Shown here piece after piece: positions 1-64,000 of a stretch of 64,000 nucleotides of DNA. The position numbers and the translations under genes are program-made. Below the pieces are notes generated by a model that worked only from the letters and a program-made list of their open reading frames with translations, was not told the origin of the DNA and searched no databases. Source of the DNA: a virus; the IMG/VR virus record IMGVR_UViG_3300027987_000212, positions 121,328 through 185,327 of that record; one strand, written 5' to 3'. How positions within the stretch are numbered: the stretch's first letter is position 1; each line of letters starts with the position of its first letter.

Positions 1-344
1 TCCAACCATTCGCTCTTCTGTGGCCCGGAGAATCCGTACAGACACAAGAAGGCGACTACATCGATGGGACCTGCCGACTAGAGCTCGACGACGAGAAGCC
101 CGCTACGCATCGGGCACTCATCGAGGAAGGCGCCGAACTGACCAAAGCGTACGCCGTGTTGTACTGCGTACAGGTACCAGAAGAAGTAGCCCTCCAACTC
201 AGCACCCCTCACGGTGTGCACCGGTGGTCAATTCCAGTGCAGCACCGGGAGGGTCGCTTGATTCTAGGCACCACACAAGACTTGGGCGAGCAGGCAGCTC
301 AGCCCTCCGCTGACTCCCCGGCAGCTACTACTGGGGCCGGTTGA
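1..344 (+). CDS. hypothetical protein, 5'-partial
   Basis: Frame of the 156..344 ORF is open back to the window edge (QPFALLWPGES...TTGAG*). Confidence 0.5.
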   Translation, partial: QPFALLWPGESVQTQEGDYIDGTCRLELDDEKPATHRALIEEGAELTKAYAVLYCVQVPEEVALQLSTPHGVHRWSIPVQHREGRLILGTTQDLGEQAAQPSADSPAATTGAG

Positions 345-1093
345 GCGGGCAATGGCGGTGGCGGAGCGTGCCCTCCGACACCGTTGGCGGGAGCCATACT
401 GGCAAATGCCCCTACTGTGGCCGGAGTGGAGTGTACCGTTGTACTGTGCGTAAGCAACGCACCTTCCTGTGGCTGGTCCCCCGAGGACGACAGCCTGGAC
501 GTCAAGTCACTGAGGTTGTGGAGCGCCCCCGTGATGGCCTTGCAGCCCAGCTGCACCCCGAGGGCAATGGCTTTTGGGTCAGAGCCTAGTACCTCTCGAC
601 CCATGTCCAATGCTTTGATGGCGTTGGACGCGTCAGTGACTACCGTACGTAGTAGGTTAATCCTCGAGAGCATGTCATTGCTCTCTTGCCCCAGTTCGAT
701 GGGCGTACTCGCTGCATCTTCCCCCTCCGAAGATGCCGGCTTCCCCGTAGAGCGCCCTTTGGCGATAGCCGCCCCACCAGACGAGGCAACCCTGGGACGC
801 TTCTTCCTCCCTTGCTTCTCTATGGGTAGTGGCGCCGCGTCGGCCTTCTTCGAGGCCTTCTTCGAGGCCTTCTTGCCTACCTTCTTCGAAGCCTTCTTGG
901 CCGCCTTCTTGGGGGCAGAGGGGACCCCCGTATCGAGATTGTTGTCCACGTACTTTCGACAACGGTCCTTGTCTGCGTCAGACATCTGAGACCGCCCGAT
1001 GGCACGTTTTGCGTTCGTCGAATTGTCGTACTCGCCCGCTTTGACTCGTTGAATGAATTGGTCTGCAGTAGCCTTGCTGTGGTCGGACATCAT
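299..1093 (-). CDS. histone H1-like Lys/Ala-rich DNA-binding protein
   Basis: 264 aa ORF with PKKAAKKASKKVGKKASKKASKKA repeat block; GAGG RBS upstream. Confidence 0.7.
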   Translation of the reverse strand: MMSDHSKATADQFIQRVKAGEYDNSTNAKRAIGRSQMSDADKDRCRKYVDNNLDTGVPSAPKKAAKKASKKVGKKASKKASKKADAAPLPIEKQGRKKRPRVASSGGAAIAKGRSTGKPASSEGEDAASTPIELGQESNDMLSRINLLRTVVTDASNAIKALDMGREVLGSDPKAIALGVQLGCKAITGALHNLSDLTSRLSSSGDQPQEGALLTHSTTVHSTPATVGAFASMAPANGVGGHAPPPPLPAQPAPVVAAGESAEG

Positions 1094-1134
1094 TTACCTC
1101 GTGGGAAACAAGCGCCGAACTTACGGCGTACTGG

Positions 1135-1152
1135 GAACTAGTTCAACTAGTT
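1135..1152. promoter_or_regulatory. tandem AACTAGTT palindromes, possible operator
   Basis: GAACTAGTTC (10-bp palindrome) followed directly by AACTAGTT in a divergent intergenic region. Confidence 0.3.
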
Positions 1153-1234
1153 TCAGCTCACATCGATTGTCTCCGACTAGAAGCTGACTTTGACCCCACT
1201 ACCGGAAAAGCGCATAGTACGCACTGGAGGAAGT

Positions 1235-1918
1235 ATGCCCGAGAAGCCAAGTACGCCAGAACCCAGTAGAAACGACATCATCAATGCTGCCGGAGACCTC
1301 GCTCCCTACGGCGAAACAGGCCGACGATTATTTGCCATGATGCTGATGGAGAAGTACGTGCCCAGTGCCGTGAAAGACTCCAAGTTCCGTACCATCACCC
1401 AGGGCCGCGCCGGTGTTGCCTTCGACCGCCAACGCTTCTTCAGTACCTGTGGTGAGCTGGCCATGTTCTTGCTTCATGCACTCGGGTACCGCGGGCCTTG
1501 CCTAAATCGCACTCTACTGGCCAGCCAGGACGGCGTCTCCCGTACCTACGTCTTCGGAGCCAACATGACCTACCTAGTTGGGCGGGCCCAAGAGCAGGGG
1601 CACTTCGTACCTGCCACAAGTTCCGGCCGACCACGTCCCGGAGACATCTGCTTCATTCACGATGCAGGTGCCGCTGCCCGCTCTGAACACGTCTTCGTGT
1701 TTCAGCAGGAAGACACCAGCGCCGACAACAAGACGACCTTCTGGCGCTCCTACGATGCCGGACAAATCCAGAATCATCCATGGGAACAATGTGCCAAGAG
1801 ACGTGCACGCGTCTACGACAACGGCTATGTCGACAGCCGCAAGGTAGCTGGTTGGCTAGACATCTCCACGCTACCCCTGAGCCAGCCTGCCACCATGTTC
1901 ATCAATGAGGTTCCGTGA
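1235..1918 (+). CDS. CHAP/NlpC-P60-like cysteine hydrolase, putative endolysin
   Basis: STCGELA (Cys), PGDICFI, EHVFVF (His), SYDAGQ motifs; GGAGG RBS before ATG 1235. Confidence 0.65.
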   Translation: MPEKPSTPEPSRNDIINAAGDLAPYGETGRRLFAMMLMEKYVPSAVKDSKFRTITQGRAGVAFDRQRFFSTCGELAMFLLHALGYRGPCLNRTLLASQDGVSRTYVFGANMTYLVGRAQEQGHFVPATSSGRPRPGDICFIHDAGAAARSEHVFVFQQEDTSADNKTTFWRSYDAGQIQNHPWEQCAKRRARVYDNGYVDSRKVAGWLDISTLPLSQPATMFINEVP

Positions 1919-2412
1919 ATACCATCACCAAAACCATGCAGCTACGGTTACCTCCTACACTGTGGAAGTTACTGGGGCAGCAGCTAGTAACCATAAACTA
2001 CTACCGACTACTACGCGGCGAGCGTATGATGAGCCTGAACTCGCTGCTAGCCACCATCCTAGCGGGGCACACCATCCATCATGCCGAGACCATCAGTAAA
2101 GAGTTTACTTCTGTCATCGCTGCAGTCACCGAGCAAGAGCTCCCCTCCTTCTACAGCTTGGAGCAACTTGATGGGATTGCAGCCGCTACTGCCGAGCAAA
2201 TTCCCGACGCTGTCAGAATTGGCTACCGAACAGACTCAGGACACGCCCGCGTCAAAGCCAAAAAGGCTCTTCGACGTATACTTCGGGGTAAACCCAGCGC
2301 CCCTCATGCAAAATCTCCTAGCATGCCCTCAGAAGTACGAAAGAGGTGTGGCGGAGCTACTCCAGAGACTTACCAGTGGGTCCGCGAGCAACTCGACGCT
2401 ATCGGAGACTGA
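1915..2412 (+). CDS. hypothetical protein, possible ribbon-helix-helix N-terminus
   Basis: GTGA overlap with upstream stop; TMQLRLPPTLWKLL resembles an RHH strand-helix. Confidence 0.5.
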   Translation: MNTITKTMQLRLPPTLWKLLGQQLVTINYYRLLRGERMMSLNSLLATILAGHTIHHAETISKEFTSVIAAVTEQELPSFYSLEQLDGIAAATAEQIPDAVRIGYRTDSGHARVKAKKALRRILRGKPSAPHAKSPSMPSEVRKRCGGATPETYQWVREQLDAIGD

Positions 2413-2599
2413 GCTGCAGCTCCTAGACCGCGCAGTCATGGACTACAACCGACCCAACGTACCCCTGAAAGAGTCCGGGCCCCGAAAGGGGCCCGAACAA
2501 GTACGGAGGGTGACTACGGCTGACGATGACGACTCCCCCGAAGAAGACTCCGAAGAGTTCGTCGAGGAAGCTCCACCAGTTTTCTGGTGGCAGAAGTAG
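2306..2599 (+). CDS. small acidic hypothetical protein
   Basis: MQNLL...DDDDSPEEDSEEFVEEAPPVFWWQK; ATG 2306 inside the 2081..2599 ORF. Confidence 0.5.
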   Translation: MQNLLACPQKYERGVAELLQRLTSGSASNSTLSETELQLLDRAVMDYNRPNVPLKESGPRKGPEQVRRVTTADDDDSPEEDSEEFVEEAPPVFWWQK

Positions 2600-2610
2600 C
2601 CTAGCACGCA

Positions 2611-3258
2611 TCAGTACTGCGGGTAGCCGTACTGATTGACCCCGTGAGCCAGCGGAGGGCGTCCGTGCCCGTACACGGGTGTACTGGAGGGTACCATCAT
2701 GTAGTCCCGCGCTGTCCGCGTCCCCTTGGCGGCGAGATACCCGGTCCCCAGCAGCGCTGCGCCACCGAGCAGCTTGGCCTTTGTCCCAAGTCCCACCAAC
2801 GGCTTCTTGCCCGGCATGGACGCACGGACCCCCGCCTGCTGCATGGACTTGCCCGCGCTCCGCAACGCGCCGCCTAGCCCAGCCCCCGCCACATCCGGTG
2901 CCACGCCCGCCTGCTCTGCCGCTCGCAGCAGCCGCCCCGTGTTCCCGAGGCGTCCGACAGACCCCACTGCTTTGCCAGCACCCCGCAGCGCCGCGCCCAG
3001 ACCACTTCCAACGATTCCAGCTTCCTTGGAATGCTCCGCAGCACCGCGCGCCAGCGCCTCACCAGTAACGTGCGCCGCCTCGAGAGACGCGACTTTGAGC
3101 GCATCGATGGTCTGCGCCATGCGCTGTGCTTGGTAGGCACGTTCGGCCTCAGCTCGCATCGCTGCGTCCTCCTGCACATCCTGGACGTGCGCAGCATCCT
3201 GCTGAAGATACGCCATCCCGCTCAAAGCAGCGAGGGCACGTAGTAGCTCAGGAGACAT
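2611..3258 (-). CDS. KxA-motif Gly/Ala-rich virion protein
   Basis: KVAS and KEAG motifs; Gly-rich hydrophobic segment LLGGAALLGTGYLAA. Confidence 0.7.
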   Translation of the reverse strand: MSPELLRALAALSGMAYLQQDAAHVQDVQEDAAMRAEAERAYQAQRMAQTIDALKVASLEAAHVTGEALARGAAEHSKEAGIVGSGLGAALRGAGKAVGSVGRLGNTGRLLRAAEQAGVAPDVAGAGLGGALRSAGKSMQQAGVRASMPGKKPLVGLGTKAKLLGGAALLGTGYLAAKGTRTARDYMMVPSSTPVYGHGRPPLAHGVNQYGYPQY

Positions 3259-3264
3259 CCGCAG

Positions 3265-3843
3265 CTAGTATTGCACCGCGCCACCCCCAAGGGAAATCTT
3301 AGCCTTCTTGGGCGCGCTGTTGCTCTTGTGCGTCTTGGCTACCTTCTCTGCGGCAGCGTCGGACAAGGAGACCTCCACCTTCAGCTTACCGCGCTCGTCA
3401 GTCACCACTCGCGGGATGTCCTCGGCAACTTTGTCCACGGTTACAGCAGCCTTGTCCATGGCAGCTGCCAACCGTTCCATAGTCACAGTCGTGGTACTTA
3501 GCTGCTGCTTGAGCTCCTCAGCGTGACCTCGAGCAAGCTCCAACTCACCATGCATGCGCCCGGTAACCGAAAGCATCTGCTCCTGCCGAATCACCTGGTA
3601 GCCAATAACGAGGATGAGCATCGAGAATATGAGGAGGTTCACGCGGTACATACGCGCAAGCGACGTCCGTACGACCTCTACCAAGCGGTGGCCTTCTGCC
3701 AAGCGCTCGTTGTGCGACTTCATGTGGCCAAGGATGTCAGTAAGTACCGGCACCAACGCCTGAAGCTGTGAGGCAGCTACGTTCAACTGCTCCTTCGTTT
3801 CTGTGATAGTTCGCGTGCGGATGCTGGGATTGCGCTCATTCAT
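3265..3843 (-). CDS. single-TM coiled-coil protein, possible spanin-like lysis protein
   Basis: TM segment LLIFSMLILVIGY flanked by heptad helices; next to a holin-like gene. Confidence 0.55.
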   Translation of the reverse strand: MNERNPSIRTRTITETKEQLNVAASQLQALVPVLTDILGHMKSHNERLAEGHRLVEVVRTSLARMYRVNLLIFSMLILVIGYQVIRQEQMLSVTGRMHGELELARGHAEELKQQLSTTTVTMERLAAAMDKAAVTVDKVAEDIPRVVTDERGKLKVEVSLSDAAAEKVAKTHKSNSAPKKAKISLGGGAVQY

Positions 3844-4087
3844 CTGATGTCTCCACTCCGTCTTCTCGCACCGCCGCCAACGTGTCGAAACTCTCCGAGG
3901 TAGTGCGCAGTTCGTCTAGCAGCCGCTGTGGGGGTGCCTTCGGCATCAACGTTAGCAGACGCAGCCGAGCATCCTCCAGTTGCTGATTGACCTCGTCCGC
4001 TCTGGCCGCAACGCTGCTGTAGGACGCATTCGCCCTTTCAGCCCGTTCACTGCGGCCTACCAACCTTTGGAAGAAACGGATGAGCAT
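3836..4087 (-). CDS. hypothetical protein
   Basis: 83 aa ORF tightly packed in the operon. Confidence 0.55.
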   Translation of the reverse strand: MLIRFFQRLVGRSERAERANASYSSVAARADEVNQQLEDARLRLLTLMPKAPPQRLLDELRTTSESFDTLAAVREDGVETSDE

Positions 4088-4088
4088 G

Positions 4089-4490
4089 CTACCTCCCCTC
4101 AGTCGGTGGTGTGCTTACCGATACCTTCTGTATTCCCCTGGGTGGGCTGTGGCGTTGCTGGGCGAGTGTGGCTAGTAGTAGGTGGTCCAGCGTCGTCTTA
4201 ACGCTTTGCAGCGCCGCCGTACCAGCGTTGTCCGACCTCTCCAGATTCGTCAGGGCAGCGGTGACATCGGCTACGGTCTTCGACAAGTTCGTAGTAATGC
4301 GCTCGAGGCGCTGACCATCTGCCTCCTTGTCCGACACACGCTGGTCCTGCACCTGCATCAACTTACGTACGCAGATGATGTTCACCCCCAACGATAGGAG
4401 GAGTACGATACCTACGATACCGTACTCCACAAGAGAAAGGCCGGCTTGTTTGCCGACCTCTTCTATCGCCTTAGCCTGGAAAGCGAGCAC
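4089..4490 (-). CDS. holin-like membrane protein
   Basis: N-terminal TM helix YGIVGIVLLLSLGVNIICV followed by a coiled coil. Confidence 0.5.
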   Translation of the reverse strand: MLAFQAKAIEEVGKQAGLSLVEYGIVGIVLLLSLGVNIICVRKLMQVQDQRVSDKEADGQRLERITTNLSKTVADVTAALTNLERSDNAGTAALQSVKTTLDHLLLATLAQQRHSPPRGIQKVSVSTPPTEGR

Positions 4491-4492
4491 GG

Positions 4493-4879
4493 TTACCCTA
4501 GCACGTCCACACGTACCCTCGCGGCACCTGTACAGATGATGGACAGGGCGGTGATACCCGTTGCGGGGTTGGGGCTGGAGTACAGCAGAAAGCCGTTGGG
4601 AGCTAGCTCCACATCATCCGTTCCCCCGTTGAACCGTAGGTTGATGGGGGCGTCCGACGCAGTCTCCTGCTCGTACTGCACGAACAACGCCTTGGCCCCC
4701 GGAGACCCAACAGCCGCCAAGTCCACTACTGTCGTACCCGCTACGGTCAAGACGTACTTCTGGCTCACACGCTTCGTGAACGTTCCCGTAAGGGTCTCGG
4801 ACACTGTCGCTTGCGGCATCCCCGAATCTGGGGGGAACTGCAGCGAAGCAAGCGCAGTGTAGGCTTCAGTTGCGGACAT
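4493..4879 (-). CDS. putative virion structural protein
   Basis: 128 aa beta-rich ORF directly downstream of the tube gene. Confidence 0.6.
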   Translation of the reverse strand: MSATEAYTALASLQFPPDSGMPQATVSETLTGTFTKRVSQKYVLTVAGTTVVDLAAVGSPGAKALFVQYEQETASDAPINLRFNGGTDDVELAPNGFLLYSSPNPATGITALSIICTGAARVRVDVLG

Positions 4880-4891
4880 CAGGCACTCCTA

Positions 4892-5653
4892 TCACGAACC
4901 AGGGATACCGAGGAAGCTGTCTCCGACGTTGGCCCCACCTGCATTCGCCGCACTGCCGCTGATGAGCGCCAACGAGCTGACGGCAACCGGCACCGCACGT
5001 TCGAACTGTAGGGCAACCTGCTCCTGAAGCAGTACCCCTTGGCTGTCCGTCTGTAGGGCGTGGTTCGGGACGTAGCAGGCCTCGAAGTAGCACGCGCCCA
5101 ACGTGTCCCGGTTGATGTCGCGCATGTACATCATGCAGCCAATCGGCTGAGAGAACAGGTCCGACGCCAAGTTGACGAAGATGTTCTCGTACCCTGGAGG
5201 TACGACCACGTCGTGGGGGTTCGCGACCGACGCCGCGCCCGCATTGGGGAACATGGCTGGCACCACCGTCGGTGGGATGAGGTCTTGGTAGTACGCGTAG
5301 AGCACGCGCAAGAGCGATGCCCCGTGGTAGTAGACCCGGGCAAGGCCCAGCTGCCCCACGGTGCGCCCTGAGATGAAGTAGGAACGCTCTGAACCGAGCT
5401 CGAAGATGCGCGAGAACTGCCGCGTGTGGTTGACGTTGAAGTTCTGTACGATGCCAATCGGGTAGACGATTTGGTTCGCAGTCTGCCCAGAGCCACTCAC
5501 GGCCTGAGCAAAAGCTGCGGCGCCACCGATGTTCGCAATGCGGGGCGGGCCCGCCGCCAGCAACGTGTGTGCGGCATTCACGTACGCGCCGTCGACCATG
5601 CCGGCTTGCACGTAGCTTGTGTAGGGGGACCAGGTGCTGAACGTTCCAGACAT
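4892..5653 (-). CDS. tail tube protein (probable)
   Basis: Downstream of the sheath; IGIVQNFNVNHTRQFSRIFELGS resembles the tube-protein pattern. Confidence 0.7.
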   Translation of the reverse strand: MSGTFSTWSPYTSYVQAGMVDGAYVNAAHTLLAAGPPRIANIGGAAAFAQAVSGSGQTANQIVYPIGIVQNFNVNHTRQFSRIFELGSERSYFISGRTVGQLGLARVYYHGASLLRVLYAYYQDLIPPTVVPAMFPNAGAASVANPHDVVVPPGYENIFVNLASDLFSQPIGCMMYMRDINRDTLGACYFEACYVPNHALQTDSQGVLLQEQVALQFERAVPVAVSSLALISGSAANAGGANVGDSFLGIPGS

Positions 5654-5667
5654 GCGCTGATTCTACC

Positions 5668-6198
5668 TTACTGGCCCGCGTCGAGGCCGACAGAATTGGT
5701 TGTGGGTGGGGCAGTTGACGTTGAGGGGGTGCTGGGCACGGTCGGCGGCTTGGCTGCGTACGCCCCTCGACCCACCGAGGGCAAGCTACCCGCGGAACGA
5801 GGTCGCATACCTGCGCCGCCCGTCGCTAGGGAAGGAGACTTGGGCGCCTGAAACACCGGGGAGCCGAAGGCCTCCTTGAACAGCCCGCCCATCGCCTCGT
5901 ACAGCGCCAGACCGCCGCCCACGGTACTCCGTCGGCTCAGAGCGAAGTCAAGGAGACCCCCATCGGCGGCAGCGGCGACCTTTGCCCGCTGCAGCTCGGT
6001 GGGTACGTCCCGTACCTCGCCAGTCCCTGCGGCAATCTCGTCGAACGCAGCTCTCTGCGCCGCTGCTGCATGCTTCCGTACGCTAACTACCGTGGGCAAC
6101 GGAGAGGTAGGACCTTTCGCCAACTGGCGGTCCCACTCCTTTGTCGAAACCCCTTCAGGTGGAGGGGGTTCGGCAAGTTTGCTCAACGGACGAAACAT
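5668..6198 (-). CDS. KxA-motif virion protein
   Basis: KLAE, KHAA, KVAA and KEAF motifs; lies between sheath and tube. Confidence 0.65.
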   Translation of the reverse strand: MFRPLSKLAEPPPPEGVSTKEWDRQLAKGPTSPLPTVVSVRKHAAAAQRAAFDEIAAGTGEVRDVPTELQRAKVAAAADGGLLDFALSRRSTVGGGLALYEAMGGLFKEAFGSPVFQAPKSPSLATGGAGMRPRSAGSLPSVGRGAYAAKPPTVPSTPSTSTAPPTTNSVGLDAGQ

Positions 6199-6206
6199 GT
6201 CGGTGC

Positions 6207-9200
6207 TCAGATGACCAGCGTCAAACGCAGATAGTTGCAGGGGTAGGGTACTGCCAAGGTAACATCGATGAGGACGCTATCCGGAGCATCCTCGTCCTGA
6301 ATGATGTTGTTCGGGGAGAAGCCGGTGAGTACTCCCGCCTCAATCAAGAACCCGCCCACGCCATCGACCACCGTACCCACCGAGTCCAGGAACCCCTGGG
6401 TGATGTTGAAACGCCCGACGTATGACTTGACGGCTCTCCGCAGAACCTTCGCCGTGAAGTCCACCACTTTGGTGATGGAATCCGTACGCGTCTCGATGCT
6501 GGTAAGGTTGGTCGTCAAAGCGTGGCGACTGACGAGCGGCGCCGACGGGGCATCTTGCACGATGATGTAGGCACCTCCGCCAGCCATGATGTTCATCTGA
6601 CGTTCGCTGAAGCGGGTGTTGCTGCCGATGACCCGCGTGAACCCCGCCATCGGGAAGTTGGTGAACGACTGTTGCGGCGGCTGCGCCCCAATCAGGCCGG
6701 CGATGCCCGCGCACATGTAGAACCCCGGCAGTAGCGTCTCGAGTCCGTTGATGGTTGCTGCACACTGGTCCGGCACCGTCATCCACAGACGTCGACTACC
6801 GTAGGCCAGCCCCGTAGCTGCTACCGTCGAGGCCACTCCATTGTTGTCAGGCACACCCGTCGGAGAGAGCAGGGCTGCTCCCCGAACCTTGACGGAGAAC
6901 GGCTCTTGAATGAGCGTACCGGTGAACGCCGTCGTCGAGTAGTACCCATCATCATTCTCCCCTGAGGCGAACGACGTACGGATGGTGACGTTCGCGCCCG
7001 ACAGTGCCGAGATGGAGTAACGCTTGGCATCGGAGCCGATGTCCAAGTACAGCCCCGCGCTCACCGGGATGGTGCCAACAGGGCTGATGCCCGCATTCAG
7101 CAGCAACGCCGCCATGTTGGCGATTTGCGTATTGAACACGGTCGTGCTGACCGAGTCTCCTGCAGCACCAGAAGCAACCAGCGTGTCCAACTTGGTAGTC
7201 GGGAATTCGAGGTTGACGATGGCCACACGCTCACCACGAGCTTCAGGCTCACTCATGGCTTCCGCATGCGCCTTCCACACTTGGTGCACCGTGGCATCAT
7301 GCGTCAAGGGCGTGGTAGCGTAGACTTCCTGGCCCTCGAGGTACCCTGCGGCGCGCGTGAACGCGTCAGCCGTGCCGTAAGGCGCATCGCTACTGACCTC
7401 ATCGACCCCGAGACCCGTAACTTGAATGCCGGGCCCATTCACCAGTGCGAAGAACAAGCCCAACGCAAGTGGGTTCGAGGAGTCGATTGGAGAAAGGGCC
7501 TCCTCGAGCTCAGTCGTGTTGTCGAAGATGAGTAGCCCGGGGTTCTTGGCGATGGCAGTCACATCCCGTCGAACCGCCGTGTACGACACGTACATCGGAG
7601 CAGAAACATCGACGCGCGCCCCCCGTGTATCGCGCAGCTGCTCTGCCTTGAGTAGGGCCGCCCCCGCAGCCGTGATGACCAAGTCTGGGTCCGGCCGCCC
7701 CGTAGTAGGCAGATTCTTGGCGATGATGAAGAAGTCCCGACCATAGCCCAAGTCCAGCGCAAGCTGCTTGTCGAGCTTGAGGTTGGTGACCACTCCTCCG
7801 GGAGCCACTGCGGAGACATTGCCGACGTACACGCCGTCAATCCAGACTTCGTCGCCAGCTACCGGCTTGTTCGGCACACCGCGGTAGAACCCCGCAATCA
7901 GCGTCGGGGAAACGTTGGGGTCCAAGTTCGCCAGAGCCGTACCGCCCAAAATCTGAATGACCGAGTCCGTGCCAGTGTCCGAGTGCGTCAAACGCAGTGT
8001 GCTGCTACCGGCATCCGACGCCGTAATGCGCCCTCCTGCCGCGGTCCCTACCACCGCGTTGATTTGCGACAAGATGTCGGCGAACGCAGCCACACCGGCG
8101 AACACGATGGTCTGCACTTGCTGGCCATCGGAGATGATGAGCGTCGCTCCGTCTGCGGGGTTGGTCGCGGGGTCCGTCGCAGTCACCACTGCCGCAGTCG
8201 GCGTCGCCGTGAAGTCCTCCCCCACGAACTTCAAAATGGGCGACAGGCTGTTGCCGTCGCCATCATCGATGACCGCGATACTGACACCTGCGTAGACTCC
8301 GACGGTCAAGCCTAGCACCGACAACGCAGTACCACTGACGATTTCGATAGATGCATCAGACCCAACGTCATCGCTAGTCAGCACCAGCAAACCACCACCT
8401 GTCTGGCTAGCCACCAAGCCAGTCGTCTGTGCATCGATTTGCGACAAGACTGCGGCCGGGTTAGCCGGCGTCGCAAAGGTGACCGTTTGGTTCGCGCCAC
8501 CCCCCACAGACAGCACGACGGTCAAGGTGTCGAGGTCGCCCGGCAGCGTAAGCGTCGCCAAGTCGACAGAGCCCGTGACCACGGCAGGGTCATCGACGGT
8601 GCCGTTGCGCAAGAACGCTGAGTCGCGCATCGCTTCTCTAATATCCGTGCCGCTACCGAGCGCGAAGAACACGCGGATGGAGTCCTGCTCGATGCCCAGC
8701 TCATCCAAGTTGCCTCGAGGGTCCGGGAATGCCGCTTGCGGAATCAGTACGTCGTACTGATTGTACGCGCCCAGCCCGGCATAGGTGTGGCCGATGCCGA
8801 TGCCGAAGGCCGCCAAGACTGCAGGCGAGGTGGTCGCAGTGATGTAAATGCTCTGGAAGTCACCGACGCCAACCGTGCGCAACTGCCACTGCGTAGTACC
8901 ATCTCCGACCAACTCGGCCAGACCTGCAGTCACGCCAGCGGCCAAGAACGCGGCCTGAATCTGTGACACCACCGTCGAGGGAGTAAGTCCTCCACCGAGA
9001 GTATCACTGAACGTGACCGACACTTCTGTGCCGTTGTTGAACTGTACCGCCAAGACGAGTCCGTCCAAACCACCGTACACTGGGGTTGGCGAACCGGAGG
9101 CAGCCTTTGCGACGAAGAACGCAGGTAGTTGAACCAGCGCGTCTGCATTCAGCAGCGACCCGCCAGCTCCGTCACTCACACTCAGAGGTACTACTTGCTT

Positions 9201-9308
9201 CGCGACTCCCACCACATTCGGCATGAGTGACGGTGTGATTACCGTCGGCGTGACAGTGCGAAAGACTTGAACGACCTGTACGCCAGGACGGGGAAGTTCA
9301 CCAGCCAT
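6207..9308 (-). CDS. tail sheath protein with inserted repeat domains
   Basis: 1033 aa; N-terminal RPGVQVVQ and C-terminal VLIDVTLAVPYPCNYLRLTL typical of contractile sheaths. Confidence 0.88.
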   Translation of the reverse strand: MAGELPRPGVQVVQVFRTVTPTVITPSLMPNVVGVAKQVVPLSVSDGAGGSLLNADALVQLPAFFVAKAASGSPTPVYGGLDGLVLAVQFNNGTEVSVTFSDTLGGGLTPSTVVSQIQAAFLAAGVTAGLAELVGDGTTQWQLRTVGVGDFQSIYITATTSPAVLAAFGIGIGHTYAGLGAYNQYDVLIPQAAFPDPRGNLDELGIEQDSIRVFFALGSGTDIREAMRDSAFLRNGTVDDPAVVTGSVDLATLTLPGDLDTLTVVLSVGGGANQTVTFATPANPAAVLSQIDAQTTGLVASQTGGGLLVLTSDDVGSDASIEIVSGTALSVLGLTVGVYAGVSIAVIDDGDGNSLSPILKFVGEDFTATPTAAVVTATDPATNPADGATLIISDGQQVQTIVFAGVAAFADILSQINAVVGTAAGGRITASDAGSSTLRLTHSDTGTDSVIQILGGTALANLDPNVSPTLIAGFYRGVPNKPVAGDEVWIDGVYVGNVSAVAPGGVVTNLKLDKQLALDLGYGRDFFIIAKNLPTTGRPDPDLVITAAGAALLKAEQLRDTRGARVDVSAPMYVSYTAVRRDVTAIAKNPGLLIFDNTTELEEALSPIDSSNPLALGLFFALVNGPGIQVTGLGVDEVSSDAPYGTADAFTRAAGYLEGQEVYATTPLTHDATVHQVWKAHAEAMSEPEARGERVAIVNLEFPTTKLDTLVASGAAGDSVSTTVFNTQIANMAALLLNAGISPVGTIPVSAGLYLDIGSDAKRYSISALSGANVTIRTSFASGENDDGYYSTTAFTGTLIQEPFSVKVRGAALLSPTGVPDNNGVASTVAATGLAYGSRRLWMTVPDQCAATINGLETLLPGFYMCAGIAGLIGAQPPQQSFTNFPMAGFTRVIGSNTRFSERQMNIMAGGGAYIIVQDAPSAPLVSRHALTTNLTSIETRTDSITKVVDFTAKVLRRAVKSYVGRFNITQGFLDSVGTVVDGVGGFLIEAGVLTGFSPNNIIQDEDAPDSVLIDVTLAVPYPCNYLRLTLVI

Positions 9309-9337
9309 GTAGAGAGATTCCTTTCACTGCTCTAGAG

Positions 9338-10330
9338 CTACGTACCTGATTCTTTCACGCAGGACCGAACTAAGGGAAGCGCCCTACCGCCCATGCTCGG
9401 CCCGCGCAACCCAGCTCTATGGGGGTACGGGAAACGAACTGTGACTCGTTGCGCAGGATTCAACGGATGCGGCTGCTTGGGAAGAAACACCTCCCTAGTA
9501 CCGGCTGGGTCAGGTGTCGCCCCGTACACATCACTTGCTCCTGGCGCAAACGATGGAGGAAAGCAGTGCTCCTGATGTACTGGGTACTCGTGCGTTGCAG
9601 CCGCGGGCACACCCAGCGACTCAACGGTCTGAAGGTTGGTACTCAGCTGCGTGCGGATGTTCTGCACGATACGCTGACTCAGCGGTGTAGTGGCACTAGT
9701 CCGGTAGAACTGGTAAGGCACCCCCACGGAGGACACGTACCACTCATCACCCGAGTCTTGCTGAATGACGGCACTAGCACTCGAGGGCGGAGAGACTTGT
9801 ACGTTCTGCCCTATTTCGAAGAAGCCTCGCCGCAAGAATTCGTCTCGAAACAACCACACGTGCTCCGCAATCACCCAAGCCAAGTTGTGAGCAACAATGT
9901 CGCTACGCGCACTGACGTTAACCGTGAGCGACCCTGGTACCAGTGATGAGCGCACCTGCCGCCCTGTACGGGGGTCGTAGTGCAGTAAGTCGCCGAGTCC
10001 CATCGAGTAGAACTGCACCGCGCCCATCGTGAGATTGATGGCTGGTCGCGCGTTAACAGACGCCACATTGATGGGATTCTCGTCTCGAATCACTATCTCG
10101 GTAGTCGTCTCATCCTCATCCCAGTGGTAGCAGCCCGGCGGCGCTGTCTGAAAGAGGCCCTGCAAGAACGAGATGACGAGTACCCGTACATGCTGCAGCG
10201 GGGCGTACGCCATACTGCTTTCGGGGTAGCCGTCAGCTGGCGCTACCTCATGAACCCTGAATGGCACGTTGTATCCTCCGCTGCTCTTCCTGCTTCCACA
10301 AAGAATACGCCAAACCAGAGGCCGTGCCAA
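9338..10330 (-). CDS. putative tail completion/terminator protein
   Basis: 330 aa between neck genes and sheath; call is positional. Confidence 0.55.
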   Translation of the reverse strand: MARPLVWRILCGSRKSSGGYNVPFRVHEVAPADGYPESSMAYAPLQHVRVLVISFLQGLFQTAPPGCYHWDEDETTTEIVIRDENPINVASVNARPAINLTMGAVQFYSMGLGDLLHYDPRTGRQVRSSLVPGSLTVNVSARSDIVAHNLAWVIAEHVWLFRDEFLRRGFFEIGQNVQVSPPSSASAVIQQDSGDEWYVSSVGVPYQFYRTSATTPLSQRIVQNIRTQLSTNLQTVESLGVPAAATHEYPVHQEHCFPPSFAPGASDVYGATPDPAGTREVFLPKQPHPLNPAQRVTVRFPYPHRAGLRGPSMGGRALPLVRSCVKESGT

Positions 10331-10577
10331 TCACAGGGGCGAGTGTCCGAGCTACCCGTGCCCCTCGAGCAGCTCCTTGCCCGGGGCTGACCTTGGAAAT
10401 GAGGTGCCCCGCGCCGCGTCCGGCAGCAATGCCGGTACCAAATCCTAGCGTACCAAGTCCGATGTGCTTCAGCGCCGTCAAGTACCGACGTCCTTCGGCA
10501 TCCTCACGCTCTTCTGCCGCCTTTTTCGAGAAAGCAGTTGAACGTTCAAAAAACTGAGCAAACGTAGCATGCTTCAC
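10248..10577 (-). CDS. small KxA/glycine-zipper protein
   Basis: KHAT and KKAA motifs; IGLGTLGFGTGIAAG hydrophobic Gly-zipper. Confidence 0.6.
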   Translation of the reverse strand: MKHATFAQFFERSTAFSKKAAEEREDAEGRRYLTALKHIGLGTLGFGTGIAAGRGAGHLISKVSPGQGAARGARVARTLAPVIGTASGLAYSLWKQEEQRRIQRAIQGS

Positions 10578-11482
10578 GACTTCACCTCAGGATAGCTAGT
10601 ACTATACAACTGCAGTACCCCCGGGTACTCCTCATTGGTGAACGATACTAGTGAATGCGGGTTGCTGAAGTTACGCGCAGGAGACAACCACAAGTCCTCA
10701 AGCGCTGCGCCGGGGTCTAGCGGGATGCGATACTCCATGTCGCTATTGGGAATCTTGTGTATCTGAAATTCCTGATGTAGCGGCGCACGCAGTTGCTCAG
10801 TGGCAGAACCCTGCACAACTCGCCACCTGACATTCTCCGGTTCGATGATGAGGTCTCCCGGCTTCAGCGGAGGCCAGTACCCCATCCGCCCCGTCGTATC
10901 ACTTTGCTGGAGAGGCCCCACGCTAGTATGCTGCCGCGCCTTTGGACTTGGGTCTATGGATACCCAAGATTCGATAGGGGTGTAGTAGCCTCGAAAGAAC
11001 CCAGTATCGAAGCAGGACACGCACTGGGTCTTGGTACGTTTCTGCAGGGTCTTACTCCAGCAATCCTGGCATCTCGGACCAAACGTACGGACTGGCAGCA
11101 CCCAACACCGTCGACCGATGAACTCCCGAAAGAGCAAGTTCATCTGCTTACGTATCTCAGTCGCGATGAGGTCCGCATCAGCACCACGGGAAGCGCCCTC
11201 TGAATCCACAGAAAGGCTGTCCCGTTTACGCGTGACACGAACCTTGTAGTACAGCTCGCGCAAGTCATGGTTACCTGGGATAGCCCGGTCCACGAACATG
11301 TACTGGTCTTCTAGCGGTTGCGATACCTCGACGAAGGGCCCTTCTGGTCCTTCAGAGCGCAGTACACGAAACTGGTAGTCGAAAACTTCGCCCGTTGTGT
11401 CGTTCGTCTTCCACGACACCACGTTGAAGTCCACATCCAGTGAGCGTACTGCCAGCTCCGTGACACGCAGGGCCAGTGCCAT
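10574..11482 (-). CDS. putative head closure/neck protein
   Basis: FN3-like N-terminus (VSWK..DYQFRVLRSEGPEGPF) and CxxC pair CQDC/CVSC; neck position. Confidence 0.6.
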   Translation of the reverse strand: MALALRVTELAVRSLDVDFNVVSWKTNDTTGEVFDYQFRVLRSEGPEGPFVEVSQPLEDQYMFVDRAIPGNHDLRELYYKVRVTRKRDSLSVDSEGASRGADADLIATEIRKQMNLLFREFIGRRCWVLPVRTFGPRCQDCWSKTLQKRTKTQCVSCFDTGFFRGYYTPIESWVSIDPSPKARQHTSVGPLQQSDTTGRMGYWPPLKPGDLIIEPENVRWRVVQGSATEQLRAPLHQEFQIHKIPNSDMEYRIPLDPGAALEDLWLSPARNFSNPHSLVSFTNEEYPGVLQLYSTSYPEVKS

Positions 11483-11484
11483 GG

Positions 11485-12291
11485 TCAGCTCGTGGCACGC
11501 CCCGCGAGGAGCCCTGCACCGAGCCCAGCCGCCCCCGTAGCCACCGCAGGATGCTTGGCAGCGAACTGCAACGCTGAGCGGCCCGCAGTCTGCAGACCAG
11601 CACCCATACCTCCACGCTGGAAAGCGGCTGTGGTACGCCCAACTCCCTTCGCAAGAGTGCCTCCGGCGCCCTGCAGCCCTGTCTTTGCTGCACCCAACAG
11701 CCCCTTGGCTAGAGCCGCGGTAAAGGCCTCCTTGTGTTGAGCCTCCTTGACCGCCGCCGAAAAGCGCGCGCGGACCTCCGCTTCCTTGTTACCCGCCTGT
11801 GGTTGCTGCGGGGGCGGAGGGGCAACTGAGGGGTCGGGAACGGTGACAGGCTCTTCGTCATCCTCGCCGCCTTCCTCGCCTTCCTCGTCCTCGGGCGCGC
11901 CGCCCTCCTCCAACGCAGCCAGCTCGAGTTCGAGCAGTTTGCGGCGCACGCACAAGTCATTACGCTGAAGGTCGCGTTTCTCCCAGTCATCGTGCTGCCG
12001 AAGCTGCTGTTCCTGCTGGCGACGCGCATGCCGCATAGCGTTCTCTTCCATGGTCAGCGCCAGCTCCTCTCGAGCAAGTGCGTACGCCTGGTCGAACAGC
12101 TCCGTACCCTTGAACTTCTCGAGCCATTCCGTATCTTCCCCGCCACCGTAGGCCAGCTTCTCCTGGCCCGTTGCCAACTCGTACAGAATGTCCTGCGGTA
12201 GCTGCGCCAACCGCGCGTTGAGGGTGGTACGTGCCTCCGCCAGCTTACATTGGCCGTAGGACGCTTCCAAGAATTGGTCCAACATGGTCAC
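11485..12291 (-). CDS. KxA-motif virion protein with C-terminal glycine zipper
   Basis: KLAE, KLAY, KEAE, KEAQ, KEAF motifs; C-terminus AVATGAAGLGAGLLAG. Confidence 0.7.
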   Translation of the reverse strand: MTMLDQFLEASYGQCKLAEARTTLNARLAQLPQDILYELATGQEKLAYGGGEDTEWLEKFKGTELFDQAYALAREELALTMEENAMRHARRQQEQQLRQHDDWEKRDLQRNDLCVRRKLLELELAALEEGGAPEDEEGEEGGEDDEEPVTVPDPSVAPPPPQQPQAGNKEAEVRARFSAAVKEAQHKEAFTAALAKGLLGAAKTGLQGAGGTLAKGVGRTTAAFQRGGMGAGLQTAGRSALQFAAKHPAVATGAAGLGAGLLAGRATS

Positions 12292-14138
12292 CTCCGAAGG
12301 GCGTCAACGCCCTGTTTCAAACGCTTCACCGCAGCCATCAGCTCCGGCCCTGACGTAGCCATCGTAACGCCTCCAGCCAGTCCTCCCAAAATTGCAGCGC
12401 GACGGGGGTTGGTTTCCGCACGTTCAGCCGGACGTAGTGCCCTGTACGTTCGGGCTAGCTCCTTGGTCGTCTTTTCGTCCCCCGGCTCGCGCTTTTCTGC
12501 GAGGCGCCCCGCATGCTCCCGCAGTCCAGGGGCCTTCTTGCCAGCGAGGAGCGCCCCGCCCGCGCCGAGCAGGGCTCCACCGGCCGCCCACGGCGCCCGC
12601 GCCTTCACCGCTGCTGCCGCACTACCCTGCTTGGTCGCAAGTTCGCCGCCGGCCGCCGCCACCGGCCGCGCCGACCCCGGCCCGCTGCCCGCAACAGCCC
12701 CACCGGGAGTATTCGGACCCCCGACACCCTCCGTCGGCGCGCTCGCCCCGCCTTGCGCATCTGGCGCCTCTCCTGCTGCCCCTTCCATGTTGGGGTCACC
12801 CAAAGCAGCGTCGGGCATGGGCGACGCCAACTGCACCGGGTCCTGTGCAGCCAGCTGCAGCATGGCCTGCCGCATCTTCTCGGTACCGATACGCAAGTTG
12901 GCAATCTCCCGCGCTTGCTCGGTCGACGACATGTTAGCCTCGAGCGCTTGTTGGGTGCGCTCCTGCACTTCACCCCCCAACTGGTCTGCCTGCTGCTGCG
13001 TCTGCGACAACTGCGCCTGCGCATCTTGCATGGCCTGCGTGGCCTCACGCATCTTCTGCCGGTAGAACGCTGCCTCGTTCTGCCCTTGAATCTCTCGTGC
13101 CTGGCTCTCCTGCTCGAGGTACGCCGCAGGGTCCGAGCCGAACGCCACCTTCACCGAAGCATTCTTCCGAATATCCACCTCGGTGCCCAGCTCCTTACCC
13201 GCCTTGTTTCCCACTAGGTACCCGATACCCGCACCTATGGAGGGGCCCATCGGATGCTTCAAGTACTTGTTGCCGAGTAGGTACCCACCGGCAGCCCCAA
13301 GGGCACCCCCGGCAGTTGCCCCGAGTCGCTCACCGCGACGACCCTTCTCCCTATGTGCTTCTGCGGACAAGTTGGCGATAGCTCGTTCGCGACCCTTCTC
13401 TCTGGCCGCCGCATCTTCCGAGCCACGCTTCTCACGCAACTTGTCCGCAGTCAGACAAAAGGCGAACTTCTGCCGCAGCAAAGCGACTTTCTCCTCAGGT
13501 AGCCCAGTCGACTCTTCCGCAGCACCTTCCGGCACTTCCTCAGGTATCTCCTGAGGTATGGTGGGAACAAGCGAACCTTGCGACGCCCCCTGCGGCATCA
13601 TCTGCCACATCTCATCCAAGTGATGTTGGTCCTTGAGCATGTGCTCCTCGATACCAACACGCATTGGGTTGTCTTCGCCGACCATCTCCCGCAGCTCACG
13701 CTGGACAAGGATGCCCTCCTGCTCTGCTCGAGCCAGGATGTTGAAGATGGTGATGGGCTCACTTGCCGGCGGGGGTACCTCCACATCCTCGTAGTGCACC
13801 GGCCCTCCAAGGGCAGCCGCACGCTTCAAGTAGTACTCGAAGCCCTCACGTTCATCCTCAGCGTGTTCGTAGAACTCAGTCTTGGTGGCGCGCCAACCCT
13901 CGCCTTTCAAGCTTTGCGCGTATGTGTAGTACGCAAGCATGAGGCGAGCCTTGGCAGTAATCACCTGCTTCAACTTGTCGAGAAGCTCGACCGCCGAAAC
14001 AGCGAAGCGTCCCTCCATCACGCCTTCCTGGTCAGGTGGGTCTGTCCATGAGGCGGTCTTCATCTTGGTGAAGAAAGCCGCACCCGCCGCAAAAGGGATA
14101 GCCCGCGTGCCAACTAGCGCCCGTGCAAACTTGTCCAT
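12288..14138 (-). CDS. KxA-motif virion protein with ferritin-like domain and glycine zippers
   Basis: FYEHAEDERE..YLKRAAALGG and AEQEG..EEHMLKDQHHL ferritin-like pattern; several GxxxG segments. Confidence 0.75.
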   Translation of the reverse strand: MDKFARALVGTRAIPFAAGAAFFTKMKTASWTDPPDQEGVMEGRFAVSAVELLDKLKQVITAKARLMLAYYTYAQSLKGEGWRATKTEFYEHAEDEREGFEYYLKRAAALGGPVHYEDVEVPPPASEPITIFNILARAEQEGILVQRELREMVGEDNPMRVGIEEHMLKDQHHLDEMWQMMPQGASQGSLVPTIPQEIPEEVPEGAAEESTGLPEEKVALLRQKFAFCLTADKLREKRGSEDAAAREKGRERAIANLSAEAHREKGRRGERLGATAGGALGAAGGYLLGNKYLKHPMGPSIGAGIGYLVGNKAGKELGTEVDIRKNASVKVAFGSDPAAYLEQESQAREIQGQNEAAFYRQKMREATQAMQDAQAQLSQTQQQADQLGGEVQERTQQALEANMSSTEQAREIANLRIGTEKMRQAMLQLAAQDPVQLASPMPDAALGDPNMEGAAGEAPDAQGGASAPTEGVGGPNTPGGAVAGSGPGSARPVAAAGGELATKQGSAAAAVKARAPWAAGGALLGAGGALLAGKKAPGLREHAGRLAEKREPGDEKTTKELARTYRALRPAERAETNPRRAAILGGLAGGVTMATSGPELMAAVKRLKQGVDALRR

Positions 14139-14139
14139 G

Positions 14140-14607
14140 TTACGCGTTCTCCACTACTACCAGGTAGCTGCCAGGAGTCTCGACTACGATTTGAATGAAA
14201 CGAGGAGCGGTGCCCGAAGGGGCGTTGTACACCACGCCCACCTCATTTACTTGGTCCCCGAACCCTAGTAATGCATTGGCTGTACCATCCTTTGAGATGG
14301 TGACCCCACCTGAGACGGTAGTCTCATGCAGCGCAATGTGCCCCTCGTGAACGTGCGCATCGACGCCAGTCGTCTGTGCCTCAATTTGAGCTAGTACCTG
14401 CGCTATCGTCAGCGGTACCTGCGCGCCCCCGCTGTTGAACGTCACTGTGTTCGCATTGGGGGCCAAGAAAATCAGCGTCTTGTTGTGCAAGTACAGCGAA
14501 CTCGGCCGTGCGGTGAGGTCTACCCCACTCACGATGCCACCGTTCAGGAAGTGATTGACGCCATTGATGCCGCCAAGCCTACGCAGATACAACTTCGCCT
14601 GTGCCAT
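14140..14607 (-). CDS. virion protein resembling the sheath insertion repeats
   Basis: VTF..LTIAQVLAQIEAQTTG..GTANALLG matches sheath repeat VTF..AVLSQIDAQTTG..GTALSVLG. Confidence 0.65.
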   Translation of the reverse strand: MAQAKLYLRRLGGINGVNHFLNGGIVSGVDLTARPSSLYLHNKTLIFLAPNANTVTFNSGGAQVPLTIAQVLAQIEAQTTGVDAHVHEGHIALHETTVSGGVTISKDGTANALLGFGDQVNEVGVVYNAPSGTAPRFIQIVVETPGSYLVVVENA

Positions 14608-14613
14608 GTGACC

Positions 14614-15117
14614 TCAGTAACTCAAGTAGGTGGCGTTGATTGCCCAGAGCTCGGAGTGCACACCACTAGCCCCCGAGTCCAGTAACTGACTGATGTTCAA
14701 ACTCACCTTCACCTGCGTCAGCCGTTGTTCAATGAAAGAACGAAAGTACTGCAGCCAGTTCATGATGAGCGGCGTCTTGTCGTTCACGCCCACGTTCAAC
14801 CCGCCATTGGAGTAGTTGATGTGATTGCGTGTTTGCAGTAAGCCAACAGACTCCAGCACGCCTACTGTTACCATACGCAACAGAAGTGCGTGCTGGTTCA
14901 ACTGCAGTAGGTCGTCGAGGCTGAGCCTAGTGAAATGTGGCGTGCCATTGAACCACGCAACAGCATCAAGCACCGCCCACGCGAGGAACCGGTCTGAAGA
15001 CTCCACGCCAGCCAGCAGCCGGTTCAACTCGGGGTGGTCCCGCAGGTAAGCGCGCACGACTGGTACGAAGGCCTTCATCGTAGGCGACATCCCTACCAGT
15101 GTTTCCAGCTCAGCCAT
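14614..15117 (-). CDS. head-tail adaptor (neck) protein, probable
   Basis: Helical 167 aa protein with NHINYSNGGLNVGVNDK loop; position downstream of capsid genes. Confidence 0.6.
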   Translation of the reverse strand: MAELETLVGMSPTMKAFVPVVRAYLRDHPELNRLLAGVESSDRFLAWAVLDAVAWFNGTPHFTRLSLDDLLQLNQHALLLRMVTVGVLESVGLLQTRNHINYSNGGLNVGVNDKTPLIMNWLQYFRSFIEQRLTQVKVSLNISQLLDSGASGVHSELWAINATYLSY

Positions 15118-15119
15118 GC

Positions 15120-15545
15120 CTACCTCCGGGACTTCTTACCTCTGGACGCCCTTCTCGCATCCTCAGGTGAGGCCTCTGCCTCCTTGGGCGCGTCACCCTC
15201 TTCTACCTCCGGGAGTACCGGGGTGTCCAACGCGGTTTGCGCAGGAGCCGATTCCTCCAAAAGGCCTTCCTCCTCGGGCGGGGGAGGCGCGCGCGGCGGG
15301 GGAGGCGGAGGAGACGGCTGAGTTGGCGTGCGTGGACGATACCAACTCGGCAGCTCCCCCTCCACGAGTACACCACGACACGCCCAGTAGTCGATGTCCG
15401 CTGCCACCCCTGCCCTGTCCTGCACCTGAACGGTACATCCCGGGGCCACAGGCATCCCGCCGACACGAACAGACGCTCCGACTAAACCAGCCTGGCGTAG
15501 TCGAGCTGTTTCGACATCGGCGATGTTTGTGACCGTACGCCTCAC
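15120..15545 (-). CDS. hypothetical protein, Pro/Glu-rich tail
   Basis: ATGA-coupled ORF in the head operon. Confidence 0.6.
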   Translation of the reverse strand: MRRTVTNIADVETARLRQAGLVGASVRVGGMPVAPGCTVQVQDRAGVAADIDYWACRGVLVEGELPSWYRPRTPTQPSPPPPPPRAPPPPEEEGLLEESAPAQTALDTPVLPEVEEGDAPKEAEASPEDARRASRGKKSRR

Positions 15546-16192
15546 CGACTCTTACCCTTCCCACCTTTGCCCGTCGGAGGCCGAGCAACTGGCGCGGGCG
15601 GGGCCAACGGCGAGGGTGTGGGAGCAGCAGCAGCAGCAGCAGCAGCAGCCTCCGCGGAAGCGGGAGCCTCCGCACTCTCTTCTTCGACGGCAGCAGCCTC
15701 CGCACTATCGCGGGTGCCCTCCTCCAGACTATCGGAGACCGACGCATTTTCTTCGGCAGCCTCCGACGTTTCCTCCAAGGTTGGCTTGAGCAAGTCCGGC
15801 AACTCCCCGCGCGCATGTACCGACGGCTCGATTCCAGCATTCGGGGAAGCTGTCGCCGGGCGGACTGGGTTCACGTCGTTGTTGGCATCGTCCAGGGGGA
15901 AGTTCGGGTTTACCTCGGCTGGAGGTGGTGCCGCTATGGACACCCTCAACGACTTGAGGTCGACCACGGCGCCAGCCGGCGTGCGCACCTCGAGCGCACC
16001 GGCTTCGATGGCGGCATTCAACATGTCGAAGTTGGCTTCCAAGAATGCGCGGTCGACCCGCTTTGGGCGCCCCCGCTTGACCGAGAGCTCACCCACCCGT
16101 TGATGCAGCCGAGCTCGGGTAGGCTGAGCCGTTCGAACAGACTTGGTACGCTTGCTGCGTACCGTGTTGTGCAGGTAGTAGATGGCTGACAT
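15542..16192 (-). CDS. hypothetical protein with low-complexity Ala/Glu/Pro tail
   Basis: 216 aa; GAGG RBS; includes a (GCA)8 tract. Confidence 0.65.
   Translation of the reverse strand: MSAIYYLHNTVRSKRTKSVRTAQPTRARLHQRVGELSVKRGRPKRVDRAFLEANFDMLNAAIEAGALEVRTPAGAVVDLKSLRVSIAAPPPAEVNPNFPLDDANNDVNPVRPATASPNAGIEPSVHARGELPDLLKPTLEETSEAAEENASVSDSLEEGTRDSAEAAAVEEESAEAPASAEAAAAAAAAAPTPSPLAPPAPVARPPTGKGGKGKSR
15624..15647. repeat. (GCA)8 microsatellite encoding poly-Ala
   Basis: Read directly from the sequence. Confidence 0.8.
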
Positions 16193-16200
16193 CAGCTACC

Positions 16201-16889
16201 TCAGGTGTTCGCAGAAGCGTCGTATTCGTAGAAGAGGGCGTAGTCCCGCGTGTCGTTGGGGGCATTGGCCGGCGTGTACGTTCCGTGCGGGCCTTGCGTT
16301 GCTGCGTCCGCAAAGGCACCAGTGGTGACACCTCTAGAAGGACTGCTGCAAGACCCGCCCGAGACAAGAGGGGCTTGCCCAGGCCAATCCGAGCGCCGAA
16401 GCCAATGGTCAACGCACCGCCCGTACCGCCTTGCGCGGGGATGTCGACCTGCTCCACCGAAGCGAAGGCCTTCAACCCTGCGTCGGTGACACCGCCACCG
16501 TCCGTCAGCGTGATGTTCTCGGTCAGGGCATCTCCGTTGATGTCCGTACCCGTAACGACTACGACCACCGCGTCGATGTCCGCGTGTGTCGTGGTCGTGA
16601 TGGTGATGTTGCGTGGAGGACTGATAGCGCCTGCGCCGATGACGCCGTTCAGAGCAGCCCCCGAGTAGCTCACTGGCGAAGCCGAGGAAGCGATGGAAGT
16701 CTTGATGGCATCGACATCGGCGACGGGGACGTTGGTGAACTCCTCCACGGCAACAGCTGCGTTGGCCGCGAAGTCGCGTTTGATGTCTGCGCGAAGGTCT
16801 GCCACCTCCGCTTGAATACCGCCGCTGCCGCGCAGCAAGTGCTGTTTGACCGCATTCTGCGAACTGAACTGACCAGAACCGAGACTCAT
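16201..16889 (-). CDS. putative head decoration protein, frameshifted near 16330
   Basis: N-terminal part in the 16089..16889 frame; natural C-terminus (VTTGAFADAATQGPHGTYTP..YEYDASANT*) in the 16201..17103 frame; stop abuts the next RBS. Confidence 0.65.
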
Positions 16890-16912
16890 GATGACGTAAC
16901 TCCTTGTCCTTC

Positions 16913-16952
16913 AAAAACAGAAAGGGCGCCGGGCCAACCGGCTCCGACGCCC
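16913..16952 (-). terminator. Rho-independent terminator after the major capsid gene
   Basis: GGGCGTCGG/CCGGCGCCC stem with inner GCC/GGC pairs, followed by TTTCTGTTTTT. Confidence 0.75.
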
Positions 16953-16987
16953 AATCCAAACCAGAATACCGACCCGGTACTGAAGCG

Positions 16988-18106
16988 TCAGTACGCGTTG
17001 ATTTGCGGGAACCGCAAGCCTTGGTCGAGACGGTTGTTCGGCGTACCCAGCTGGTCTTCCTCCACCGGGACGAAGTTGCTGATGAGCGTCTGGCTGCCCG
17101 CATTCGGGTTGGCGTTGCCGGAGTACAGCTCGCACTTCACGACTGCCGCCACGTTGGCGATGCCCATGGCGATGTCTTCCCACGCCTGCCACGAGATGAG
17201 GTTCGCGACCTTGTCGATGTAGAACTTCGTGTTGTTCAGGATGTAGAACTTCGCGAAAAACTCTGGCTTCGTGATGCAGTAGATGTTGCCGGGGCGCAAG
17301 ATGTCCGTCTTGATGGTACGCACGTAGGCACGTCCCAAGATGGTGTTGTACTTGTACCCGTCGACCGTCGTTTCCGACTGCACACGGTCACCGAAGTCTT
17401 CGACGGTCCATTGCAACATGTCGTCGAAGTCGGGGTCGGAGATGAGCGTCGTTTCGGCGCGCAACCGACGACCATCGAGGCGCTTGTATATGTTCACGAA
17501 GTCGGGGCGCTGAACAGGCCACACCACTGCGGTGTCCGCGGTCTGGCTTCGCGCAAGCTCCCCCTTGAAGATGGAGTACTCCACCGTCGCACCGATGGTC
17601 GAAGCCGCCAATGCTGCGGCGGTACCGCCGTTGGCTTCCGTCTGCAGTGCTTGGCAGGCGGACTCCATGTGAATGGTGAACTCACGGTCTTCGATTTCAC
17701 CGATGTCCTTCACCGAGTTCTCCTCGATGATTTTGGTGATGGGCATCTCGTACGCGAGCAACTCTTGCTCGGTCTTCTGGAACATCTCCGAAGAGATGGT
17801 GAAGAAGCCAACAGCGAAACGTCGACCGCTGATGACACGTGCGGAGGGCTGACCTCGGAACGAAATCGACATCGCACGAGATTGTGGCTCCATGTCCACA
17901 ATCTTGATGAGAGTGTCGTGGTTCACGCTGCGCTGGCAATCAGCGCGGGTGACCTGCTGCGGGGGAATCAACTTCCTGGTGTACGCGACTTCGCGTAGAC
18001 GGTCTCGCACATAGCTACCACCGTACTCTGCGACCTTCTCTTTTCCCTCCGCTGTTGCCACCTTCTGGGTGAAGAGGTCGTTCAACATCTGTGCCGGAAC
18101 GCTCAT
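16988..18106 (-). CDS. major capsid protein (probable)
   Basis: 372 aa; follows protease, scaffold-like and decoration genes; strong terminator downstream; N-terminal KVA motifs. Confidence 0.75.
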   Translation of the reverse strand: MSVPAQMLNDLFTQKVATAEGKEKVAEYGGSYVRDRLREVAYTRKLIPPQQVTRADCQRSVNHDTLIKIVDMEPQSRAMSISFRGQPSARVISGRRFAVGFFTISSEMFQKTEQELLAYEMPITKIIEENSVKDIGEIEDREFTIHMESACQALQTEANGGTAAALAASTIGATVEYSIFKGELARSQTADTAVVWPVQRPDFVNIYKRLDGRRLRAETTLISDPDFDDMLQWTVEDFGDRVQSETTVDGYKYNTILGRAYVRTIKTDILRPGNIYCITKPEFFAKFYILNNTKFYIDKVANLISWQAWEDIAMGIANVAAVVKCELYSGNANPNAGSQTLISNFVPVEEDQLGTPNNRLDQGLRFPQINAY

Positions 18107-18142
18107 GATTCTGGGTGTCCTTTCTCTCTTCTACCCGTGGGG

Positions 18143-18664
18143 TCAGATACTGCTGGCCAAACGGAAGCGAAGCTTGCCGCCGTTCACAGCCGGCAACCTG
18201 GTGACGCGTGCAACGATGGGTTCACCGTCGCCGACAACTGCGCCGACGAGGCCAATCTTCACGAGCCCGCTGATTGTGATGGAAGCGACCTTGAGTGGCT
18301 GCCCCGTGAAAGTGATGGCAGCGCCACCGCTGACGACGGCCGTAGCATCGAAGATGCGCGTGTCGGCCTCGAGGAAGCCTTGCCAGATGAGTGGGACGGC
18401 TTTTCTGGACATGGCCTGGATGTCCGAACGACCCTGCTCCGCGTAGACCGGGTAGGACGTCTGCGTAGCAACATTGCCTGCGCCACTACGGTCGCAAGCA
18501 ACAGCTGCCTTGTAGCTGTTGTCGATAATCATCCACTCGCCATCGACGAGAGGGTTGGCCCCGTTGGGGTCGGCCAGCGTCGGGTCGGCCAAAGAGAAGT
18601 CGCGACGCTGAGTGGCCAAAAGGTCACTGAACGGCTCGAAGTTGACGCGCTGAACTGTGCTCAT
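18143..18664 (-). CDS. putative capsid decoration/cement protein
   Basis: 173 aa beta-rich ORF immediately upstream of the capsid gene. Confidence 0.6.
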   Translation of the reverse strand: MSTVQRVNFEPFSDLLATQRRDFSLADPTLADPNGANPLVDGEWMIIDNSYKAAVACDRSGAGNVATQTSYPVYAEQGRSDIQAMSRKAVPLIWQGFLEADTRIFDATAVVSGGAAITFTGQPLKVASITISGLVKIGLVGAVVGDGEPIVARVTRLPAVNGGKLRFRLASSI

Positions 18665-18694
18665 GTTCCTTGTTCCTCCTGCTGTTGCTGCTGG

Positions 18695-19051
18695 TTAGCT
18701 ACCAACGTTCCCTATCAGATACGCGGTGAGCTGGTCAGCTACCGCCCCACCAGGGACACCAGACTGTGATGCAAACGGGAAGCTAGGTCCCATCATATCA
18801 ACAGCCCGAGTGATTTCTCCAAGTTTGCCGGCCTGCGCTTCCTTGCGCAGGTCCATTACGAGGGTGTCCAAGTCTTGGTCCACGTTCACACCTCGCGCGT
18901 GCATTGCCTGTGCGACTTTCACGCACTCACGCTCTTCATGCAGGTCTGCCAGCTCTGCAGCCAGCTTGTCTCGCTCCTCTGTGAGCAGCAAAACAGTCTG
19001 CTGCGCTTCTCGCAACACCCTGGCAACCTTCGTACTCGACAACTTCTCCAT
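18695..19051 (-). CDS. KxA-motif coiled-coil protein, scaffold-like
   Basis: KVAR, KLAA, KVAQ, KEAQ motifs in 118 aa. Confidence 0.7.
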   Translation of the reverse strand: MEKLSSTKVARVLREAQQTVLLLTEERDKLAAELADLHEERECVKVAQAMHARGVNVDQDLDTLVMDLRKEAQAGKLGEITRAVDMMGPSFPFASQSGVPGGAVADQLTAYLIGNVGS

Positions 19052-19086
19052 TTTGGGTACCTCTCAAGTGAACGGAGGCGCAAGCC

Positions 19087-20355
19087 TCACATGGAGCTTG
19101 CGGTGAATCCGGACGCTTGCTGCGGAGTGGCCGGGGCCATCCCCTGCCCGTCCTTCTCCTTGGCCTTCTTCATTTCCTTGGGGTCCGCGCAGGCGGCGGC
19201 CTTCACCAAGCTCGAGAGCAGCACGCGAGCTGCGGCGGTCTTGATGCCCCCCTGCTGCATACTGGCAATCTTCGCGCCCGCTTCGCCCGTACGGTCGAAG
19301 ACACGCTCGAGCGTCTTGTCCGTTGCAGCGGTCTGCGCGTTCTCGCTCAACAGCTGGTCGACATCCTTCTTCGGGTCTGCCTTGGCGTCCCGCTTGGTGA
19401 AATCGATGGCAGCCTGGTTCGACGCGACCATCTGCTCTTGCGAGCTGACGTCACTCGGAACGGCCGGCACGTTCTCCTCTGAGGCGGAAGCCCCTTCAGG
19501 AGGACCGTTGGGAACAGTGCCTGCCGAAATCTGTGCGGGGTTGATAGCATCCTCGGCGACCTTCTGCCGCTGACGAATCTCGGCGACCGTCACGCCAGCG
19601 CCGCCCGCTGCCGCTTGCTTACCCAACATCTGTTGCAGACGTACGGTGTTGTTGTGTAGCTGCGCAACCTTCTGGTTGGCGATGGGCTCGACCGGTTGCT
19701 CTGGGTGCTGCATCGCGGCATTGTCTGGGAGAGTACCCAGAGCAGCCGTCGAAGTCGTCTTTGGCTGCTGATTGGCGCCGGAGGCTTGCCCGCCCTCCCC
19801 TGTGTCGATGTTCGGCTCCGACGCCGTGGCAGCCGACGCCGGCAATGCGTTGGGCCCCGTAGACTCCTCGGCATCTTTCTCGAACTCGCCGGCAAGGTAC
19901 GCCAACGCGCTAGCCAACTTTGCTGCCTGCTCCGTCGGTATGTGGGTGGATGCGTTTGCAACCTTGGTCTGAGGCGCCACACCGAGCTGCATGTCTGCCT
20001 CGATACCGGCGGCCACACGTTGCATCGTGCCGGCCATCGCCGCTTTGACCAGGTCGTTCAGTTCTGGACGTCCAAGTGTACTCATGTTGACCTTCGCTGT
20101 TTTTGCGGGGAGAAGTGCTAGGCCTCCATTGGGGCCGGTCTTTGCGCTGGTGCCCGTATCGGGCGTCGGAGGACGCGCGGTGTTCACGCGCGAGTAGGTG
20201 GTGCGGGGCGACAGCCCCTTGGGCCCCGTCTGCCCCGGGGCTGTCTTGTTCTCGACAGCCGGCGGGGGCAGAGGGGTAATAGCGGCTTGACCTTTCAGGC
20301 CATCCGGAGCTGCGGAGCCTACAGCCTCCGCAAGTTTGTGCCCAGCCGCCACCAT
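19087..20355 (-). CDS. KxA-rich low-complexity head protein, scaffold-like
   Basis: 422 aa with many KxA motifs (KLAE, KTAP, KVAN, KLAS, KQAA, KVAE, KIAS, KTAA). Confidence 0.75.
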   Translation of the reverse strand: MVAAGHKLAEAVGSAAPDGLKGQAAITPLPPPAVENKTAPGQTGPKGLSPRTTYSRVNTARPPTPDTGTSAKTGPNGGLALLPAKTAKVNMSTLGRPELNDLVKAAMAGTMQRVAAGIEADMQLGVAPQTKVANASTHIPTEQAAKLASALAYLAGEFEKDAEESTGPNALPASAATASEPNIDTGEGGQASGANQQPKTTSTAALGTLPDNAAMQHPEQPVEPIANQKVAQLHNNTVRLQQMLGKQAAAGGAGVTVAEIRQRQKVAEDAINPAQISAGTVPNGPPEGASASEENVPAVPSDVSSQEQMVASNQAAIDFTKRDAKADPKKDVDQLLSENAQTAATDKTLERVFDRTGEAGAKIASMQQGGIKTAAARVLLSSLVKAAACADPKEMKKAKEKDGQGMAPATPQQASGFTASSM

Positions 20356-20362
20356 GATACCG

Positions 20363-21043
20363 TCAGTCCCACTTTACGGGGTAGCCCGCAGCCTCCAGGT
20401 ACTCGAGAGCACGAACGTGCACGGCATCATCCAAGTTCGTGGTGGAGGCAGTCTTGCTCTCCTGCCCCTCCAACGACCCCAACGTCGCCACTGCCTGTGT
20501 GCGCGCGATGGCAACATCCACGTCGACACCCGCCTCCTTGGCGATGTTCGGCACTTGCGCAAGTGCCAGGCGGTCGACAGCCGAAAAGCCGGCAACCTTG
20601 GTTTGCGTCGTGGTGGTTTGCGTCGCAGACTGAGCCTGCTTCACCCGCGCGACGGTGTCGGTCGCCGAAGCTCCGAGAGCCCCCGCACCGGCTTCCTTCT
20701 GCAGCGTCTGAATGAAGGATGCAGCCATGGTCTGCCCGAGCTCATGCGCCCAAGCCGCCTCTGCCTGCTTCTCCTGCTGTCGAGTGAACTCGAGCGCGGC
20801 CGCAGCCTTGGTGGCTTCCTCTTCCTTGGCTTCCTCTTCCTTCTTCTTTTTCTTCTCTTCGTCCTCTTCAGCGGCTTCGCCGGGAGGCATGTCCCCCGCC
20901 AACTTGGTGCCGTAGACGTTGAACCAAAGCTCGCCGATGGCATCTTCGGGCATCGTACTCAAGTCGACACCCTGCTCCGTGGCAAGCTTCGCGAAAAGGG
21001 AAATCTGGGCTTCCTTCTCGAGTTCTTCAGCGGTCCTATTCAT
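20363..21043 (-). CDS. KxA-rich head protein
   Basis: 10 of 17 lysines are in KxA context. Confidence 0.75.
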   Translation of the reverse strand: MNRTAEELEKEAQISLFAKLATEQGVDLSTMPEDAIGELWFNVYGTKLAGDMPPGEAAEEDEEKKKKKEEEAKEEEATKAAAALEFTRQQEKQAEAAWAHELGQTMAASFIQTLQKEAGAGALGASATDTVARVKQAQSATQTTTTQTKVAGFSAVDRLALAQVPNIAKEAGVDVDVAIARTQAVATLGSLEGQESKTASTTNLDDAVHVRALEYLEAAGYPVKWD

Positions 21044-21104
21044 GATGGTCTCCTACGTCTTTGTGAATCACGCTGTCTTCGAGGGGGTACCCTCTCCGCG
21101 TTGG

Positions 21105-22742
21105 CTACTGCCAGTCCGTAACTTGAGCACCCCTACCGCATTCGTCCAAGAATGCACGATGAAAGTACGTCGCACTCAGCGGGGTGAACAGGGCTTCTAC
21201 TGGTACCGTGGCAAGCTTGATGCAGCTCGGCTCCTTGACTCTCGAAGAGTCCAGTAAGTCTGGGGCGTGAGCTACTAGTTCCATGAGGCCTGCGCGGTAC
21301 CCGTTGTACGCAGCCCCAATCTTACGCATCAGGTCACTGTGAAGGGAAGCACTTACCCCCTCCACTGGCTCAGGTGTCTTCCCTAGCACCAGCACACGCT
21401 GCTCGATGAAGGGCCCAAAGCCACTGCGTCCAGACAAGAAAGGCAGCAATAGCGGCAGTAATGTAGACAAGAAACCTTCAGGCCTGAGCGACATGTCCTG
21501 CACTTCATCGCACCGCGGGAACACCTGGTTACCCTCCGCAAACTCATCGGCAAGCCCACCAGCACCTGCATGCATGAGAAGCATGTGCTGAAACTCCTTG
21601 GGGCGCAGGACAATGCCCAGCGCGGTAAGGGTAGCCAGCGACTGCGGAAGAGGCAGCCCCGCCAAGTCCGCAAGCAAGTCTGGCGGTAAGTCCCGCTCTT
21701 GTCGAGTCAACAATGGCACCGCTTTGCCTGCCAGATTACTGGGCAAGTTGTCCTTGTCTATGGAACCCCGCTTGGACCCAGCCTGCTTCCCGAATTCTCC
21801 AGTAAGAATGCGCTCAAACGTACTGGGCGCAGAAGCAGTCTTCGTGCCCTCCACCGACGCTGTCTCCAAGGTCGACGTACGTAGTGGCCACGAGCCCTTA
21901 CCGCTGAAGATGAGTAGCATCTGCTTCGCCGTGCGGTCAGCACCGATAAAGACGTAGCTGATATCGAAGAACCTCGGGTAGTCGTTGAAGACGAACACTT
22001 TCCTGCCATCAGGCAGGATGACGTTCATCATCTTCAGGGCATGCTCACAGTAGTCTTTGCGCGTGATGGACACGCCACGAATAGGCTTCCGCTTGTGTAC
22101 CTCGAGTACAGCCATGCCCGGGTGGGCATGCCGCTTCGGGTCAAACGTCGCCTGCGCGGCACGGTACCGGTCCCAGTCTAAGCAGATGGAGCAAGTATCG
22201 AACGGAACCTTCGCGCCCATACTAACGTCGGGGAATCCGCCAGCCTGTATCTTGTCCCAAACCCCCGTACCCCCAAACTGCTGACACTTGTCGTAGTCAA
22301 GACGCGTAACCAGCTCCGCCCGCCGCATATGCGGGTTCCACGTTGCCAGTTCCACTTCCCCAAAAGCCTGGGCTGAGTCCTTGTTCTTGTGATGCGCGTA
22401 GGGGTGCGCTCCGTAGAACGTGGGAAACCCGTACGGCCACGACTCAGCAAGTACCTTGTCGTGAGCAGGTACGTTGGTCCACTCACTGGGGCGATGGACG
22501 AGGGCTGCCTCGGGAAACGCGTCGCCATTGACGTTCGACCCGAAGTACTCACTCGCCCCGAGTGCATTGACCAGGACGTACTGCGACTCCTTGCGTGGCC
22601 GCAATCCCTGAATGTACGTCGCCACCTCAGGCATGAGGCCGACAGAAGCCGTCTTCTCGAAGTACTTGTCGGCATGCCCAAAAAGCGGAACGACGACCTT
22701 ACCGGCCTCACCCTCGTGGCGATAGTAGCTGTACTTGAGCAT
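21105..22742 (-). CDS. prohead maturation protease (probable)
   Basis: SNVNGDAFPE, TFYGAHPYAHHKNKD (His), VSMG (Ser) then VPFDTCSIC; pattern resembles capsid maturation proteases of large myophages. Confidence 0.7.
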   Translation of the reverse strand: MLKYSYYRHEGEAGKVVVPLFGHADKYFEKTASVGLMPEVATYIQGLRPRKESQYVLVNALGASEYFGSNVNGDAFPEAALVHRPSEWTNVPAHDKVLAESWPYGFPTFYGAHPYAHHKNKDSAQAFGEVELATWNPHMRRAELVTRLDYDKCQQFGGTGVWDKIQAGGFPDVSMGAKVPFDTCSICLDWDRYRAAQATFDPKRHAHPGMAVLEVHKRKPIRGVSITRKDYCEHALKMMNVILPDGRKVFVFNDYPRFFDISYVFIGADRTAKQMLLIFSGKGSWPLRTSTLETASVEGTKTASAPSTFERILTGEFGKQAGSKRGSIDKDNLPSNLAGKAVPLLTRQERDLPPDLLADLAGLPLPQSLATLTALGIVLRPKEFQHMLLMHAGAGGLADEFAEGNQVFPRCDEVQDMSLRPEGFLSTLLPLLLPFLSGRSGFGPFIEQRVLVLGKTPEPVEGVSASLHSDLMRKIGAAYNGYRAGLMELVAHAPDLLDSSRVKEPSCIKLATVPVEALFTPLSATYFHRAFLDECGRGAQVTDWQ

Positions 22743-22745
22743 GTA

Positions 22746-23303
22746 CTACGCCGTCTGCTGGGCAGCTCGAGCGCGGCGCTGCTCCTCCTCGAACCCTTGT
22801 TGCCGTCGAGCTTCTTGCATCTGACTGTTGAGGCCGTACTGCACACCCGCACCCATCGCACGTTGGATGTCAGGAACCAGCGACATGTTGCCCCGAGTCA
22901 GCCCCGCGTGCTCCTTAGCCAAGTTCACCAAGGTGCCCCCGACATTGCTTGGGTTCTCTCCCATCATCCGCATGAAGTGCGCTGCGACCAGCGGCTGCGC
23001 TGCGAATTCAGGTGCCATGCTTCTCAGCGCAGTAAAGCGTCGGTTGAACGTTCGAGGGTCCTCTTGTTGGTACTCTCGAAGCCCTGGGTCCGCCTCCATC
23101 ATGCTCGAAAAGTCTCGCCGCTTGGTCAGTGCTTGGTAGGCCTTCCCCGTGGCTGCAACGAGGCCAGTCGCTGCAATGCTGCCCCCGACGGACACCGCAA
23201 CACCGGGTATGGCTGCCTTGGCTGCGGGCCAGAACGAGGCTGTCTTTGGGGAGGCCAGTTTGACCTCCCCGTACGTCTCCAAGTACTCATCGAGTGGGTT
23301 CAT
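22746..23303 (-). CDS. KxA-motif virion protein
   Basis: KLASPKTAS at the N-terminus followed by a hydrophobic Gly/Ala helix. Confidence 0.7.
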   Translation of the reverse strand: MNPLDEYLETYGEVKLASPKTASFWPAAKAAIPGVAVSVGGSIAATGLVAATGKAYQALTKRRDFSSMMEADPGLREYQQEDPRTFNRRFTALRSMAPEFAAQPLVAAHFMRMMGENPSNVGGTLVNLAKEHAGLTRGNMSLVPDIQRAMGAGVQYGLNSQMQEARRQQGFEEEQRRARAAQQTA

Positions 23304-24568
23304 ACGGGAAAGCCCTGCTGGTAGCTGTACTGCCGAATCATGTTCTGGTGGGTGTAAGGCACCCGGCTCAGGACGAAGTTCTTCGCCCCTTGTACCATCG
23401 GATTGTACTTGGCGCGCTGGTAGGCGTCCTCGAGCGCAATACCGCCAGCGATGTGCGGCGCGTACTTCACCGCCCCGCCCAAGACGTTCCCCGCACGCTC
23501 CGCGGCTTGGACGCTACCTCCCGCCGCCTCCACCATTTCACGCGTGAACGCATTGACGGGGCGCGACGCTTTCGCGGTAGCTTGCGTCACACCCCGAACC
23601 GCTTTTGGGATTTTGCCCAAGATTCCGCCAATCTCTGACGCGGAGCTTGCCTCCTTCAAGAAGGTCTCGACTTGGCCCAGAGCCGTCTCGACGTCCTCCA
23701 TGACCTGCCGCGTTGCCGCCAACTTGTTCAGCGTCTCGCACCACGTCGAGAACGTCCGCACCAACGGGTGCGCCGCGTTGACGGGCGTCGCCGCAACCTT
23801 CACCGCGAGGGACTCGACGAGCTCCTCTCGAGAGGGGAACACCCCGGAAGTCACCAAGGCGGGAGTCAACATCGTGAAAGCAGCCTTGATGAACTCCGGC
23901 TGCGCCCCAGCGCCCGCCCCCCAGGCTGCGACGATGTGCGACAACGGGACACCCGCCAAGGCTGCCTGCTTCGTTCGCTCGAGTAGCTCCCCACCCAGCA
24001 TCTGCAGCTGCGTTTCCCCCAAGCTCATCTCGGCCAAGGCCTCCTCGTACAAACTGGCAAGCTTGCTCCGAGCCTCGAGCGCGGGGGCCAGTGGTTCTGC
24101 GAAAGGCATTGGGGAGGGGGTAGCCTGGAAGAGTTCGGCCAGCTTGACCTCGTCCAGACCCATCCGCGCCTCATTGGCCGCCGCAGCCTTCGCGAAGTCG
24201 GGCGGGGGAGCCTGGTAGTCCCCGCTGCCGGTGTCGAACACAGACCCACCCCCACCGTCGTTCAAATCCTGAAGGATGGCCGCGGGGTCTGCCGGGCCGC
24301 CGACGAACTCCACGAACTTGTGCGACGCGCCCACCTTGCTGAACTCAGTCTGGTAGGCAGCATGGTTCGTGAACTCGACTACACGCCGTACTTGTTCCGG
24401 AGACAAGCCAGCAGTCTTCACCGTGCTTACTACAGCCTCAGTCAACGTACTACACTGCCCACGATGGTAGAGTGCCGCAGCATACTTCCCCAGCGTCTCC
24501 AGTTCTGCGCCTGTCTTGTTGCGCGCGGCCTTCTGCTGCACCAGCATTGACGTGGGAAGGTCATTCAT
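23300..24568 (-). CDS. KxA-rich virion protein
   Basis: About 12 of 20 lysines in KxA context; start placed at MNDLP. Confidence 0.75.
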   Translation of the reverse strand: MNDLPTSMLVQQKAARNKTGAELETLGKYAAALYHRGQCSTLTEAVVSTVKTAGLSPEQVRRVVEFTNHAAYQTEFSKVGASHKFVEFVGGPADPAAILQDLNDGGGGSVFDTGSGDYQAPPPDFAKAAAANEARMGLDEVKLAELFQATPSPMPFAEPLAPALEARSKLASLYEEALAEMSLGETQLQMLGGELLERTKQAALAGVPLSHIVAAWGAGAGAQPEFIKAAFTMLTPALVTSGVFPSREELVESLAVKVAATPVNAAHPLVRTFSTWCETLNKLAATRQVMEDVETALGQVETFLKEASSASEIGGILGKIPKAVRGVTQATAKASRPVNAFTREMVEAAGGSVQAAERAGNVLGGAVKYAPHIAGGIALEDAYQRAKYNPMVQGAKNFVLSRVPYTHQNMIRQYSYQQGFPV

Positions 24569-24612
24569 AGCAAGTAGCGTACACCCACCCAATCTCCAAG
24601 GGAAGTAATCGA

Positions 24613-25314
24613 GTGACGGAACCCAGCGAACTCGTTAGCACCCAAGAAGCGGCGCAACTCCTAGACCTTGCGCCGCGCTCTGTGCGCGACCTGGTAGCAA
24701 AAGGCTACCTACGGCCGACTGCAGCCGGCACTCACTACAAGTTCCGAAAGAGCGACGTATTGCTGCTCGCGGCCATGCGCCAGCAAGGTACCGACTTACC
24801 CTCTGTCGCACTGATGGCAGCACACTCCGCCGCACGTATTGCCCAGCTCGAGCGACAACTTCACTACCTCTCCGTAGTGCTCCAAGTCGACATCCCTAGT
24901 GCGGACCTAGCCGCCGATGCCGTCAAATCGCGCCACATCAAAGCACAGGACACTGTAGGCAGGAGGCAGCACACTACTGAAGAGGTGTTCGAGTGGGCTC
25001 GGTTCTTCTACGCGGTTGGGGAGGAGTACTTCGACGCCATACTTCAGCATGTAGGAGACACAGAACCTTGGCAGTTACTCCTGAAGACAGCTAACCACCT
25101 CATGACCTGCTGCACCCCCAAGCTGGTAGCCAAGGACACTGAAGCCCGGGCAGCCTTTCAGTATCTCGATGCTGCCCGGCGCAACCTGTACCATGCAGCT
25201 TACTTCTACGTGCGGCGCTCCTACGGCGCAAGGGCGTCTAACGCGCTATTCCCGCACGCTACTGGTAACATCAACGCCGAGTTATCCGCGTTAGCCAACG
25301 CCATTCATGCCTAG
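24613..25314 (+). CDS. excisionase/MerR-type HTH protein
   Basis: LVSTQEAAQLLDLAPRSVRDLVAKGYL HTH followed by a coiled coil. Confidence 0.7.
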   Translation: MTEPSELVSTQEAAQLLDLAPRSVRDLVAKGYLRPTAAGTHYKFRKSDVLLLAAMRQQGTDLPSVALMAAHSAARIAQLERQLHYLSVVLQVDIPSADLAADAVKSRHIKAQDTVGRRQHTTEEVFEWARFFYAVGEEYFDAILQHVGDTEPWQLLLKTANHLMTCCTPKLVAKDTEARAAFQYLDAARRNLYHAAYFYVRRSYGARASNALFPHATGNINAELSALANAIHA

Positions 25315-27101
25315 AACTCCAGCCCAACAGGCATGATGTATGCGGCCATCTTGTTACCGTGCTTGTCCTCTTGATTGGGGGCGATGATGTCCGACCGCGG
25401 AATCTGCAGCATAGACACAAGCCACGCGTATAAGAACGAGTGAAACGTGTCATCCGGCTTGTCCGGTGAATGCAGGTACTGCAAGAACCTCAGGCGCTCG
25501 TTGTACTGGCTGTAGATGTTCAGGAAGTCTGCGGCGTAAGGAGTCTCGAACTCTTCCCATCGTGGGAATTCGCACTGCTTACCCTTCTTGATGGCGTTGA
25601 AGATGTCGCTCATCACCTCCGTGCGACGAACCTTGAACCTGCGCAACTTGTTGTCCCACTCCACCTTCGCCTTGCACTGAGACAAGTACTGGTACTGCCA
25701 TACGCGGCGCGCGCCGTAGCGACGCAGCAATAAGCTGTTGGGGTGGAAACCGCCACCGTAGTCCACACCAATCAACGAGACGTTGAAATAGTCCAAGAGC
25801 TGCGTGATGAGGTCCATCTGTATGGAGGGCTCAACCTCCCGCCCCGTAAAACGGTGCGTGTAGAACATCCGAAAGCGGTTGTCTACGTACGTAGCAAGGG
25901 ACAGGACAGTGTAGCTGTTCTCTCCCGTACCCCAGTCAATGCCCGCGAAGATGGGTTGGCCAAAACCGAGTGAGCGGTAGCGTTCGATGTCCTCCATCGA
26001 CACAGCGTCATTGCAGCATATTTTGACCTCATGTTTAGCTAGAGGACGTAGACCAGAATCATAGCTAAGCCCAAGCACCTCATTGTAGAACTGCGCTCGC
26101 GGGTAGCGCTCGTAGTCGTTGAGTATCTCCGACCAACTACGCCAAGGCACCATGAGCTGGGATATACGGTAGCCCTCAAAGGTTATCTTTGGCGGGTCCA
26201 GCTTGTTCATAGCTGCCCACTGCGCTCGCTCGTGCTGGGGGTTCAGCAACTTGCCACACTTAGAGCAAATGAGTCCCTTGCGCCCAATGTTACTCTCGCC
26301 AAGTACATTCCAGTGGCGGCAACCGTCGCAGGGAACCACCCACTCACACTGCGTGGAGTACCTATCCCAGTAGTACTCGATAGTGTTGTCTAGGGACTTC
26401 GGCGTACCAGAATAGAGGTAGCGCTTCCAGCGCTCCGGTGCGTGCGAGGTGCACTGCTCCATCACCGGGATGTTGTCCGGCAAAAGGTCTTGAATCTCAT
26501 CCAGTTCTAACAACCAGGCGGGGATGCCGCGCGTGCGGTCGGCATTCAAGAAAGCGTAGCGTAGCGTAATCTTGCTGCGGTTGACGAACTGCTTCTCCAA
26601 GATGTTCTGCGACAACATCTTGGTCGTGAACCGACGAAGCATCGGGCTAGTATCGATAGGCTCCTTGATGCGGTCCTTGGAGAAGGTATCCGTCTGCCGT
26701 CCCGATGGTGAGACATACAAAGCACGATAACCCGGCACCATACAGCAGTACGTGAGCGCATAGTTGCCGAGGAACGTACTCTTCTCGACCTGCCTACCGC
26801 ACTTGAGCAGGACACGATTGGCTGGCGTATCGTAGCAACGTCTGAGATGGGGACGGGGACCAAAAGAGAAGCGCCGCATCTCCATCCGCCCCTCCTCCGT
26901 CTCAGTGGGCATCATGAATGCCGCTTCTGTAAACTGTGAGGGGGTCAGCTCGGGAAGTACTGGCGTCGCACGCCGTCCTTGCGTGAAGTAGGATTCTTCT
27001 ACAGACTCCTCCCCAGGACTCCAAATCACTCCCTCAGGGATAGGCCCACCATCTGGGTCATCCAGGTCCGCCTCTCCTACCCAGTACTGCTCAGCCGCCA
27101 T
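25311..27101 (-). CDS. terL: terminase large subunit
   Basis: Walker A-like KCGRQVEKST, Walker B LELDEIQD, SGTPK motif III, nuclease FAGIDWG and DDTFHS, CxxC pairs as in lambda gpA-like terminases. Confidence 0.88.
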   Translation of the reverse strand: MAAEQYWVGEADLDDPDGGPIPEGVIWSPGEESVEESYFTQGRRATPVLPELTPSQFTEAAFMMPTETEEGRMEMRRFSFGPRPHLRRCYDTPANRVLLKCGRQVEKSTFLGNYALTYCCMVPGYRALYVSPSGRQTDTFSKDRIKEPIDTSPMLRRFTTKMLSQNILEKQFVNRSKITLRYAFLNADRTRGIPAWLLELDEIQDLLPDNIPVMEQCTSHAPERWKRYLYSGTPKSLDNTIEYYWDRYSTQCEWVVPCDGCRHWNVLGESNIGRKGLICSKCGKLLNPQHERAQWAAMNKLDPPKITFEGYRISQLMVPWRSWSEILNDYERYPRAQFYNEVLGLSYDSGLRPLAKHEVKICCNDAVSMEDIERYRSLGFGQPIFAGIDWGTGENSYTVLSLATYVDNRFRMFYTHRFTGREVEPSIQMDLITQLLDYFNVSLIGVDYGGGFHPNSLLLRRYGARRVWQYQYLSQCKAKVEWDNKLRRFKVRRTEVMSDIFNAIKKGKQCEFPRWEEFETPYAADFLNIYSQYNERLRFLQYLHSPDKPDDTFHSFLYAWLVSMLQIPRSDIIAPNQEDKHGNKMAAYIMPVGLEF

Positions 27102-27483
27102 GTTCTCCCCAGAGCCAACCAGCAATCCCATCGAGTGGCTGACCCAGGTAGGCCAAGCCCTGACCTTTGCCGGAGACCACCTCAGTGGTCAAGCTAGCTG
27201 CGTAGAAGCAACCACAACTCCCGGGACGTTTGACGTGGCTTTTCACCTACAGGGCCTCGTAACAGGAAAAGGTAAGCAGGCCCTAGTAGGGTACATACGC
27301 GAGTACGCTCGAGGCTGCGGCTGGGTAGCCTCCAAGTTTACGTGGTCGATGACATCCCTCATGTTTCAAGTGAGGGTAAGAAGTCATCGAGTCCCTGGTC
27401 CATACTCTGAAAGAAGCGAACAAGGTACGACCGCAAGTCAAGAATATGACCATAATCCCTGGCTCGAAGCCACCAAGACGTGA
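27100..27483 (+). CDS. hypothetical protein, antisense to the operon
   Basis: 127 aa ORF filling the gap upstream of terL; overlaps the next minus-strand gene by 125 nt. Confidence 0.35.
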   Translation: MFSPEPTSNPIEWLTQVGQALTFAGDHLSGQASCVEATTTPGTFDVAFHLQGLVTGKGKQALVGYIREYARGCGWVASKFTWSMTSLMFQVRVRSHRVPGPYSERSEQGTTASQEYDHNPWLEATKT

Positions 27484-27808
27484 CCTCCGGCGAGTACTTA
27501 GCCACTAGGCGCGGTTGTTCCGCATCAAAGTGTGCGCGAGCGACTGGGTCGAGGACACTGGGGAATAACTGCGTCCAATAGTGGTGTACCGCCGGTTTCA
27601 GTGGGTGCCCTTCGGGTCCTTGCAGCTCCCTAGGAAGGAAGAAGTGGACGACGATGTCCGACTCTTCTAGCAAGGTGTACTCCGCATTGAATGTGGTGAA
27701 GTCGTCTATCGGGGTGAAGCGAACAACCGCCTCCTCGAGTCCGCCGACAGCAACCTGCCCCATTTCGTTCAACAGCGTACTTGTGTTTGCATCACTTGCC
27801 TGCGTCAT
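27359..27808 (-). CDS. hypothetical protein
   Basis: Globular-looking ORF coupled to the upstream gene. Confidence 0.6.
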   Translation of the reverse strand: MTQASDANTSTLLNEMGQVAVGGLEEAVVRFTPIDDFTTFNAEYTLLEESDIVVHFFLPRELQGPEGHPLKPAVHHYWTQLFPSVLDPVARAHFDAEQPRLVAKYSPEVTSWWLRARDYGHILDLRSYLVRFFQSMDQGLDDFLPSLET

Positions 27809-28712
27809 CGTTAACCACCTTCCCATCCGTCAACATCGGCACTGATTCATCCGGCAGACTAGCCAGCGTCGGCACCTCGCTGGTCTCTGTACGGAGCATC
27901 AACCTAGCCAAGTCCTCATGCATCTCATCCACCGAGCTACCAACATCGACCATGATTTCGTGCATAGCCTTGGCTACCAGTGCCAAGTCTCGAGCCTCTG
28001 CGGCCGCACCCGACATCACAGCGTTCAAGGAGGCCGCAACTGCAGACAGTCGTGTCGCCCCAACCATGTTGGCCAGCTGCACATTGGCCGGCATGTACCC
28101 CAGGCGTAGGCTAGTCAGCATCGTCCCGAGTGTCGGCGAGGGCATTCGAGCGACCGTACGCCGCGGGTCTTTCCGGTGTTCCGTGGCAAACGCCCCCGCC
28201 AATGCAGTCTCATCTGGGTCAGTGGACGCAGCACCGTAGCTACTTCGCACCTCAATGAGGGCGCGCAGCTCTGTCGTGTCGACCAAGTCAACGTTGAAAT
28301 AGTGCTCCGCGAAACGCTGTACAGCTAACGGAGCACACTGCCTACGTTCTCGTGAAGCCAACACCATGGCGATGTAGTTGTAGGGGGCTCGAGTAATGAG
28401 CAACGTCTCGATTGCTTCCTTCAAGCGCGGCAGCTGCAACATCTGGTTAGCTGCCCGCATCGCATCATCCGGATGGAACAACCAGAACAGCCGCTCCCGC
28501 AGTAGAAAGCGGTAAGAGGCAGCGTGGGCTAAGTCTTGCGGACGAAAGGGCAGCGGCCGCACCATGGAGTCCCGTAATCGCTGCAAGTAGGGCATGCCCA
28601 GAAAAGGGAGACCCAGTTGCAGGCACATTTCCCGTATTTGGTCGTCTGGGTAGTCATCGGGGTGTACCAGAAGGTACCTCAGGTAGTACTCCGCGGGGGA
28701 CCGGCGAACCAT
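27792..28712 (-). CDS. hypothetical protein, terminase small subunit candidate
   Basis: 306 aa helical protein upstream of terL; call is positional only. Confidence 0.5.
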   Translation of the reverse strand: MVRRSPAEYYLRYLLVHPDDYPDDQIREMCLQLGLPFLGMPYLQRLRDSMVRPLPFRPQDLAHAASYRFLLRERLFWLFHPDDAMRAANQMLQLPRLKEAIETLLITRAPYNYIAMVLASRERRQCAPLAVQRFAEHYFNVDLVDTTELRALIEVRSSYGAASTDPDETALAGAFATEHRKDPRRTVARMPSPTLGTMLTSLRLGYMPANVQLANMVGATRLSAVAASLNAVMSGAAAEARDLALVAKAMHEIMVDVGSSVDEMHEDLARLMLRTETSEVPTLASLPDESVPMLTDGKVVNDDAGK

Positions 28713-28744
28713 TCACGAGAACGTGGACCATTCAGGCCAGCTAG

Positions 28745-28772
28745 TCAATAAGAAGCTGCGCACAGGGATAAG
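28745..28772 (+). promoter_or_regulatory. phage promoter motif TCAA-N15-AGGGATAAG
   Basis: Recurrent motif; precedes the first gene of the plus-strand arm. Confidence 0.7.
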
Positions 28773-28801
28773 TACCACGAGCAACCACTAGGACTAGAGG
28801 C

Positions 28802-29506
28802 ATGCAAAACCCCAACGCAACACTCATCATCGGCGACGTCACCCTCGTACAAGTAGAGGTACCCGAACGCCCCAATACTCGTGAGTGGCACTCACTGTTC
28901 GACACAGGCCCCCAAGTGAAGCTGGTCGAGCATCTGTCTGCCGTGCAGGGTGGTTGGGAAGCCGTAGTCCACCGCCCGGAAGACCCCAACCGGACGGTAG
29001 CCATGTTCGCCGGCTTGTACGAAGACCTACACCCGCCATTACTAGCCGCACTCAACGTAGGGTCAAAGACAGAGGAAGACCTCTCGAAGCGTGTGAAGCA
29101 AGTAATCAAAGCAGCCACCATGAAATGGACAGACAGCCCCACAGACGACCCTGCTGGCGGGCAGATGGGCGGGGCTCGCTATCTCAAGTCCTTCGAGCTG
29201 CCCATCTCCGCACTACCCACCGTGGTAACCGTAGAGCTGGACGACCCCATCATTGGACTGCGCTGTCGAGCCTGTCTTGCTCCCTACTACCTGACGCTAG
29301 AGAAAAGAAGCTTGCGCAGCAAGGATGGTATCCGCCAACTGACTGTGGGCGGCTGCAGCTTGTGCACCACATGCAACAAGTCCAAAGAATCAGCTACAAC
29401 GCTGCGCGCTCATGGCGTTTACCGAATGCCCGCACGTGTACGGGAGCACCTCATCGAAACAGTCAACCCAGTAGACGGGCCAGGAGTACTAAAACTGCCC
29501 AAGTAG
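28802..29506 (+). CDS. hypothetical protein with C-terminal Cys cluster
   Basis: CRAC and CSLCTTC motifs; GAGG RBS. Confidence 0.7.
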   Translation: MQNPNATLIIGDVTLVQVEVPERPNTREWHSLFDTGPQVKLVEHLSAVQGGWEAVVHRPEDPNRTVAMFAGLYEDLHPPLLAALNVGSKTEEDLSKRVKQVIKAATMKWTDSPTDDPAGGQMGGARYLKSFELPISALPTVVTVELDDPIIGLRCRACLAPYYLTLEKRSLRSKDGIRQLTVGGCSLCTTCNKSKESATTLRAHGVYRMPARVREHLIETVNPVDGPGVLKLPK

Positions 29507-29514
29507 GAGTAACT

Positions 29515-30471
29515 ATGCACAACGAAGAAAACAAAACCCCTGAGCAGGAAACCACCGCAGAAGAAGTCAAAGAGGTCACTCCGGCGGAAGTGACGTTGAC
29601 TGACAACGACGTCCCTGAAGACGCCAGCAGCACCATACCTAGCGGACCGCCCACCGATGCCACCGAAGTACTTGAGGCACCGATGCCCGAAGTGCCCGTC
29701 GGTGAATACCCAGACATCGTCGGACAAGGCGAGGACATCACCGTCATCGCAGATAACCCGCAACAAATGGTGCAAGCCCAACTCGACCTCATTCAAGCTT
29801 GCGACAGAAAGATAGCAGCAGCCAGGCAAGCACTTCAGGAACGTCAAGAAAACCTGGACGCAGCACTTCGGGGAAAGCTTCGTACCACCGTATGGCGAAG
29901 ACTCGTCAAAGAGGCAGAAGCCGCAGTCGTGTACTACGAGAAGATGAAGACTGCCTTCAGCCTAGGCTACTTCATGGTCCCCGACTTCCCCATCACCCTC
30001 ATCGCCATTCGTACCGACAACAAACCTGCTGCAAAACAAACACGCCTCGCTCACCGAGGACTGCAGGCCGAAGATGCGCTCAACCTACCCCGCGGCGAAG
30101 GACGCTACGTGCACCCAATCCCATCCGGCACTACCTACCAAGAGCGAACGTCACCCTCCACTGAACCGGCAAGATACACCCAGTACGTTACGACAACGGG
30201 TGACTACAAACCAGTAGACTTCCCAATGCGCTTGGTCAAACCTCGTATCGTCAACAACCTGACAGAAGCACTAGCCCGCAAAGTCTTCGATGAGGTAGGC
30301 ATCCTGCCTTCTTCAGTTGCTCCGGCTAGGCGTAGCCGAACTGGGCTCACCGCTGGCGCCTCAGCCAATCCAGACCCAATGGTCATTGGCCGCATCTTCC
30401 GCCAAGACCGCGGGCACCGCATCAGTGCCAGCTTCCTCATCACATGGTGGATTGACGCCAACACCCTATGA
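29515..30471 (+). CDS. hypothetical protein with acidic N-terminus and coiled coil
   Basis: AGGAG RBS before ATG 29515. Confidence 0.7.
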   Translation: MHNEENKTPEQETTAEEVKEVTPAEVTLTDNDVPEDASSTIPSGPPTDATEVLEAPMPEVPVGEYPDIVGQGEDITVIADNPQQMVQAQLDLIQACDRKIAAARQALQERQENLDAALRGKLRTTVWRRLVKEAEAAVVYYEKMKTAFSLGYFMVPDFPITLIAIRTDNKPAAKQTRLAHRGLQAEDALNLPRGEGRYVHPIPSGTTYQERTSPSTEPARYTQYVTTTGDYKPVDFPMRLVKPRIVNNLTEALARKVFDEVGILPSSVAPARRSRTGLTAGASANPDPMVIGRIFRQDRGHRISASFLITWWIDANTL

Positions 30472-30872
30472 AGCTCACAGACATCACGTCGCGCCCAGCG
30501 CATACTCGAGGGTCTGTTCTGGTCCAATCCCCCCGTGGAATTGTTACTGCTAGTGCTTCGGTCGTCGATGCAGACCCTGATAGTGACATCCCCTTCCTGC
30601 ATTGGTACGTGAATCGCGTACTGGTACAGGAAGGGTACAGGGGGCAGGGGTATGGTAGCGCTGCCGTCCAGCAGCTCTTGAAGGCTATCGAAAAAAGTAA
30701 CCAAGCATTCGAGGACATTCCCGTCATCGTTACCCCTGGCGGCTACAACAGCTCCCCTCAACGCCTGCACACCTTTTACACACGCCTCGGGTTTACTCTG
30801 TGGAAACCCCGCTGCCCAATTCTCATCTGGAGAGCTCATGAACCCACACAACACCTCTCCTGCGGAACCTGA
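30468..30872 (+). CDS. GNAT family acetyltransferase
   Basis: VLVQEGYRGQGYG acetyl-CoA motif A and FYTRLGF. Confidence 0.8.
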   Translation: MKLTDITSRPAHTRGSVLVQSPRGIVTASASVVDADPDSDIPFLHWYVNRVLVQEGYRGQGYGSAAVQQLLKAIEKSNQAFEDIPVIVTPGGYNSSPQRLHTFYTRLGFTLWKPRCPILIWRAHEPTQHLSCGT

Positions 30873-31656
30873 GTGGTCTAACGAAGACTTCCTGGACTAC
30901 GTACAGGAACACAGTAAGACCGAACGAGCACTATTCTCCTACAACCATGTACGTCGCCTAATACTACTAGCGGGCCTACCAAACAACGCCTGGTTCAACT
31001 CCATTGCAGCAACACCTGACAAGTTCATTAGCATCGATGCCTCCTCCGCTGCCAGCCTAATTAGCCATGCGGTAAAGCGCATGGCTTGGGTTAATACGGA
31101 GGGACCCCTACGCTACGATGCTGTACCTCAATTCCCTCAAGCACACTGGGGCGTGGATATCTCCTGGAGCTACCTGGAGGAGTACATCCACATTCAGTCC
31201 AACGCACACACCACCCAAGCCAGTTTGGACCTAGAACCAGACTTCCAACGCGCGCATGTTTGGACGTACGAGCAGCAGGTTGCCTACGTTGAATACGTAC
31301 TAAAAGGCGGCGAAGTTTCACGCACACTCACTTTCAACTGCCCTGGCTGGAACTCAGACTGGCGAGGACCCTACGTCATCATCGACGGTAAGCAACGCCT
31401 CGAAGCTGTACGCCGCTTCCTGCGCGGAGAGCTGCTCGCGTTTGGGCGCTACTTCAGCGAATTTACGGGCAGCATGCGCTTAACCGGCCCCAGTTTCCGG
31501 TGGAACGTGTGTGCCCTCGAGTCACGGGCAGAAGTCTTGCGCATGTACTTGAACATCAACGCAGGAGGAACGCCCCACACCCCCGTAGAGCTTAGCCGTG
31601 TACGGCAGTTGTTGGTCGAAGCAGATGAACAGCTCAACGACGACAACGTGCCCTGA
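30838..31656 (+). CDS. DUF262 (ParB/GmrS-like) domain protein
   Basis: PDFQRAHVW, IIDGKQRL and YLNINAGG motifs. Confidence 0.8.
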   Translation: MNPHNTSPAEPEWSNEDFLDYVQEHSKTERALFSYNHVRRLILLAGLPNNAWFNSIAATPDKFISIDASSAASLISHAVKRMAWVNTEGPLRYDAVPQFPQAHWGVDISWSYLEEYIHIQSNAHTTQASLDLEPDFQRAHVWTYEQQVAYVEYVLKGGEVSRTLTFNCPGWNSDWRGPYVIIDGKQRLEAVRRFLRGELLAFGRYFSEFTGSMRLTGPSFRWNVCALESRAEVLRMYLNINAGGTPHTPVELSRVRQLLVEADEQLNDDNVP

Positions 31657-32206
31657 GTGTGGTGAAGAGGTAGACGAACTTGTCTACGTGGCGTACGAAG
31701 ACCTGCACATGTGTGAACAGTGCAGAGAGTATGGAGACCTCGACCAAGAATTCCGAAACGACCAGTTCGAAGAAGGCCTGCGAATAACCAGCGAGTACCA
31801 GGAGGTAGAAATGAGCGACTGCAAAATCACTAAGCAACTAGTATACACCGCTGAGCAGGGGGACGACACCCTACTGTTCATCACGCACAGCTATGGGGCC
31901 CTATCAGGTGCACCGCAGCACGTACAAGCCGTCGCAAAGACGGCTGGCGGAGACGTCATCATACTGAACCTGCACCCAAACACAAAGCCTAGTCCGACCG
32001 AAACAGTGTTGTACGAAGTCCACGTGCGCGTCTACACCGGCGAGTACGAAGAGTTCGCACACCGACACTATGCTAGCGATGAGTCAAGCAGCATCGAGAA
32101 AGCCCTGGAGTGGGCATTGACCGTTTACCAGCAGTGGCACACTGAGTACTACGAAGACGAGGTAGACGAAGAAGCTGAGGGCGAAGACGCCCCCTCATCC
32201 GTTTAG
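31625..32206 (+). CDS. zinc-ribbon hypothetical protein
   Basis: CPEC and CEQC motifs; acidic tail. Confidence 0.6.
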   Translation: MNSSTTTTCPECGEEVDELVYVAYEDLHMCEQCREYGDLDQEFRNDQFEEGLRITSEYQEVEMSDCKITKQLVYTAEQGDDTLLFITHSYGALSGAPQHVQAVAKTAGGDVIILNLHPNTKPSPTETVLYEVHVRVYTGEYEEFAHRHYASDESSSIEKALEWALTVYQQWHTEYYEDEVDEEAEGEDAPSSV

Positions 32207-32215
32207 GACATTGCG

Positions 32216-32240
32216 AAGGCCGCACATCGTGGCCTTTTTT
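32216..32240 (+). terminator. Rho-independent terminator
   Basis: AAGGCC/GGCCTT stem followed by a T-run. Confidence 0.6.
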
Positions 32241-32249
32241 AGGGATAAG
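32222..32249 (+). promoter_or_regulatory. phage promoter motif GCAC-N15-AGGGATAAG
   Basis: Recurrent motif overlapping the terminator. Confidence 0.7.
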
Positions 32250-32282
32250 ACTTACGAACCCCAAGACCATTAGGTAACCACT

Positions 32283-33194
32283 GTGAACAACCGCCCCGAC
32301 CAGCAAACGAGCATCAAGGCCCCCCTGCTCCTACTCGAGCTACGACCACGTTACGAAGGAAGACGGACGTTCGTCTTCCTTGGAGTCCCGTTCATACTTC
32401 GAATGGACGTGGGCCCAGGCCCCCACATGAGCCTCGTCTCGGGCTACGTAGAAGAGGTATCGAATACGCCCGGACGGCAGTACGCCCTAAGGAACAATGA
32501 CAGTCAGCCATTCCTGCTGCAAGCGGCTTTGGATGCAGTCAACAACCCCACCGAGTGCACCTTCATCCCCCTGCTGTCTGTACTACTGCCAACCGTACTT
32601 GCCGCACACTTCGTGGATATGGCACGCCATGTCCTACACGACTTACCGCCACAGGCGAACTTATCTCCGAGCGACTACCGCCAGTTCGCCTCCAGCACGC
32701 ACTACCAAACAGGTGAGCAAGACTTGGTAGGCCTAGCTACACGTCTACTCACTACGGTTGCTCTGGGCAATCTACCTACCCTCCTTCGTCGACCCGACTT
32801 CGCATCCTGCTACGGCACCGTTCAACAAACTGTCGAACAAGACGAAGAACTACTCCACTTTTACTGCGAGCGAGTGAACGCCGCCACAGTACTCATCACA
32901 AGCAGTAGTACCCGGCAGTCCATGGTACTACTGCTAAATGAGGACGGCACTTACGGCGCGGGTACCCTCGACCTGCACCATGTGTCCGTACAAATCGACC
33001 TTGTAGCGAACAAGGCTCACGTAGACGTGTTCGCTCCGAATGACGCCAAAGTCATATGCACCGATGTCGTAGCAAGCACCCCCAACAACCCGGTCAGCCC
33101 GCTGCTGAGCTACTACCTCAAAACAGCGGCCCTCATCATGTTTGCAACACGAGAGACTGCGGCAAGTCAGGCACCTGCCAGCCCCCTGAACTGA
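32283..33194 (+). CDS. hypothetical protein
   Basis: 303 aa ORF following the promoter motif. Confidence 0.65.
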   Translation: MNNRPDQQTSIKAPLLLLELRPRYEGRRTFVFLGVPFILRMDVGPGPHMSLVSGYVEEVSNTPGRQYALRNNDSQPFLLQAALDAVNNPTECTFIPLLSVLLPTVLAAHFVDMARHVLHDLPPQANLSPSDYRQFASSTHYQTGEQDLVGLATRLLTTVALGNLPTLLRRPDFASCYGTVQQTVEQDEELLHFYCERVNAATVLITSSSTRQSMVLLLNEDGTYGAGTLDLHHVSVQIDLVANKAHVDVFAPNDAKVICTDVVASTPNNPVSPLLSYYLKTAALIMFATRETAASQAPASPLN

Positions 33195-33200
33195 GGCAAC

Positions 33201-33725
33201 ATGCACCCACCAAAAATCACGTCTGACAAGTCTGGTCGCGTCGTATTCCATGTAGCAGGTGACCTAGTCATCGCCTATCCCAAAGAAGCCTGGGGAGCCA
33301 AGGGTGCCGCCTGGAACCACCTGGTAGAGCATCCGCCACCCATTCTCGCACGAACCCCCGGGGTCAGCAGCACCGATAACCCTTACCATGCCTGCCATGA
33401 TGACGAAGCCTACTGGGCATGGGCCGTACGCGACATCACTCGCGTACTCTACACGCGTTTCGGATGTGGGGGTCTCATCGACGGACTACGAAACTCCCTA
33501 CGCCTAGACGACCTACGCAAGGTAGCCGCTGCCATCGAGGCAGCAGTCAACAATGTCACACAGCAGCTAAAGGACCTGGAACTTGCACCACCTACGACCA
33601 ACGCGGCAACTCCGCAGACAACTGAGGCTGCTGCAGCATCGGCTACAAGCTCTGACGGGAATTCCAAAGAAGAAAATCCCAACGGTGACTCTGTCGATGC
33701 ACGAAACGCATCCGACGGTGGATAG
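33201..33725 (+). CDS. hypothetical protein
   Basis: GAGG RBS; 174 aa. Confidence 0.6.
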   Translation: MHPPKITSDKSGRVVFHVAGDLVIAYPKEAWGAKGAAWNHLVEHPPPILARTPGVSSTDNPYHACHDDEAYWAWAVRDITRVLYTRFGCGGLIDGLRNSLRLDDLRKVAAAIEAAVNNVTQQLKDLELAPPTTNAATPQTTEAAAASATSSDGNSKEENPNGDSVDARNASDGG

Positions 33726-34119
33726 GTGCGAAGTACTCCTCCACGAACTGGCGCACATGCGGCTACTAAATCTGCACCCAGACGAAGAGCTGTGGGGGGT
33801 AATCGACACCTGTTTGAAGCGGCGTCCTCCCCTGTTTCAGGCTCTGCATGAAGTGCGCGCCATAGCCATCGAACTAGAGGTGGCAAAAAGGCTGGGGCTG
33901 GGCTTGAACTACTTCGGCGTTCTGTGGACAGGCGCACGCAACACCCCGCTCATCTGGGACAAGTGCCTGCACTCCGAGGCGCGGTTCCGCAAGTTGTACC
34001 GGCGCGCCCGCCGCACGCAAAAGGTACAACGGCTAGCTACTCAGCTTGTACAAGAAATCACGTCCACAGGACGCATAAACCTACCACCCACAAGATGGTC
34101 CTCCGGTCATCAAGGTTAG
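33583..34119 (+). CDS. HExxH putative metallopeptidase
   Basis: LLHELAH plus downstream HEVRAIAIE; start uncertain (33583 or 33697). Confidence 0.6.
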   Translation: MHHLRPTRQLRRQLRLLQHRLQALTGIPKKKIPTVTLSMHETHPTVDRCEVLLHELAHMRLLNLHPDEELWGVIDTCLKRRPPLFQALHEVRAIAIELEVAKRLGLGLNYFGVLWTGARNTPLIWDKCLHSEARFRKLYRRARRTQKVQRLATQLVQEITSTGRINLPPTRWSSGHQG

Positions 34120-34127
34120 GGGCATGT

Positions 34128-34325
34128 ATGCAAAAACCTAGAAACCAAACGTACACCTTCGAGGTACGACCTGGCACACGCTACATCAAACTCGGACCAC
34201 GCTGCAGAGCAACGTGCCACACATGCCAAAAAGAGATGCCCATCGAACTGCGCAACATGGGTAATGGAGACGTACGGGAACAACCAAACTGCCAAGAATG
34301 TCGTAAACGCGAGCCCGAAGAATGA
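34128..34325 (+). CDS. small zinc-finger protein
   Basis: CHTC and CQEC motifs. Confidence 0.55.
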   Translation: MQKPRNQTYTFEVRPGTRYIKLGPRCRATCHTCQKEMPIELRNMGNGDVREQPNCQECRKREPEE

Positions 34326-35017
34326 CTAGCCAACTCAAGCAAGTAGTGTTCACCGGACTCGACGAGAAGACAGACTTCCAGCGGTTGCGTGAGATGTACC
34401 AGCTGGACCCGCGCATGCGCTTCTCCGTGATGGTCAACGGTAAGAAGGTCGCCCAAAACGCTGGGCGGGCCAAAATCAGCATGTTGTACCCACCAAACCC
34501 CTACGGACTGCTGGCCAATAGCGGCCTGCCTCCGAGGGCGCTAGTTGCGCATCTACAAGGGAACGACGCCATAGACTTCGTGCAGATGCCGACTGCGTTC
34601 AAAAACGTCGTAAGGTACCTGTCCCGTATTCACATACAGCAGGAGCCGACCGTCCTCTCGGCAGGCCTCGCCGCACGAGCAGCCCGCCAACTGGGCATAG
34701 AAGTCAGCCTCCACACCAAGTGCAACCCCGTCCCTTGGTATGCTGGAGTCACCCTACTCTCCCTAAGCCTAGTCCCTACCAAACCCAAAGGGTGGGGCAC
34801 GCCCGACAGTCTGTACCACTCAACAGACCTACTCGGATACAGCGGAGGCATCACCCCAGACAACCTACCAAGCGTGCTCCCCGCCATCCAAGAAGCTAGG
34901 GGAACGGGTGCATTCTGGATTGAACTAGGCGAAGGCATTCGTGTGGGAGACTGCTTCGACGCCGATGAAGTAGAAGCAGCCATGGTCGCCATCAGAAACT
35001 GGGAGCGTGGAATATGA
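34322..35017 (+). CDS. TrpF-like TIM-barrel protein
   Basis: VFTGLDE start, GYSGGITPDNL phosphate-binding loop, FWIEL..G.R..FD. Confidence 0.6.
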   Translation: MTSQLKQVVFTGLDEKTDFQRLREMYQLDPRMRFSVMVNGKKVAQNAGRAKISMLYPPNPYGLLANSGLPPRALVAHLQGNDAIDFVQMPTAFKNVVRYLSRIHIQQEPTVLSAGLAARAARQLGIEVSLHTKCNPVPWYAGVTLLSLSLVPTKPKGWGTPDSLYHSTDLLGYSGGITPDNLPSVLPAIQEARGTGAFWIELGEGIRVGDCFDADEVEAAMVAIRNWERGI

Positions 35018-35655
35018 ATGGCATAGCCAAGGCGCTGCAAGAGGGACGCTTGATTAGAGGTAGCTTCGTAAAGCGCCGTGGTGGGCAACTATACGTGTGC
35101 CCCCTAGCTGCCTTGATGGGCATCGAACCGGTACACGACAATGTACACCCACTCTTCGAGTACATCCCCCAATCAGTGGCCCCCCGTTGGATAGCCGAGC
35201 TCATCCCGGCTTGGGCTGACTGCGGCACTAAGCGTAACTGGCACGACCTGATGGTCAGACTAGCGGCACTTGCCTCCAAGTTCTCTAACCTGGAAGAGAC
35301 GTGCAGCAGAGTAGCTGAGGCGCACTGCCAACTCGTGTGTCTGCAGTTGCTGCTGGAGTACGGTAACCACGACTTCAGCCGCCTCGTACGATGTTGGCGG
35401 CAAGTGGCTAGAGGGCAGGAACCCGTCTCCGACAAATGGTCACAAGCCTACGACCAAGTGGGCGCGTTACTTGGCTCGCACCAAACGAAACAGCGTATCT
35501 TCAGTGTGACTAGCTGTATGCGCCTGGCGATTGACCTCAGTGTGTACAACCTCACTGGGGAGCAGCGTACGCGCGTTAAGCAAGTCACTGCCGACCGCAT
35601 CATCAAAGCGCACTTCGACGAACTCGAAGAAGTCTTCGCACGCTTCCAGGTCTAG
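35014..35655 (+). CDS. hypothetical protein
   Basis: ATGA-coupled 213 aa ORF. Confidence 0.65.
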   Translation: MNGIAKALQEGRLIRGSFVKRRGGQLYVCPLAALMGIEPVHDNVHPLFEYIPQSVAPRWIAELIPAWADCGTKRNWHDLMVRLAALASKFSNLEETCSRVAEAHCQLVCLQLLLEYGNHDFSRLVRCWRQVARGQEPVSDKWSQAYDQVGALLGSHQTKQRIFSVTSCMRLAIDLSVYNLTGEQRTRVKQVTADRIIKAHFDELEEVFARFQV

Positions 35656-35656
35656 C

Positions 35657-35684
35657 GCAAGGCAGCCCTCCTTTCGGGGATAAG
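35657..35684 (+). promoter_or_regulatory. phage promoter motif GCAA-N15-GGGGATAAG
   Basis: Recurrent intergenic motif. Confidence 0.75.
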
Positions 35685-35719
35685 ACTGATGGAGAGAACA
35701 CCACCATCGGAGGGATACC

Positions 35720-36100
35720 ATGCACAACACTGACATAGCACTCGTTTCGACTCGTCGCCTCGTACGAATGGACCTACAAGCACTGCAGGACTACGTCCAG
35801 CTCACCGTAGTCTTGGCTTACGAGGACAGGCGCGCCACCTTTAAACTTCGCGTCGGCAAACACGAGCTCTGCACGCTAGACTCCATCCTAGCGTCGCTGC
35901 TTCTAACCCAAGCCTTCGAGATGACACCGACCCAGTGGACTCAACGCACGGGGACGCGCAGCGCAGACGAATTCCAACGCTGCAAACGCATGAGTGTCAC
36001 TCTGGCGGCGCTACTCGGCAGAGACCGCTTCGTACAACTGGTGCGAAGGTTCGATTCGCTGCCCCTGGGTACCGCCAAGCCCACGCGCTTGTTGAACTAG
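35720..36100 (+). CDS. hypothetical protein
   Basis: GGAGG RBS; 126 aa. Confidence 0.6.
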   Translation: MHNTDIALVSTRRLVRMDLQALQDYVQLTVVLAYEDRRATFKLRVGKHELCTLDSILASLLLTQAFEMTPTQWTQRTGTRSADEFQRCKRMSVTLAALLGRDRFVQLVRRFDSLPLGTAKPTRLLN

Positions 36101-36110
36101 CTCTTGCCCT

Positions 36111-36137
36111 GCCCGCCACAGCATTGCTGTGGCGGGC
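36111..36137. other. perfect 12-bp hairpin without a U-tract
   Basis: GCCCGCCACAGC-ATT-GCTGTGGCGGGC, intergenic. Confidence 0.7.
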
Positions 36138-36193
36138 GTTGCGTAGCCCTACCTGTTAGCGAGGTAACCTAGACCAACTTAGTTGTACAAACT

Positions 36194-36511
36194 ATGCCAA
36201 AAACTTCAGACGACCCCATCACCAACTTTCTACGACCCTACACATTACCTCCGAACACATACGACCCAGAAGTCTGGCGGCGCATCAGCACGAAGTCCAG
36301 AATCATTGCTCGTTTGCCTGAGGGACTCACAGGCCTGCAGGCACTTCAGCGCGTAAGCCCGGAAACAGCCCAAGAGCTTCTAGCTCAACTCGAACAACGG
36401 GCAGCCAATACGTACCGACGCATATACGCCATGCGCGATGGGAACATACGATACTTGTCGCCAGACCAGTGGCTGGCCTTCAAAGCAGCTGGCGGGCAAG
36501 CCTCATGGTAG
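36194..36511 (+). CDS. hypothetical protein
   Basis: 105 aa ORF. Confidence 0.55.
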   Translation: MPKTSDDPITNFLRPYTLPPNTYDPEVWRRISTKSRIIARLPEGLTGLQALQRVSPETAQELLAQLEQRAANTYRRIYAMRDGNIRYLSPDQWLAFKAAGGQASW

Positions 36512-36705
36512 ACCAACTTCCCGAGTTGTACTGCACCACGTACTGCAACAAGCCGCACCGAGTCAGGGACGGTATGCCGGTCAACCACGAGTGCCGCGTA
36601 CTTCCGCACGAGGTACTCAAGGCAGAAATCGACGGCGACTACACACTAGCCCAACAGCTACTGGGCAAAGCCTCCACACGCATCAGTAAAGGAATCAAGC
36701 TGTGA
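36505..36705 (+). CDS. small Cys/His protein
   Basis: CTTYCNKPH..HEC motif. Confidence 0.5.
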   Translation: MVDQLPELYCTTYCNKPHRVRDGMPVNHECRVLPHEVLKAEIDGDYTLAQQLLGKASTRISKGIKL

Positions 36706-37607
36706 CTCTTGAAGACGACTTCTCCGACCCAACTAGTCTGCTGTACTGCCGCTACTGCGGCGATACCAACCTTCGTCTCGACTTCGTGCCCACTTGCGAT
36801 ACCGACGTCCTCGAATGTCCATGTGGAGCACCCTGCAACCTAAGCGACGTTCGCATCATGACCCCCATCACGCCTGATGGCGGGGTAGCGCTACTGACCT
36901 TAGAGGAGCTGGCTGTCTCTCACGGCGGGCACCTGAACACCAGGAAAGTCAGCCAGCAGGTACGCGACCAACTCGTGTACCTGACCACAGAGGCTTTCGT
37001 GAAACTAACTCCACCAGCGCACTGCCCAGAGGCCACGCATATCATCCGACTCACTACCAAGGGTCGCCGCGTGGCAGGCTTCCTGCGCGCCATACAGGCA
37101 GAGCACTCCCGAAAGGAAGACATCCACACCCAAGCAGCCTTCAAGCAGGAGCACCGCGGAAACCAACTCACAATTCACTCCTACCGCATGCCAGCCTACC
37201 CGTACACCCCAGCCAACCCTATACGGGACGTGCTGAGGCTACTCAGTAGGGGGAAGGAGCCACCCAAGTATGTCATCGGTTACTCGACCCACGTACCTGA
37301 CGGGTGCACGCTGCCGTTACAAGACTGGGCAGCCAGCAATGCTGGCGTGGGCTGGATGACCGGCATTGGCCTACTCGACGCTGCCGACCTACTAGTCGCG
37401 AGCGCCGTCGGGAATGCCAACATCCCTCCGGAGCCCCCGTCCAGCGACCCAGTACTGTTCATTCCTCCAGGATACCCTGCTGGAGATGGCACTGACCTCG
37501 AGTGTGGCTGGTACTTCTCTGACGAAACCTGGACCACCCTACTTGGGCCCCATCCCACCGAAGCAGCGGCACGCGTCGCACTCACCAAGTACGCCGAAAC
37601 TCTCTGA
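36702..37607 (+). CDS. mosaic hypothetical protein with N-terminal zinc ribbon
   Basis: CRYC and CPCGAPC motifs; C-terminal GWYFSDETW..GPHPT. Confidence 0.65.
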   Translation: MTLEDDFSDPTSLLYCRYCGDTNLRLDFVPTCDTDVLECPCGAPCNLSDVRIMTPITPDGGVALLTLEELAVSHGGHLNTRKVSQQVRDQLVYLTTEAFVKLTPPAHCPEATHIIRLTTKGRRVAGFLRAIQAEHSRKEDIHTQAAFKQEHRGNQLTIHSYRMPAYPYTPANPIRDVLRLLSRGKEPPKYVIGYSTHVPDGCTLPLQDWAASNAGVGWMTGIGLLDAADLLVASAVGNANIPPEPPSSDPVLFIPPGYPAGDGTDLECGWYFSDETWTTLLGPHPTEAAARVALTKYAETL

Positions 37608-37614
37608 GGACAGC

Positions 37615-38265
37615 ATGAAAAACCGAAGGTACGTAGAGCCCGCAGAAAAACCAGAACCCCTTCCCCTACCCAAAAAGCCGCTGACCAACGGTGGCGAATA
37701 CTGGGTTAGCATCCGTGGGGTACCTGTCAAAGGCACCATCCTTTGCAGCAAGAATGGTGAAGATGTAGTCTTCATCAACCGCCGCACACGCCGGGCTAAA
37801 CTGCTCAAGTCCGTCTCAGAAGTGTACGATTCTGAAAAAGCCGCTGCCGTGGGGCCACGCGCCGGCGTGAAGCTGTGGCACGTCGACCTCAACCCACATA
37901 CTGGGCCAGTTCTCGAGGAGGTCATCTACTACGCCCCCGAAGACAGTATGGACCGTGAGTCGCGGTACTACCACTACTGGTTGGACGCGGAAGGGCAAGA
38001 GCACCACGAAAGTGCGTGCTTTAACAACTACCTCCACTTCGTTCGAACGCGCCGCGAAGCACTCAAGCTACTCGCGCCACACATAGGACGCTGCGTAGCG
38101 CACCACACTCGCAGACGAGACGACGCGGTCAGCACTCAAGGCAAGTCCGGCGCCGCACTGAAGGCGTTGATGGAGCTCTACACAGAGTGCAGGGCGACCC
38201 ACATCAGAGTCAACCTCAAGCCCACACCCAACCGCAGCCAGCTACTACGAAGGAAGAAACGATGA
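37615..38265 (+). CDS. hypothetical protein
   Basis: GAGG RBS before ATG 37615. Confidence 0.6.
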   Translation: MKNRRYVEPAEKPEPLPLPKKPLTNGGEYWVSIRGVPVKGTILCSKNGEDVVFINRRTRRAKLLKSVSEVYDSEKAAAVGPRAGVKLWHVDLNPHTGPVLEEVIYYAPEDSMDRESRYYHYWLDAEGQEHHESACFNNYLHFVRTRREALKLLAPHIGRCVAHHTRRRDDAVSTQGKSGAALKALMELYTECRATHIRVNLKPTPNRSQLLRRKKR

Positions 38266-38813
38266 GCAACAACTTCACCATCACGTACCACGACCTCTAC
38301 GCGCTGAGCCTCAACCGGCTAGAGCACTACAAAGACCTCGAAGGCGAAGCTTGCGCAAACGAGACGCTCCGAAAGCACTTCGAGTGCTTTTGGTCAGACG
38401 TGCGAATCTGGGCGGCCAGCAATGTTGGGATGACCACTCTCGACGACATGCGCGAGGCCGGGTTAACGCAATCAGCTTCCGTACTCCTCGACCTCTACAG
38501 CACCAATGGCGCTCTACGCGCCAGGTACTTCGACCAGCCCATGCCCACTCTCGAGCAGGACCCAAGCAACCCGTACCTACGTGGCATCGATGACGCTCTC
38601 CGTAAAACGCGCTTCGACCTACGCCTACACGCCTTCAGCAATCTCATCCCCGGACTAACCCAAGACCAAAATGACCGCATCGCAGCTGCAGCCTACCGCA
38701 CAGCACTAGGGGTCATCACAGGAGTACAAAACAGCTATGCCGAACCACCCAAGCACCCTCAGAGCAGCGGCGACAATAGTAGTACACCTACTGGAGGACT
38801 TGCTGGAGGATAA
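38262..38813 (+). CDS. hypothetical protein
   Basis: ATGA-coupled; start 38262. Confidence 0.6.
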   Translation: MSNNFTITYHDLYALSLNRLEHYKDLEGEACANETLRKHFECFWSDVRIWAASNVGMTTLDDMREAGLTQSASVLLDLYSTNGALRARYFDQPMPTLEQDPSNPYLRGIDDALRKTRFDLRLHAFSNLIPGLTQDQNDRIAAAAYRTALGVITGVQNSYAEPPKHPQSSGDNSSTPTGGLAGG

Positions 38814-39116
38814 GCCAGGACCGCTGGTGGGGCCACCACATAGGGTACGTATGGATGAAGTCCTACGTACCCTACGGCGCGGTCTACTGCTTCCAGATTC
38901 CGAGCCAATCCCATTCGGTAGGGAAACAACCGGCCCTCTAACAGACGCAGAGTACCGCGTGTGGGTAGGCGGCTTCACTCACGCGTTGCCGCTAGGGGGA
39001 GTAACGCCCTAGCCCTAGCAGATAAAGCAGTCCTAGAGTTCCGCAGTGCGTTGCAAGTCGAGCACAACAAACAACGTGAGGCACTACAAGAAGCACTCGA
39101 CGAAGAGGGTCGATGA
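38737..39116 (+). pseudogene. hypothetical gene with apparent 1-nt frameshift near 39005
   Basis: 38737..39012 ORF continues in another frame as ALALADKAVLEF..EEGR*, whose TGA overlaps ATG 39113. Confidence 0.45.
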
Positions 39117-39514
39117 CGTTAACTACACACGAGCAAGTAGTGCAAGAACGCCTAGAGCTCAGCCGACGACGCCGTGCAGTCCAAGGTGATTGGACCTTAC
39201 GACGCGCCCTAACCTTCTTGCGTAAGCTGTCTCCTCCACTACTGCGAGAGGGCTTCGATTGCGGCCTCTTGGGCTCCGTACTACTCAAGGGCCACTCTAC
39301 CAAAGACCTAGACATCGTCGTATTCCCGACAGATACAGCCAAGTATTCCCTAGACGCTGCCAAGCATGTGTTTACCCACGCTATGCGCATGGAGCAGCTC
39401 TACGACAAAGTCGATGTGCTCAAGTTTTGGCGCAGGCACGAGTCTACCGACTTCAAGCATGTAGAAGTGTGGGCCTACAACAACCATCGCGTAGACATCT
39501 TCTTCATGAGGTAA
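39113..39514 (+). CDS. minimal Pol-beta-type nucleotidyltransferase
   Basis: LLGSVLLKGHSTKDLDIV (hGS..DxD) and a third Asp in RVDIF. Confidence 0.65.
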   Translation: MTLTTHEQVVQERLELSRRRRAVQGDWTLRRALTFLRKLSPPLLREGFDCGLLGSVLLKGHSTKDLDIVVFPTDTAKYSLDAAKHVFTHAMRMEQLYDKVDVLKFWRRHESTDFKHVEVWAYNNHRVDIFFMR

Positions 39515-39516
39515 CC

Positions 39517-40206
39517 ATGTCCGACACAAGCATCACGTACGGAGGCGTCACCCTCTACAAAGTCGAGGGGTGCCCCCACAATCGCTGGGTAACCGTCCCC
39601 ACCAACTCACTCGTAGTGGAGGAGACCTTCCCTGGCTCCGGTCGCTACCATGCAGGAGCTAACCTACCGCTTCTCGGACACGTCCACACCGGTGTGGGGG
39701 AGACCAAAAATAACGCGGTAGAAGCTTTGAAGCATCTGAACGTGCTCATAGTCGCCACGCAACTAGAGCAGGAAGCTATCACAGCGGCCATGGCCGCGGC
39801 AACCACACGACTCGTCGTATTCGACTCCATCCCCGGCGTACCCGTAGACCAGGTGGAGTACCAGCTGCACATCGCACAAGAAGAGCTCACTGAGGTTCGA
39901 GGTAACGCGATGGCCTCGGGAGATGACGCAGCAGATAAAGCATACGAAGACGAGATACTCGCCCGTCTCGAGCGAGACGACCTACTTGCCTGGTGTTGTC
40001 TTCAAGTAACCGCCCGCTGGCGACACTACTCCGCACAAGCCTGCCTCGGTGCCTACTCCTTCGCAGAGGGAGTAGGTGACCCAGAACAAGCCGCTGCAGA
40101 CGAGTTTGCTCAGCTGAAACAGGATGCCTACGACTTCCTAAACGCCCAAGTACAGGCGCAGCTCACCAGCACCCTTCTCGGACTCTATCCCATGGAGCGC
40201 ACATGA
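39517..40206 (+). CDS. hypothetical protein
   Basis: GAGG RBS before ATG 39517. Confidence 0.65.
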   Translation: MSDTSITYGGVTLYKVEGCPHNRWVTVPTNSLVVEETFPGSGRYHAGANLPLLGHVHTGVGETKNNAVEALKHLNVLIVATQLEQEAITAAMAAATTRLVVFDSIPGVPVDQVEYQLHIAQEELTEVRGNAMASGDDAADKAYEDEILARLERDDLLAWCCLQVTARWRHYSAQACLGAYSFAEGVGDPEQAAADEFAQLKQDAYDFLNAQVQAQLTSTLLGLYPMERT

Positions 40207-40667
40207 CCGCACCCAAACTTGAACTCTCATCCATCTACATCTGCCCCAACTGCTGCAAACCGAGTGCAGGTGCAGACCTGGTTCGCGCGCAGGACCCAAC
40301 TGCATGTATCTGTCCGCAGTGCATGCAACACTTCCAGTACACAAGTGCCCCACCCTACGCACCAGAATTCACCCAACAGCAGTTAAACCTGCTGCTCTAC
40401 CTCGAAACCTGCGCCGTTGATGGGGGGAAGGTAGACATACGTCGAATGCGCCCAGAAGAAGTCGAGCAAGTAGAGCGGTGGGTAGCCAACAAGCTACTGC
40501 AATTCGGGCGAGTCTGTCTGGACAGCGGTGGCGGGCACTGGATACGCCTATCACCCAAGGTACGTGTAGTAATTGCTCTCGAACGCACGATACGCGCAGA
40601 GCGTTTTTGGGCATCACGGACGTGGCAGACGACCAGCGAACTACGTACAGGGAAGCGCGTAGAATAG
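40203..40667 (+). CDS. zinc-ribbon hypothetical protein
   Basis: CPNC and CPQC motifs. Confidence 0.6.
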   Translation: MTAPKLELSSIYICPNCCKPSAGADLVRAQDPTACICPQCMQHFQYTSAPPYAPEFTQQQLNLLLYLETCAVDGGKVDIRRMRPEEVEQVERWVANKLLQFGRVCLDSGGGHWIRLSPKVRVVIALERTIRAERFWASRTWQTTSELRTGKRVE

Positions 40668-40668
40668 C

Positions 40669-40696
40669 ACAAGTCACCGCAAAAATGCGGGATAAG
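40669..40696 (+). promoter_or_regulatory. phage promoter motif ACAA-N15-CGGGATAAG
   Basis: Recurrent intergenic motif. Confidence 0.7.
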
Positions 40697-40714
40697 GCTA
40701 ATAGAGGAATACCC

Positions 40715-40924
40715 ATGGAAGTACATCCGCGAGAAAAATTGGTACAGGAAGCTGAGCATAAAATCAGCTCAGCCATACTCGATGCAGTCGAGCACTTGAC
40801 GCAACTCGAACAACTGCAGGTAGTGAACAAGGTTGCCAGCGAGTACATAGCGAGCCTGGCAAAGTATGGAATACGCTACGAAAGGCACGGCAACGGCGAT
40901 ACACCCGGCGGGTTGGTGGGGTAA
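40715..40924 (+). CDS. small hypothetical protein
   Basis: GAGG RBS before ATG 40715. Confidence 0.55.
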   Translation: MEVHPREKLVQEAEHKISSAILDAVEHLTQLEQLQVVNKVASEYIASLAKYGIRYERHGNGDTPGGLVG

Positions 40925-40926
40925 CC

Positions 40927-41175
40927 ATGGCCATTGAACAAATACCTCGACCCAAGGAGTACATCACCATCACTGAAGGCCTGCGAGGCTTCTTCGCGGT
41001 GCACGCGGTACTCGTAACCGACGAATTCGGCACCTACTATGACGCCGAACAAACCCACCCCTCATCCTACAAGACCGAAGCAGAAGCAATCCCAGACGCA
41101 GTAGCGTGGGCTAAGGACAACAACATCGAGTTTCGTCTGCAGGGGTATGACGGGCAAGGCAACCCAACCAACTAG
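40927..41175 (+). CDS. small hypothetical protein
   Basis: 82 aa ORF, tightly packed. Confidence 0.55.
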   Translation: MAIEQIPRPKEYITITEGLRGFFAVHAVLVTDEFGTYYDAEQTHPSSYKTEAEAIPDAVAWAKDNNIEFRLQGYDGQGNPTN

Positions 41176-41182
41176 GAGCCAC

Positions 41183-42157
41183 ATGAACCAAGTCACCGTA
41201 GAGAAGGCAGTATACGACAACCTAGAAAGCATGGCAGCTGAGTGCGGGCAGTGGCGAGAGCTAGCCGCCCTGTACCTGCTACAACTAGAAGACCTCGAAG
41301 AACCGGCAGAAGACTGGACGCACACAGCAGCTGAAGTGCTCCGTACGCTGAAGCGGGCTGTTGCAGAGCACGTGGTTGCGCGTAACGACGGTGAACGAAA
41401 TCACCTACGTGACCTTCGCGCAATCGCAAAGGCCCTGTACGCCGCAGAGGATGCTGGCATTGACAAAAACTCCGATGAGCTACGGGACCACATTCTTGCG
41501 GGTCTTCATGAATGGCATGCTGGAGAAGCTGAACTAAATGAGCAACGAGAGCAAGTTGACGCGCAGCTTACCGAGGCACTGTCCGAGGTCAACCTGCTCC
41601 TCAATATGCTGGGCGTCGACCCCAGTACTACCCGCACAGACCTGCTGTCCCGCATCAGAGCACTCAAGGCTGTCTACGAGCTGGACGCAAATCCGGACCC
41701 CAACTTCAAGCGACCGGAGTTCACCACCGCTCTAGTACGCCTACTGCGTCAACATCTCCCAGCACGCATTCACGAGCGGATGCTCTACGACCAAGTTCGC
41801 TGGGTAGTTGACCAGTGGTGCATCCTCTCCAAGCTGGATGAGTTCGCCAGTCAAGGGTGCGTAGCTGCCGTACAAGCCCTCGTTGATGACCTCAACTTGT
41901 ACGAACTTGGGACGCATCAACCAAACGAAGCAGTGGGCACTGCGATAGACATCCTGTGGGCCGCCTGCTGCAAGGCAGCCGGACAACCCCCTCCCTTCCT
42001 CGTACCCGCAATGCACCAAGCAGCTACGGTACTGGGCAGCAAGTGCTTGGAGCTTGGCTACCTCGCAGGGAAACGTGCCAAACAAGAAAATCTTCCGCAA
42101 GTACCGCCCGCTCAAACTACGCCCGAAGCTCCAACAACTTCTAGCACAGACAGATAG
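41183..42157 (+). CDS. coiled-coil hypothetical protein
   Basis: AGGAG RBS before ATG 41183. Confidence 0.65.
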   Translation: MNQVTVEKAVYDNLESMAAECGQWRELAALYLLQLEDLEEPAEDWTHTAAEVLRTLKRAVAEHVVARNDGERNHLRDLRAIAKALYAAEDAGIDKNSDELRDHILAGLHEWHAGEAELNEQREQVDAQLTEALSEVNLLLNMLGVDPSTTRTDLLSRIRALKAVYELDANPDPNFKRPEFTTALVRLLRQHLPARIHERMLYDQVRWVVDQWCILSKLDEFASQGCVAAVQALVDDLNLYELGTHQPNEAVGTAIDILWAACCKAAGQPPPFLVPAMHQAATVLGSKCLELGYLAGKRAKQENLPQVPPAQTTPEAPTTSSTDR

Positions 42158-42680
42158 GGTCAAGTACGAGCCCGGACTAGAGGGGCAGTACGTATCAGAG
42201 GACCGATGCATCTACGTGGGCGACCGAGCAGGTCCCGAACGTAGCGTCCACAACCTGTTACACGAACTAGCCCACTTCGTCGAAATCGACGAGGCTAGGA
42301 TGTGTTGCACAGGCTGGGGGCTGCACGTTCGTCAGGTGCTGGTGTTCAACCAACTCTGTTACGAACCGCAGACCAGCCAGGCTACAGAGCGTGAGCTGCG
42401 TGTCATAGCTTACCAGACCAACCTCGCGTTAGCGCTCGGCTACGCCTCACGCTTGCCTAGTTACGTTACAGCACTCAGCTGGTTGGCAGACTACTGCAAC
42501 GTACCGCTCGCCGACGGCCGGTTACTGAGTGAGCATGGCCCAAAAGAAGTCAACTACGAGCGCGTAGAGGCCTCCAGAAACCGCTGGAGGCTCTCACGCG
42601 CTAGACAACTACAGTCCACCTATACCTACGAAAGGTTCCAACAAGAATGGCATCGAAAACTACAGCTACTGAATCACTAG
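42054..42680 (+). CDS. HExxH putative metalloprotein
   Basis: HNLLHELAHF..TERELRVIA; start uncertain. Confidence 0.6.
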   Translation: MATSQGNVPNKKIFRKYRPLKLRPKLQQLLAQTDRVKYEPGLEGQYVSEDRCIYVGDRAGPERSVHNLLHELAHFVEIDEARMCCTGWGLHVRQVLVFNQLCYEPQTSQATERELRVIAYQTNLALALGYASRLPSYVTALSWLADYCNVPLADGRLLSEHGPKEVNYERVEASRNRWRLSRARQLQSTYTYERFQQEWHRKLQLLNH

Positions 42681-43192
42681 CCCTCCGCTGGGAAGCCCTG
42701 CAAGGGCAACAGAACGCCGTCCTGCGCGAGCTCCCTCGAGTATACGGCTTCGGAAGTATGGCGAGCTTCGTCGAAGCACTGACGCGAGCAGAGGCGGCCA
42801 CCCCGATGCAGCCACCAAAATCACCTTCGGTACCATCGACGAAACTCGCTGCTGCGCGCAAAGGCGCAAAGGGACGACGTCTGTCGGATGCAGAACGCGC
42901 AGCAATCATCGAAGCGCTGAAGGGTGGGATGAAGGGGGTCGATGCCGTCAAGCACTTCGGGGTATCTTACCCGACAGTCCACGTCATGAAGCAAGAACTG
43001 GGTCTCGTGAAGGCGCGCGGACCAAAGACACCCCCTGGAGCTGCTGCAAAGAGCGCAACAACGAAAGCCCCGACAGCACAAACTACCGTGGCTCCCCCAA
43101 AGAAGGCTGCGCCTACGAAAAAAGTGATGCTCACGAAGCAATCCACCAAACCAGGCACCCTTCAACTGAGGAAGCCTAAGAAGTCAATATGA
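42647..43192 (+). CDS. nucleoid-associated/H-NS-like HTH protein with Lys-rich tail
   Basis: Oligomerisation-like N-terminal helix (ELPRVYGF), basic linker, HTH KGVDAVKHFGVSYPTVHVMKQELGL, PKK-rich tail. Confidence 0.65.
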   Translation: MASKTTATESLALRWEALQGQQNAVLRELPRVYGFGSMASFVEALTRAEAATPMQPPKSPSVPSTKLAAARKGAKGRRLSDAERAAIIEALKGGMKGVDAVKHFGVSYPTVHVMKQELGLVKARGPKTPPGAAAKSATTKAPTAQTTVAPPKKAAPTKKVMLTKQSTKPGTLQLRKPKKSI

Positions 43193-43893
43193 GCACTCCC
43201 CTCGATACTGCACTCAATGCCATCCCTGAGGCAGTCCGGCCCCACATCGGTGCTCGCCAAGGCTACAGCGCCGCACAACTAGCCCGTACGGCCTTCTTCG
43301 GCGCCAATCCCGCAAGACACGGGTACCCCCACGACTGGGAAGCGCTGCCGCAAGAGTTGCGCAACTTCCTTACGGTATTCACCGTGGCGCTCCTCGACGA
43401 GGTCCACAGCAGAGGCCTGTACGGGTTTCCCGGTGCACTCGTCCTACCTCGAGAGGATACCGTGCAAGCACGTTGGGCCAACCATTCTGGTACCCCGTAT
43501 CAGTTCCTACTCAGCTGCCTGGACTTGGCTGTATTACTACCTGAGCCGCAAAAGTTTGTGTCTTGGGCGGTGCACAACGTGCAGCGCACCCCTGAAGGCG
43601 AAGGTATGGGACCGAGCATGGTTACGTACCCACAAGACAACAGCGACCGTTACGCCATCATCGCCGCCCAGATGCCCAAAGAGCTCGAGCTGTACGGGAA
43701 GGGCACCCTGTACTGCACCCTGGTTATCAACGAGCCTTGGGTATCCAAGAAAGTGCGCGCCCAAGAAGAACTCGACTCAGCTCGAGTATCCCTGGAGCGT
43801 GCAGAGGCCAACCTCGCCGATGCCCAGCACTCAGCCGAGTGCGCCCGAAAGAGGTTTGAAGATGCCGAGCAAGAGTACGCCAAAGCCACGTAA
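43189..43893 (+). CDS. hypothetical protein
   Basis: ATGA-coupled 234 aa ORF. Confidence 0.65.
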   Translation: MSTPLDTALNAIPEAVRPHIGARQGYSAAQLARTAFFGANPARHGYPHDWEALPQELRNFLTVFTVALLDEVHSRGLYGFPGALVLPREDTVQARWANHSGTPYQFLLSCLDLAVLLPEPQKFVSWAVHNVQRTPEGEGMGPSMVTYPQDNSDRYAIIAAQMPKELELYGKGTLYCTLVINEPWVSKKVRAQEELDSARVSLERAEANLADAQHSAECARKRFEDAEQEYAKAT

Positions 43894-44122
43894 CCCAACC
43901 ATCCACCTCACCTACGTCGCCAACGTTGGCGAAGAGAAAACGTACAGATACAGCGACATCAAGTGGGCTCGACAGCGAGCCCACAAACTCGTCACCGCCA
44001 GCCCAAGAGAGGACATCGATGGCTACGCCGTACACCCCGTCCACGGAGGATGCCTGTTCTTCCGGGGGACCACATTCCAAGAACTCTTCCCCGCAGGCAA
44101 GCCGGTGCTGCCCAAATTGTGA
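43862..44122 (+). CDS. small hypothetical protein
   Basis: C-terminal part of the 43433..44122 frame; GYAV..G..TFQELFP. Confidence 0.5.
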   Translation: MPSKSTPKPRNPTIHLTYVANVGEEKTYRYSDIKWARQRAHKLVTASPREDIDGYAVHPVHGGCLFFRGTTFQELFPAGKPVLPKL

Positions 44123-44308
44123 TAGGTACCTAGTTCTCGTCACCGAGCACGAGGCTACTATCTACGCACTGCAGCGCCAACTTCAGCTAGCGCATGAAGC
44201 CATCAAGCAGCTCAACAAGAGCCTAGCTGAAGCTTCTGCCCTCTCAGGTCAGCTGAGTGAGATACCGGACAACTTGAAAAGGGGTACCAGGTAGGGCAGC
44301 CTAGTAGC

Positions 44309-44539
44309 ATGTTCCCTTCTTGGATAGAAGTAGCTGCACTATTCGCTGCCACCCTACTTGGTACGCTCGTCGGCCGTATCACGGCCAATCCACAGCCCCC
44401 TACGCCACACCCACTGCGTCGCCGCGACCTCATCGTGGTGACAGTGTCCCGTGTGCGTAGGGGGCGCCGTTGGGGCAAAAACTTTCGCTGCACAGTCTGC
44501 GGACATAGCGGCTGGATGCCGGACCGCCGAGTGCACTAG
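44309..44539 (+). CDS. small membrane-anchored Zn-ribbon protein
   Basis: N-terminal hydrophobic helix; CTVCGH motif. Confidence 0.5.
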   Translation: MFPSWIEVAALFAATLLGTLVGRITANPQPPTPHPLRRRDLIVVTVSRVRRGRRWGKNFRCTVCGHSGWMPDRRVH

Positions 44540-44547
44540 GAGGCGCC

Positions 44548-44769
44548 GTGGCCAAGAGAACGTACTGGCCCAAAACCCACTTTGCCGACCACACCACCGG
44601 TAAGACCTTCTGCGGGCTACCACTCACCTCGAAACGACTCACTACCGATTCTGAGGATGAGTGTAACTGCGACCGCTGCCAGGCGAGCGACACTCGTCGA
44701 ATGCTCGAGAGTTACCAACGTGAACAAGCAGCATTGCCGCCAGAGAAACGCGATAACTACGAAGGGTAA
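44548..44769 (+). CDS. small Cys/His protein
   Basis: H..FCG..CNCDRC motif; GGAGG RBS. Confidence 0.55.
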   Translation: MAKRTYWPKTHFADHTTGKTFCGLPLTSKRLTTDSEDECNCDRCQASDTRRMLESYQREQAALPPEKRDNYEG

Positions 44770-44771
44770 CC

Positions 44772-45008
44772 ATGCCGTACGTAATCAAAGACAACCAATC
44801 CAAGACGTTCTACAGCTCCTGGAGTGCCATTGGCCCCTGCTTCGGCGCTAGTCTGCAGCACGCAGCTAGCTTTCCCACCAAAGTAGCTGCAGTGAAGCTG
44901 ATGGGTCAGCACAGTATTGCCTTCGTACGCAGCACTGTGAAGGAGTTCGTCCTCGACGATACCAAGAAGCGGCGCATCAAACAGGCACCCATCAAGAAAG
45001 CTCGTTAG
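44772..45008 (+). CDS. small hypothetical protein
   Basis: 78 aa ORF. Confidence 0.55.
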   Translation: MPYVIKDNQSKTFYSSWSAIGPCFGASLQHAASFPTKVAAVKLMGQHSIAFVRSTVKEFVLDDTKKRRIKQAPIKKAR

Positions 45009-45009
45009 C

Positions 45010-45627
45010 ATGTCCTTCAACACCATCGCCATTGACTTCGATGGCGTTCTTCACCAGCACAAAGCCCCCTACACCGTCCCTGAGGAAGTCAACGATACAC
45101 CTACACCCGGCGCACTCACCGCAGTACACGCCTACCATAAGGCGGGGCTTGAGGTTGTAGTTATCACTACTCGAGCCTGCGCCCCAAAAGGCAAGCGGGC
45201 AGTAGAGGAGTGGCTAGCTCTCCACAAGTTTCCGCCGCTAGAGGTAACTGCAACCAAGCTTCACGCAGCCGCCTACATTGACGACCGAGCCTTCCTATTC
45301 ACTGGGCGCAACTGGCCGACTGTCAAAGACATACGTCAGTTCAGACCTTGGAACAAACGCTCGAGTCGTCCCGCGTATCTACGTCGCTATCCAGATGTCG
45401 GCATCGATTGGGCCGAAGAAGGAACTACTGACTACACCGTCTGGTCCTGGTCCTCTGCAGTCGCTTTCGACGGTCGACGTCTGCTAGCCAAGGACGCGGC
45501 TAACGCCCACTTGTTCGGGCACAGGTATCTCGAGCACGTCCTACTCAATCTGCCCGAACTTCCAGAAGGGCAGTATACCCTGACCTTCCAACTCGTACGC
45601 ACCAACCAAGAAAGCTCCGAGCAATGA
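45010..45627 (+). CDS. HAD-superfamily phosphatase (polynucleotide/nucleotidase-like)
   Basis: IAIDFDGVL (DxD), ITTR, YIDDRA motifs. Confidence 0.8.
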   Translation: MSFNTIAIDFDGVLHQHKAPYTVPEEVNDTPTPGALTAVHAYHKAGLEVVVITTRACAPKGKRAVEEWLALHKFPPLEVTATKLHAAAYIDDRAFLFTGRNWPTVKDIRQFRPWNKRSSRPAYLRRYPDVGIDWAEEGTTDYTVWSWSSAVAFDGRRLLAKDAANAHLFGHRYLEHVLLNLPELPEGQYTLTFQLVRTNQESSEQ

Positions 45628-46439
45628 GCACTATTGATGCGAATTACACCGAAGTCATCACCGTGCGAAACGGTAAGTGCGTCCCAACAGCTCGCTACAG
45701 AAATCGTACAGGGGTGGGTACCGCTCTGCTGCAAGCCTTGAGGACTAAGTACGGGGACCGTATCAAGGCACGCCCCGAAACAACGGACCTCGTGCTGTTA
45801 CTGCGCTTCTGCGCAGCAGACTTGGCAGACGTACTCCTCCCTGAGGAGGCCAACTTGTTGACCTTCTGTATGCCTCGAAGCCTCCTGGCGCTGAAGGATG
45901 TGCCCGTCTTCATCGAGTCGGTCAGACGCGCAGAAGCAACCATTCTGTGGTCGCTAACCAACTACTGGCCTGACATCGTGACGCATATCGAGACTACGCT
46001 GCGCATGGACAACGCTGGAGAAGTACAGGCCTTCGGCCTGTACATTCCGCATATGCACGATGGGCAGCTACTGGAGAATCCTTGGGAGGTACCCATCAGA
46101 GACAACGAAGGACTCGTACAAATGAGGCCATACGATATTGGCCGCGACCATGCCCACCTGTTCGAGCCGATGCTTCCGCTAAAGCCCGCAGACGACCCCG
46201 CAGCCCCTACCAAGGAAACTACGTTCACCACTCTCACCATAGACAAGGTAGAGCACGTCTCCCTGGGACTACAGGAGCCGCCCGTATCCTGGGCTACGCA
46301 ACGTTGCTACCTCCTGCAGAGCACCTCTCCCGACTCCACTGCGCTGGACAGCTGTCACATACCAACCCACATCTTTGGGCGCAAGCTACTTCCACCAGGT
46401 ACACGTATCAAGTTAACAATCATGCCCGATGAGGGATAA
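45624..46439 (+). CDS. hypothetical protein
   Basis: ATGA-coupled 271 aa ORF. Confidence 0.65.
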   Translation: MSTIDANYTEVITVRNGKCVPTARYRNRTGVGTALLQALRTKYGDRIKARPETTDLVLLLRFCAADLADVLLPEEANLLTFCMPRSLLALKDVPVFIESVRRAEATILWSLTNYWPDIVTHIETTLRMDNAGEVQAFGLYIPHMHDGQLLENPWEVPIRDNEGLVQMRPYDIGRDHAHLFEPMLPLKPADDPAAPTKETTFTTLTIDKVEHVSLGLQEPPVSWATQRCYLLQSTSPDSTALDSCHIPTHIFGRKLLPPGTRIKLTIMPDEG

Positions 46440-46440
46440 G
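46413..46440 (+). promoter_or_regulatory. phage promoter motif TTAA-N15-AGGGATAAG
   Basis: Recurrent motif upstream of the Nudix gene. Confidence 0.65.
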
Positions 46441-46455
46441 TACTGTAGAGGACAC

Positions 46456-46923
46456 ATGAACCAATCCATTCCTGTGTACGTAATAGGTTTTGCCTTCACC
46501 GAAGACCTGCGTGGCGTAGTCCTAGTGAAGAAGAACCACCCGGACTTCTTCAAAGACAAGTGGACTGGTATCGGCGGCCGCCCCAACGGGCCCTCCGAGT
46601 GCTTACTGCACGCAATGCGCCGAGAATTTCTGGAAGAAACCGGGATTCAGCTATCGGCCTGGCTGCGCGTCTGCACGGTACACTTCGACGATAGGACGCT
46701 CGTCTGCTACGCCGCCCGCCTCACAGGCGTCCACGCGCTACCTCCCACAAACGACGTGGGCGAAGAACTGATGTTCGCAGACTACCGCACCAAGCTCGCA
46801 GTCACTGAGGACACCCCTTGGTTGATGGAGATGGCGAAAGCCCGTATCGCGTGCACTATGTACGCATCCAGCGATTGGCCACTCACTATTTATACTAACG
46901 AAATGACACCAGTTAACCTATAG
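46456..46923 (+). CDS. Nudix hydrolase
   Basis: GIGG....E.....MRREFLEETGI Nudix box; GAGG RBS before ATG 46456. Confidence 0.85.
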   Translation: MNQSIPVYVIGFAFTEDLRGVVLVKKNHPDFFKDKWTGIGGRPNGPSECLLHAMRREFLEETGIQLSAWLRVCTVHFDDRTLVCYAARLTGVHALPPTNDVGEELMFADYRTKLAVTEDTPWLMEMAKARIACTMYASSDWPLTIYTNEMTPVNL

Positions 46924-46931
46924 GATCAACT

Positions 46932-48407
46932 ATGGTACCAGCGATTCCTCCGCCAGCTTTTGTCGACAATCACCAGCTCCTGTCTCTGGAAGCAGCGCAG
47001 CTGATGCTCAAGGGCACTCAGTTCACCAAACGCGACCCAAAACCCGGTGACAACCACACAGTCTACCGCTGCGGGCATGCGATGCTCGTGCTCCACCTAC
47101 CCGACGCCAAGTGGACAGCACTCACTACACATCTTAACGACATCGCCACCTTCCATCAAAACAGTACGCAGTGGCACGCAACCGCCGCAGATGCCTACAA
47201 TACTGCATACGCACGCTCTCGCTTATTTAGGGAAGCAATGCGAGAAGCTCGAGAGAGCCCCGAACAAACCAACCACCCCAACCAATCTTCCTTCACGGTA
47301 GACGGGCTGCTGTTTTCAAAGAGTACTGCGGTGCTCCTCGATGGATTAGAACAGTTCTCCCATGGCGGGATGAGTCTCTTCCGACGTACTACAGACTCCG
47401 CATGGGCACCAGCCCTTGCTGGTGGGCGCTGTGCGGGCTGGGCGCCCACCCCCGAGAAGGCCCTAACCAAGGGGCGCGCCAACCCCGCCTTCGAACAGGA
47501 GTACCAAGAAGCACGCCTATCCCTCCTCAGTAAGGAGGCCCAAGCAGGTACAAAGGAGTACCCGCCGCCTCATCTGTTGAAGTACATTCGTGGGGTGCCC
47601 TTCACCGGGTCACCCGTGCCGAACATAACGGGGCGCGCTCCTTGCGCAGTCCGTTGGAGCTTAGCTGGGCACGACCCCGTACTAGTCAACAACCTCAAGC
47701 ACAAGCGTTGGGCACACAACGGGCGCGGAGACTATGCCACAGCAGAAGAACTCTTCGACCACCTTTGGTCACACGACTTGGTGTTCGCTAATAGTGTGAA
47801 GGACTGGCGTACCTCCGACCTCGGACACTTCCACGCCGTTAGTGTCTTCGACGGTGAGGGCGACCTGCTGCTATTCCTGGGCACGCGCAACCCAGACAAC
47901 AACGAACTCTGCGAGGTGGTCTACGGGGCATCCTTCACGCACCCGAGCTACCCAAACTTGCCCCACATCAAAGCCACTCGGCTGGACTTCAACGACTCCT
48001 GGTCGTTTGGGCGCCATACAGGCGGCGGGACTTGGTTGATGGCCCCAAACCGTTCGACGGCGCAGCAAGCGTTCGACGCAGCCCTCGAGCAACCAGAATT
48101 TCGTGACGCAGTGCACCAGCTCAAGCGAGCAGGCGGCCTGGCCTACTACCGCCGCAATCACCTCGTTGAGCCTCCCGAGACGCCCGCCCCGCCGACACCC
48201 GTCAGCGACTCGCCGCCCAACTCCGCGGCCGTTGCCTGTCTGCACTGTGGCGCCACCGAGCCACACGTACGCCTGTTCTCCGTTCCCGAAGGCTTCCTAT
48301 GCGGGGACCACGCCGTCCTCGACCGGGTACCGGCCGTCGCCGGCCGTCTCTGCACTCCACCCTACCACCAAAATCTGGCCCACCCCGCGAAGGACCCCAA
48401 GGGATGA
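46932..48407 (+). CDS. mosaic hypothetical protein
   Basis: 491 aa ORF with a C-terminal Cys/His cluster. Confidence 0.65.
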   Translation: MVPAIPPPAFVDNHQLLSLEAAQLMLKGTQFTKRDPKPGDNHTVYRCGHAMLVLHLPDAKWTALTTHLNDIATFHQNSTQWHATAADAYNTAYARSRLFREAMREARESPEQTNHPNQSSFTVDGLLFSKSTAVLLDGLEQFSHGGMSLFRRTTDSAWAPALAGGRCAGWAPTPEKALTKGRANPAFEQEYQEARLSLLSKEAQAGTKEYPPPHLLKYIRGVPFTGSPVPNITGRAPCAVRWSLAGHDPVLVNNLKHKRWAHNGRGDYATAEELFDHLWSHDLVFANSVKDWRTSDLGHFHAVSVFDGEGDLLLFLGTRNPDNNELCEVVYGASFTHPSYPNLPHIKATRLDFNDSWSFGRHTGGGTWLMAPNRSTAQQAFDAALEQPEFRDAVHQLKRAGGLAYYRRNHLVEPPETPAPPTPVSDSPPNSAAVACLHCGATEPHVRLFSVPEGFLCGDHAVLDRVPAVAGRLCTPPYHQNLAHPAKDPKG

Positions 48408-49261
48408 CAACCTCGCCGCCCACCAAGATGACCCCCTGCCCCGCGTGCGGCGAGGTGGGGGAGTCCGACTTCGAGGAGACCTACCTCACCTGCCCTGAAT
48501 GCGGGCATGAGTGGGAAGTGTTCCCCGACCCCACCGCACTCACACGTACAGAGCTACTCGCAGCGGTGCAGTCGCTTCAGGAGCAGCTCGCGTCCATGAA
48601 GTGGAGAAGTCTGCTCGTTGCCGTGGCCCGCGCCATCGGTTCGACAAGCATGGTTTTGTCAGAGCTGCCCGGTGAGGTCAAGAAGAGAATCAAACAAGAC
48701 AACGATGCTCTGACGAAGGCGAGGGCGTTGGTACAGTTGCTCCAAGGAGAAAACGCCTACCTTCGGCAACAACTCAAAAAACATGAGGCGGTAGACCCCG
48801 TACTTGCACAGTGCTCGCCGGCCGACCTACTGCCGTTGGTACAACGTAGCAACATAGACCTCGCCGCCTCGTGGGATGCGTGGAGGCCTGACCTCAACGC
48901 AGCAACGACTGATGTCGATGGTAAACCTCCAGGACTCACTACGGCTGTGGTGCGCACAGGAAAACAGGCAAGCGCATTCTACGTCCCTCAACTGAAGCAA
49001 CAGCAAGCACTACTCACGTTTCTTCGTCTGCTACCCGCACCTCCACAGAATCTGAGCGACGAAGAACTGTACGCACTACGCGACAGGTTCCCTCAGGCAA
49101 ACATGTGGGTCCGTGCTTGCATCTCTGCAGCCACACTCCACGTACTCGAGCTGGGGGACGGCACAGTTCTACTGCCCGACGGCTCGCGCCATGTAATAGA
49201 CCCAGGCACCCAGGTGCGTGATACCGACGAAAACCCGCGACCCTCGGAGCGCCATCCATGA
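48404..49261 (+). CDS. zinc-ribbon/coiled-coil protein
   Basis: CPAC..YLTCPECGHEW N-terminus; ATGA-coupled. Confidence 0.65.
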   Translation: MTTSPPTKMTPCPACGEVGESDFEETYLTCPECGHEWEVFPDPTALTRTELLAAVQSLQEQLASMKWRSLLVAVARAIGSTSMVLSELPGEVKKRIKQDNDALTKARALVQLLQGENAYLRQQLKKHEAVDPVLAQCSPADLLPLVQRSNIDLAASWDAWRPDLNAATTDVDGKPPGLTTAVVRTGKQASAFYVPQLKQQQALLTFLRLLPAPPQNLSDEELYALRDRFPQANMWVRACISAATLHVLELGDGTVLLPDGSRHVIDPGTQVRDTDENPRPSERHP

Positions 49262-49752
49262 CTACGCAAGAACAACCAAAGCCCGTCAAGTGTCCCATTT
49301 GCAAGTCAGCTGAGTGCGCAACGCTGAAACAGCCCAAGGGCTCTGGCATGCTGCACGAGTTCCTCGCGCGCATGCATTGCTACAAGACCATGGGACTCAA
49401 CCACCGTGCGCACATTGCCATGCTACAGCAGGCGTTCATCTTCCTGGATACCCTGCAGACGCTTCCACAGGCGTTGCAGAAAGCGTTGAGGGATGACCTA
49501 CGCGACGAGTACCCTGTGCTGCACGTCGCCAGCCTCTTGAGCAAGTTGTACGGACATGTCCAGCGCCAGACCAAGTGCAGTGAAGGCTGCGAAGCTATCA
49601 CAGGCTACCAAGACGTCATCGTACCATATGCACCGGAGCGCGCCGTACTCACCTACGCACAGCTCAAACTAGTAGCAGAAGACCAAGGCGTCGCCCTCGA
49701 ACCTGGAGCTACCCTCGACATCGTGTACGCCGTAGTAAAGAGGCGAACATGA
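49258..49752 (+). CDS. hypothetical protein
   Basis: ATGA-coupled; CPIC motif. Confidence 0.6.
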   Translation: MTTQEQPKPVKCPICKSAECATLKQPKGSGMLHEFLARMHCYKTMGLNHRAHIAMLQQAFIFLDTLQTLPQALQKALRDDLRDEYPVLHVASLLSKLYGHVQRQTKCSEGCEAITGYQDVIVPYAPERAVLTYAQLKLVAEDQGVALEPGATLDIVYAVVKRRT

Positions 49753-50045
49753 CCAGCCCCTCCGAGAAAGAGGTGAATTACGTACTAGCACCGGCGCGCT
49801 GGGGACTTTGGAGCATGTTCGGGATAGGCCTGCTCACAGGCCTCGTGGCTGGCTCTCTGTGGACCCTAAGAGGCGCGCGAGAAAAGGACCCAGCAGCACC
49901 CTGCCCTCCTACAGGCTTCGAGATGCCGGCGGAAGAGGCCCATCGTTGCCCCTGCAAGGAGCCACGCGTACTACAGCGCGTACCAGGCACACGTGACCCC
50001 GACGCACGCTACCACTGCGACTTCCCTCGAGTGCAAAAGCAATAA
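49749..50045 (+). CDS. small membrane protein with Cys cluster
   Basis: TM segment WSMFGIGLLTGLVAGSLW. Confidence 0.55.
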   Translation: MTSPSEKEVNYVLAPARWGLWSMFGIGLLTGLVAGSLWTLRGAREKDPAAPCPPTGFEMPAEEAHRCPCKEPRVLQRVPGTRDPDARYHCDFPRVQKQ

Positions 50046-50105
50046 GCACCACCAAGACGTTACCAACCTGCATAGCATGTCTGAGCGGTGTGGTTGGTAG
50101 TGGGG

Positions 50106-50135
50106 AGGGCCCGGGAAACCGGGCCCTTTCTTTTT
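50106..50135 (+). terminator. Rho-independent terminator
   Basis: AGGGCCCGG-GAAA-CCGGGCCCT followed by TTCTTTTT. Confidence 0.85.
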
Positions 50136-50140
50136 GCCCC

Positions 50141-50168
50141 GCAAATGAGGTAGTAATCCGGAGATAAC
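50141..50168 (+). promoter_or_regulatory. phage promoter motif GCAA-N15-GGAGATAAC
   Basis: Recurrent motif directly after the terminator. Confidence 0.7.
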
Positions 50169-50187
50169 AGTAATGAAGGAGTACTCC

Positions 50188-50445
50188 ATGCAAAACACCC
50201 AGCCCAACCAACCCATCAAACCGTGGCGACACCGCAAAGGGGCGGAGCAACCCCCGCCCGCACCCAACGGACCCATGGCCAAGGTGTTCGATTGGCTTGC
50301 CGACAAGAAGGTGCACAACCTCACCGAGCTGGCACCTCTCTCGAACTCCATGCGGTGCACTATCTCCAACCTTGCTCTGCGCGGCCGCATCATCAGCCTC
50401 GGGGAAGGTGACTACCGTTTACCAAGAAAGCGTGAGCAGAAGTGA
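50188..50445 (+). CDS. small winged-helix-like protein
   Basis: AAGGAG RBS; VFDWL..HNLTEL..ISNLALRGRI..GDYRL. Confidence 0.5.
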   Translation: MQNTQPNQPIKPWRHRKGAEQPPPAPNGPMAKVFDWLADKKVHNLTELAPLSNSMRCTISNLALRGRIISLGEGDYRLPRKREQK

Positions 50446-50660
50446 ACCCGCCACCGAACTTCGTGCACCCAGTCACAACTTTCCTCGGGTACGTAGTGGG
50501 TACCATGGTTCTGCTGCACGGCATCCGCAAACTCCAAAGCACCCGGCCGGTGCCGGAGTCAGCGCCGTTCTACCCAGGGGGTAAGCGCTATCGCGTCATT
50601 GACGTCCAAGCAGACCCAGCTACACACAAAGTCACATACACCCTCGAGGTGGACCACTGA
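50442..50660 (+). CDS. small membrane protein
   Basis: TM segment FLGYVVGTMVLL. Confidence 0.5.
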   Translation: MNPPPNFVHPVTTFLGYVVGTMVLLHGIRKLQSTRPVPESAPFYPGGKRYRVIDVQADPATHKVTYTLEVDH

Positions 50661-50688
50661 AGAAGGCCCCGCTAGGGGCCTTCTTTTT
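50661..50688 (+). terminator. Rho-independent terminator
   Basis: AGAAGGCCCC-GCTA-GGGGCCTTCT followed by TTTT. Confidence 0.85.
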
Positions 50689-50699
50689 GCCCAGTAACC

Positions 50700-50708
50700 A
50701 GAGACAAG
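50700..50708 (+). promoter_or_regulatory. degenerate promoter motif AGAGACAAG
   Basis: Variant of the GATAAG box after a terminator; no matching upstream element. Confidence 0.35.
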
Positions 50709-50722
50709 TACTACGCAGCCCT

Positions 50723-51943
50723 ATGCCCAAAAACTACCTATTCCAACCCACCAGCACAGTCGCAGAGCTTCGCCAGTTGGTATCCCTACATGCCTGGCTA
50801 CTCATGAGCGCTATCGATGAAAACTTGGAGAACTCGATGCATACGTTCTCCAAGCTCTTGAAAGCGTACGCACCCCCAGACGCCCAAGAAGCGGGCAAGC
50901 CTGTTCGATACACCTTTGGGCTAACCAACATGGAGATGTCGCGGCTGTTGGTCAACATCAGCATGACAGCTGCAGACAAGGCTAAGAAGCACGACTTCAT
51001 CGACGAAGACGAGTACGACTACACAGTCGAAGCCTTCTCTACGATGCTAGCGACTACTATCTCTAGCGTGTCTATGCTGCTCCAGTACGCCTCCAACGCA
51101 CTGTGGTTCGAAGAGGGCATGCCAACAATTGAAGTTGGGCACAAACTGGCCGCATCTCTGATGACAACCAGGCTGACCGAGGAGGTCACTAGGGACGCGC
51201 ACTTACCGTTTCACGCCTTCTCCGTCGTCCTGCCAGACAATCTCGTCTTCATCGACACCCGTGAAGGTATCTGCGATGCGCGCTATGCCATGCTAGCGCG
51301 GCTACGTCACGTCATCAGTGACCAGTACACTTACGGTTGCTTCATCGTGGGTAGCAATTCCATGGCGACCTGCCTGCATGGGCATTACCCAACTCTCTGG
51401 GATGCGTACACGCACATGGGCGTAGCATTTGAGGGGGACCCCTTCCAACTGGAGATGGCAGACAACGACACGCGCAACGCCATCTTGGGGCGGCGTTTGC
51501 TCATCAACATCAGTCTGATGATGACTGACCCCGCCAACTACAAGAAGGTAGGCAAGGGTCACGCGCCCTACGAGGCGGGCATCTCTCGAAGCCGGCTGCG
51601 GGGCATCGAGCGCCCTACCAAACGCGTATTCAAATTGATTCGCCCCGTACGTCACGACTTCCGAGACCTAGTACGCGCCTACGCCCGCGGTGAGGCCAAA
51701 AAACTCAGCGTACAAGGCTTCATCGCGGGTCACATCAAGTACAACCAACCGTACGGGCCCGGCAGTACCCTCCGCAAACGAATCTGGATTGAACCCTACT
51801 GGCGAGGTCCAGAAGACGCCCCCATCGCTCTACCTTCACCCAGAAATGCTTGCTGTCGTAGCAGCACACGAAGCCCTCGGCATTACCGTGTCCATCGGGC
51901 AACTACCGCTCAGCCATGGAGACCTCAGCCCATTGGATGGTAA
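50723..51943 (+). CDS. hypothetical protein
   Basis: C-terminal AGH..NQPYGPG..LRKRIWIEPYWRGP motif. Confidence 0.7.
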   Translation: MPKNYLFQPTSTVAELRQLVSLHAWLLMSAIDENLENSMHTFSKLLKAYAPPDAQEAGKPVRYTFGLTNMEMSRLLVNISMTAADKAKKHDFIDEDEYDYTVEAFSTMLATTISSVSMLLQYASNALWFEEGMPTIEVGHKLAASLMTTRLTEEVTRDAHLPFHAFSVVLPDNLVFIDTREGICDARYAMLARLRHVISDQYTYGCFIVGSNSMATCLHGHYPTLWDAYTHMGVAFEGDPFQLEMADNDTRNAILGRRLLINISLMMTDPANYKKVGKGHAPYEAGISRSRLRGIERPTKRVFKLIRPVRHDFRDLVRAYARGEAKKLSVQGFIAGHIKYNQPYGPGSTLRKRIWIEPYWRGPEDAPIALPSPRNACCRSSTRSPRHYRVHRATTAQPWRPQPIGW

Positions 51944-52397
51944 CTTCCGCATCGATTGGGAGCTACGCACACTGTACATCTCCGCAACCACCCTCACGCA
52001 GCGGCCCCACGACAGAGCAGCCATACTCATCCACGAGATTGGGCACCTTTGTGCATGTCCAGAAGCACCAGAATTCAGCGACGAGTACGACTTCCTCGGC
52101 TGGGAGTGGCAATACGCGAAACTACTTGGCATCGAACAGAAGTGGCGAGAGTCTGTATCTCGCTACGGACTAGGTCAAGGCTCTGACCCTGACCTACACG
52201 GTACCGACCTCATCCCACCAGACTCCAGCCTCATGAACGAGATACTGCGAGAACGGCGGACGTACGCACGAGATACGGGCCTACTCAACGCACACTTTCA
52301 ACCAATCAGTCTACTAACCAAACGCCCAATCACTCGTCAAGTAATTAACCAAGCCCTGCTATCTCTCGTACAGGAAACCCATGCAGTACCGGTATGA
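51846..52397 (+). CDS. HExxH putative metallopeptidase
   Basis: ILIHEIGH..SDEYDFLGWE; start uncertain. Confidence 0.6.
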   Translation: MLAVVAAHEALGITVSIGQLPLSHGDLSPLDGNFRIDWELRTLYISATTLTQRPHDRAAILIHEIGHLCACPEAPEFSDEYDFLGWEWQYAKLLGIEQKWRESVSRYGLGQGSDPDLHGTDLIPPDSSLMNEILRERRTYARDTGLLNAHFQPISLLTKRPITRQVINQALLSLVQETHAVPV

Positions 52398-52785
52398 GCA
52401 CGACTATCTGAACTTCCACAAGCTGCCACAACAATGGGCTGACGTCCACACTGACTTCAAACGTTATGCCTCACGCTTCATGCGCCGAGCGGGTTACAAC
52501 TCTGTGGTGTGTTGCTACGGAGGAAACGTCGTAGGCGTATTCCGCTATTACCTGGGGCGACTTACTGGACAAGACCGCATGAGCATACGTGGTTGTGGTC
52601 TCTACGTACTACGCCTGCACCGGCGCCGAGGCATAGGCATGCAGCTACTGGCTCAAGCCATTCAGAAGCACAACCCGCGCACAATGCACCTATCTCCAGC
52701 CGAGACAGCCAACGTACGTAGCCTCTACAGACGCCTCGAAGAGGCGTACCCTCGCGTCACGTTCATCTACACGGAGGACCAATGA
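52381..52785 (+). CDS. GNAT family acetyltransferase
   Basis: LYVLRLHRRRGIGMQLL motif A. Confidence 0.75.
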   Translation: MQYRYEHDYLNFHKLPQQWADVHTDFKRYASRFMRRAGYNSVVCCYGGNVVGVFRYYLGRLTGQDRMSIRGCGLYVLRLHRRRGIGMQLLAQAIQKHNPRTMHLSPAETANVRSLYRRLEEAYPRVTFIYTEDQ

Positions 52786-53186
52786 GCCTGAACCTAAAGG
52801 AGCTACGCTTCGAAGCGTCCATGAGCAGCAGCTTCAAACCACCGCCCTCCTTGTGGCGCGGTGTCAACGGAGACTTCAAGCGATACGCCCCACAGTTCGC
52901 GTCAAATGACCTACCTGTCGATGGAGCGACTGCGTGCTACCTGGGTCCCCGACTCATCGGAGTATTCCGCTACTGCGAAGCCGGCGGCGGATTAAGTCTC
53001 TTCGACGCAGGCATGTACATCCTCAAACCGTACCGACGCAACGGTATCGGGTTGAAGCTGCTCATCACCACGATGGACACCATCAAACCCATCAGCATCG
53101 CGCTGACCCCAGTTAACCCAGCGGGCACTGCTCTAGCGGAGAAGTTCGCCAAGCTATACCCACGCCAAACCAACATCCTGAAGTAG
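52782..53186 (+). CDS. GNAT family acetyltransferase, paralog of the upstream gene
   Basis: MYILKPYRRNGIGLKLL; shares DFKRYA and GVFRY with 52381..52785. Confidence 0.75.
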   Translation: MSLNLKELRFEASMSSSFKPPPSLWRGVNGDFKRYAPQFASNDLPVDGATACYLGPRLIGVFRYCEAGGGLSLFDAGMYILKPYRRNGIGLKLLITTMDTIKPISIALTPVNPAGTALAEKFAKLYPRQTNILK

Positions 53187-53213
53187 CAAAAACGTCCTAA
53201 CTTCGGAGATAAG
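53186..53213 (+). promoter_or_regulatory. phage promoter motif GCAA-N15-GGAGATAAG
   Basis: Recurrent motif ending 6 nt before the tRNA-like RNA. Confidence 0.75.
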
Positions 53214-53219
53214 ACTACT

Positions 53220-53373
53220 GAGAGAGACCTTCTGTCTGCATTACCGTGTAGGCAGCGGGTACATGGTAGTAGCAACGCGGCCGATGGCCCTTACGGAACC
53301 TCCGGTGGACTAGGTCACCATTGGTTCAGCTGTGCTACTTCTCGAGTTCAAATCTCGGGCTCTCTCACTACCA
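53220..53373 (+). ncRNA. tRNA-like structured RNA (~150 nt)
   Basis: GAGAGAG/CTCTCTC acceptor-like stem, CTCGAG-TTCAAAT-CTCGGG T-arm, two long internal helices, 3' ACTACCA. Confidence 0.6.
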
Positions 53374-53394
53374 GTCCAACCACCGGAGAAAATC

Positions 53395-53844
53395 ATGCAC
53401 CTAACCGCAGTACCCGAACAGTCCAACCCATACCTCAGCCTGCTAACCAAACACCTCTACATGATAACCAAGGCAGCCGTATCACCGAGCGATGATACTG
53501 GCCGCGCTGCCATCGCAGTACAAGTCCTAAGGCTAGTGGACTCCTTCCAATTAGAGGACCACTATGCGCCTGACGAAGAGTACCGCCAGGCCATCACGTC
53601 AGCAGACCATTGGTGGTCTTGCGTGTGGGCCTGTGTCGACCTGGCTCTGGCAGCCGTAGACGTGCGCCCCGCACTGCTCGACCAACCAGCAGTACAAGAA
53701 GCCATACAAGGGCTCGACGAGCTCATGATGCGGCACGTCAAGGTGGACACCGCCTTCCCCCTCAACCGAAGCGACCTACGTCTGCTAGGTATGCTGCACA
53801 ATGTCTGCAAGAATCGCGGTTACACGGTAGGGTTCAAAGCATGA
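53395..53844 (+). CDS. hypothetical protein
   Basis: GGAG RBS before ATG 53395. Confidence 0.6.
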   Translation: MHLTAVPEQSNPYLSLLTKHLYMITKAAVSPSDDTGRAAIAVQVLRLVDSFQLEDHYAPDEEYRQAITSADHWWSCVWACVDLALAAVDVRPALLDQPAVQEAIQGLDELMMRHVKVDTAFPLNRSDLRLLGMLHNVCKNRGYTVGFKA

Positions 53845-54104
53845 CTCCCCGCCTACTCGAGCTTCAAGTGGAACTACGTGCCGCAGGAGCGGCACTACCA
53901 GAGGAGCCAGTAGTAGCAAGATTCCGTGAACCCCTGCCCACCGACAGTCCCTTCATCCGCGCGGTGCTCACACTTGCCAAAGAAGAAAGCACCATGACTG
54001 ACTTCCACCTTGGCTACCTCGACGGCCGTCGAGAACTTCAGAACTGGAAGCTCAGCCCGCTATACGAGCGAGGCTACCGGGCAGGACGCACGCAGAGTAA
54101 GTAG
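53841..54104 (+). CDS. small hypothetical protein
   Basis: ATGA-coupled; GYLDG..YERGY motif. Confidence 0.55.
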   Translation: MTPRLLELQVELRAAGAALPEEPVVARFREPLPTDSPFIRAVLTLAKEESTMTDFHLGYLDGRRELQNWKLSPLYERGYRAGRTQSK

Positions 54105-54105
54105 G

Positions 54106-54133
54106 AGAAAGGCCCCGAAGGGCCTTTCTTTTT
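54106..54133 (+). terminator. Rho-independent terminator between convergent genes
   Basis: AGAAAGGCCC-CGAA-GGGCCTTTCT followed by TTTT. Confidence 0.85.
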
Positions 54134-54144
54134 GCTGCCTGTTC

Positions 54145-54675
54145 CTACGCTTCTCGTACGCGTGCAAGCGCAGCGATGGCCGTACCCAGAGCTGCAATCA
54201 CGTCGTTCTGACGCTTGAACGGAGGGTCCTCCAACAACTCCGTATAGGGGTCGTCGACAGGAGTCGCGCAGCCAGCATTTTGCCGCATCTCGATGAGGTC
54301 ACGCCGATTACGCACCTCGCGCTGCAACTGTTCCTCGAGTAGCCCCAACACATGCTGAATGGGCGGCATCCCCCGCTTCTCTGGGCATGCGGGGTCGATG
54401 GAACCTACGCGCCCGAGACGACAGTACTCTCGAAGCAGTCCTCCGAGTGCCTCATCCTTGGTACCACCCTCTACAAACACTTCTCGGAATGGGAGTGAGG
54501 CAACGAACACCACCGTGTCCCCCTCACCCACATTAGTGGTTACCTTGGGCGCCCAACTACGCACGTTGCACTCCCAGTTCTCGCGTGCGCGTTTCTCCAA
54601 CTCTGCGTTGATAATGGCCATCGCCGCAGACTCTCCGTACCGCACACCTTGCTTCGCACTACCTTGCTGTTCCAT
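54145..54675 (-). CDS. hypothetical protein with HicB-like segment
   Basis: FVASLP..VFVEGGTKDEAL resembles the HicB N-terminal fold. Confidence 0.5.
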   Translation of the reverse strand: MEQQGSAKQGVRYGESAAMAIINAELEKRARENWECNVRSWAPKVTTNVGEGDTVVFVASLPFREVFVEGGTKDEALGGLLREYCRLGRVGSIDPACPEKRGMPPIQHVLGLLEEQLQREVRNRRDLIEMRQNAGCATPVDDPYTELLEDPPFKRQNDVIAALGTAIAALARVREA

Positions 54676-54745
54676 GGTTCCTCTTTCTGCGCCAGTAACC
54701 CGTAGGCCTGGCACGAGCAGAAGAGTACAAGTCGGGCAGCGCCGG

Positions 54746-55288
54746 TCAAGGCTCTTCGCACAACAAGTCGCGCAAGCTATGTACCGCCAACGAGTACAGC
54801 TGTGATACCCGAGTATCCGTTACACCGAAGACCCTCGCCAAGTCCCTGTTTGTACGTCCATTGAGCCGCCCGACGACTACCTCACGAAGTCGGTCTGGCA
54901 AACGTGCAGCAGCGCGCACAAGGTCCTCCTGAAGCAACCCCTCAAGCACGTCGTACTCCGGGGCGGCCATCCCCTCGAAGACCTCATCCGGGTCAAACAC
55001 GGACCGTTGCGGCATATAGCCTATCCGCCTAGCCCGCCGGGGCGCCCAGTCTTGTGCCCGCAGCTCATCCAGTACGGCCCCCGCTACACGTGTGGCACAG
55101 TAGTTTCGGAAGAACTCATGCTCAGGTTGGCGTATCACCGCCTGCCAAGCACCGAACCGCCCAGCACTGAGCAAGTCTTCCTTAGGGGCGTACCGCCCAG
55201 TCCTGCAGTGGATACGCTCCACAATCTTGTCGACCATGGGCAGCATCTCCTCGAACAGTTTCATCTGTTCTGCTCGAGACAACTCCAT
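54746..55288 (-). CDS. FliA/WhiG (sigma-28)-like RNA polymerase sigma factor
   Basis: Region 2: EDLLSAG..G..A and GAVLDELRAQDWAPR; region 4: LPDRLR..DLARVFGVTDTRVSQL. Confidence 0.88.
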   Translation of the reverse strand: MELSRAEQMKLFEEMLPMVDKIVERIHCRTGRYAPKEDLLSAGRFGAWQAVIRQPEHEFFRNYCATRVAGAVLDELRAQDWAPRRARRIGYMPQRSVFDPDEVFEGMAAPEYDVLEGLLQEDLVRAAARLPDRLREVVVGRLNGRTNRDLARVFGVTDTRVSQLYSLAVHSLRDLLCEEP

Positions 55289-55300
55289 ACCAACTAACGT

Positions 55301-55744
55301 AGCCTGCTTCGTGCGACATCGAAACCCTACTAGTTCCTACGCGGTTCTAGCCTGAGCTTCATCCTCGCTTACCCGTCCATCTCATCCGGCCAGCACCAGT
55401 AATTACCGTGCGCCGGCTGCGACGCTCGATGAACTACCGAAGATTCGCGGATGAGCTGTTGACCGTAGGTGTCCTTTCGCTTCACGTCCCCTGAGACCCA
55501 GACAAGGTTGCAGCATGCCTCGATAACAGCGGTGTGTATCGGCGGGTCTTGAGCTGCCAAGACCTCAACACTCCGTTGCTGAGCCGAGATGTGTGCCTCC
55601 CTGTCATTGCCACAGTGCCACTGAGTAACCAGTGCGGGACGCCGAATCCCATGCGGGTCGACGAAGATGACAACTACGCCTTCTGAGTATGCCTTTTCCA
55701 TTCTGACTCACTTCCTGCGGCTTCGGTGCCGCACGAAGCAGGCT
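55301..55744. repeat. 15-bp perfect inverted repeat flanking one gene
   Basis: AGCCTGCTTCGTGCG at 55301-55315 and its reverse complement at 55730-55744. Confidence 0.8.
55369..55701 (-). CDS. hypothetical protein
   Basis: 110 aa ORF upstream of the sigma gene. Confidence 0.65.
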   Translation of the reverse strand: MEKAYSEGVVVIFVDPHGIRRPALVTQWHCGNDREAHISAQQRSVEVLAAQDPPIHTAVIEACCNLVWVSGDVKRKDTYGQQLIRESSVVHRASQPAHGNYWCWPDEMDG

Positions 55745-55749
55745 CCTCC

Positions 55750-55758
55750 ATGATAGCA
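55750..55758 (-). promoter_or_regulatory. extended -10 element TGCTATCAT, possible host primary-sigma promoter
   Basis: Matches TGnTATAAT with one mismatch; oriented toward the sigma operon. Confidence 0.4.
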
Positions 55759-55770
55759 CCAATCCTCGAC

Positions 55771-55798
55771 GCAGGAAAGGCGCACTCTACGGGATAAG
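55771..55798 (+). promoter_or_regulatory. phage promoter motif GCAG-N15-CGGGATAAG
   Basis: Recurrent intergenic motif. Confidence 0.7.
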
Positions 55799-55818
55799 AA
55801 TGACGAAGGAGTAAGACC

Positions 55819-56397
55819 TTGACCAAGCCCACCCCCACTGAAACCCACCCACTACTGCTTGAACTACGCAGTCTCGTAAACTCCAATGAAGTACCCACAC
55901 TCTACTTACTGGAGCAACTCACTTACCCTGACAACCTGCCGCACATCATCTCCTCATCAGGCATACGCAAAGCAGCTATCATAGCGCTCAGCATGAGTGA
56001 GGCGCCCGGTGACAGGTACCCTAAACTATTCCCCCCAAGAACGTGGGCGCCCCGTGCCAACGCGTACACCTTAGGCGTACTGCGTGCGTACAACGACCAA
56101 CTGAGCGACAATGCGGGCTACATCCGTACCGATAAGAACACCCTCTGGTGCCCACAACACGCCTTAGCAGATGGTTGCCGACAACTACTCAGACAGCACG
56201 GTAAGCTGGCAGAGAACAGTGCTCCGCACCTAGTTGAGTTCCCGCCCAGCTTTCGGCGAGACGAGCTAAACATGGAACTACGCCGGGGACAACTAGCGCC
56301 AGACATTGCACTACTCGTACACTGCCAAATAACCGACCAACCGGCACAGCACTTGTACTACTCCGTGTGGGGTGTACTTGAAGATGGGGTACTATGA
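55819..56397 (+). CDS. hypothetical protein
   Basis: AAGGAG RBS; TTG start. Confidence 0.6.
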   Translation: MTKPTPTETHPLLLELRSLVNSNEVPTLYLLEQLTYPDNLPHIISSSGIRKAAIIALSMSEAPGDRYPKLFPPRTWAPRANAYTLGVLRAYNDQLSDNAGYIRTDKNTLWCPQHALADGCRQLLRQHGKLAENSAPHLVEFPPSFRRDELNMELRRGQLAPDIALLVHCQITDQPAQHLYYSVWGVLEDGVL

Positions 56398-56999
56398 AAG
56401 GTTACGCCGCAACCGTCGACTTCAGTCCAACGCGCCAAAAGCTTTGGAGCACCGCAACAACTTTGGTCCAGAGTGTCCCGGAGGAGTGGGAGGCTCGTTG
56501 TCACGAGTTAACCCGCGCCATCGCGGAAGTGCTACCAAGCGCTGTACCCGAGTTACTTACCGTACAAGACGGCATGCTCGGCCCGCAGGAGCACAGTTGG
56601 CTATGGGTAGGCCTACCGCCACCGAAGATAGCCTGCAGACACATCGGATGCGACTGGACGGCAGTGTACCGCACAGGCAAGTGGGACGAGCGCCTGAACA
56701 ACTACCCAGCTTACTGCGACTGGCACATCGGGTTGTACCGTTCGGAGGACCACTACTCACCCATCCTGAACGAGGGGGCTACCATCCTAGACACGTACTT
56801 CCCCGGAGCGCTCCCTCCGGTCGTGCTGCTCTCACAACATCGAGGGTTACACCTAGCTCGCGCTGCGTATTGCCCAGGACCAGACAGGGTCGACATCAAC
56901 CCTACCATACTCAGCAAAATGGTGTTCCTCTTTCGCGCGGTACTAACCGCTAACCCCGACCTCACATTCCAGCCACGTGAAAGGCCATTACGTCGATGA
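56394..56999 (+). CDS. hypothetical protein
   Basis: ATGA-coupled 201 aa ORF. Confidence 0.6.
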   Translation: MKGYAATVDFSPTRQKLWSTATTLVQSVPEEWEARCHELTRAIAEVLPSAVPELLTVQDGMLGPQEHSWLWVGLPPPKIACRHIGCDWTAVYRTGKWDERLNNYPAYCDWHIGLYRSEDHYSPILNEGATILDTYFPGALPPVVLLSQHRGLHLARAAYCPGPDRVDINPTILSKMVFLFRAVLTANPDLTFQPRERPLRR

Positions 57000-57358
57000 A
57001 CAACTCTACCAAGCTCTTCGACGGGGACTACGCTGCAACTCGTCAAGCAGTCGCAGCGCACATACTAGCGCACATGGACGAAACCTCCCCACAAGGATTG
57101 TACGCAGTCAGTACCGAGTGCAGCGCGATGATTAAGCTGTTCTCTCGACATACCACCCTCGGACGAGCCCTACGAGAACTAGTCACACCTGAAGAAGTCG
57201 CTGAGTTCGATGCCGCCCTCCAAACCATCCTAACCTTTGCCGACAGCAAGGCACGTGCAATCCCACTACGCCTACTCGGCAAAATCGAAGAGGCGAGACA
57301 ACTCGAGAACCAAGCTGACGCAGCTTACGAAACACTGCCAACTGAGTGGCGCTGGTAA
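56996..57358 (+). CDS. hypothetical protein
   Basis: ATGA-coupled 120 aa ORF. Confidence 0.6.
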   Translation: MNNSTKLFDGDYAATRQAVAAHILAHMDETSPQGLYAVSTECSAMIKLFSRHTTLGRALRELVTPEEVAEFDAALQTILTFADSKARAIPLRLLGKIEEARQLENQADAAYETLPTEWRW

Positions 57359-57373
57359 CCAAGGAGCAACACA

Positions 57374-58177
57374 ATGCAATGCAAGTTCTGCAACAACAAG
57401 TTGGAAGAGGGGGTAGACCCGCGAGGCTGGGGGACGCTGGCGCTCTCCATCGTAGGGGGGAATGACGTCGTAGGGTCAATCTGCCCCACCTGTCTGAGCA
57501 TCGGACGGATAGAGGCGATGCTCGCCGACACAGCCGAGGAGCCCAAGAATACCTCCTCAGACTTTCGGGACGGCGTAGCCCACGCCACGCACAAACTCGA
57601 GAAGATGCTAGCAGCTACGAATCTCCCGAAGTCCTTCATTATGCCGGTACCCCCGCTATTCCTCTCCCCACCTGACATGTGGTCGCGCACAACTGGCGCA
57701 CTGTTGGAGGAGCTCTCGGAGGACGAGGTACGCGACATTGAGGCGGTCGTAGAGATGTGCAACAAAGTAGCCCGAGGCTACTACGAACCCATCATCGAAC
57801 AGCTCTACCTCGACTTCGTTGCTCTCTACACACAACACAACAATCCGCGCATCTCTTTGACCGACGCCTCCCCCGAGAGCCCACTCGGCAAAGCCCTGAA
57901 GGAGCACCAAGATGGTGTCACAGGCGTCGTCAAAGACATCCACACGACCTTACGCCAGCTAGAACAGTGCGTGGCCCGTCTCGAGGGGAGGTATTCCCCC
58001 AGCGACGCCATCTCGTGGCACGAAGACTTTCCCCCACATTGGGCCTGCTACATGGACCTGCTCGCCGTGACTTACCCAGATGCCATGAAGGCCATGCAAC
58101 GTCGTCCAGGCAGACTGACCATGACGTTTACTCCTACCGGCCCAATCCCACCACAACGAATCGAGTACGCACCATGA
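57374..58177 (+). CDS. hypothetical protein with N-terminal zinc ribbon
   Basis: CKFC and CPTC motifs; AAGGAG RBS. Confidence 0.65.
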   Translation: MQCKFCNNKLEEGVDPRGWGTLALSIVGGNDVVGSICPTCLSIGRIEAMLADTAEEPKNTSSDFRDGVAHATHKLEKMLAATNLPKSFIMPVPPLFLSPPDMWSRTTGALLEELSEDEVRDIEAVVEMCNKVARGYYEPIIEQLYLDFVALYTQHNNPRISLTDASPESPLGKALKEHQDGVTGVVKDIHTTLRQLEQCVARLEGRYSPSDAISWHEDFPPHWACYMDLLAVTYPDAMKAMQRRPGRLTMTFTPTGPIPPQRIEYAP

Positions 58178-59676
58178 CTACTGCACATGCCTGCTACTGC
58201 AAAAAACCCCACTGTACTGCACCGCGCTCCAAAGCATGCCTGAACCGGGCCATCGAGACATTCCTCACTAACCTCGTCGAAGTGAGCATGCAGCCACTGC
58301 CCGAAGAAAGCGTGGAGCAGGAGACTCCTGGGGCACCAGATACAACTGAGGGTAACTTCAGCGTACAAGTCACCTCCGGCAAAGTACCCGATAGCTCTGA
58401 GGTAACTACCACCATCAGGATAGCTTGGTGCCCTTACTACAAGCAAGGGCCAATAGCGATGTTGGTAGGTACCCCGCCTAACGAGGAACTCTTCCACGAA
58501 GTACTCGCAGAGCGAGCCAGACTACGCGAAGAGGTAGCTAGGCTCAACCGCACACACGACGAGTGGTACCCGCAACTGGTAGGCGCACTCGGGTTTAACC
58601 CGCACAGCACACAACACATCCTCGAAACCATCGTAAACCACGCGGTGCAAGCTCAAGAAGCTTGGAAAGAGGTAACCAGTACTACGGGCATGTACTACGA
58701 ACGGGTAACGTCACCTGAGCAACTGCCTCAATCTATCGTAGTTCTCGACTACCCAGACCCACTCGTGCCATGGGTTGCCTGTCAGTTCTGTAAGAAACTA
58801 TATCCCCATCATCATGTGCGCAGAGTACCGAGACCGGAGCACTGCCCCACGTGCCACTCCCACGACCCAGCCCTTCATCCAGCGATGCAGCATGGCGGCG
58901 AGGTACAGCCGTGTTCCAATACTTGGCATCAGTACACTTCCCCGCTACGGATGCTACAAGCGCAAGCGGCAACGCACACGAGAGTAGAGACAGACACAGA
59001 GCTGCTCCTAACTAAGGTGGGTAAACTCGAGGCAGACGCTGAACGCATCGCTACGGCACTCGGAGCAGCAATAGTCACCCCCAATGGGGTAGCGATTGCC
59101 GACGTGGAAGACCAGCTACGCCTCATCAATCTCCTGAAGAGGTATGTGCCGCGCGACCACGCCGCCCTGCGTCGTTACTTCAATTGCACCGGTGGCATCA
59201 CCGGGCGAACGCCTTCTACACAGCCCAACCTCAGCAACACCCCTGCTACCGAGAACGCTGGCACCAACCTCCCGCTATCCACGCAAGAACGCGAAGAGCT
59301 CGAAGACTGGCGAGCAGTCTTCTGTCTGGAGTTTGCCCCAGAGCACCACACCGCAGGCCCCTTCTCTACCTGGCCACACCTACTGGCAGCCAACATCCAC
59401 GCCTTACGAGAAGAGGTGAAGACAGCACGCGAGAATCGCGTCTCCCCACACCCTTTACTCGAGCTAGAGCACTGGCGTGCCGTGTTCCGCCTCGAGTATG
59501 CCGTCGAAAGTGACTACCTGGAATCCTACAACCAATGGCCACGACAGCTGCAACGCTATGCAAACCAAGCACGCGAAACGATGGAAAAGATGCGGGCAGA
59601 GCAGCATCGCCTGCAGGAGTACGCAGCTCAAGCACGCGCAGAACTGGAGAACATGCGGACTGGAGACAAAACATGA
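58174..59676 (+). CDS. mosaic coiled-coil protein with internal duplication
   Basis: ATGA-coupled start 58174; LExWRAVFxLE..WP repeated twice; Cys clusters. Confidence 0.65.
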   Translation: MTTAHACYCKKPHCTAPRSKACLNRAIETFLTNLVEVSMQPLPEESVEQETPGAPDTTEGNFSVQVTSGKVPDSSEVTTTIRIAWCPYYKQGPIAMLVGTPPNEELFHEVLAERARLREEVARLNRTHDEWYPQLVGALGFNPHSTQHILETIVNHAVQAQEAWKEVTSTTGMYYERVTSPEQLPQSIVVLDYPDPLVPWVACQFCKKLYPHHHVRRVPRPEHCPTCHSHDPALHPAMQHGGEVQPCSNTWHQYTSPLRMLQAQAATHTRVETDTELLLTKVGKLEADAERIATALGAAIVTPNGVAIADVEDQLRLINLLKRYVPRDHAALRRYFNCTGGITGRTPSTQPNLSNTPATENAGTNLPLSTQEREELEDWRAVFCLEFAPEHHTAGPFSTWPHLLAANIHALREEVKTARENRVSPHPLLELEHWRAVFRLEYAVESDYLESYNQWPRQLQRYANQARETMEKMRAEQHRLQEYAAQARAELENMRTGDKT

Positions 59677-59927
59677 AACGCATCGGCTGGTGGCTGCTCA
59701 CCTATAGCGTTCCGCTCATGACCCTGTTGCTGGGCGGCACACTAGCGCTAGTTGCTCGGCGGGATTGGCTCGAGCACAACCCAGACCTCGCTGCCATCAA
59801 GTGCCTGGGGGTACTCATATTACTCGCACACGGATACATCGGCTACCACATCGTGCGACGGCACAAGCAACGCATGGACGAGCTCAGAGCAATGGAGGAA
59901 AGATGGTACGAACACGGAACAGACTGA
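59673..59927 (+). CDS. two-TM small membrane protein
   Basis: Two hydrophobic helices. Confidence 0.6.
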   Translation: MKRIGWWLLTYSVPLMTLLLGGTLALVARRDWLEHNPDLAAIKCLGVLILLAHGYIGYHIVRRHKQRMDELRAMEERWYEHGTD

Positions 59928-60187
59928 GTTGGCTCTACTTCTTCCCGGTGCTGTCCTTCTTCCTCAGCGCTGTATTTGCTGCCGTAGCCTACCGGTACTA
60001 CCAAGAAGGGAGGTGTCTTTTGGTGGCGGTCAACAGCCTCGCCAGCGTATCTCTCCTATTCTTCGTCATAAGCTTTCGCTGGTCCATTCGACGACTCATC
60101 GCCGTTAACCGAGCATACCAAAAACAGGTCACTGACCTAGAAGGGCGCCCACATGAGGATGATACTGATTACCGAGAGTCGCCTTGA
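59903..60187 (+). CDS. two-TM small membrane protein
   Basis: GGAGG RBS; two hydrophobic helices. Confidence 0.6.
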   Translation: MVRTRNRLSWLYFFPVLSFFLSAVFAAVAYRYYQEGRCLLVAVNSLASVSLLFFVISFRWSIRRLIAVNRAYQKQVTDLEGRPHEDDTDYRESP

Positions 60188-60326
60188 CGAGTTGTTCGAC
60201 GCAGCTCTGGCCACCATCGCCGAGAGACTCAATGGGCACGCGCCTACCAAAGACCCAAACGGTACCGTGGTCTACTACGTACGCAACCTTCAGAAGGCAG
60301 TGAAGGACGGGCCACTCGGTACTTAG
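60153..60326 (+). CDS. small hypothetical protein (57 aa)
   Basis: Manually read ORF MRMILITESRLDELFDAAL..GPLGT*, below the ORF-track cutoff. Confidence 0.4.
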   Translation: MRMILITESRLDELFDAALATIAERLNGHAPTKDPNGTVVYYVRNLQKAVKDGPLGT

Positions 60327-60327
60327 T

Positions 60328-60354
60328 GCAGTCCATCAGGATAACGGGGATAAG
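60328..60354 (+). promoter_or_regulatory. phage promoter motif GCAG-N14-GGGGATAAG
   Basis: Recurrent intergenic motif. Confidence 0.7.
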
Positions 60355-60385
60355 TACTACGAAGACCCACAACCTCCGGAGTACC

Positions 60386-60580
60386 ATGTCCCTAAACAAA
60401 GAACAGCAACAACTAGTGACCAACTTGCTCGTAGAGGCCATCGCCGCCGAGCGGTCGCCCTTGGGCAAGCCAACATCTGCCCGCATGACACGGATGAGCA
60501 AACTCGCCCAGAAACTTGGGATGAAGGATGGCTGGCTGGAGAGGTGGGTGGAGCTCATGTGGAGCAGCAAAATGGGGTGA
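60386..60580 (+). CDS. small hypothetical protein
   Basis: GGAG RBS before ATG 60386. Confidence 0.5.
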   Translation: MSLNKEQQQLVTNLLVEAIAAERSPLGKPTSARMTRMSKLAQKLGMKDGWLERWVELMWSSKMG

Positions 60581-60587
60581 GCACGTT

Positions 60588-61439
60588 ATGACTACATGGG
60601 AAGTAGTATATTGCCGAGCAGCAGACCTCCATCAAGGCTTGTTCCCGCGCCTGCAACAACTCACCAATGGGCGCCCAGACTCAGGACTTCTGGAGGTATT
60701 GGACGAAGCCGCCGACCCCAGCAGCCCAAACCGTGTAGCACTTGGTTACCTTGGTGGTCGCTTAGTTGGGTGGGCGGCCCTCGTCCCCTACAACATCGGG
60801 CGGCGCGTTACCTTCCACGTGTTCGTAGACCACGACTATCGCCAACGTGGTCTAGGTGCAAAACTGGCACAGTGTGTACTGAACCTGGCGGCGCTTCATC
60901 ACCCACACTCCGCTGTGCATGTTGTGCTTCCCGCAAAGGACCCTGCCAGACAAGCACTCTACCGCAAGCTACTTCTAACCCACACCTTCTACGTAACCCA
61001 AGAACCAACTGGAGCCAACATGACTAAGTGTGACCTGTTGCAGGCACTCTTCTACGACCTGTTGCGTGACTGCGCTCCCGCCGGAGTAATCGAGAAAGCA
61101 GTACAAGACCTGGAAGCGGTCCCCGTGACCACTACTAACGTGAAATACTCTAACGAGCATCTCGCGAAGTACGCAGACGAGCTGGCAACCCGCGTCTTCG
61201 TGCGACTCAACAAGCCCCCAGTGGTGCAGGAAGAGTTACCTGCCCCACCGACTCAACCACCATGTCGTGCATGCCGCTTCTCGTTCATGGAACCCGACGA
61301 CAACTTGACCTGCGGCCACCCCGAATCGGGCACCATGGGTCAATACGTGCACAGGGGCCGTGTCAAGCACTGCAAGCAAGCCGACAAGTTCGAGCAACAC
61401 CCGCAACGCAACCCCGATGGTTCGCTGAAACACGCTTGA
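60588..61439 (+). CDS. GNAT acetyltransferase fused to additional domains
   Basis: VFVDHDYRQRGLGAKL motif A; in-frame GGAG-ATG at 61020; C-terminal Cys cluster. Confidence 0.7.
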   Translation: MTTWEVVYCRAADLHQGLFPRLQQLTNGRPDSGLLEVLDEAADPSSPNRVALGYLGGRLVGWAALVPYNIGRRVTFHVFVDHDYRQRGLGAKLAQCVLNLAALHHPHSAVHVVLPAKDPARQALYRKLLLTHTFYVTQEPTGANMTKCDLLQALFYDLLRDCAPAGVIEKAVQDLEAVPVTTTNVKYSNEHLAKYADELATRVFVRLNKPPVVQEELPAPPTQPPCRACRFSFMEPDDNLTCGHPESGTMGQYVHRGRVKHCKQADKFEQHPQRNPDGSLKHA

Positions 61440-61464
61440 GTAACCCCAGCCCAGGAGAGGCTTG

Positions 61465-61806
61465 ATGGATACCTGCCCTCGTTGCAATCGAGCACTGCTC
61501 GTACTCTTCTTCTCTGTTGAGTGCACCTATTGCGACTTCAAACCCCATGAGGGTTGGACTGTCCTCAACGAGTCCGCCAAGGAGGCGCTCCGCAATCCAG
61601 ACTACACCGGCATCTTCTGCTTACTGGAGAGCACCCAAGAAAAGGCATTAGAGTTGGCGCGTAGTTTTGAACTTCGAGGAGACTTACTCCCAGTTTACTC
61701 TGTGGAGCCTCGATACGGTAAGGAAGTCTACCTCCACCGGTGCAAGCCTGAAAAACTGCGCCTGAGTTACGCCTGGCTTGCTGACACAAGGATACTCAAT
61801 GACTGA
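61465..61806 (+). CDS. zinc-finger protein, paralog 1
   Basis: CPRC..LLVLFFSVECTYC. Confidence 0.6.
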   Translation: MDTCPRCNRALLVLFFSVECTYCDFKPHEGWTVLNESAKEALRNPDYTGIFCLLESTQEKALELARSFELRGDLLPVYSVEPRYGKEVYLHRCKPEKLRLSYAWLADTRILND

Positions 61807-62149
61807 CGTTCATCTTTGCCCGAAGTGCAGCCGGCGAATGCTCGTACTATTCATCAGTGTCGAGTGCGAGTACTGCACACGACTCAAAAACATGCCGCGA
61901 GCTTGGGTAGTCCTCATCGACGCCGAGCGTACTACCCTGAGGAATGATGACTACGTTCGGCTCCGAACCTTCTCCAAACGAGAGGAAGCGGAGGAGGACG
62001 CAGGAGACTATAGCGACGGGGTGGTAACAGAAGTTTACGCGCATAGGTCAGATGCCAGCGTAGCACTTTACCGCTACCAACCCGCTTCCTCCTGCGAGGA
62101 CCACGCCTGGTTAGTTAACCCAGCAGACTGCGAGCCGAGGAAGCTATGA
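61799..62149 (+). CDS. zinc-finger protein, paralog 2
   Basis: CPKC..MLVLFISVECEYC. Confidence 0.6.
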   Translation: MTDVHLCPKCSRRMLVLFISVECEYCTRLKNMPRAWVVLIDAERTTLRNDDYVRLRTFSKREEAEEDAGDYSDGVVTEVYAHRSDASVALYRYQPASSCEDHAWLVNPADCEPRKL

Positions 62150-62613
62150 TTAAACGAATCAAGTTGGACACACCGGTGAACACGGAAGTGCTCGCCATCC
62201 ACTGCACAGAACGGACCATCGTGGAAGGGCAGTTGACCGAACTCAAGAGGATGCAGGCGGGTGCAGAAGACGGGCCGCCGACCATCGACAACCTACTCGC
62301 ACTGGTTAAGCGCCACACAGACGGTGCGTTGGTCTACTTCCCCGCTTCGCTCTGCTACGTGAACCACGTAGCAGCCGCCCCCACCGGCTCCTGGGGGTGG
62401 GCTTGCGCCTTCGCAATCCAAGGCGCTCGAGTAGGCTCAGAGTTCGCCCGGACTGAAATGGGCTACCGACCAATGTTTCCTGGAACCCAGCTAGGATTGG
62501 TGCGCTACTCCGCCCCCTACGGTAGCGAGAACGCGGATGTATGGTCGTTCATGCGCGTCACCGAGAACGACATCACCGCAGCTGACTGGCGTCTCATCAC
62601 CCTGGCAGAGTAG
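62146..62613 (+). CDS. DUF2829/Tad2-like protein 1
   Basis: GSWGWACAFAIQGARV..DITAADWRLI. Confidence 0.55.
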   Translation: MIKRIKLDTPVNTEVLAIHCTERTIVEGQLTELKRMQAGAEDGPPTIDNLLALVKRHTDGALVYFPASLCYVNHVAAAPTGSWGWACAFAIQGARVGSEFARTEMGYRPMFPGTQLGLVRYSAPYGSENADVWSFMRVTENDITAADWRLITLAE

Positions 62614-62623
62614 GCTCGGGGAC

Positions 62624-63007
62624 ATGCCTAAAAACCACCTCACCCGCATTGCCGCCAACACCCCCGCAGGAGCACACGTCCTAGTCTCCACGGACGACCA
62701 ACTCATCCGAGCGGTGACACTCAGCCCAGTCGATGCAGAAGGCTACGTAGAACTCGAGAGAGGGCGGACCAACAGTGCGTTCGTCTACCTCGACGATATG
62801 CGCGAGGGCTGCTGGGAGTGGGCCTGCATGCAGGCCCTGCTCGGGCATCTCGTCAGGTCAGACTTGCTAAAGATGGAGCTCGGGAAACGCATCGGCCACC
62901 CACACTCCCAGAATACCGTCATCTGTCGCCCAATGGGGGCCACCGCGTGGTTCCCTGTGCAGGTAACACTAGAGCTCGTTCTCACGAATGACTGGAAACT
63001 ACAATGA
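62624..63007 (+). CDS. DUF2829/Tad2-like protein 2
   Basis: GCWEWACMQALLGHLVRS..LVLTNDWKL. Confidence 0.5.
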   Translation: MPKNHLTRIAANTPAGAHVLVSTDDQLIRAVTLSPVDAEGYVELERGRTNSAFVYLDDMREGCWEWACMQALLGHLVRSDLLKMELGKRIGHPHSQNTVICRPMGATAWFPVQVTLELVLTNDWKLQ

Positions 63008-63080
63008 CTGATTTCGATGCCCTCGTACATCGCTTGGCCTGGTACCTCCAGGCGGCTGACATCTTGGAGGAGGCTGGTTT

Positions 63081-63623
63081 ATGAACACCCTCGACAACGT
63101 ACACAACGCAGCACTGCTGGCTCACTATGGTGCACGCGTACTCGTACACGAGTCAGACTGCATCCTACGCGGTACACTCCTCAGGATAGACACTACTCGA
63201 GTAGAGGCACAAGTATCCCTGGAACTGGACCACCCCCTGAAGATGCTATCGATGACACTGAACCTGACCACAGGAAAGGCGTCACCACTCGTTCAAGCCA
63301 CATGTGCTGCCCCCGTCATCTGCACCTACCCACTATCAAAGGTCTACCTCGAAGAGCCGCCCGAAGGGTCCTGGCAGTGGGCGTGCGCGAAAGCCTTCGC
63401 CGGTAATCGCGTACGCTCTACCCACGCCAGTACGGAGATGGTGGCGAATAACTCTGCACACGCACGATACATCATAGATGACTTACCAAACTCTGGGGTA
63501 CTTCGTCGTGTGTTGTCCAGTGGGGAGCTCGTAGCTCTGATAATTACACAACGTATGACCATCGAGGACGACTGGGAGGTCGTAGATGAACAAGTTGGCA
63601 AGACGCCTCCTACTCCTGGATGA
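63081..63623 (+). CDS. DUF2829/Tad2-like protein 3
   Basis: GSWQWACAKAFAGNRVRS..MTIEDDWEVV. Confidence 0.55.
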   Translation: MNTLDNVHNAALLAHYGARVLVHESDCILRGTLLRIDTTRVEAQVSLELDHPLKMLSMTLNLTTGKASPLVQATCAAPVICTYPLSKVYLEEPPEGSWQWACAKAFAGNRVRSTHASTEMVANNSAHARYIIDDLPNSGVLRRVLSSGELVALIITQRMTIEDDWEVVDEQVGKTPPTPG

Positions 63624-63624
63624 C

Positions 63625-63828
63625 ATGCTCGAAGCTATCCTCAAGGATGGCTGCCTAAACACGGTACTCTGTCGCGGCTACCTTGCCCCAACCCGCGACA
63701 TGCAGACCTGCCGACACTGCGCCATCATCAACCGGGCCATCCGCATGGGACTACTCATGCGCAACCCAAACCACATACCAGGCTCCTTCGAGTACACCCA
63801 GGTGCCCGCGCAAGACTACAACAAGTAA
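63625..63828 (+). CDS. small Cys-containing protein
   Basis: 67 aa; CRHC motif. Confidence 0.45.
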   Translation: MLEAILKDGCLNTVLCRGYLAPTRDMQTCRHCAIINRAIRMGLLMRNPNHIPGSFEYTQVPAQDYNK

Positions 63829-63838
63829 CTGAGGACCT

Positions 63839-64000
63839 ATGACATTCACCGTAGCATACCGCCGCCCCGGCGAACGTGCGTGGTACTACACCCCAGAGCT
63901 CTGCAAAGTCGAAAGTGCGGAGTACGTACTGAAGCGCTACCAGCAAGCCGGGCTTGAAGCAGAGCGATGCACCGCCGACGATGCGCGTAAAGACTTACGT
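63839..64000 (+). CDS. hypothetical protein, 3'-partial
   Basis: GAGG RBS; frame open to the window end. Confidence 0.45.
   Translation, partial: MTFTVAYRRPGERAWYYTPELCKVESAEYVLKRYQQAGLEAERCTADDARKDLR

What the first reader, a model, noticed from the sequence alone, without database searches (positions are those of the whole stretch)
13596..13991. Ferritin-like four-helix domain embedded in a KxA capsid-region protein
Seen: FYEHAEDEREG..YLKRAAALGGP and AEQEG..EEHMLKDQHHL match the two halves of the ferritin/Dps/bacterioferritin fold, though some ligands are altered (first Glu is Lys; first ExxH is ExxG). The domain is bracketed by KTAS and KVA, so processing could release it. Known: HK97-fold encapsulins load ferritin-like cargo. 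Inference: a phage capsid packaging a metal-binding or DNA-protecting cargo, for example against Fenton damage.
Basis: partly seen in the sequence, partly recalled or inferred. Interest (0 to 1): 0.75.

Follow-up and report, generated by a model that had tools for sequence, protein, structure and literature searches.

The report
Half-disabled ferritin cassette in phage structural protein
A large uncultivated phage carries a genuine ferritin-type domain as an optional, tag-flanked insert in a protein encoded among its head and neck genes. This copy has lost half of its iron-oxidising site, so it is probably packaged cargo but probably not an active iron enzyme.

Summary
Residues about 40-182 of the 616-aa ORF (window 12288-14138, minus strand) form a real ferritin four-helix bundle: Pfam PF00210 scores above its cut-off, the AlphaFold model has pLDDT 87, and the best fold matches are DpsL, mini-bacterioferritin and Dps.

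Three of the six di-iron ligands are changed (Glu to K63, His to G99, Glu to D170). This is not decay. About 180 relatives split into a canonical E-E-H-E-E-H clade and a coherent K-E-(A/G/D)-E-D-H clade that includes this copy. The change resembles vertebrate L-ferritin, where a lysine salt bridge replaces the iron site.

The domain is an optional cassette. It sits between a conserved 27-aa leader ending in K-x-A and a second conserved K-x-A. About half of close relatives have the same leader and backbone (glycine zippers, coiled coil) without ferritin.

The gene keeps its place between the capsid and sheath genes. A candidate T4 gp21-like protease lies upstream.

Packaging into the head and K-x-A cleavage are plausible but only inferred. 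An encapsulin-like active iron cargo is unlikely for this copy.

The scan has noted ferritin-type proteins tagged for phage heads on other genomes before.

I rate this a new variant of a known kind, of moderate interest.

The parts
12288..14138 (-). Whole ORF (616 aa, P0001): modular 'slot' protein made of leader, ferritin cassette, acidic linker and constant backbone
   Evidence: ORF list and translation. It is tightly coupled to both neighbouring genes: TAA-C-ATG upstream, and a GTG/ATG start overlapping or just after the TGA downstream. Sixty homologues were found by word search, and 279 cluster representatives by exhaustive phmmer.
14052..14138 (-). Leader, residues 1-29 (two short helices; I14-P15 ... 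F22-F23 ... K27-T-A29)
   Evidence: It is conserved across the family (I14, P15, F22, K27 and A29 at 90% or more). The same leader heads the ferritin-less orthologues P0304 and P0305 and nine IMG/VR loci.
14052..14060 (-). First K-x-A motif (K27-T28-A29, followed by S30-W31): candidate processing site
   Evidence: K in 156 of 183 sequences and A in 144 of 183. Cleavage itself is inferred, not shown.
13599..13994 (-). Ferritin-like four-helix bundle, residues 49-180
   Evidence: PF00210 above its cut-off, AF2 pLDDT above 95 in the core, Foldseek matches to DpsL, mini-Bfr and Dps.
13950..13952 (-). K63, at the position of the helix-A Glu ligand (Bfr E18)
   Evidence: Alignment to PA4880. The position is K in 81 and E in 81 of 183 family members, and it covaries with positions 99, 170, 146 and 103.
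13842..13853 (-). E96-R-E-G99: the first ExxH motif with the His replaced by Gly
   Evidence: Alignments to 2vzb and frog M ferritin. E96 is conserved (161 of 183). Position 99 is H in the canonical clade and A, G or D in this clade.
13722..13724 (-). E139, the helix-C Glu ligand (invariant E139-Q140-E141)
   Evidence: Invariant in 58 of 58 and present in 178 of 183.
13620..13631 (-). D170-Q-H-H173: the second ExxH motif with Glu replaced by Asp
   Evidence: Alignment to PA4880. The position is D in 81 and E in 84 of 183. H173 is present in 172 of 183.
13491..13586 (-). Acidic Pro/Glu-rich linker, residues 185-216
   Evidence: pI 4.05. It is variable in length and sequence in the family alignment and has low pLDDT.
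13482..13490 (-). Second K-x-A motif (K217-V-A219): candidate processing site that closes the cassette
   Evidence: A219 in 54 of 58 and K217 in 38 of 58, within a non-conserved linker. Equivalent sites are listed for nearly every homologue.
13158..13421 (-). Basic segment plus glycine-zipper two-helix module, residues 240-327
   Evidence: Weak PF13441 Gly-zipper_YMGG hit (E 0.0027). phrog_22557 hit. Atlas structural neighbours are Gly-zipper 2TM proteins. pI 10. Conserved in ferritin-less orthologues.
13143..13172 (-). I-R-K-N-A-S-V-K-V-A: two further conserved K-x-A motifs after the glycine zipper
   Evidence: K325 in 41 of 58, A327 in 42 of 58, K330 in 51 of 58.
12843..13121 (-). Gln-rich helical (coiled-coil-like) segment, residues 340-432
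   Evidence: Family consensus. Aligned with the ferritin-less orthologues.
12291..12623 (-). C-terminal basic module with two more Gly/Ala-rich hydrophobic segments, residues 506-616
   Evidence: Hydropathy peaks at residues 515 and 580, pI 11.2. Conserved in P0305.
21105..22742 (-). Candidate head-maturation protease (545 aa, P0184), carrying FEKTAS at residues 28-33
   Evidence: No Pfam or PHROG hit. The AF2 model's best match by two methods is T4 gp21 (5jbl): Foldseek E 0.24, and VIA-align Z 5.9, rmsd 3.5 A, 135 residues aligned, with the next row at Z 4.0. H117, H118 and S174 are invariant. This support is weak to moderate.
16988..18106 (-). Major capsid protein (372 aa), with KVA at residues 15-17 and 24-26
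   Evidence: phrog_2522 major head protein, E 3.4e-10. 27.7% identical to the Arash major capsid protein. N-terminal K-x-A is also present in L003, Arash and D69.
11485..12291 (-). Next gene (268 aa): N-terminal QCKLAE tag and a Gly/Ala-rich C-terminus
   Evidence: Translation and motif listing. The L003 orthologue has QDKTAS at residues 12-17.
10248..10577 (-). Small (109 aa) glycine-zipper protein with FSKKAAE at residues 16-22
   Evidence: The L003 orthologue has MMKVAAD at residues 8-14.
6207..9308 (-). Tail sheath (1033 aa), which marks the end of the neck region
   Evidence: phrog_279 tail sheath, E 3.1e-8.

Best explanation
The ORF is a modular late protein of a large clade of roughly 175-200 kb uncultivated myoviruses. 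These are distant kin of Salmonella phage Arash.

It has three parts:
- a conserved leader of about 27 residues that ends in K-x-A;
- an optional cassette closed by a second K-x-A;
- a constant backbone: a basic segment with a glycine zipper, a Gln-rich helical segment, and a C-terminal glycine-zipper pair.

Here the cassette is a bacterioferritin/DpsL-type four-helix bundle. Half of the family keeps the complete set of six di-iron ligands. This copy belongs to a coherent subclade in which one metal position has lost both of its own ligands (Glu to K63, His to G99) and a bridging Glu is shortened to D170. The other position (E96, E139, D170, H173) and the ferritin two-fold dimer surface are kept.

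I infer the following. The protein is loaded into the assembling head. The phage's gp21-like protease cuts it at the K-x-A sites. An acidic, dimeric or higher-order ferritin-fold module stays in the head or leaves with the DNA.

In this subclade the module most likely no longer oxidises iron. Like vertebrate L-ferritin, a lysine probably fills the lost metal site. At most it binds a single metal ion or has a structural or iron-sequestering role.

Shown: the fold, the ligand pattern, the two subclades, the cassette nature, the synteny and the motif conservation. Inferred: packaging, cleavage, oligomeric state and metal chemistry.
For: Fold: PF00210 above its cut-off, AF2 pLDDT 87, and Foldseek matches to DpsL, mini-Bfr, Dps and Bfr.

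Ligand map K63/E96/G99/E139/D170/H173.

Two subclades:
- 79 sequences carry EEHEEH and about 77 carry K-E-(A/G/D)-E-D-H. These covary with W146Q and L103Y.
- The two groups cluster on a tree built without those columns: 11 label changes against 73.6 for shuffled labels.
- The derived residues are themselves conserved (K63 52/58, D170 53/58, H173 56/58, E139 58/58). This argues for selection rather than decay.

Cassette nature:
- P0304 and P0305 share the leader and backbone but have no ferritin.
- Twenty IMG/VR loci of MCP-close relatives carry the slot protein. Eleven have the cassette and nine lack it. Among those with it are canonical, K-type and one fully ligand-less version.
- Other members carry DUF5661 or LPP modules.

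Structural-operon position is conserved: MCP, four to five small genes, the slot protein, then the sheath.

K-x-A evidence:
- The motifs at module borders are conserved.
- They also sit near the N-termini of the MCP, the protease candidate and two neighbouring glycine-zipper proteins. The interleaved neck and tail proteins lack them.
- K-x-A is enriched in scaffold-like head proteins (p 1e-5 and 2e-4).
- The motif recurs in Arash and D69 head proteins.

Protease candidate: the best structural match is T4 gp21.

Homodimer model of residues 30-190:
- ipSAE 0.44, against 0.01 for the best of three controls.
- That mark was reached by 20 of 30 proteins solved as pairs of one chain and by 1 of 23 solved as single chains.
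- The runs agree in at least 95% of contacts, and the partner's pLDDT is at least 84.
- The interface uses helices A and B and the B-C loop, as in solved ferritins, so the pass may come from likeness to solved structures.

Precedents:
- In L-ferritin a Lys62-Glu107 salt bridge replaces the H-chain iron site (PMC11396501).
- The Arash virion holds 116 proteins, including RNA polymerase subunits (PMC10585845).
- Arash glycine-zipper proteins gp213 and gp224 are annotated as structural.
- Phage G ferritin-like gp346 was detected in particles (PMC12484599).
Against: - There is no direct evidence that this protein is in virions or is cleaved. No cultured phage carries it.
- The protease assignment rests on a modest structural match (Z 5.9, Foldseek E 0.24) with no sequence-family hit.
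- K-x-A is not enriched in this protein overall: 8 sites against 5.5 expected. One conserved K-R-A (105-107) lies inside helix B, so the motif alone does not define a cut.
- The gene lies after the neck-type genes, not within the scaffold and protease block.
- The remaining four carboxylate and His residues could still support catalysis of an unknown kind.
- The lysine salt bridge is inferred from alignment. I had no model coordinates to measure it.
- The leader's resemblance to the protease N-terminus is not significant (hhalign P 0.18).
Confidence: 0.5

Rival explanations
1. Structural module only. The ferritin fold is used as a compact, dimerising spacer or oligomerisation domain of a virion protein, and metal binding is irrelevant. 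The conserved polar residues serve stability (a buried salt-bridge network), not chemistry.
For: - Close relatives do without the cassette altogether: 9 of 20 loci.
- One relative keeps the fold with all six ligand positions changed (L028, SASLLN).
- The dimer interface is predicted with confidence.
- The L-ferritin precedent shows a Lys salt bridge that stabilises an inactive bundle.
Against: - Half of the family keeps a perfect six-ligand di-iron set (79 of 183), so the ancestral and still widespread role involves metal.
- In the K-clade the four residues of the second metal position stay almost invariant. That is more than stability alone would need.
Confidence: 0.22
2. One reading: an active, encapsulin-like iron-oxidising or mineralising cargo inside the capsid that protects the packaged DNA from Fenton chemistry.
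For: - The fold is nearest to cage-forming DpsL, mini-Bfr and Dps.
- Canonical-clade relatives have all six ligands in the same slot.
- The module is acidic, like ferritin interiors.
- Database phage proteins labelled prohead protease also contain ferritin-like domains.
Against: - This copy lacks two ligands of one iron position, and a lysine sits there. [quoted passage not shown]
- There is no heme-binding Met and no DpsL Cys pair.
- Cage formation is untested.
- The cassette is dispensable in close relatives.
Confidence: 0.1
3. Not a virion component. It is a late-expressed protein, membrane-anchored through its glycine zippers, that acts in the infected cell. It might manage iron or oxidative stress at the envelope, or take part in lysis or exclusion. 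It merely sits inside the structural operon.
For: - Glycine-zipper two-helix modules are typical of membrane-associated proteins.
- Free-standing phage Dps genes are usually read as host-directed auxiliary genes (PMC8008677; PMC6669764).
- The slot is a lineage-specific insertion that is absent from the Arash and D69 neck regions.
Against: - The gene is translationally coupled to flanking structural-operon genes and holds a fixed position across the clade.
- Conserved K-x-A sites at module borders match the pattern of the head proteins.
- The leader is amphipathic with charged residues and is not a signal peptide.
- Glycine-zipper proteins are annotated as virion structural proteins in Arash.
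Confidence: 0.13
4. An external neck, collar or whisker protein that displays the ferritin domain on the outside of the particle. It could bind environmental iron or iron-loaded receptors.
For: The gene lies among neck-type genes just before the sheath. It has a long Gln-rich helical segment that could be fibrous.
Against: - The conserved leader and internal K-x-A sites suggest proteolytic maturation, which in T4 is known for components of the head interior (established knowledge, not tested here).
- The hydrophobic glycine zippers and basic modules do not resemble fibre proteins.
- No trimeric fibre fold was detected.
Confidence: 0.05

Closest known systems
DPS-like proteins / 'thioferritins' (Bacteroides fragilis DpsL 2vzb, Sulfolobus solfataricus 2clb, Pseudomonas PA4880 8w1d/8w1e) and mini-bacterioferritin (9qq4, PMC13168243)
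   Same: - Best sequence and structure matches.
- Four-helix bundle with an intrasubunit, bacterioferritin-type metal site.
- 'EHA' and 'H-x-D' motifs shared with PA4880 and 2vzb.
- The predicted two-fold dimer uses helices A and B and the B-C loop.
   Different: - Only three of the six ligands are unchanged (K63, G99 and D170 replace the others).
- No Cys pair and no heme-binding Met.
- The domain is not a free-standing protein of about 170 aa. It is an N-terminal cassette of a 430-1150 aa phage protein with a leader.
- Single-sequence phmmer against 1.84 billion representatives found 279 proteins at E <= 0.001. Nearly all of the 150 listed are long fused forms.
Vertebrate L-chain ferritin
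   Same: A ferroxidase site is disabled by a Lys that takes the place of a metal ligand, together with a His-to-Gly change, while the fold and assembly surfaces are kept (PMC11396501; H65G is recalled from the literature, not checked here).
   Different: - The resemblance is convergent, not homologous at subfamily level.
- Here the Lys replaces the helix-A Glu, not the helix-B Glu.
- No catalytic partner chain is encoded: the genome has a single copy.
T4 internal proteins (IPI-III, Alt) with a capsid-targeting sequence removed by the gp21 prohead protease
   Same: - A short N-terminal leader ends in a conserved short motif.
- A candidate gp21-fold protease is present.
- The motif is shared with the capsid and scaffold-like proteins.
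   Different: - The motif is K-x-A rather than L/I-x-E.
- The leader is about 27 aa.
- The protein has several internal sites and a large constant backbone.
- Nothing has been shown experimentally.
Encapsulin ferritin-like cargo (EncFtn / FLP with a C-terminal targeting peptide)
   Same: The idea of a ferritin-superfamily protein enclosed in an HK97-fold shell.
   Different: - The shell is a true phage capsid with terminase, a protease candidate and a tail.
- The tag is N-terminal, with no C-terminal loading peptide.
- The fold is a full four-helix monomer, not the two-helix EncFtn.
Other phage ferritin-like proteins
   Same: All are ferritin-fold proteins encoded by tailed phages, and several are linked to heads. 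Examples:
- free-standing Dps of Lactobacillus phages and 'Gratiaviridae' (PMC6669764, PMC8008677);
- Bacillus phage G gp346, found in particles (PMC12484599);
- uncultured-phage 'prohead protease' proteins with Dps-like domains (BFVD).
   Different: - No detectable sequence similarity (tblastn against 50,697 phage records found nothing).
- They have Dps-type rather than Bfr/DpsL-type sites.
- Their architectures differ.

Membership tests
Ferritin-like superfamily (Pfam PF00210) | Match to the family HMM above the curated gathering score | tested here: met
   34.8 bits against a cut-off of 24.5, E 1.9e-8, residues 54-173. 56 of 58 homologues also match.
Ferritin-like superfamily (Pfam PF00210) | Four-helix bundle with a long crossover loop between helices B and C | tested here: met
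   AF2 helices at 49-74, 82-109, 128-153 and 159-180, with a loop at 110-127. TM by target 0.87-0.88 to 2qqy and 9qq4.
Bacterioferritin/DpsL-type di-iron ferroxidase | Six intrasubunit ligands: E (helix A), ExxH (B), E (C), ExxH (D) | tested here: not met
   The window copy reads K63, E96..G99, E139, D170..H173. The sister clade of the same family does meet the feature (EEHEEH in 79 of 183).
Bacterioferritin/DpsL-type di-iron ferroxidase | Heme-ligating Met next to the first ExxH Glu (Bfr Met52) | tested here: not met
   Position 97 is Q, R, L or H in the family and never predominantly Met. The residue numbering of Bfr is recalled from memory.
DpsL 'thioferritin' | Conserved cysteine pair near the metal site | tested here: not met
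   Residues 30-190 contain no cysteine.
Cage-forming ferritins (12- or 24-mer) | Assembly into a closed shell through two-fold, three-fold or four-fold contacts | tested here: inconclusive
   Only the two-fold dimer was modelled. The score was 0.44 against 0.01 for the best control. That mark was reached by 20 of 30 solved homodimers and 1 of 23 monomers. The pass may come from likeness to solved ferritins. Higher-order assembly was not tested.
Dps (mini-ferritin) | Intersubunit ferroxidase site (His, His, Asp from one subunit; Asp, Glu from the partner) | not tested
   Dps structures appear among the fold matches, but I made no ligand-level alignment. By recalled motifs, the Dps 'AER' Glu would fall on K105.
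Encapsulin cargo systems | C-terminal cargo-loading peptide and a stand-alone HK97-fold shell gene without virion genes | tested here: not met
   The surrounding genes are a full virion module: terminase, capsid, sheath. The conserved tag is N-terminal.
Prohead-protease-processed head-internal proteins (T4 CTS type) | N-terminal leader ending in the phage's own conserved protease motif, shared with capsid and scaffold proteins | tested here: met
   K27-x-A29 is conserved (156 and 144 of 183). The same motif occurs near the N-termini of the MCP, the protease candidate and scaffold-like proteins. This is sequence evidence only.
Prohead-protease-processed head-internal proteins (T4 CTS type) | A head-maturation protease encoded in the head module | tested here: inconclusive
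   The best fold match of the 545-aa protein is T4 gp21 by two aligners, but it is weak: Z 5.9, rmsd 3.5 A, 135 residues aligned, and Foldseek E 0.24. There is no HMM hit.
Prohead-protease-processed head-internal proteins (T4 CTS type) | Demonstrated cleavage and presence in the mature head | not testable with these tools
   This needs virion proteomics. No cultured member carries the gene.

The most novel reading that the evidence does not exclude
This phage clade uses one conserved, leader-tagged 'chassis' protein to load exchangeable cassettes into the head, or to inject them. The cassettes include ferritin, DUF5661, LPP-like modules, or none. Within it, a viral ferritin has been converted into a non-catalytic form with a lysine filling the lost metal site. 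That would be a viral counterpart of L-ferritin. It would still assemble and act as an iron or metal sink, or as an internal body next to the packed DNA.
Probability: 0.25. Interest if true: 0.75.

Novelty: new variant of a known kind. Interest (0 to 1): 0.55.

Why it matters
- It would add a natural, widespread example of a phage head carrying ferritin-superfamily cargo. There are more than 200 sequence clusters, in a clade with over 1000 detected relatives. That would link real capsids to the encapsulin cargo principle.
- Active, half-disabled, fully disabled and absent versions sit in the same slot of closely related phages. This is a ready-made natural experiment on what the domain does for the virus.
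- The coupled Glu-to-Lys and His-to-Gly switch parallels the H-to-L ferritin transition. It is a compact model for how di-iron sites are retired without losing the fold.
- The leader plus K-x-A architecture could serve as a tool for loading proteins into phage heads.

Tried and rejected
- tblastn of the whole protein and of the ferritin part against 50,697 phage records found no match.
- A profile search of the Arash genome gave only a compositional glycine-zipper hit to gp213 (E 0.09; rechecked). The cultured relatives therefore give no orthologue and no proteomic test.
- The idea that the slot-protein leader and the protease N-terminus share a targeting peptide (pattern [IV]P[LF]...F..K.A, found in only these two N-termini) was not supported by hhalign (P 0.18). 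I treat it as a post-hoc pattern.
- The C-terminal 400 residues gave no informative family or fold beyond the glycine zippers.
- The neighbouring 268-aa protein is not a paralogue of the backbone.
- A word-based search with the backbone alone found few relatives because the region is low in complexity. The IMG/VR census through the capsid gene replaced it.
- DNA binding of the Dps type was rejected on charge: pI 4.5.
- A signal-peptide reading of the leader was rejected because charged residues interrupt it.
- I could not measure the K63 salt bridge because model coordinates are not exposed to scripts.
Full report
**What is there**

The finding's coordinates (13596-13991) are residues 50-181 of a 616-aa ORF on the minus strand (12288-14138). 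The window is the last 64 kb of a complete 185,327-bp IMG/VR virus record with direct terminal repeats.

Around the ORF lies a virion module, all on the minus strand:
- large terminase, 25311-27131;
- a 545-aa protease candidate, 21105-22742;
- K-x-A-rich scaffold-like proteins;
- the major capsid protein, 16988-18106 (phrog_2522);
- five small genes;
- the ORF in question;
- four more genes;
- a 1033-aa tail sheath, 6207-9308 (phrog_279).

The phage is therefore a myovirus. Its nearest cultured kin are very distant: Salmonella phage Arash (capsid protein 27.7% identical) and Vibrio phages D69, D148 and D181.

Pfam PF00210 matches residues 54-173 at 34.8 bits against a cut-off of 24.5. An AlphaFold2 model of residues 1-200, built on 58 homologues, has pLDDT 87, with above 95 through the bundle. 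It shows four long helices plus two short leader helices.

Foldseek returns only ferritin-superfamily structures. These are B. fragilis DpsL 2vzb (E 7e-5), 2qqy and mini-bacterioferritin 9qq4 (TM by target 0.87-0.88, rmsd 1.9 A), and then PA4880, Dps and Bfr.

Alignments to PA4880, 2vzb and frog M ferritin give this ligand map:

| Canonical ligand | Residue in this copy |
|---|---|
| helix-A Glu | K63 |
| first ExxH | E96-x-x-G99 |
| helix-C Glu | E139 |
| second ExxH | D170-x-x-H173 |

**A phage-specific fused family with two states of the metal site**

An exhaustive phmmer search with residues 30-190 against 1.84 billion cluster representatives found 279 proteins at E <= 0.001 and 217 at E <= 1e-10. 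Nearly all of the 150 listed are 400-1150 aa long, with the domain starting at about residue 25-60.

In 183 sequences the six ligand positions fall into two classes:
- E-E-H-E-E-H, the full bacterioferritin-type set, in 79 sequences;
- K-E-(A/G/D)-E-D-H in about 77, including this copy (KEGEDH).

The classes covary with W146Q and L103Y. On a tree built without these columns they cluster strongly: 11 changes against 73.6 for shuffled labels.

Within the derived class the new set is itself conserved: K63 52/58, E96 55/58, E139 58/58, D170 53/58, H173 56/58. This is a fixed alternative state, not random decay.

One metal position has lost both of its private ligands and gained a lysine. The other keeps all four. 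Vertebrate L-ferritin is a precedent: there a Lys62-Glu107 salt bridge replaces the iron site of the H chain and stabilises an inactive subunit (PMC11396501).

The domain has no cysteine and no Met at the Bfr heme position. It is therefore neither a thioferritin nor a heme-binding Bfr.

**The domain is an optional cassette**

The family consensus has four parts:
- a leader (M-x-F...I-P-L-x-E-A-A-x-F-F...K-x-A);
- the ferritin domain;
- a variable acidic Pro/Glu linker that ends in a second conserved K-x-A (A219 in 54/58);
- a constant backbone.

The backbone is a basic stretch with a glycine-zipper two-helix module ending in I-(R/H)-K-N-A, then a Gln-rich helical segment, a Pro/Gly/Ala-rich spacer, and a basic C-terminus with two more Gly/Ala-rich hydrophobic segments.

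In two relatives that I reached through the protease gene, the protein in the same slot has the same leader and backbone but no ferritin domain (P0304 and P0305).

A census through the capsid gene gave 37 IMG/VR loci with 58-75% capsid identity. Of the 23 loci with at least 5 kb downstream, 20 carry the slot protein. Of these, 11 have the cassette and 9 lack it.

| State of the cassette | Loci |
|---|---|
| Canonical EEHEEH | L023, L030/31, L034/35, L039, L043 |
| K-type | L010, L037/38 |
| All six ligand positions changed | L028 |
| No cassette | L012, L014, L015, L016, L017, L020, L022, L029, L033 |

Other family members carry DUF5661 or LPP-like modules. The ferritin cassette is therefore accessory. 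It is frequently gained or lost, and its catalytic site has been given up more than once.

**Is it a head protein that gets cut?**

This part is inference. The arguments for it:
- The position between capsid and sheath genes is fixed across the clade, and the gene is tightly coupled to both neighbours.
- K-x-A motifs are conserved exactly at module borders.
- The same motif sits near the N-termini of the capsid protein, the protease candidate and two neighbouring glycine-zipper proteins (268 aa and 109 aa). The interleaved neck and tail proteins lack it.
- It is statistically enriched in the scaffold-like head proteins (p 1e-5 and 2e-4).
- It recurs in the head proteins of Arash and D69.
- The 545-aa protein has invariant His-His and Ser residues. 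Its model matches T4 gp21 best by two aligners, though only modestly: Foldseek E 0.24, and VIA-align Z 5.9, rmsd 3.5 A, 135 residues, with the next row at Z 4.0.
- Arash particles contain 116 proteins, including RNA polymerase subunits (PMC10585845). Arash glycine-zipper proteins are annotated as structural.
- Phage G particles contain a ferritin-like protein (PMC12484599).

The arguments against it:
- No orthologue exists in any cultured phage.
- This protein is not enriched in K-x-A overall.
- One conserved K-R-A lies inside helix B.
- The gene sits outside the scaffold block.

**What the released module would be like**

Residues 30-219 have pI 4.5 and a net charge of about -20. The glycine-zipper modules are basic, with pI 10-11. 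Dps-style DNA binding by the ferritin module is therefore unlikely.

A two-copy model of residues 30-190 scored ipSAE 0.44, against 0.01 for the best of three controls. That mark was reached by 20 of 30 proteins solved as homodimers and by 1 of 23 solved as monomers. The runs agree in at least 95% of contacts, and the partner's pLDDT is at least 84. The interface uses helices A and B and the B-C loop, the classical ferritin two-fold. Because ferritin dimers are solved, this pass may reflect likeness to known structures rather than binding by this copy. Cage formation was not tested.

**Verdict**

The protein is best described as a leader-tagged modular structural-operon protein with a swappable ferritin cassette. 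This copy belongs to an L-ferritin-like, half-disabled subclade. It is probably packaged and processed. It is probably not an active ferroxidase, although it may still bind one metal.

The main rivals are:
- a purely structural role for the fold;
- an active encapsulin-like cargo;
- a non-virion membrane protein;
- an external neck protein.

**Relation to the literature and to earlier scan notes**

In the library I searched I found no description of this family or architecture. Free-standing phage Dps genes, and ferritin-like domains in uncultured-phage proteins labelled prohead protease, are on record.

Earlier notes of this scan, which are unchecked AI notes, report ferritin-type proteins tagged for phage heads on other genomes, and a K-x-A code in this genome. 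I used these as leads and tested the parts that bear on this gene.

Noticed in passing
L008:18204-19625 and L009:18275-19852; also IMG/VR loci L012, L014-L017, L020, L022, L029, L033: Ferritin-less orthologues of the slot protein (364-598 aa) have the same leader and backbone. Some carry short extra K-x-A-delimited segments instead of the cassette.
   Followed up: yes
L028:12891-15008: A close relative keeps the ferritin-fold cassette, but all six metal-ligand positions are changed (S-A-S-L-L-N). This version is fully disabled yet retained.
   Followed up: partly
P0308 (644 aa, contig of 186,737 bp); P0085 in L007:5876-9172; the 915-aa protein on the contig of P0278: Other cassettes occupy the same chassis: a small 'KYPIHDERHAKTAL...' module (PF18905 DUF5661 in P0085 and P0028) and an LPP leucine-zipper module (PF04728).
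   Followed up: no
window 21105-22742 (-): The 545-aa protein has no Pfam or PHROG hit, and over 1000 homologues are on record. Its N-terminal 270 residues model closest to T4 gp21 protease. Residues 335-540 form a confident all-helical domain of unknown fold. The two parts are separated by a disordered stretch that carries TKTAS.
   Followed up: partly
L003:575-3334; proteins P0240 and P0259: Some orthologues of the protease candidate are interrupted by an intein (PF05203 Hom_end_hint, PF14528).
   Followed up: no
window 10574-11482 (-): A 302-aa protein between the slot genes and the sheath carries a four-cysteine zinc-ribbon-like motif (CQDCW...CVSCFD). It has orthologues in L003 and probably in D69, and no family hit.
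   Followed up: no
window 11485-12291 (-) and 10248-10577 (-): Two more proteins in the neck region combine an N-terminal K-x-A tag with Gly/Ala-rich hydrophobic C-terminal segments. They may belong to the same processed set as the ferritin protein.
   Followed up: partly
window 19087-20355 (-), 23300-24592 (-), and genome position about 109.5 kb before the window start (907 aa): These proteins show the strongest K-x-A enrichment in the genome: 14 of 28, 12 of 20 and 16 of 36 lysines (p 2e-4 to 5e-6).
   Followed up: partly
L003:18541-19140: An HNH endonuclease gene is inserted between the sheath and the next tail gene in a relative. It is absent from the window.
   Followed up: no
L002 (Arash) gp213 and gp224: Virion 'structural proteins' of the cultured relative Arash contain paired glycine-zipper segments like those of the slot-protein backbone. 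The similarity is compositional only.
   Followed up: partly

What the first reader, a model, noticed from the sequence alone, without database searches (positions are those of the whole stretch)
28745..60354. Bipartite phage promoter with sigma-28 geometry heads the accessory cassettes
Seen: nine sites at gene-cassette starts with NG(G/A)GATAA(G/C). Eight have an N(C/T)A(A/C/G) tetramer exactly 15 nt upstream: TCAA 28745, GCAC 32222, GCAA 35657, ACAA 40669, TTAA 46413, GCAA 50141, GCAA 53186, GCAG 55771. The site at 60328 has N14. Known: the sigma-28 consensus is TAAA-N15-GCCGATAA. Inference: a divergent sigma-28-type regulon probably read by the FliA-like sigma encoded at 54746..55288. Alternatives are a host sigma-28 or a phage RNA polymerase encoded elsewhere.
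Basis: partly seen in the sequence, partly recalled or inferred. Interest (0 to 1): 0.85.

Follow-up and report, generated by a model that had tools for sequence, protein, structure and literature searches.

The report
Phage-specific promoter, read by another sigma

Summary
All nine sites and their upstream tetramers lie at the stated coordinates. The motif is the most intergenic-enriched word in the whole 185-kb genome: about 27 sites against 1.7 expected.

It is a two-part promoter, gCAA-N16-G(G/A)GATAA(G/C). Its register is exactly that of sigma-28 promoters: -35 block at -34..-31, A at -11, and a conserved pyrimidine/purine pair at -1/+1.

The same architecture is over-represented in five 186-196-kb metagenomic relatives. 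Lineage variants occur in Salmonella phage Arash (GGTATAAG) and Vibrio phage D69 (TGTTATAAG).

The assignment to the FliA-like sigma at 54746..55288 is not supported. That protein is a FliA-derived sigma lacking region 3. It is absent from three essentially complete relatives and from Arash, all of which keep the promoter.

Every member instead has a ~260-aa group-3-like sigma (homologue of Arash gp10, a virion protein; here 28.9 kb before the window start) and a phage beta-beta' RNA polymerase. That sigma gene sits behind a motif site in G000, G001 and Arash.

Best reading: promoter of a phage-encoded holoenzyme driving non-structural genes. No transcript data exist.

The scan noted the same system earlier on other genomes.

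The parts
28745..28779 (+). Promoter 1: TCAA-N16-GGGATAAG, predicted +1 G at 28779; heads ORF starting at ATG 28802
   Evidence: (PWM 23.5 bits)
32222..32256 (+). Promoter 2: GCAC-N16-GGGATAAG, predicted +1 G at 32256; heads ORF starting at GTG 32283. The -35 block overlaps the T-run of an upstream terminator hairpin (about 32214-32241)
   Evidence: (24.8 bits)
35657..35691 (+). Promoter 3: GCAA-N16-GGGATAAG, predicted +1 G at 35691; heads ORF 35720-36100; starts 1 nt after the stop of the upstream ORF
   Evidence: (27.1 bits)
40669..40703 (+). Promoter 4: ACAA-N16-GGGATAAG, predicted +1 A at 40703; heads a 69-codon ORF from ATG 40715
   Evidence: (22.7 bits)
46413..46447 (+). Promoter 5, the weakest: TTAA-N16-GGGATAAG, predicted +1 A at 46447; overlaps the 3' end of ORF 45624-46439; heads a NUDIX hydrolase gene (ATG 46456)
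   Evidence: (11.9 bits)
50141..50175 (+). Promoter 6: GCAA-N16-GAGATAAC, predicted +1 G at 50175; heads ORF from ATG 50188; directly follows an intrinsic terminator at 50107-50135 (GGGCCCGG-GAAA-CCGGGCCC plus T-run)
   Evidence: (28.3 bits)
53186..53220 (+). Promoter 7: GCAA-N16-GAGATAAG, predicted +1 G at 53220; no ORF start for more than 110 nt.
   Evidence: (28.6 bits); no tRNA or Rfam match
55771..55805 (+). Promoter 8: GCAG-N16-GGGATAAG, predicted +1 G at 55805; heads ORF from TTG 55819; lies in the divergent gap next to the minus-strand operon that holds the small sigma
   Evidence: 24.7 bits
60328..60361 (+). Promoter 9: GCAG-N15-GGGATAAG (spacer one base shorter), predicted +1 G at 60361; heads a 64-codon ORF (ATG 60386) followed by a GNAT acetyltransferase gene
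   Evidence: (26.7 bits)
44730..44764 (+). Candidate weak variant site (GCGATAAC, -35 GCAT one base closer), 16 nt before an ATG with a Shine-Dalgarno sequence
   Evidence: 12.0 bits; about 4 sites expected by chance genome-wide at this score
58379..58413 (+). Candidate variant site GCAA-N16-GAGGTAAC
   Evidence: 14.6 bits
54746..55288 (-). Small sigma factor (180 aa): FliA/WhiG-derived regions 2 and 4, no region 3.

Best explanation
The motif is a sigma-dependent promoter specific to this phage family. Its -35 block is gCAA at -34..-31. A 15-16-nt spacer of free sequence follows. The extended -10 is (c)G-G/A-G-A-T-A-A-G/C at -15..-7, with the A at -11 as the presumably flipped base. Transcription is predicted to start at the conserved purine, preceded by a pyrimidine, 7 nt after the 8-mer. 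The promoter drives the non-structural, mostly ORFan cassettes on the + strand and a few islands elsewhere. It does not drive the head, tail and packaging genes. The most likely reader is a holoenzyme encoded entirely by the phage. Its core would be the beta-beta' RNA polymerase (gene about 16.4-22.9 kb in genome coordinates). Its sigma would be the ~260-aa group-3-like sigma homologous to Arash gp10 (genome 91,694-92,476, minus strand, outside the window). In phage Arash these proteins are abundant in virions, so the enzyme may be injected and start transcription without the host. Shown here: the motif, its statistics, geometry, orientation, family-wide conservation, and which sigma genes co-occur with it.
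For: The motif is real and strand-specific. A position-weight scan of the genome gives 29 sites at 14 bits or more against 1.7 expected. GGGATAA is the most intergenic-enriched 7-mer, with 15 of 18 copies intergenic.

The two-part structure is replicated in independent genomes. The strict pattern GCAA-N16-GGNATAAG occurs 5, 10, 4 and 8 times in G005, G006, G002 and G004, against 0 in reversed-pattern controls and about 0.07 expected.

Lineage variants exist in cultured relatives. Arash has about 34 intergenic GGTATAAG sites, nearly all on the strand of its non-structural genes. D69 has TGTTATAAG 13 times on one strand, 0 on the other, with controls 0 and 1.

The register is identical to sigma-28 promoters. 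Y/R at -1/+1 holds in 9 of 9 window sites. At position +14 from the first G, 22 of 29 sites genome-wide have G.

Two sites follow terminators directly. Sigma-70-type consensus sites are depleted in the cassette region: 1 against 4.9 +/- 1.6 and 1 against 6.6 +/- 2.4, none on the coding strand. The -7 base is G or C at every exact-core site, and T only in the one variant GGGATAAT; sigma-70 needs T there.

The gp10-like sigma is found in all of them. Its gene lies behind a motif site in G000 (genome 92,504), G001 (72,344) and Arash (11,588). A syntenic GG.ATAA(G/C) match lies 0.3-1.5 kb upstream in all 15 nearer metagenomic relatives (L046-L060); the more distant loci L061-L068 have none there.

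The gp10-like family matches sigma factors by profile: E = 5e-15 to SigA and 5.6e-15 to WhiG. By fold, the top hits are B. subtilis SigD, SigB and WhiG.

Arash virions contain RNA polymerase beta, beta' and gp10 (PMC10585845). The N-terminal 970 aa of this phage's large ORF match Arash gp206 and bacterial rpoB.
Against: There is no transcript evidence of any kind; no RNA run was listed (reported only as a blank). The assignment to the gp10-like sigma rests on co-occurrence and parsimony across a single phage lineage, so it is confounded by shared descent. A further unrecognised specificity factor cannot be excluded. This phage's own gp10-like protein scores below the curated sigma-70 cut-off: TIGR02937 gives 26.8 bits against 42.9. 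The fold model is of medium confidence (pLDDT 76.6, TM-scores about 0.3 because the domains are loosely arranged). Virion packaging is known only for Arash, and its authors allow for contamination by abundant proteins. The small sigma keeps the FliA residues that read G-12 and C-13 (R67 and D74, matching R80 and D87). G000 has G at -12 in all its exact sites, so the small sigma might also use these promoters in this particular phage. No promoter class for the structural genes was found, so the temporal scheme is incomplete.
Confidence: 0.6

Rival explanations
1. One reading: the promoters are read by the small FliA-like sigma encoded at 54746..55288, with host or phage core polymerase.
For: The protein is clearly FliA-derived: FliA_WhiG 2e-21, and a profile against solved structures gives FliA 1e-34 and WhiG 2e-22. 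It keeps the FliA residues that contact -12 and -13. The promoter has sigma-28 geometry and a GATAA core. In G001 and G004 the gene lies downstream of motif sites on the same strand, which would fit autoregulation.
Against: It is absent (profile E <= 1) from G005 and G006 (100% complete) and G002 (99%), and tblastn finds no significant match in Arash. All four keep the promoter in many copies. It lacks region 3, which in sigma-28 contacts the extended -10 and the template strand, yet -14 and -13 are among the best conserved positions here. Its own operon in this phage has no motif copy.
Confidence: 0.12
2. A host sigma factor (host sigma-28 or the primary sigma) with host RNA polymerase reads the motif. 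The sites would be ordinary early promoters for the host enzyme.
For: Resemblance to the sigma-28 consensus in spacing and in GATAA. Many phages use host polymerase for early genes.
Against: The same -10 core, ATAAG with G at -7, is kept in phages of very different hosts: Salmonella, Vibrio and unknown environmental hosts. T at -7 and TTG at -35 are absent, and sigma-70-type matches are depleted. The CC of GCCGATAA is replaced by GG, and TAAA by GCAA. A lytic phage that carries its own polymerase and sigma depending on a conditionally expressed flagellar sigma is implausible (inference).
Confidence: 0.07
3. The phage polymerase reads the motif with some other, unrecognised specificity factor, or on its own. 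The gp10-like protein would have another role, for example late transcription.
For: Non-canonical phage polymerases (phiKZ, AR9) use non-sigma specificity subunits (PMC7598289 and PMC9209446, listed). This phage's gp10-like protein is below the curated sigma cut-off. About half of the genes are ORFans.
Against: Two-part -35/-10 geometry with a fixed 16-nt spacer is the signature of a sigma with regions 2 and 4. The gp10-like family matches sigma regions 2-4 over its whole length.
Confidence: 0.12
4. Not a promoter: an RNA-level signal (processing site, leader or translation element) or an operator for a DNA-binding regulator.
For: The conserved block continues into the predicted transcript (+1..+3) and often runs into a Shine-Dalgarno-like GAAGGAG. 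Actinophage cluster K start-associated sequences begin with a similar GGGATAGGAG (recalled from memory, not tested).
Against: A second conserved block sits at a fixed distance upstream across a spacer of free sequence. Sites come directly after terminators. The motif is asymmetric and strictly co-oriented with genes. Where the real Shine-Dalgarno sequence lies further downstream the conserved block stays with the motif, not with the start codon; distance to the start varies from 26 to more than 180 nt.
Confidence: 0.06

Closest known systems
Sigma-28 (FliA/WhiG/SigD) promoters, TAAA-N15-GCCGATAA
   Same: Identical register: the -35 tetramer at -34..-31, a 15-nt spacer before an 8-nt extended -10, the GATAA core at -12..-8 with A-11, and no T at -7 (P. 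aeruginosa fliC promoter structure, PMC12784957). The candidate reader is a three-domain group-3-like sigma whose best fold hits include SigD and WhiG.
   Different: The -35 block is GCAA, not TAAA. Positions -14/-13 are GG or GA, not CC. Position -7 is conserved as G or C, whereas it is not conserved in sigma-28 promoters. The -12 base varies by lineage (G here, T in Arash and D69, any base in G001-G006). The signal is not read by a cellular FliA and is not linked to flagellar genes.
Promoters of phage-encoded sigma factors used with host core polymerase (T4 gp55 late, SPO1 gp28 and gp33/34, phiEco32 gp36)
   Same: A phage-specific consensus, unlike host promoters, that marks one class of phage genes and is read through a phage sigma (PMC2988021, PMC13401047 and PMC12276001, listed; consensus sequences from general knowledge).
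   Different: In those systems the core enzyme is the host's. Here the phage also encodes the core (beta-beta'), and in the relative Arash both core and sigma are in the virion. The motif marks non-structural rather than late genes.
Virion RNA polymerase early promoters of N4, phiKZ and AR9
   Same: An injected phage polymerase transcribing early genes from a phage-specific signal; host-independent early transcription (PMC4496689, PMC7598289 and PMC5312081, listed).
   Different: N4 uses a single-subunit enzyme and hairpin promoters. The phiKZ/AR9 enzymes lack a canonical sigma and use short AT-rich or template-strand signals. Here the signal is a classical two-part sigma-type promoter. Virion delivery is shown only for Arash.
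Salmonella phage Arash and Vibrio phages D69/D148/D181
   Same: Same family: RNA polymerase beta about 34-35% identical, a gp10-like sigma, and the same promoter core ATAAG with the same downstream Y-G.
   Different: Their papers and records describe no promoters (0 occurrences of 'promoter' in PMC10585845). Arash has GGTATAAG and a weaker tCCA-type -35 block; D69 has TGTTATAAG. Arash carries a second, RpoD-like sigma (gp196) instead of the small FliA-like one.

Membership tests
Sigma-70-family two-part promoter (general) | Two conserved blocks separated by a spacer of fixed length and free sequence | tested here: met
   CA at one offset in 10/22 (G000), 10/13 (G001) and 9/34 (Arash) sites, with no conservation in between. 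Strict pattern: 27 copies in four relatives, 0 in controls.
Sigma-70-family two-part promoter (general) | Located upstream of genes and co-oriented with them, with pyrimidine/purine at -1/+1 about 7 nt after the -10 block | tested here: met
   Nine of nine window sites are co-oriented, eight of them in gene gaps (the core of 46433 overlaps the last bases of ORF 45624-46439); Y then R at positions +13/+14 in 9/9; start codons mostly 26-45 nt downstream.
Sigma-70-family two-part promoter (general) | Transcripts start there | not testable with these tools
   No RNA run holds this sequence.
Sigma-28 (FliA) promoter class | Geometry: -35 tetramer, 15-nt spacer, 8-nt -10 | tested here: met
   GCAA at -34..-31 and GATAA at -12..-8 in the fliC register.
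Sigma-28 (FliA) promoter class | Consensus TAAA and GCCGATAA | tested here: not met
   2 of 4 and 5 of 8 positions match. Canonical TAAA-N14-16-NCGATAA is absent from five relatives, and G000 has a single copy, at genome 32,209-32,235.
Sigma-28 (FliA) promoter class | Read by a FliA/WhiG-family sigma | tested here: inconclusive
   The true FliA-derived small sigma is dispensable in the family. The likely reader is only loosely FliA-like: Arash gp10 gives 6.7e-12 to a FliA/WhiG model, far below the cut-off; fold hits are SigD, SigB and WhiG.
FliA/WhiG sigma family (for the protein at 54746..55288) | Score above the curated cut-off and regions 2, 3 and 4 present | tested here: not met
   TIGR02479 gives 76.8 bits against a cut-off of 189.6. 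The alignment to FliA covers residues 23-110 and 157-245 only, so region 3 is missing. It passes only the general sigma-70 model TIGR02937 (56.3 against 42.9).
Sigma-70 family (for the gp10-like protein, genome 91,694-92,476) | Recognisable regions 2, 3 and 4 | tested here: met
   A family profile matches SigA at 5e-15, WhiG at 5.6e-15 and S. aureus SigB over positions 3-225. Foldseek gives sigma factors only, probability 1.0. The single sequence is below the TIGR02937 cut-off (26.8 against 42.9).
Virion-delivered RNA polymerase systems | Polymerase and specificity factor present in the virion | not testable with these tools
Shown by proteomics for Arash only (PMC10585845).
Actinophage cluster K start-associated sequences | Motif 3-8 bp before the start codon and containing the ribosome-binding site (recalled from memory) | tested here: not met
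   The distance to the start codon is 26-45 nt or more, and a separate Shine-Dalgarno sequence is present.

The most novel reading that the evidence does not exclude
A whole family of about 180-195-kb phages, including cultured Salmonella and Vibrio phages, runs its early or non-structural programme with a fully phage-encoded, virion-delivered bacterial-type holoenzyme. This would consist of a beta-beta' core plus a group-3-like sigma, recognising sigma-28-geometry promoters whose -14..-12 bases co-evolve with each lineage. The small FliA-derived sigma without region 3, found only in some members, would then be an accessory factor aimed at something else, possibly host sigma-28 promoters or the host anti-sigma FlgM.
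Probability: 0.45. Interest if true: 0.75.

Novelty: new variant of a known kind. Interest (0 to 1): 0.6.

Why it matters
Phage-encoded multisubunit RNA polymerases studied so far (phiKZ, AR9) have abandoned canonical sigma factors and classical promoters. This family appears to keep a sigma and a classical two-part promoter while encoding the core enzyme itself. That would make it a minimal, self-contained bacterial-type transcription system.

The consensus given here, with its predicted start site, allows three things:
- The non-structural regulon can be annotated in every member.
- A concrete template exists for in vitro work.
- The idea can be tested directly in Salmonella phage Arash and in the oyster Vibrio phages.

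Lineage-specific changes at -14..-12 (GGG, GGN, GGT, GTT), next to a conserved ATAAG, offer a natural experiment on how a sigma reads the upstream edge of the -10 element. The report also corrects a tempting but probably wrong pairing of promoter and sigma.

Tried and rejected
- No RNA holder was listed for window 49500-58500. Only two DNA runs hold a small share of its words, so no start sites could be mapped.
- Megablast of 24 kb against phage records found nothing.
- tblastn with the small sigma found only four weak faecal fragments.
- A single-sequence search for loci with the gp10-like sigma found nothing. The alignment-based search worked.
- A second promoter class for the structural genes was sought with k-mer enrichment and a home-made EM. 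It gave only low-information stop-codon-like words. GTAAACT (8 of 16 copies intergenic) and CTAAAA words gave no coherent set.
- Canonical sigma-28 promoters that the small sigma might read: one site in G000 and none in five relatives.
- The G000 subclass with RGTA in place of GCAA (five sites) was tested as a possible target of the small sigma. It is absent from relatives with or without that sigma, so it is treated as -35 variation.
- No tRNA and no Rfam family lies in the cassette region.
- A literature search for the 8-mers returned only unrelated primers. No paper on promoters of Arash-like phages was found.
- No complex prediction was run. A pass for a sigma-core pair would mainly reflect likeness to solved holoenzymes and would not tell the two sigmas apart.
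- GGNATAAG is not enriched in Vibrio phage D69. Its variant TGTTATAAG was found by reading the gene gaps.


Full report
**Setting.** The window is the last 64 kb of a 185,327-bp viral contig of 58% G+C. Its 144-bp terminal repeat marks a complete, circularly closed assembly. Window positions 1-28.7 kb carry head, tail and packaging genes on the minus strand, including a large terminase. From 28.8 kb to the end, and on across the contig junction to about 10 kb, lies a block of small, mostly ORFan genes on the + strand.

- GRGATAAS occurs 10 times against 3.4 +/- 1.9 expected; 0 of 100 shuffles reach 10.
- Nine copies are on the + strand at the stated places. Each of the listed tetramers sits exactly 20 nt before the first G of the 8-mer (19 nt at 60347).
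- Genome-wide there are 22 + 6 exact copies.
- GGGATAA is the most intergenic-enriched 7-mer, with 15 of 18 copies intergenic.
- A weight-matrix scan gives 29 sites at 14 bits or more against 1.7 expected.
- The upstream block is significant on its own: CA at -19/-18 from the first G in 10 of 22 sites, P = 7e-7, or 3e-5 after correcting for 42 offsets.

Conservation continues through A-M-Y-N-N-Y-G-A-R after the 8-mer.

**Anatomy in promoter coordinates.** The recent P. aeruginosa sigma-28 open-complex paper numbers the fliC promoter as (-15)GCCGATAA(-8) and (-36)TCTAAAG(-30). It reports A-11 flipped and -7 neither conserved nor flipped (PMC12784957). Laid on that register:
- GATAA is at -12..-8.
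- The two upstream G/R are at -14/-13, and the final G/C is at -7.
- GCAA is at -34..-31, exactly where TAAA sits.
- The conserved pyrimidine-purine pair falls at -1/+1.

All nine window sites have Y at -1 and G (7) or A (2) at +1. So the claim of "sigma-28 geometry" is correct to the base. The consensus itself is not sigma-28: GCAA for TAAA, GG for CC.

**Other promoter-like properties.**
- All window sites are co-oriented with the genes.
- Start codons with Shine-Dalgarno sequences follow 26-45 nt after the first G in most cases.
- Two sites come directly after strong hairpin-plus-T-run terminators, at 32214-32241 and 50107-50135.
- Sigma-70-type consensus matches are depleted across 28.7-64 kb. 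Two were found against about 11.5 expected, both on the non-coding strand.
- T at -7, which sigma-70 requires, occurs only in the single variant GGGATAAT.
- The site at 53206 has no ORF start for more than 110 nt. No tRNA or Rfam family matches there.

**Conservation in relatives.** The small sigma led to G001, a 195.6-kb complete contig with a 36% identical sigma. I fetched it whole. Its enriched intergenic words are ATAAGAG and relatives. Its sites read GCAA-N16-GG(A/C/G)ATAAG-AG, with GCAA in 10 of 13.

The polymerase gene led to Salmonella phage Arash and Vibrio phages D69, D148 and D181, at 34-35% identity over 950 aa.
- Arash has about 34 intergenic GGTATAAG-(T/A)AA-RR-TGTAA sites, almost all on the strand of its non-structural genes. 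Its upstream block tCCA is weaker but in the same register.
- D69 has TGTTATAAG 13 times on one strand and never on the other.

An alignment of the second sigma found 23 loci in 145-205-kb viral contigs. In the seven nearest loci (L046-L052, one of them G001 again) the two-part motif recurs at syntenic positions while spacer sequences differ. The strict pattern GCAA-N16-GGNATAAG occurs 4-10 times per genome in G002, G004, G005 and G006, with none in reversed controls.

Thus ATAAG at -11..-7 and Y-G at -1/+1 are family-wide. Positions -15..-12 are lineage-specific. In the lineages where I tabulated the upstream block (G000, G001, Arash) it keeps its position; the block was not examined in D69, and for G002, G004, G005 and G006 it was part of the search pattern.

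**Which sigma reads it.** This phage has two sigma-like genes.

- It has Pfam regions 2 and 4.
- Its best NCBIfam hit is FliA_WhiG, at 76.8 bits against a cut-off of 189.6.
- As a three-sequence profile it hits FliA structures at 1e-34 in two stretches that skip FliA residues 111-156, which are region 3.
- It keeps the equivalents of FliA R80 and D87.

*The second sigma* (genome 91,694-92,476, minus strand, 260 aa):
- tblastn with Arash gp10 found it.
- The family profile matches sigma regions 2-4: SigA 5e-15, WhiG 5.6e-15, SigB over nearly full length.
- An AlphaFold model (pLDDT 76.6) retrieves only sigma factors, led by B. subtilis SigD, SigB and WhiG.

*The decisive comparison.* A profile of the small sigma finds it in G001 and G004. 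It finds nothing at E <= 1 in G005 and G006 (100% complete) or G002 (99%). tblastn finds nothing significant in Arash. The general sigma model finds only the gp10-like gene in G005 and G006. Yet those genomes carry the promoter in many copies.

The gp10-like sigma is present in every member. Its gene lies behind a motif site in G000 (directly), in G001 (as fourth gene of the operon) and in Arash. A syntenic GG.ATAA(G/C) match lies 0.3-1.5 kb upstream in all 15 nearer metagenomic relatives, L046-L060.

In G001 and G004 the small sigma gene itself lies downstream of motif sites. In this phage its operon has no motif copy but does have a TGCTATCAT extended -10-like word.

In Arash, mass spectrometry found polymerase beta as the most abundant virion protein. 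It also found beta' and gp10 (100% coverage, 467 spectra). The authors suggested a role in early transcription (PMC10585845).

**Model and its limits.** The motif is most likely the promoter of a phage-encoded holoenzyme, beta-beta' core plus the 260-aa sigma. It drives non-structural genes, possibly from the moment of injection. The argument from presence and absence is drawn from one lineage, and no transcript data exist.

I found no promoter class for the structural genes in this phage, so the temporal programme is unresolved. The role of the small sigma is open. Canonical sigma-28 promoters are essentially absent from these phage genomes, so its target may lie in the host. That is speculation.

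**Relation to earlier notes of this scan.** One note (e1-5805558) gave me the lead to the polymerase gene and to Arash. After my reading was fixed, a word search showed that follow-ups on other genomes (e1-5877005, e1-5748831) had reached a similar picture: own polymerase and sigma, family-specific promoters on non-structural genes. So this system has been noted before in the scan on other DNA. I found no published description of the promoter.

Noticed in passing
window 54746-55288 (-): The small sigma is a FliA derivative that has lost region 3 but keeps the residues that read G-12 and C-13 in sigma-28. The phage genomes hold almost no canonical sigma-28 promoters, so its target may be host flagellar promoters or the host anti-sigma. 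It occurs in G000, G001 and G004 only.
   Followed up: partly
genome 32,209-32,235 (+), i.e. L031:12209-12235, outside the window: A single near-perfect sigma-28 consensus, TAAA-N15-GACGATAA (about 0.03 expected by chance), lies in a divergent region about 180 nt upstream of a motif site and a + strand gene. It could be a target of the small sigma. Nothing comparable exists in five relatives.
   Followed up: partly
window 53220-53373: A gene-free stretch starts exactly at the predicted +1 of the promoter at 53206. ARAGORN and Rfam find nothing.
   Followed up: partly
genome 32405, 32972, 76629, 83471, 92504 (L031, L032): Five G000 sites carry RGTA instead of GCAA at -34..-31 with the same -10; one of them heads the gp10-like sigma gene. 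The subclass is absent from five relatives. No explanation.
   Followed up: partly
L035-L038 (phage Arash) at about 26.7, 66.4, 100.2, 138.5 and 173.3 kb: Five copies of an AT-rich repeat of roughly 80 bp or more (TATATA-rich, with inverted flanks CCACCTCAAG/CTTGAGGTGG) lie in gene gaps. This may be a dispersed regulatory or mobile element.
   Followed up: no
L037 (Arash 128083, 137630), L038 (173498); L042 (D69 20.2-41.2 kb): A second word, CTAAAAT(A) in Arash and CTAAAATATAG in D69, sits 25-35 nt before start codons of structural genes. It is a candidate late promoter class; no clear counterpart exists in G000.
   Followed up: partly
window 28802-30471 and 57757-59676: Two long ORFs (528 and 639 codons) overlap or compete with shorter ORFs and score poorly for coding potential in my crude gene caller. 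The gene models here need proper calling.
   Followed up: no
window 55702-55818 (-): Upstream of the minus-strand operon that holds the small sigma there is a TGCTATCAT word (extended -10-like) followed by a 6-bp hairpin. This may be a host-type promoter for that operon.
   Followed up: no
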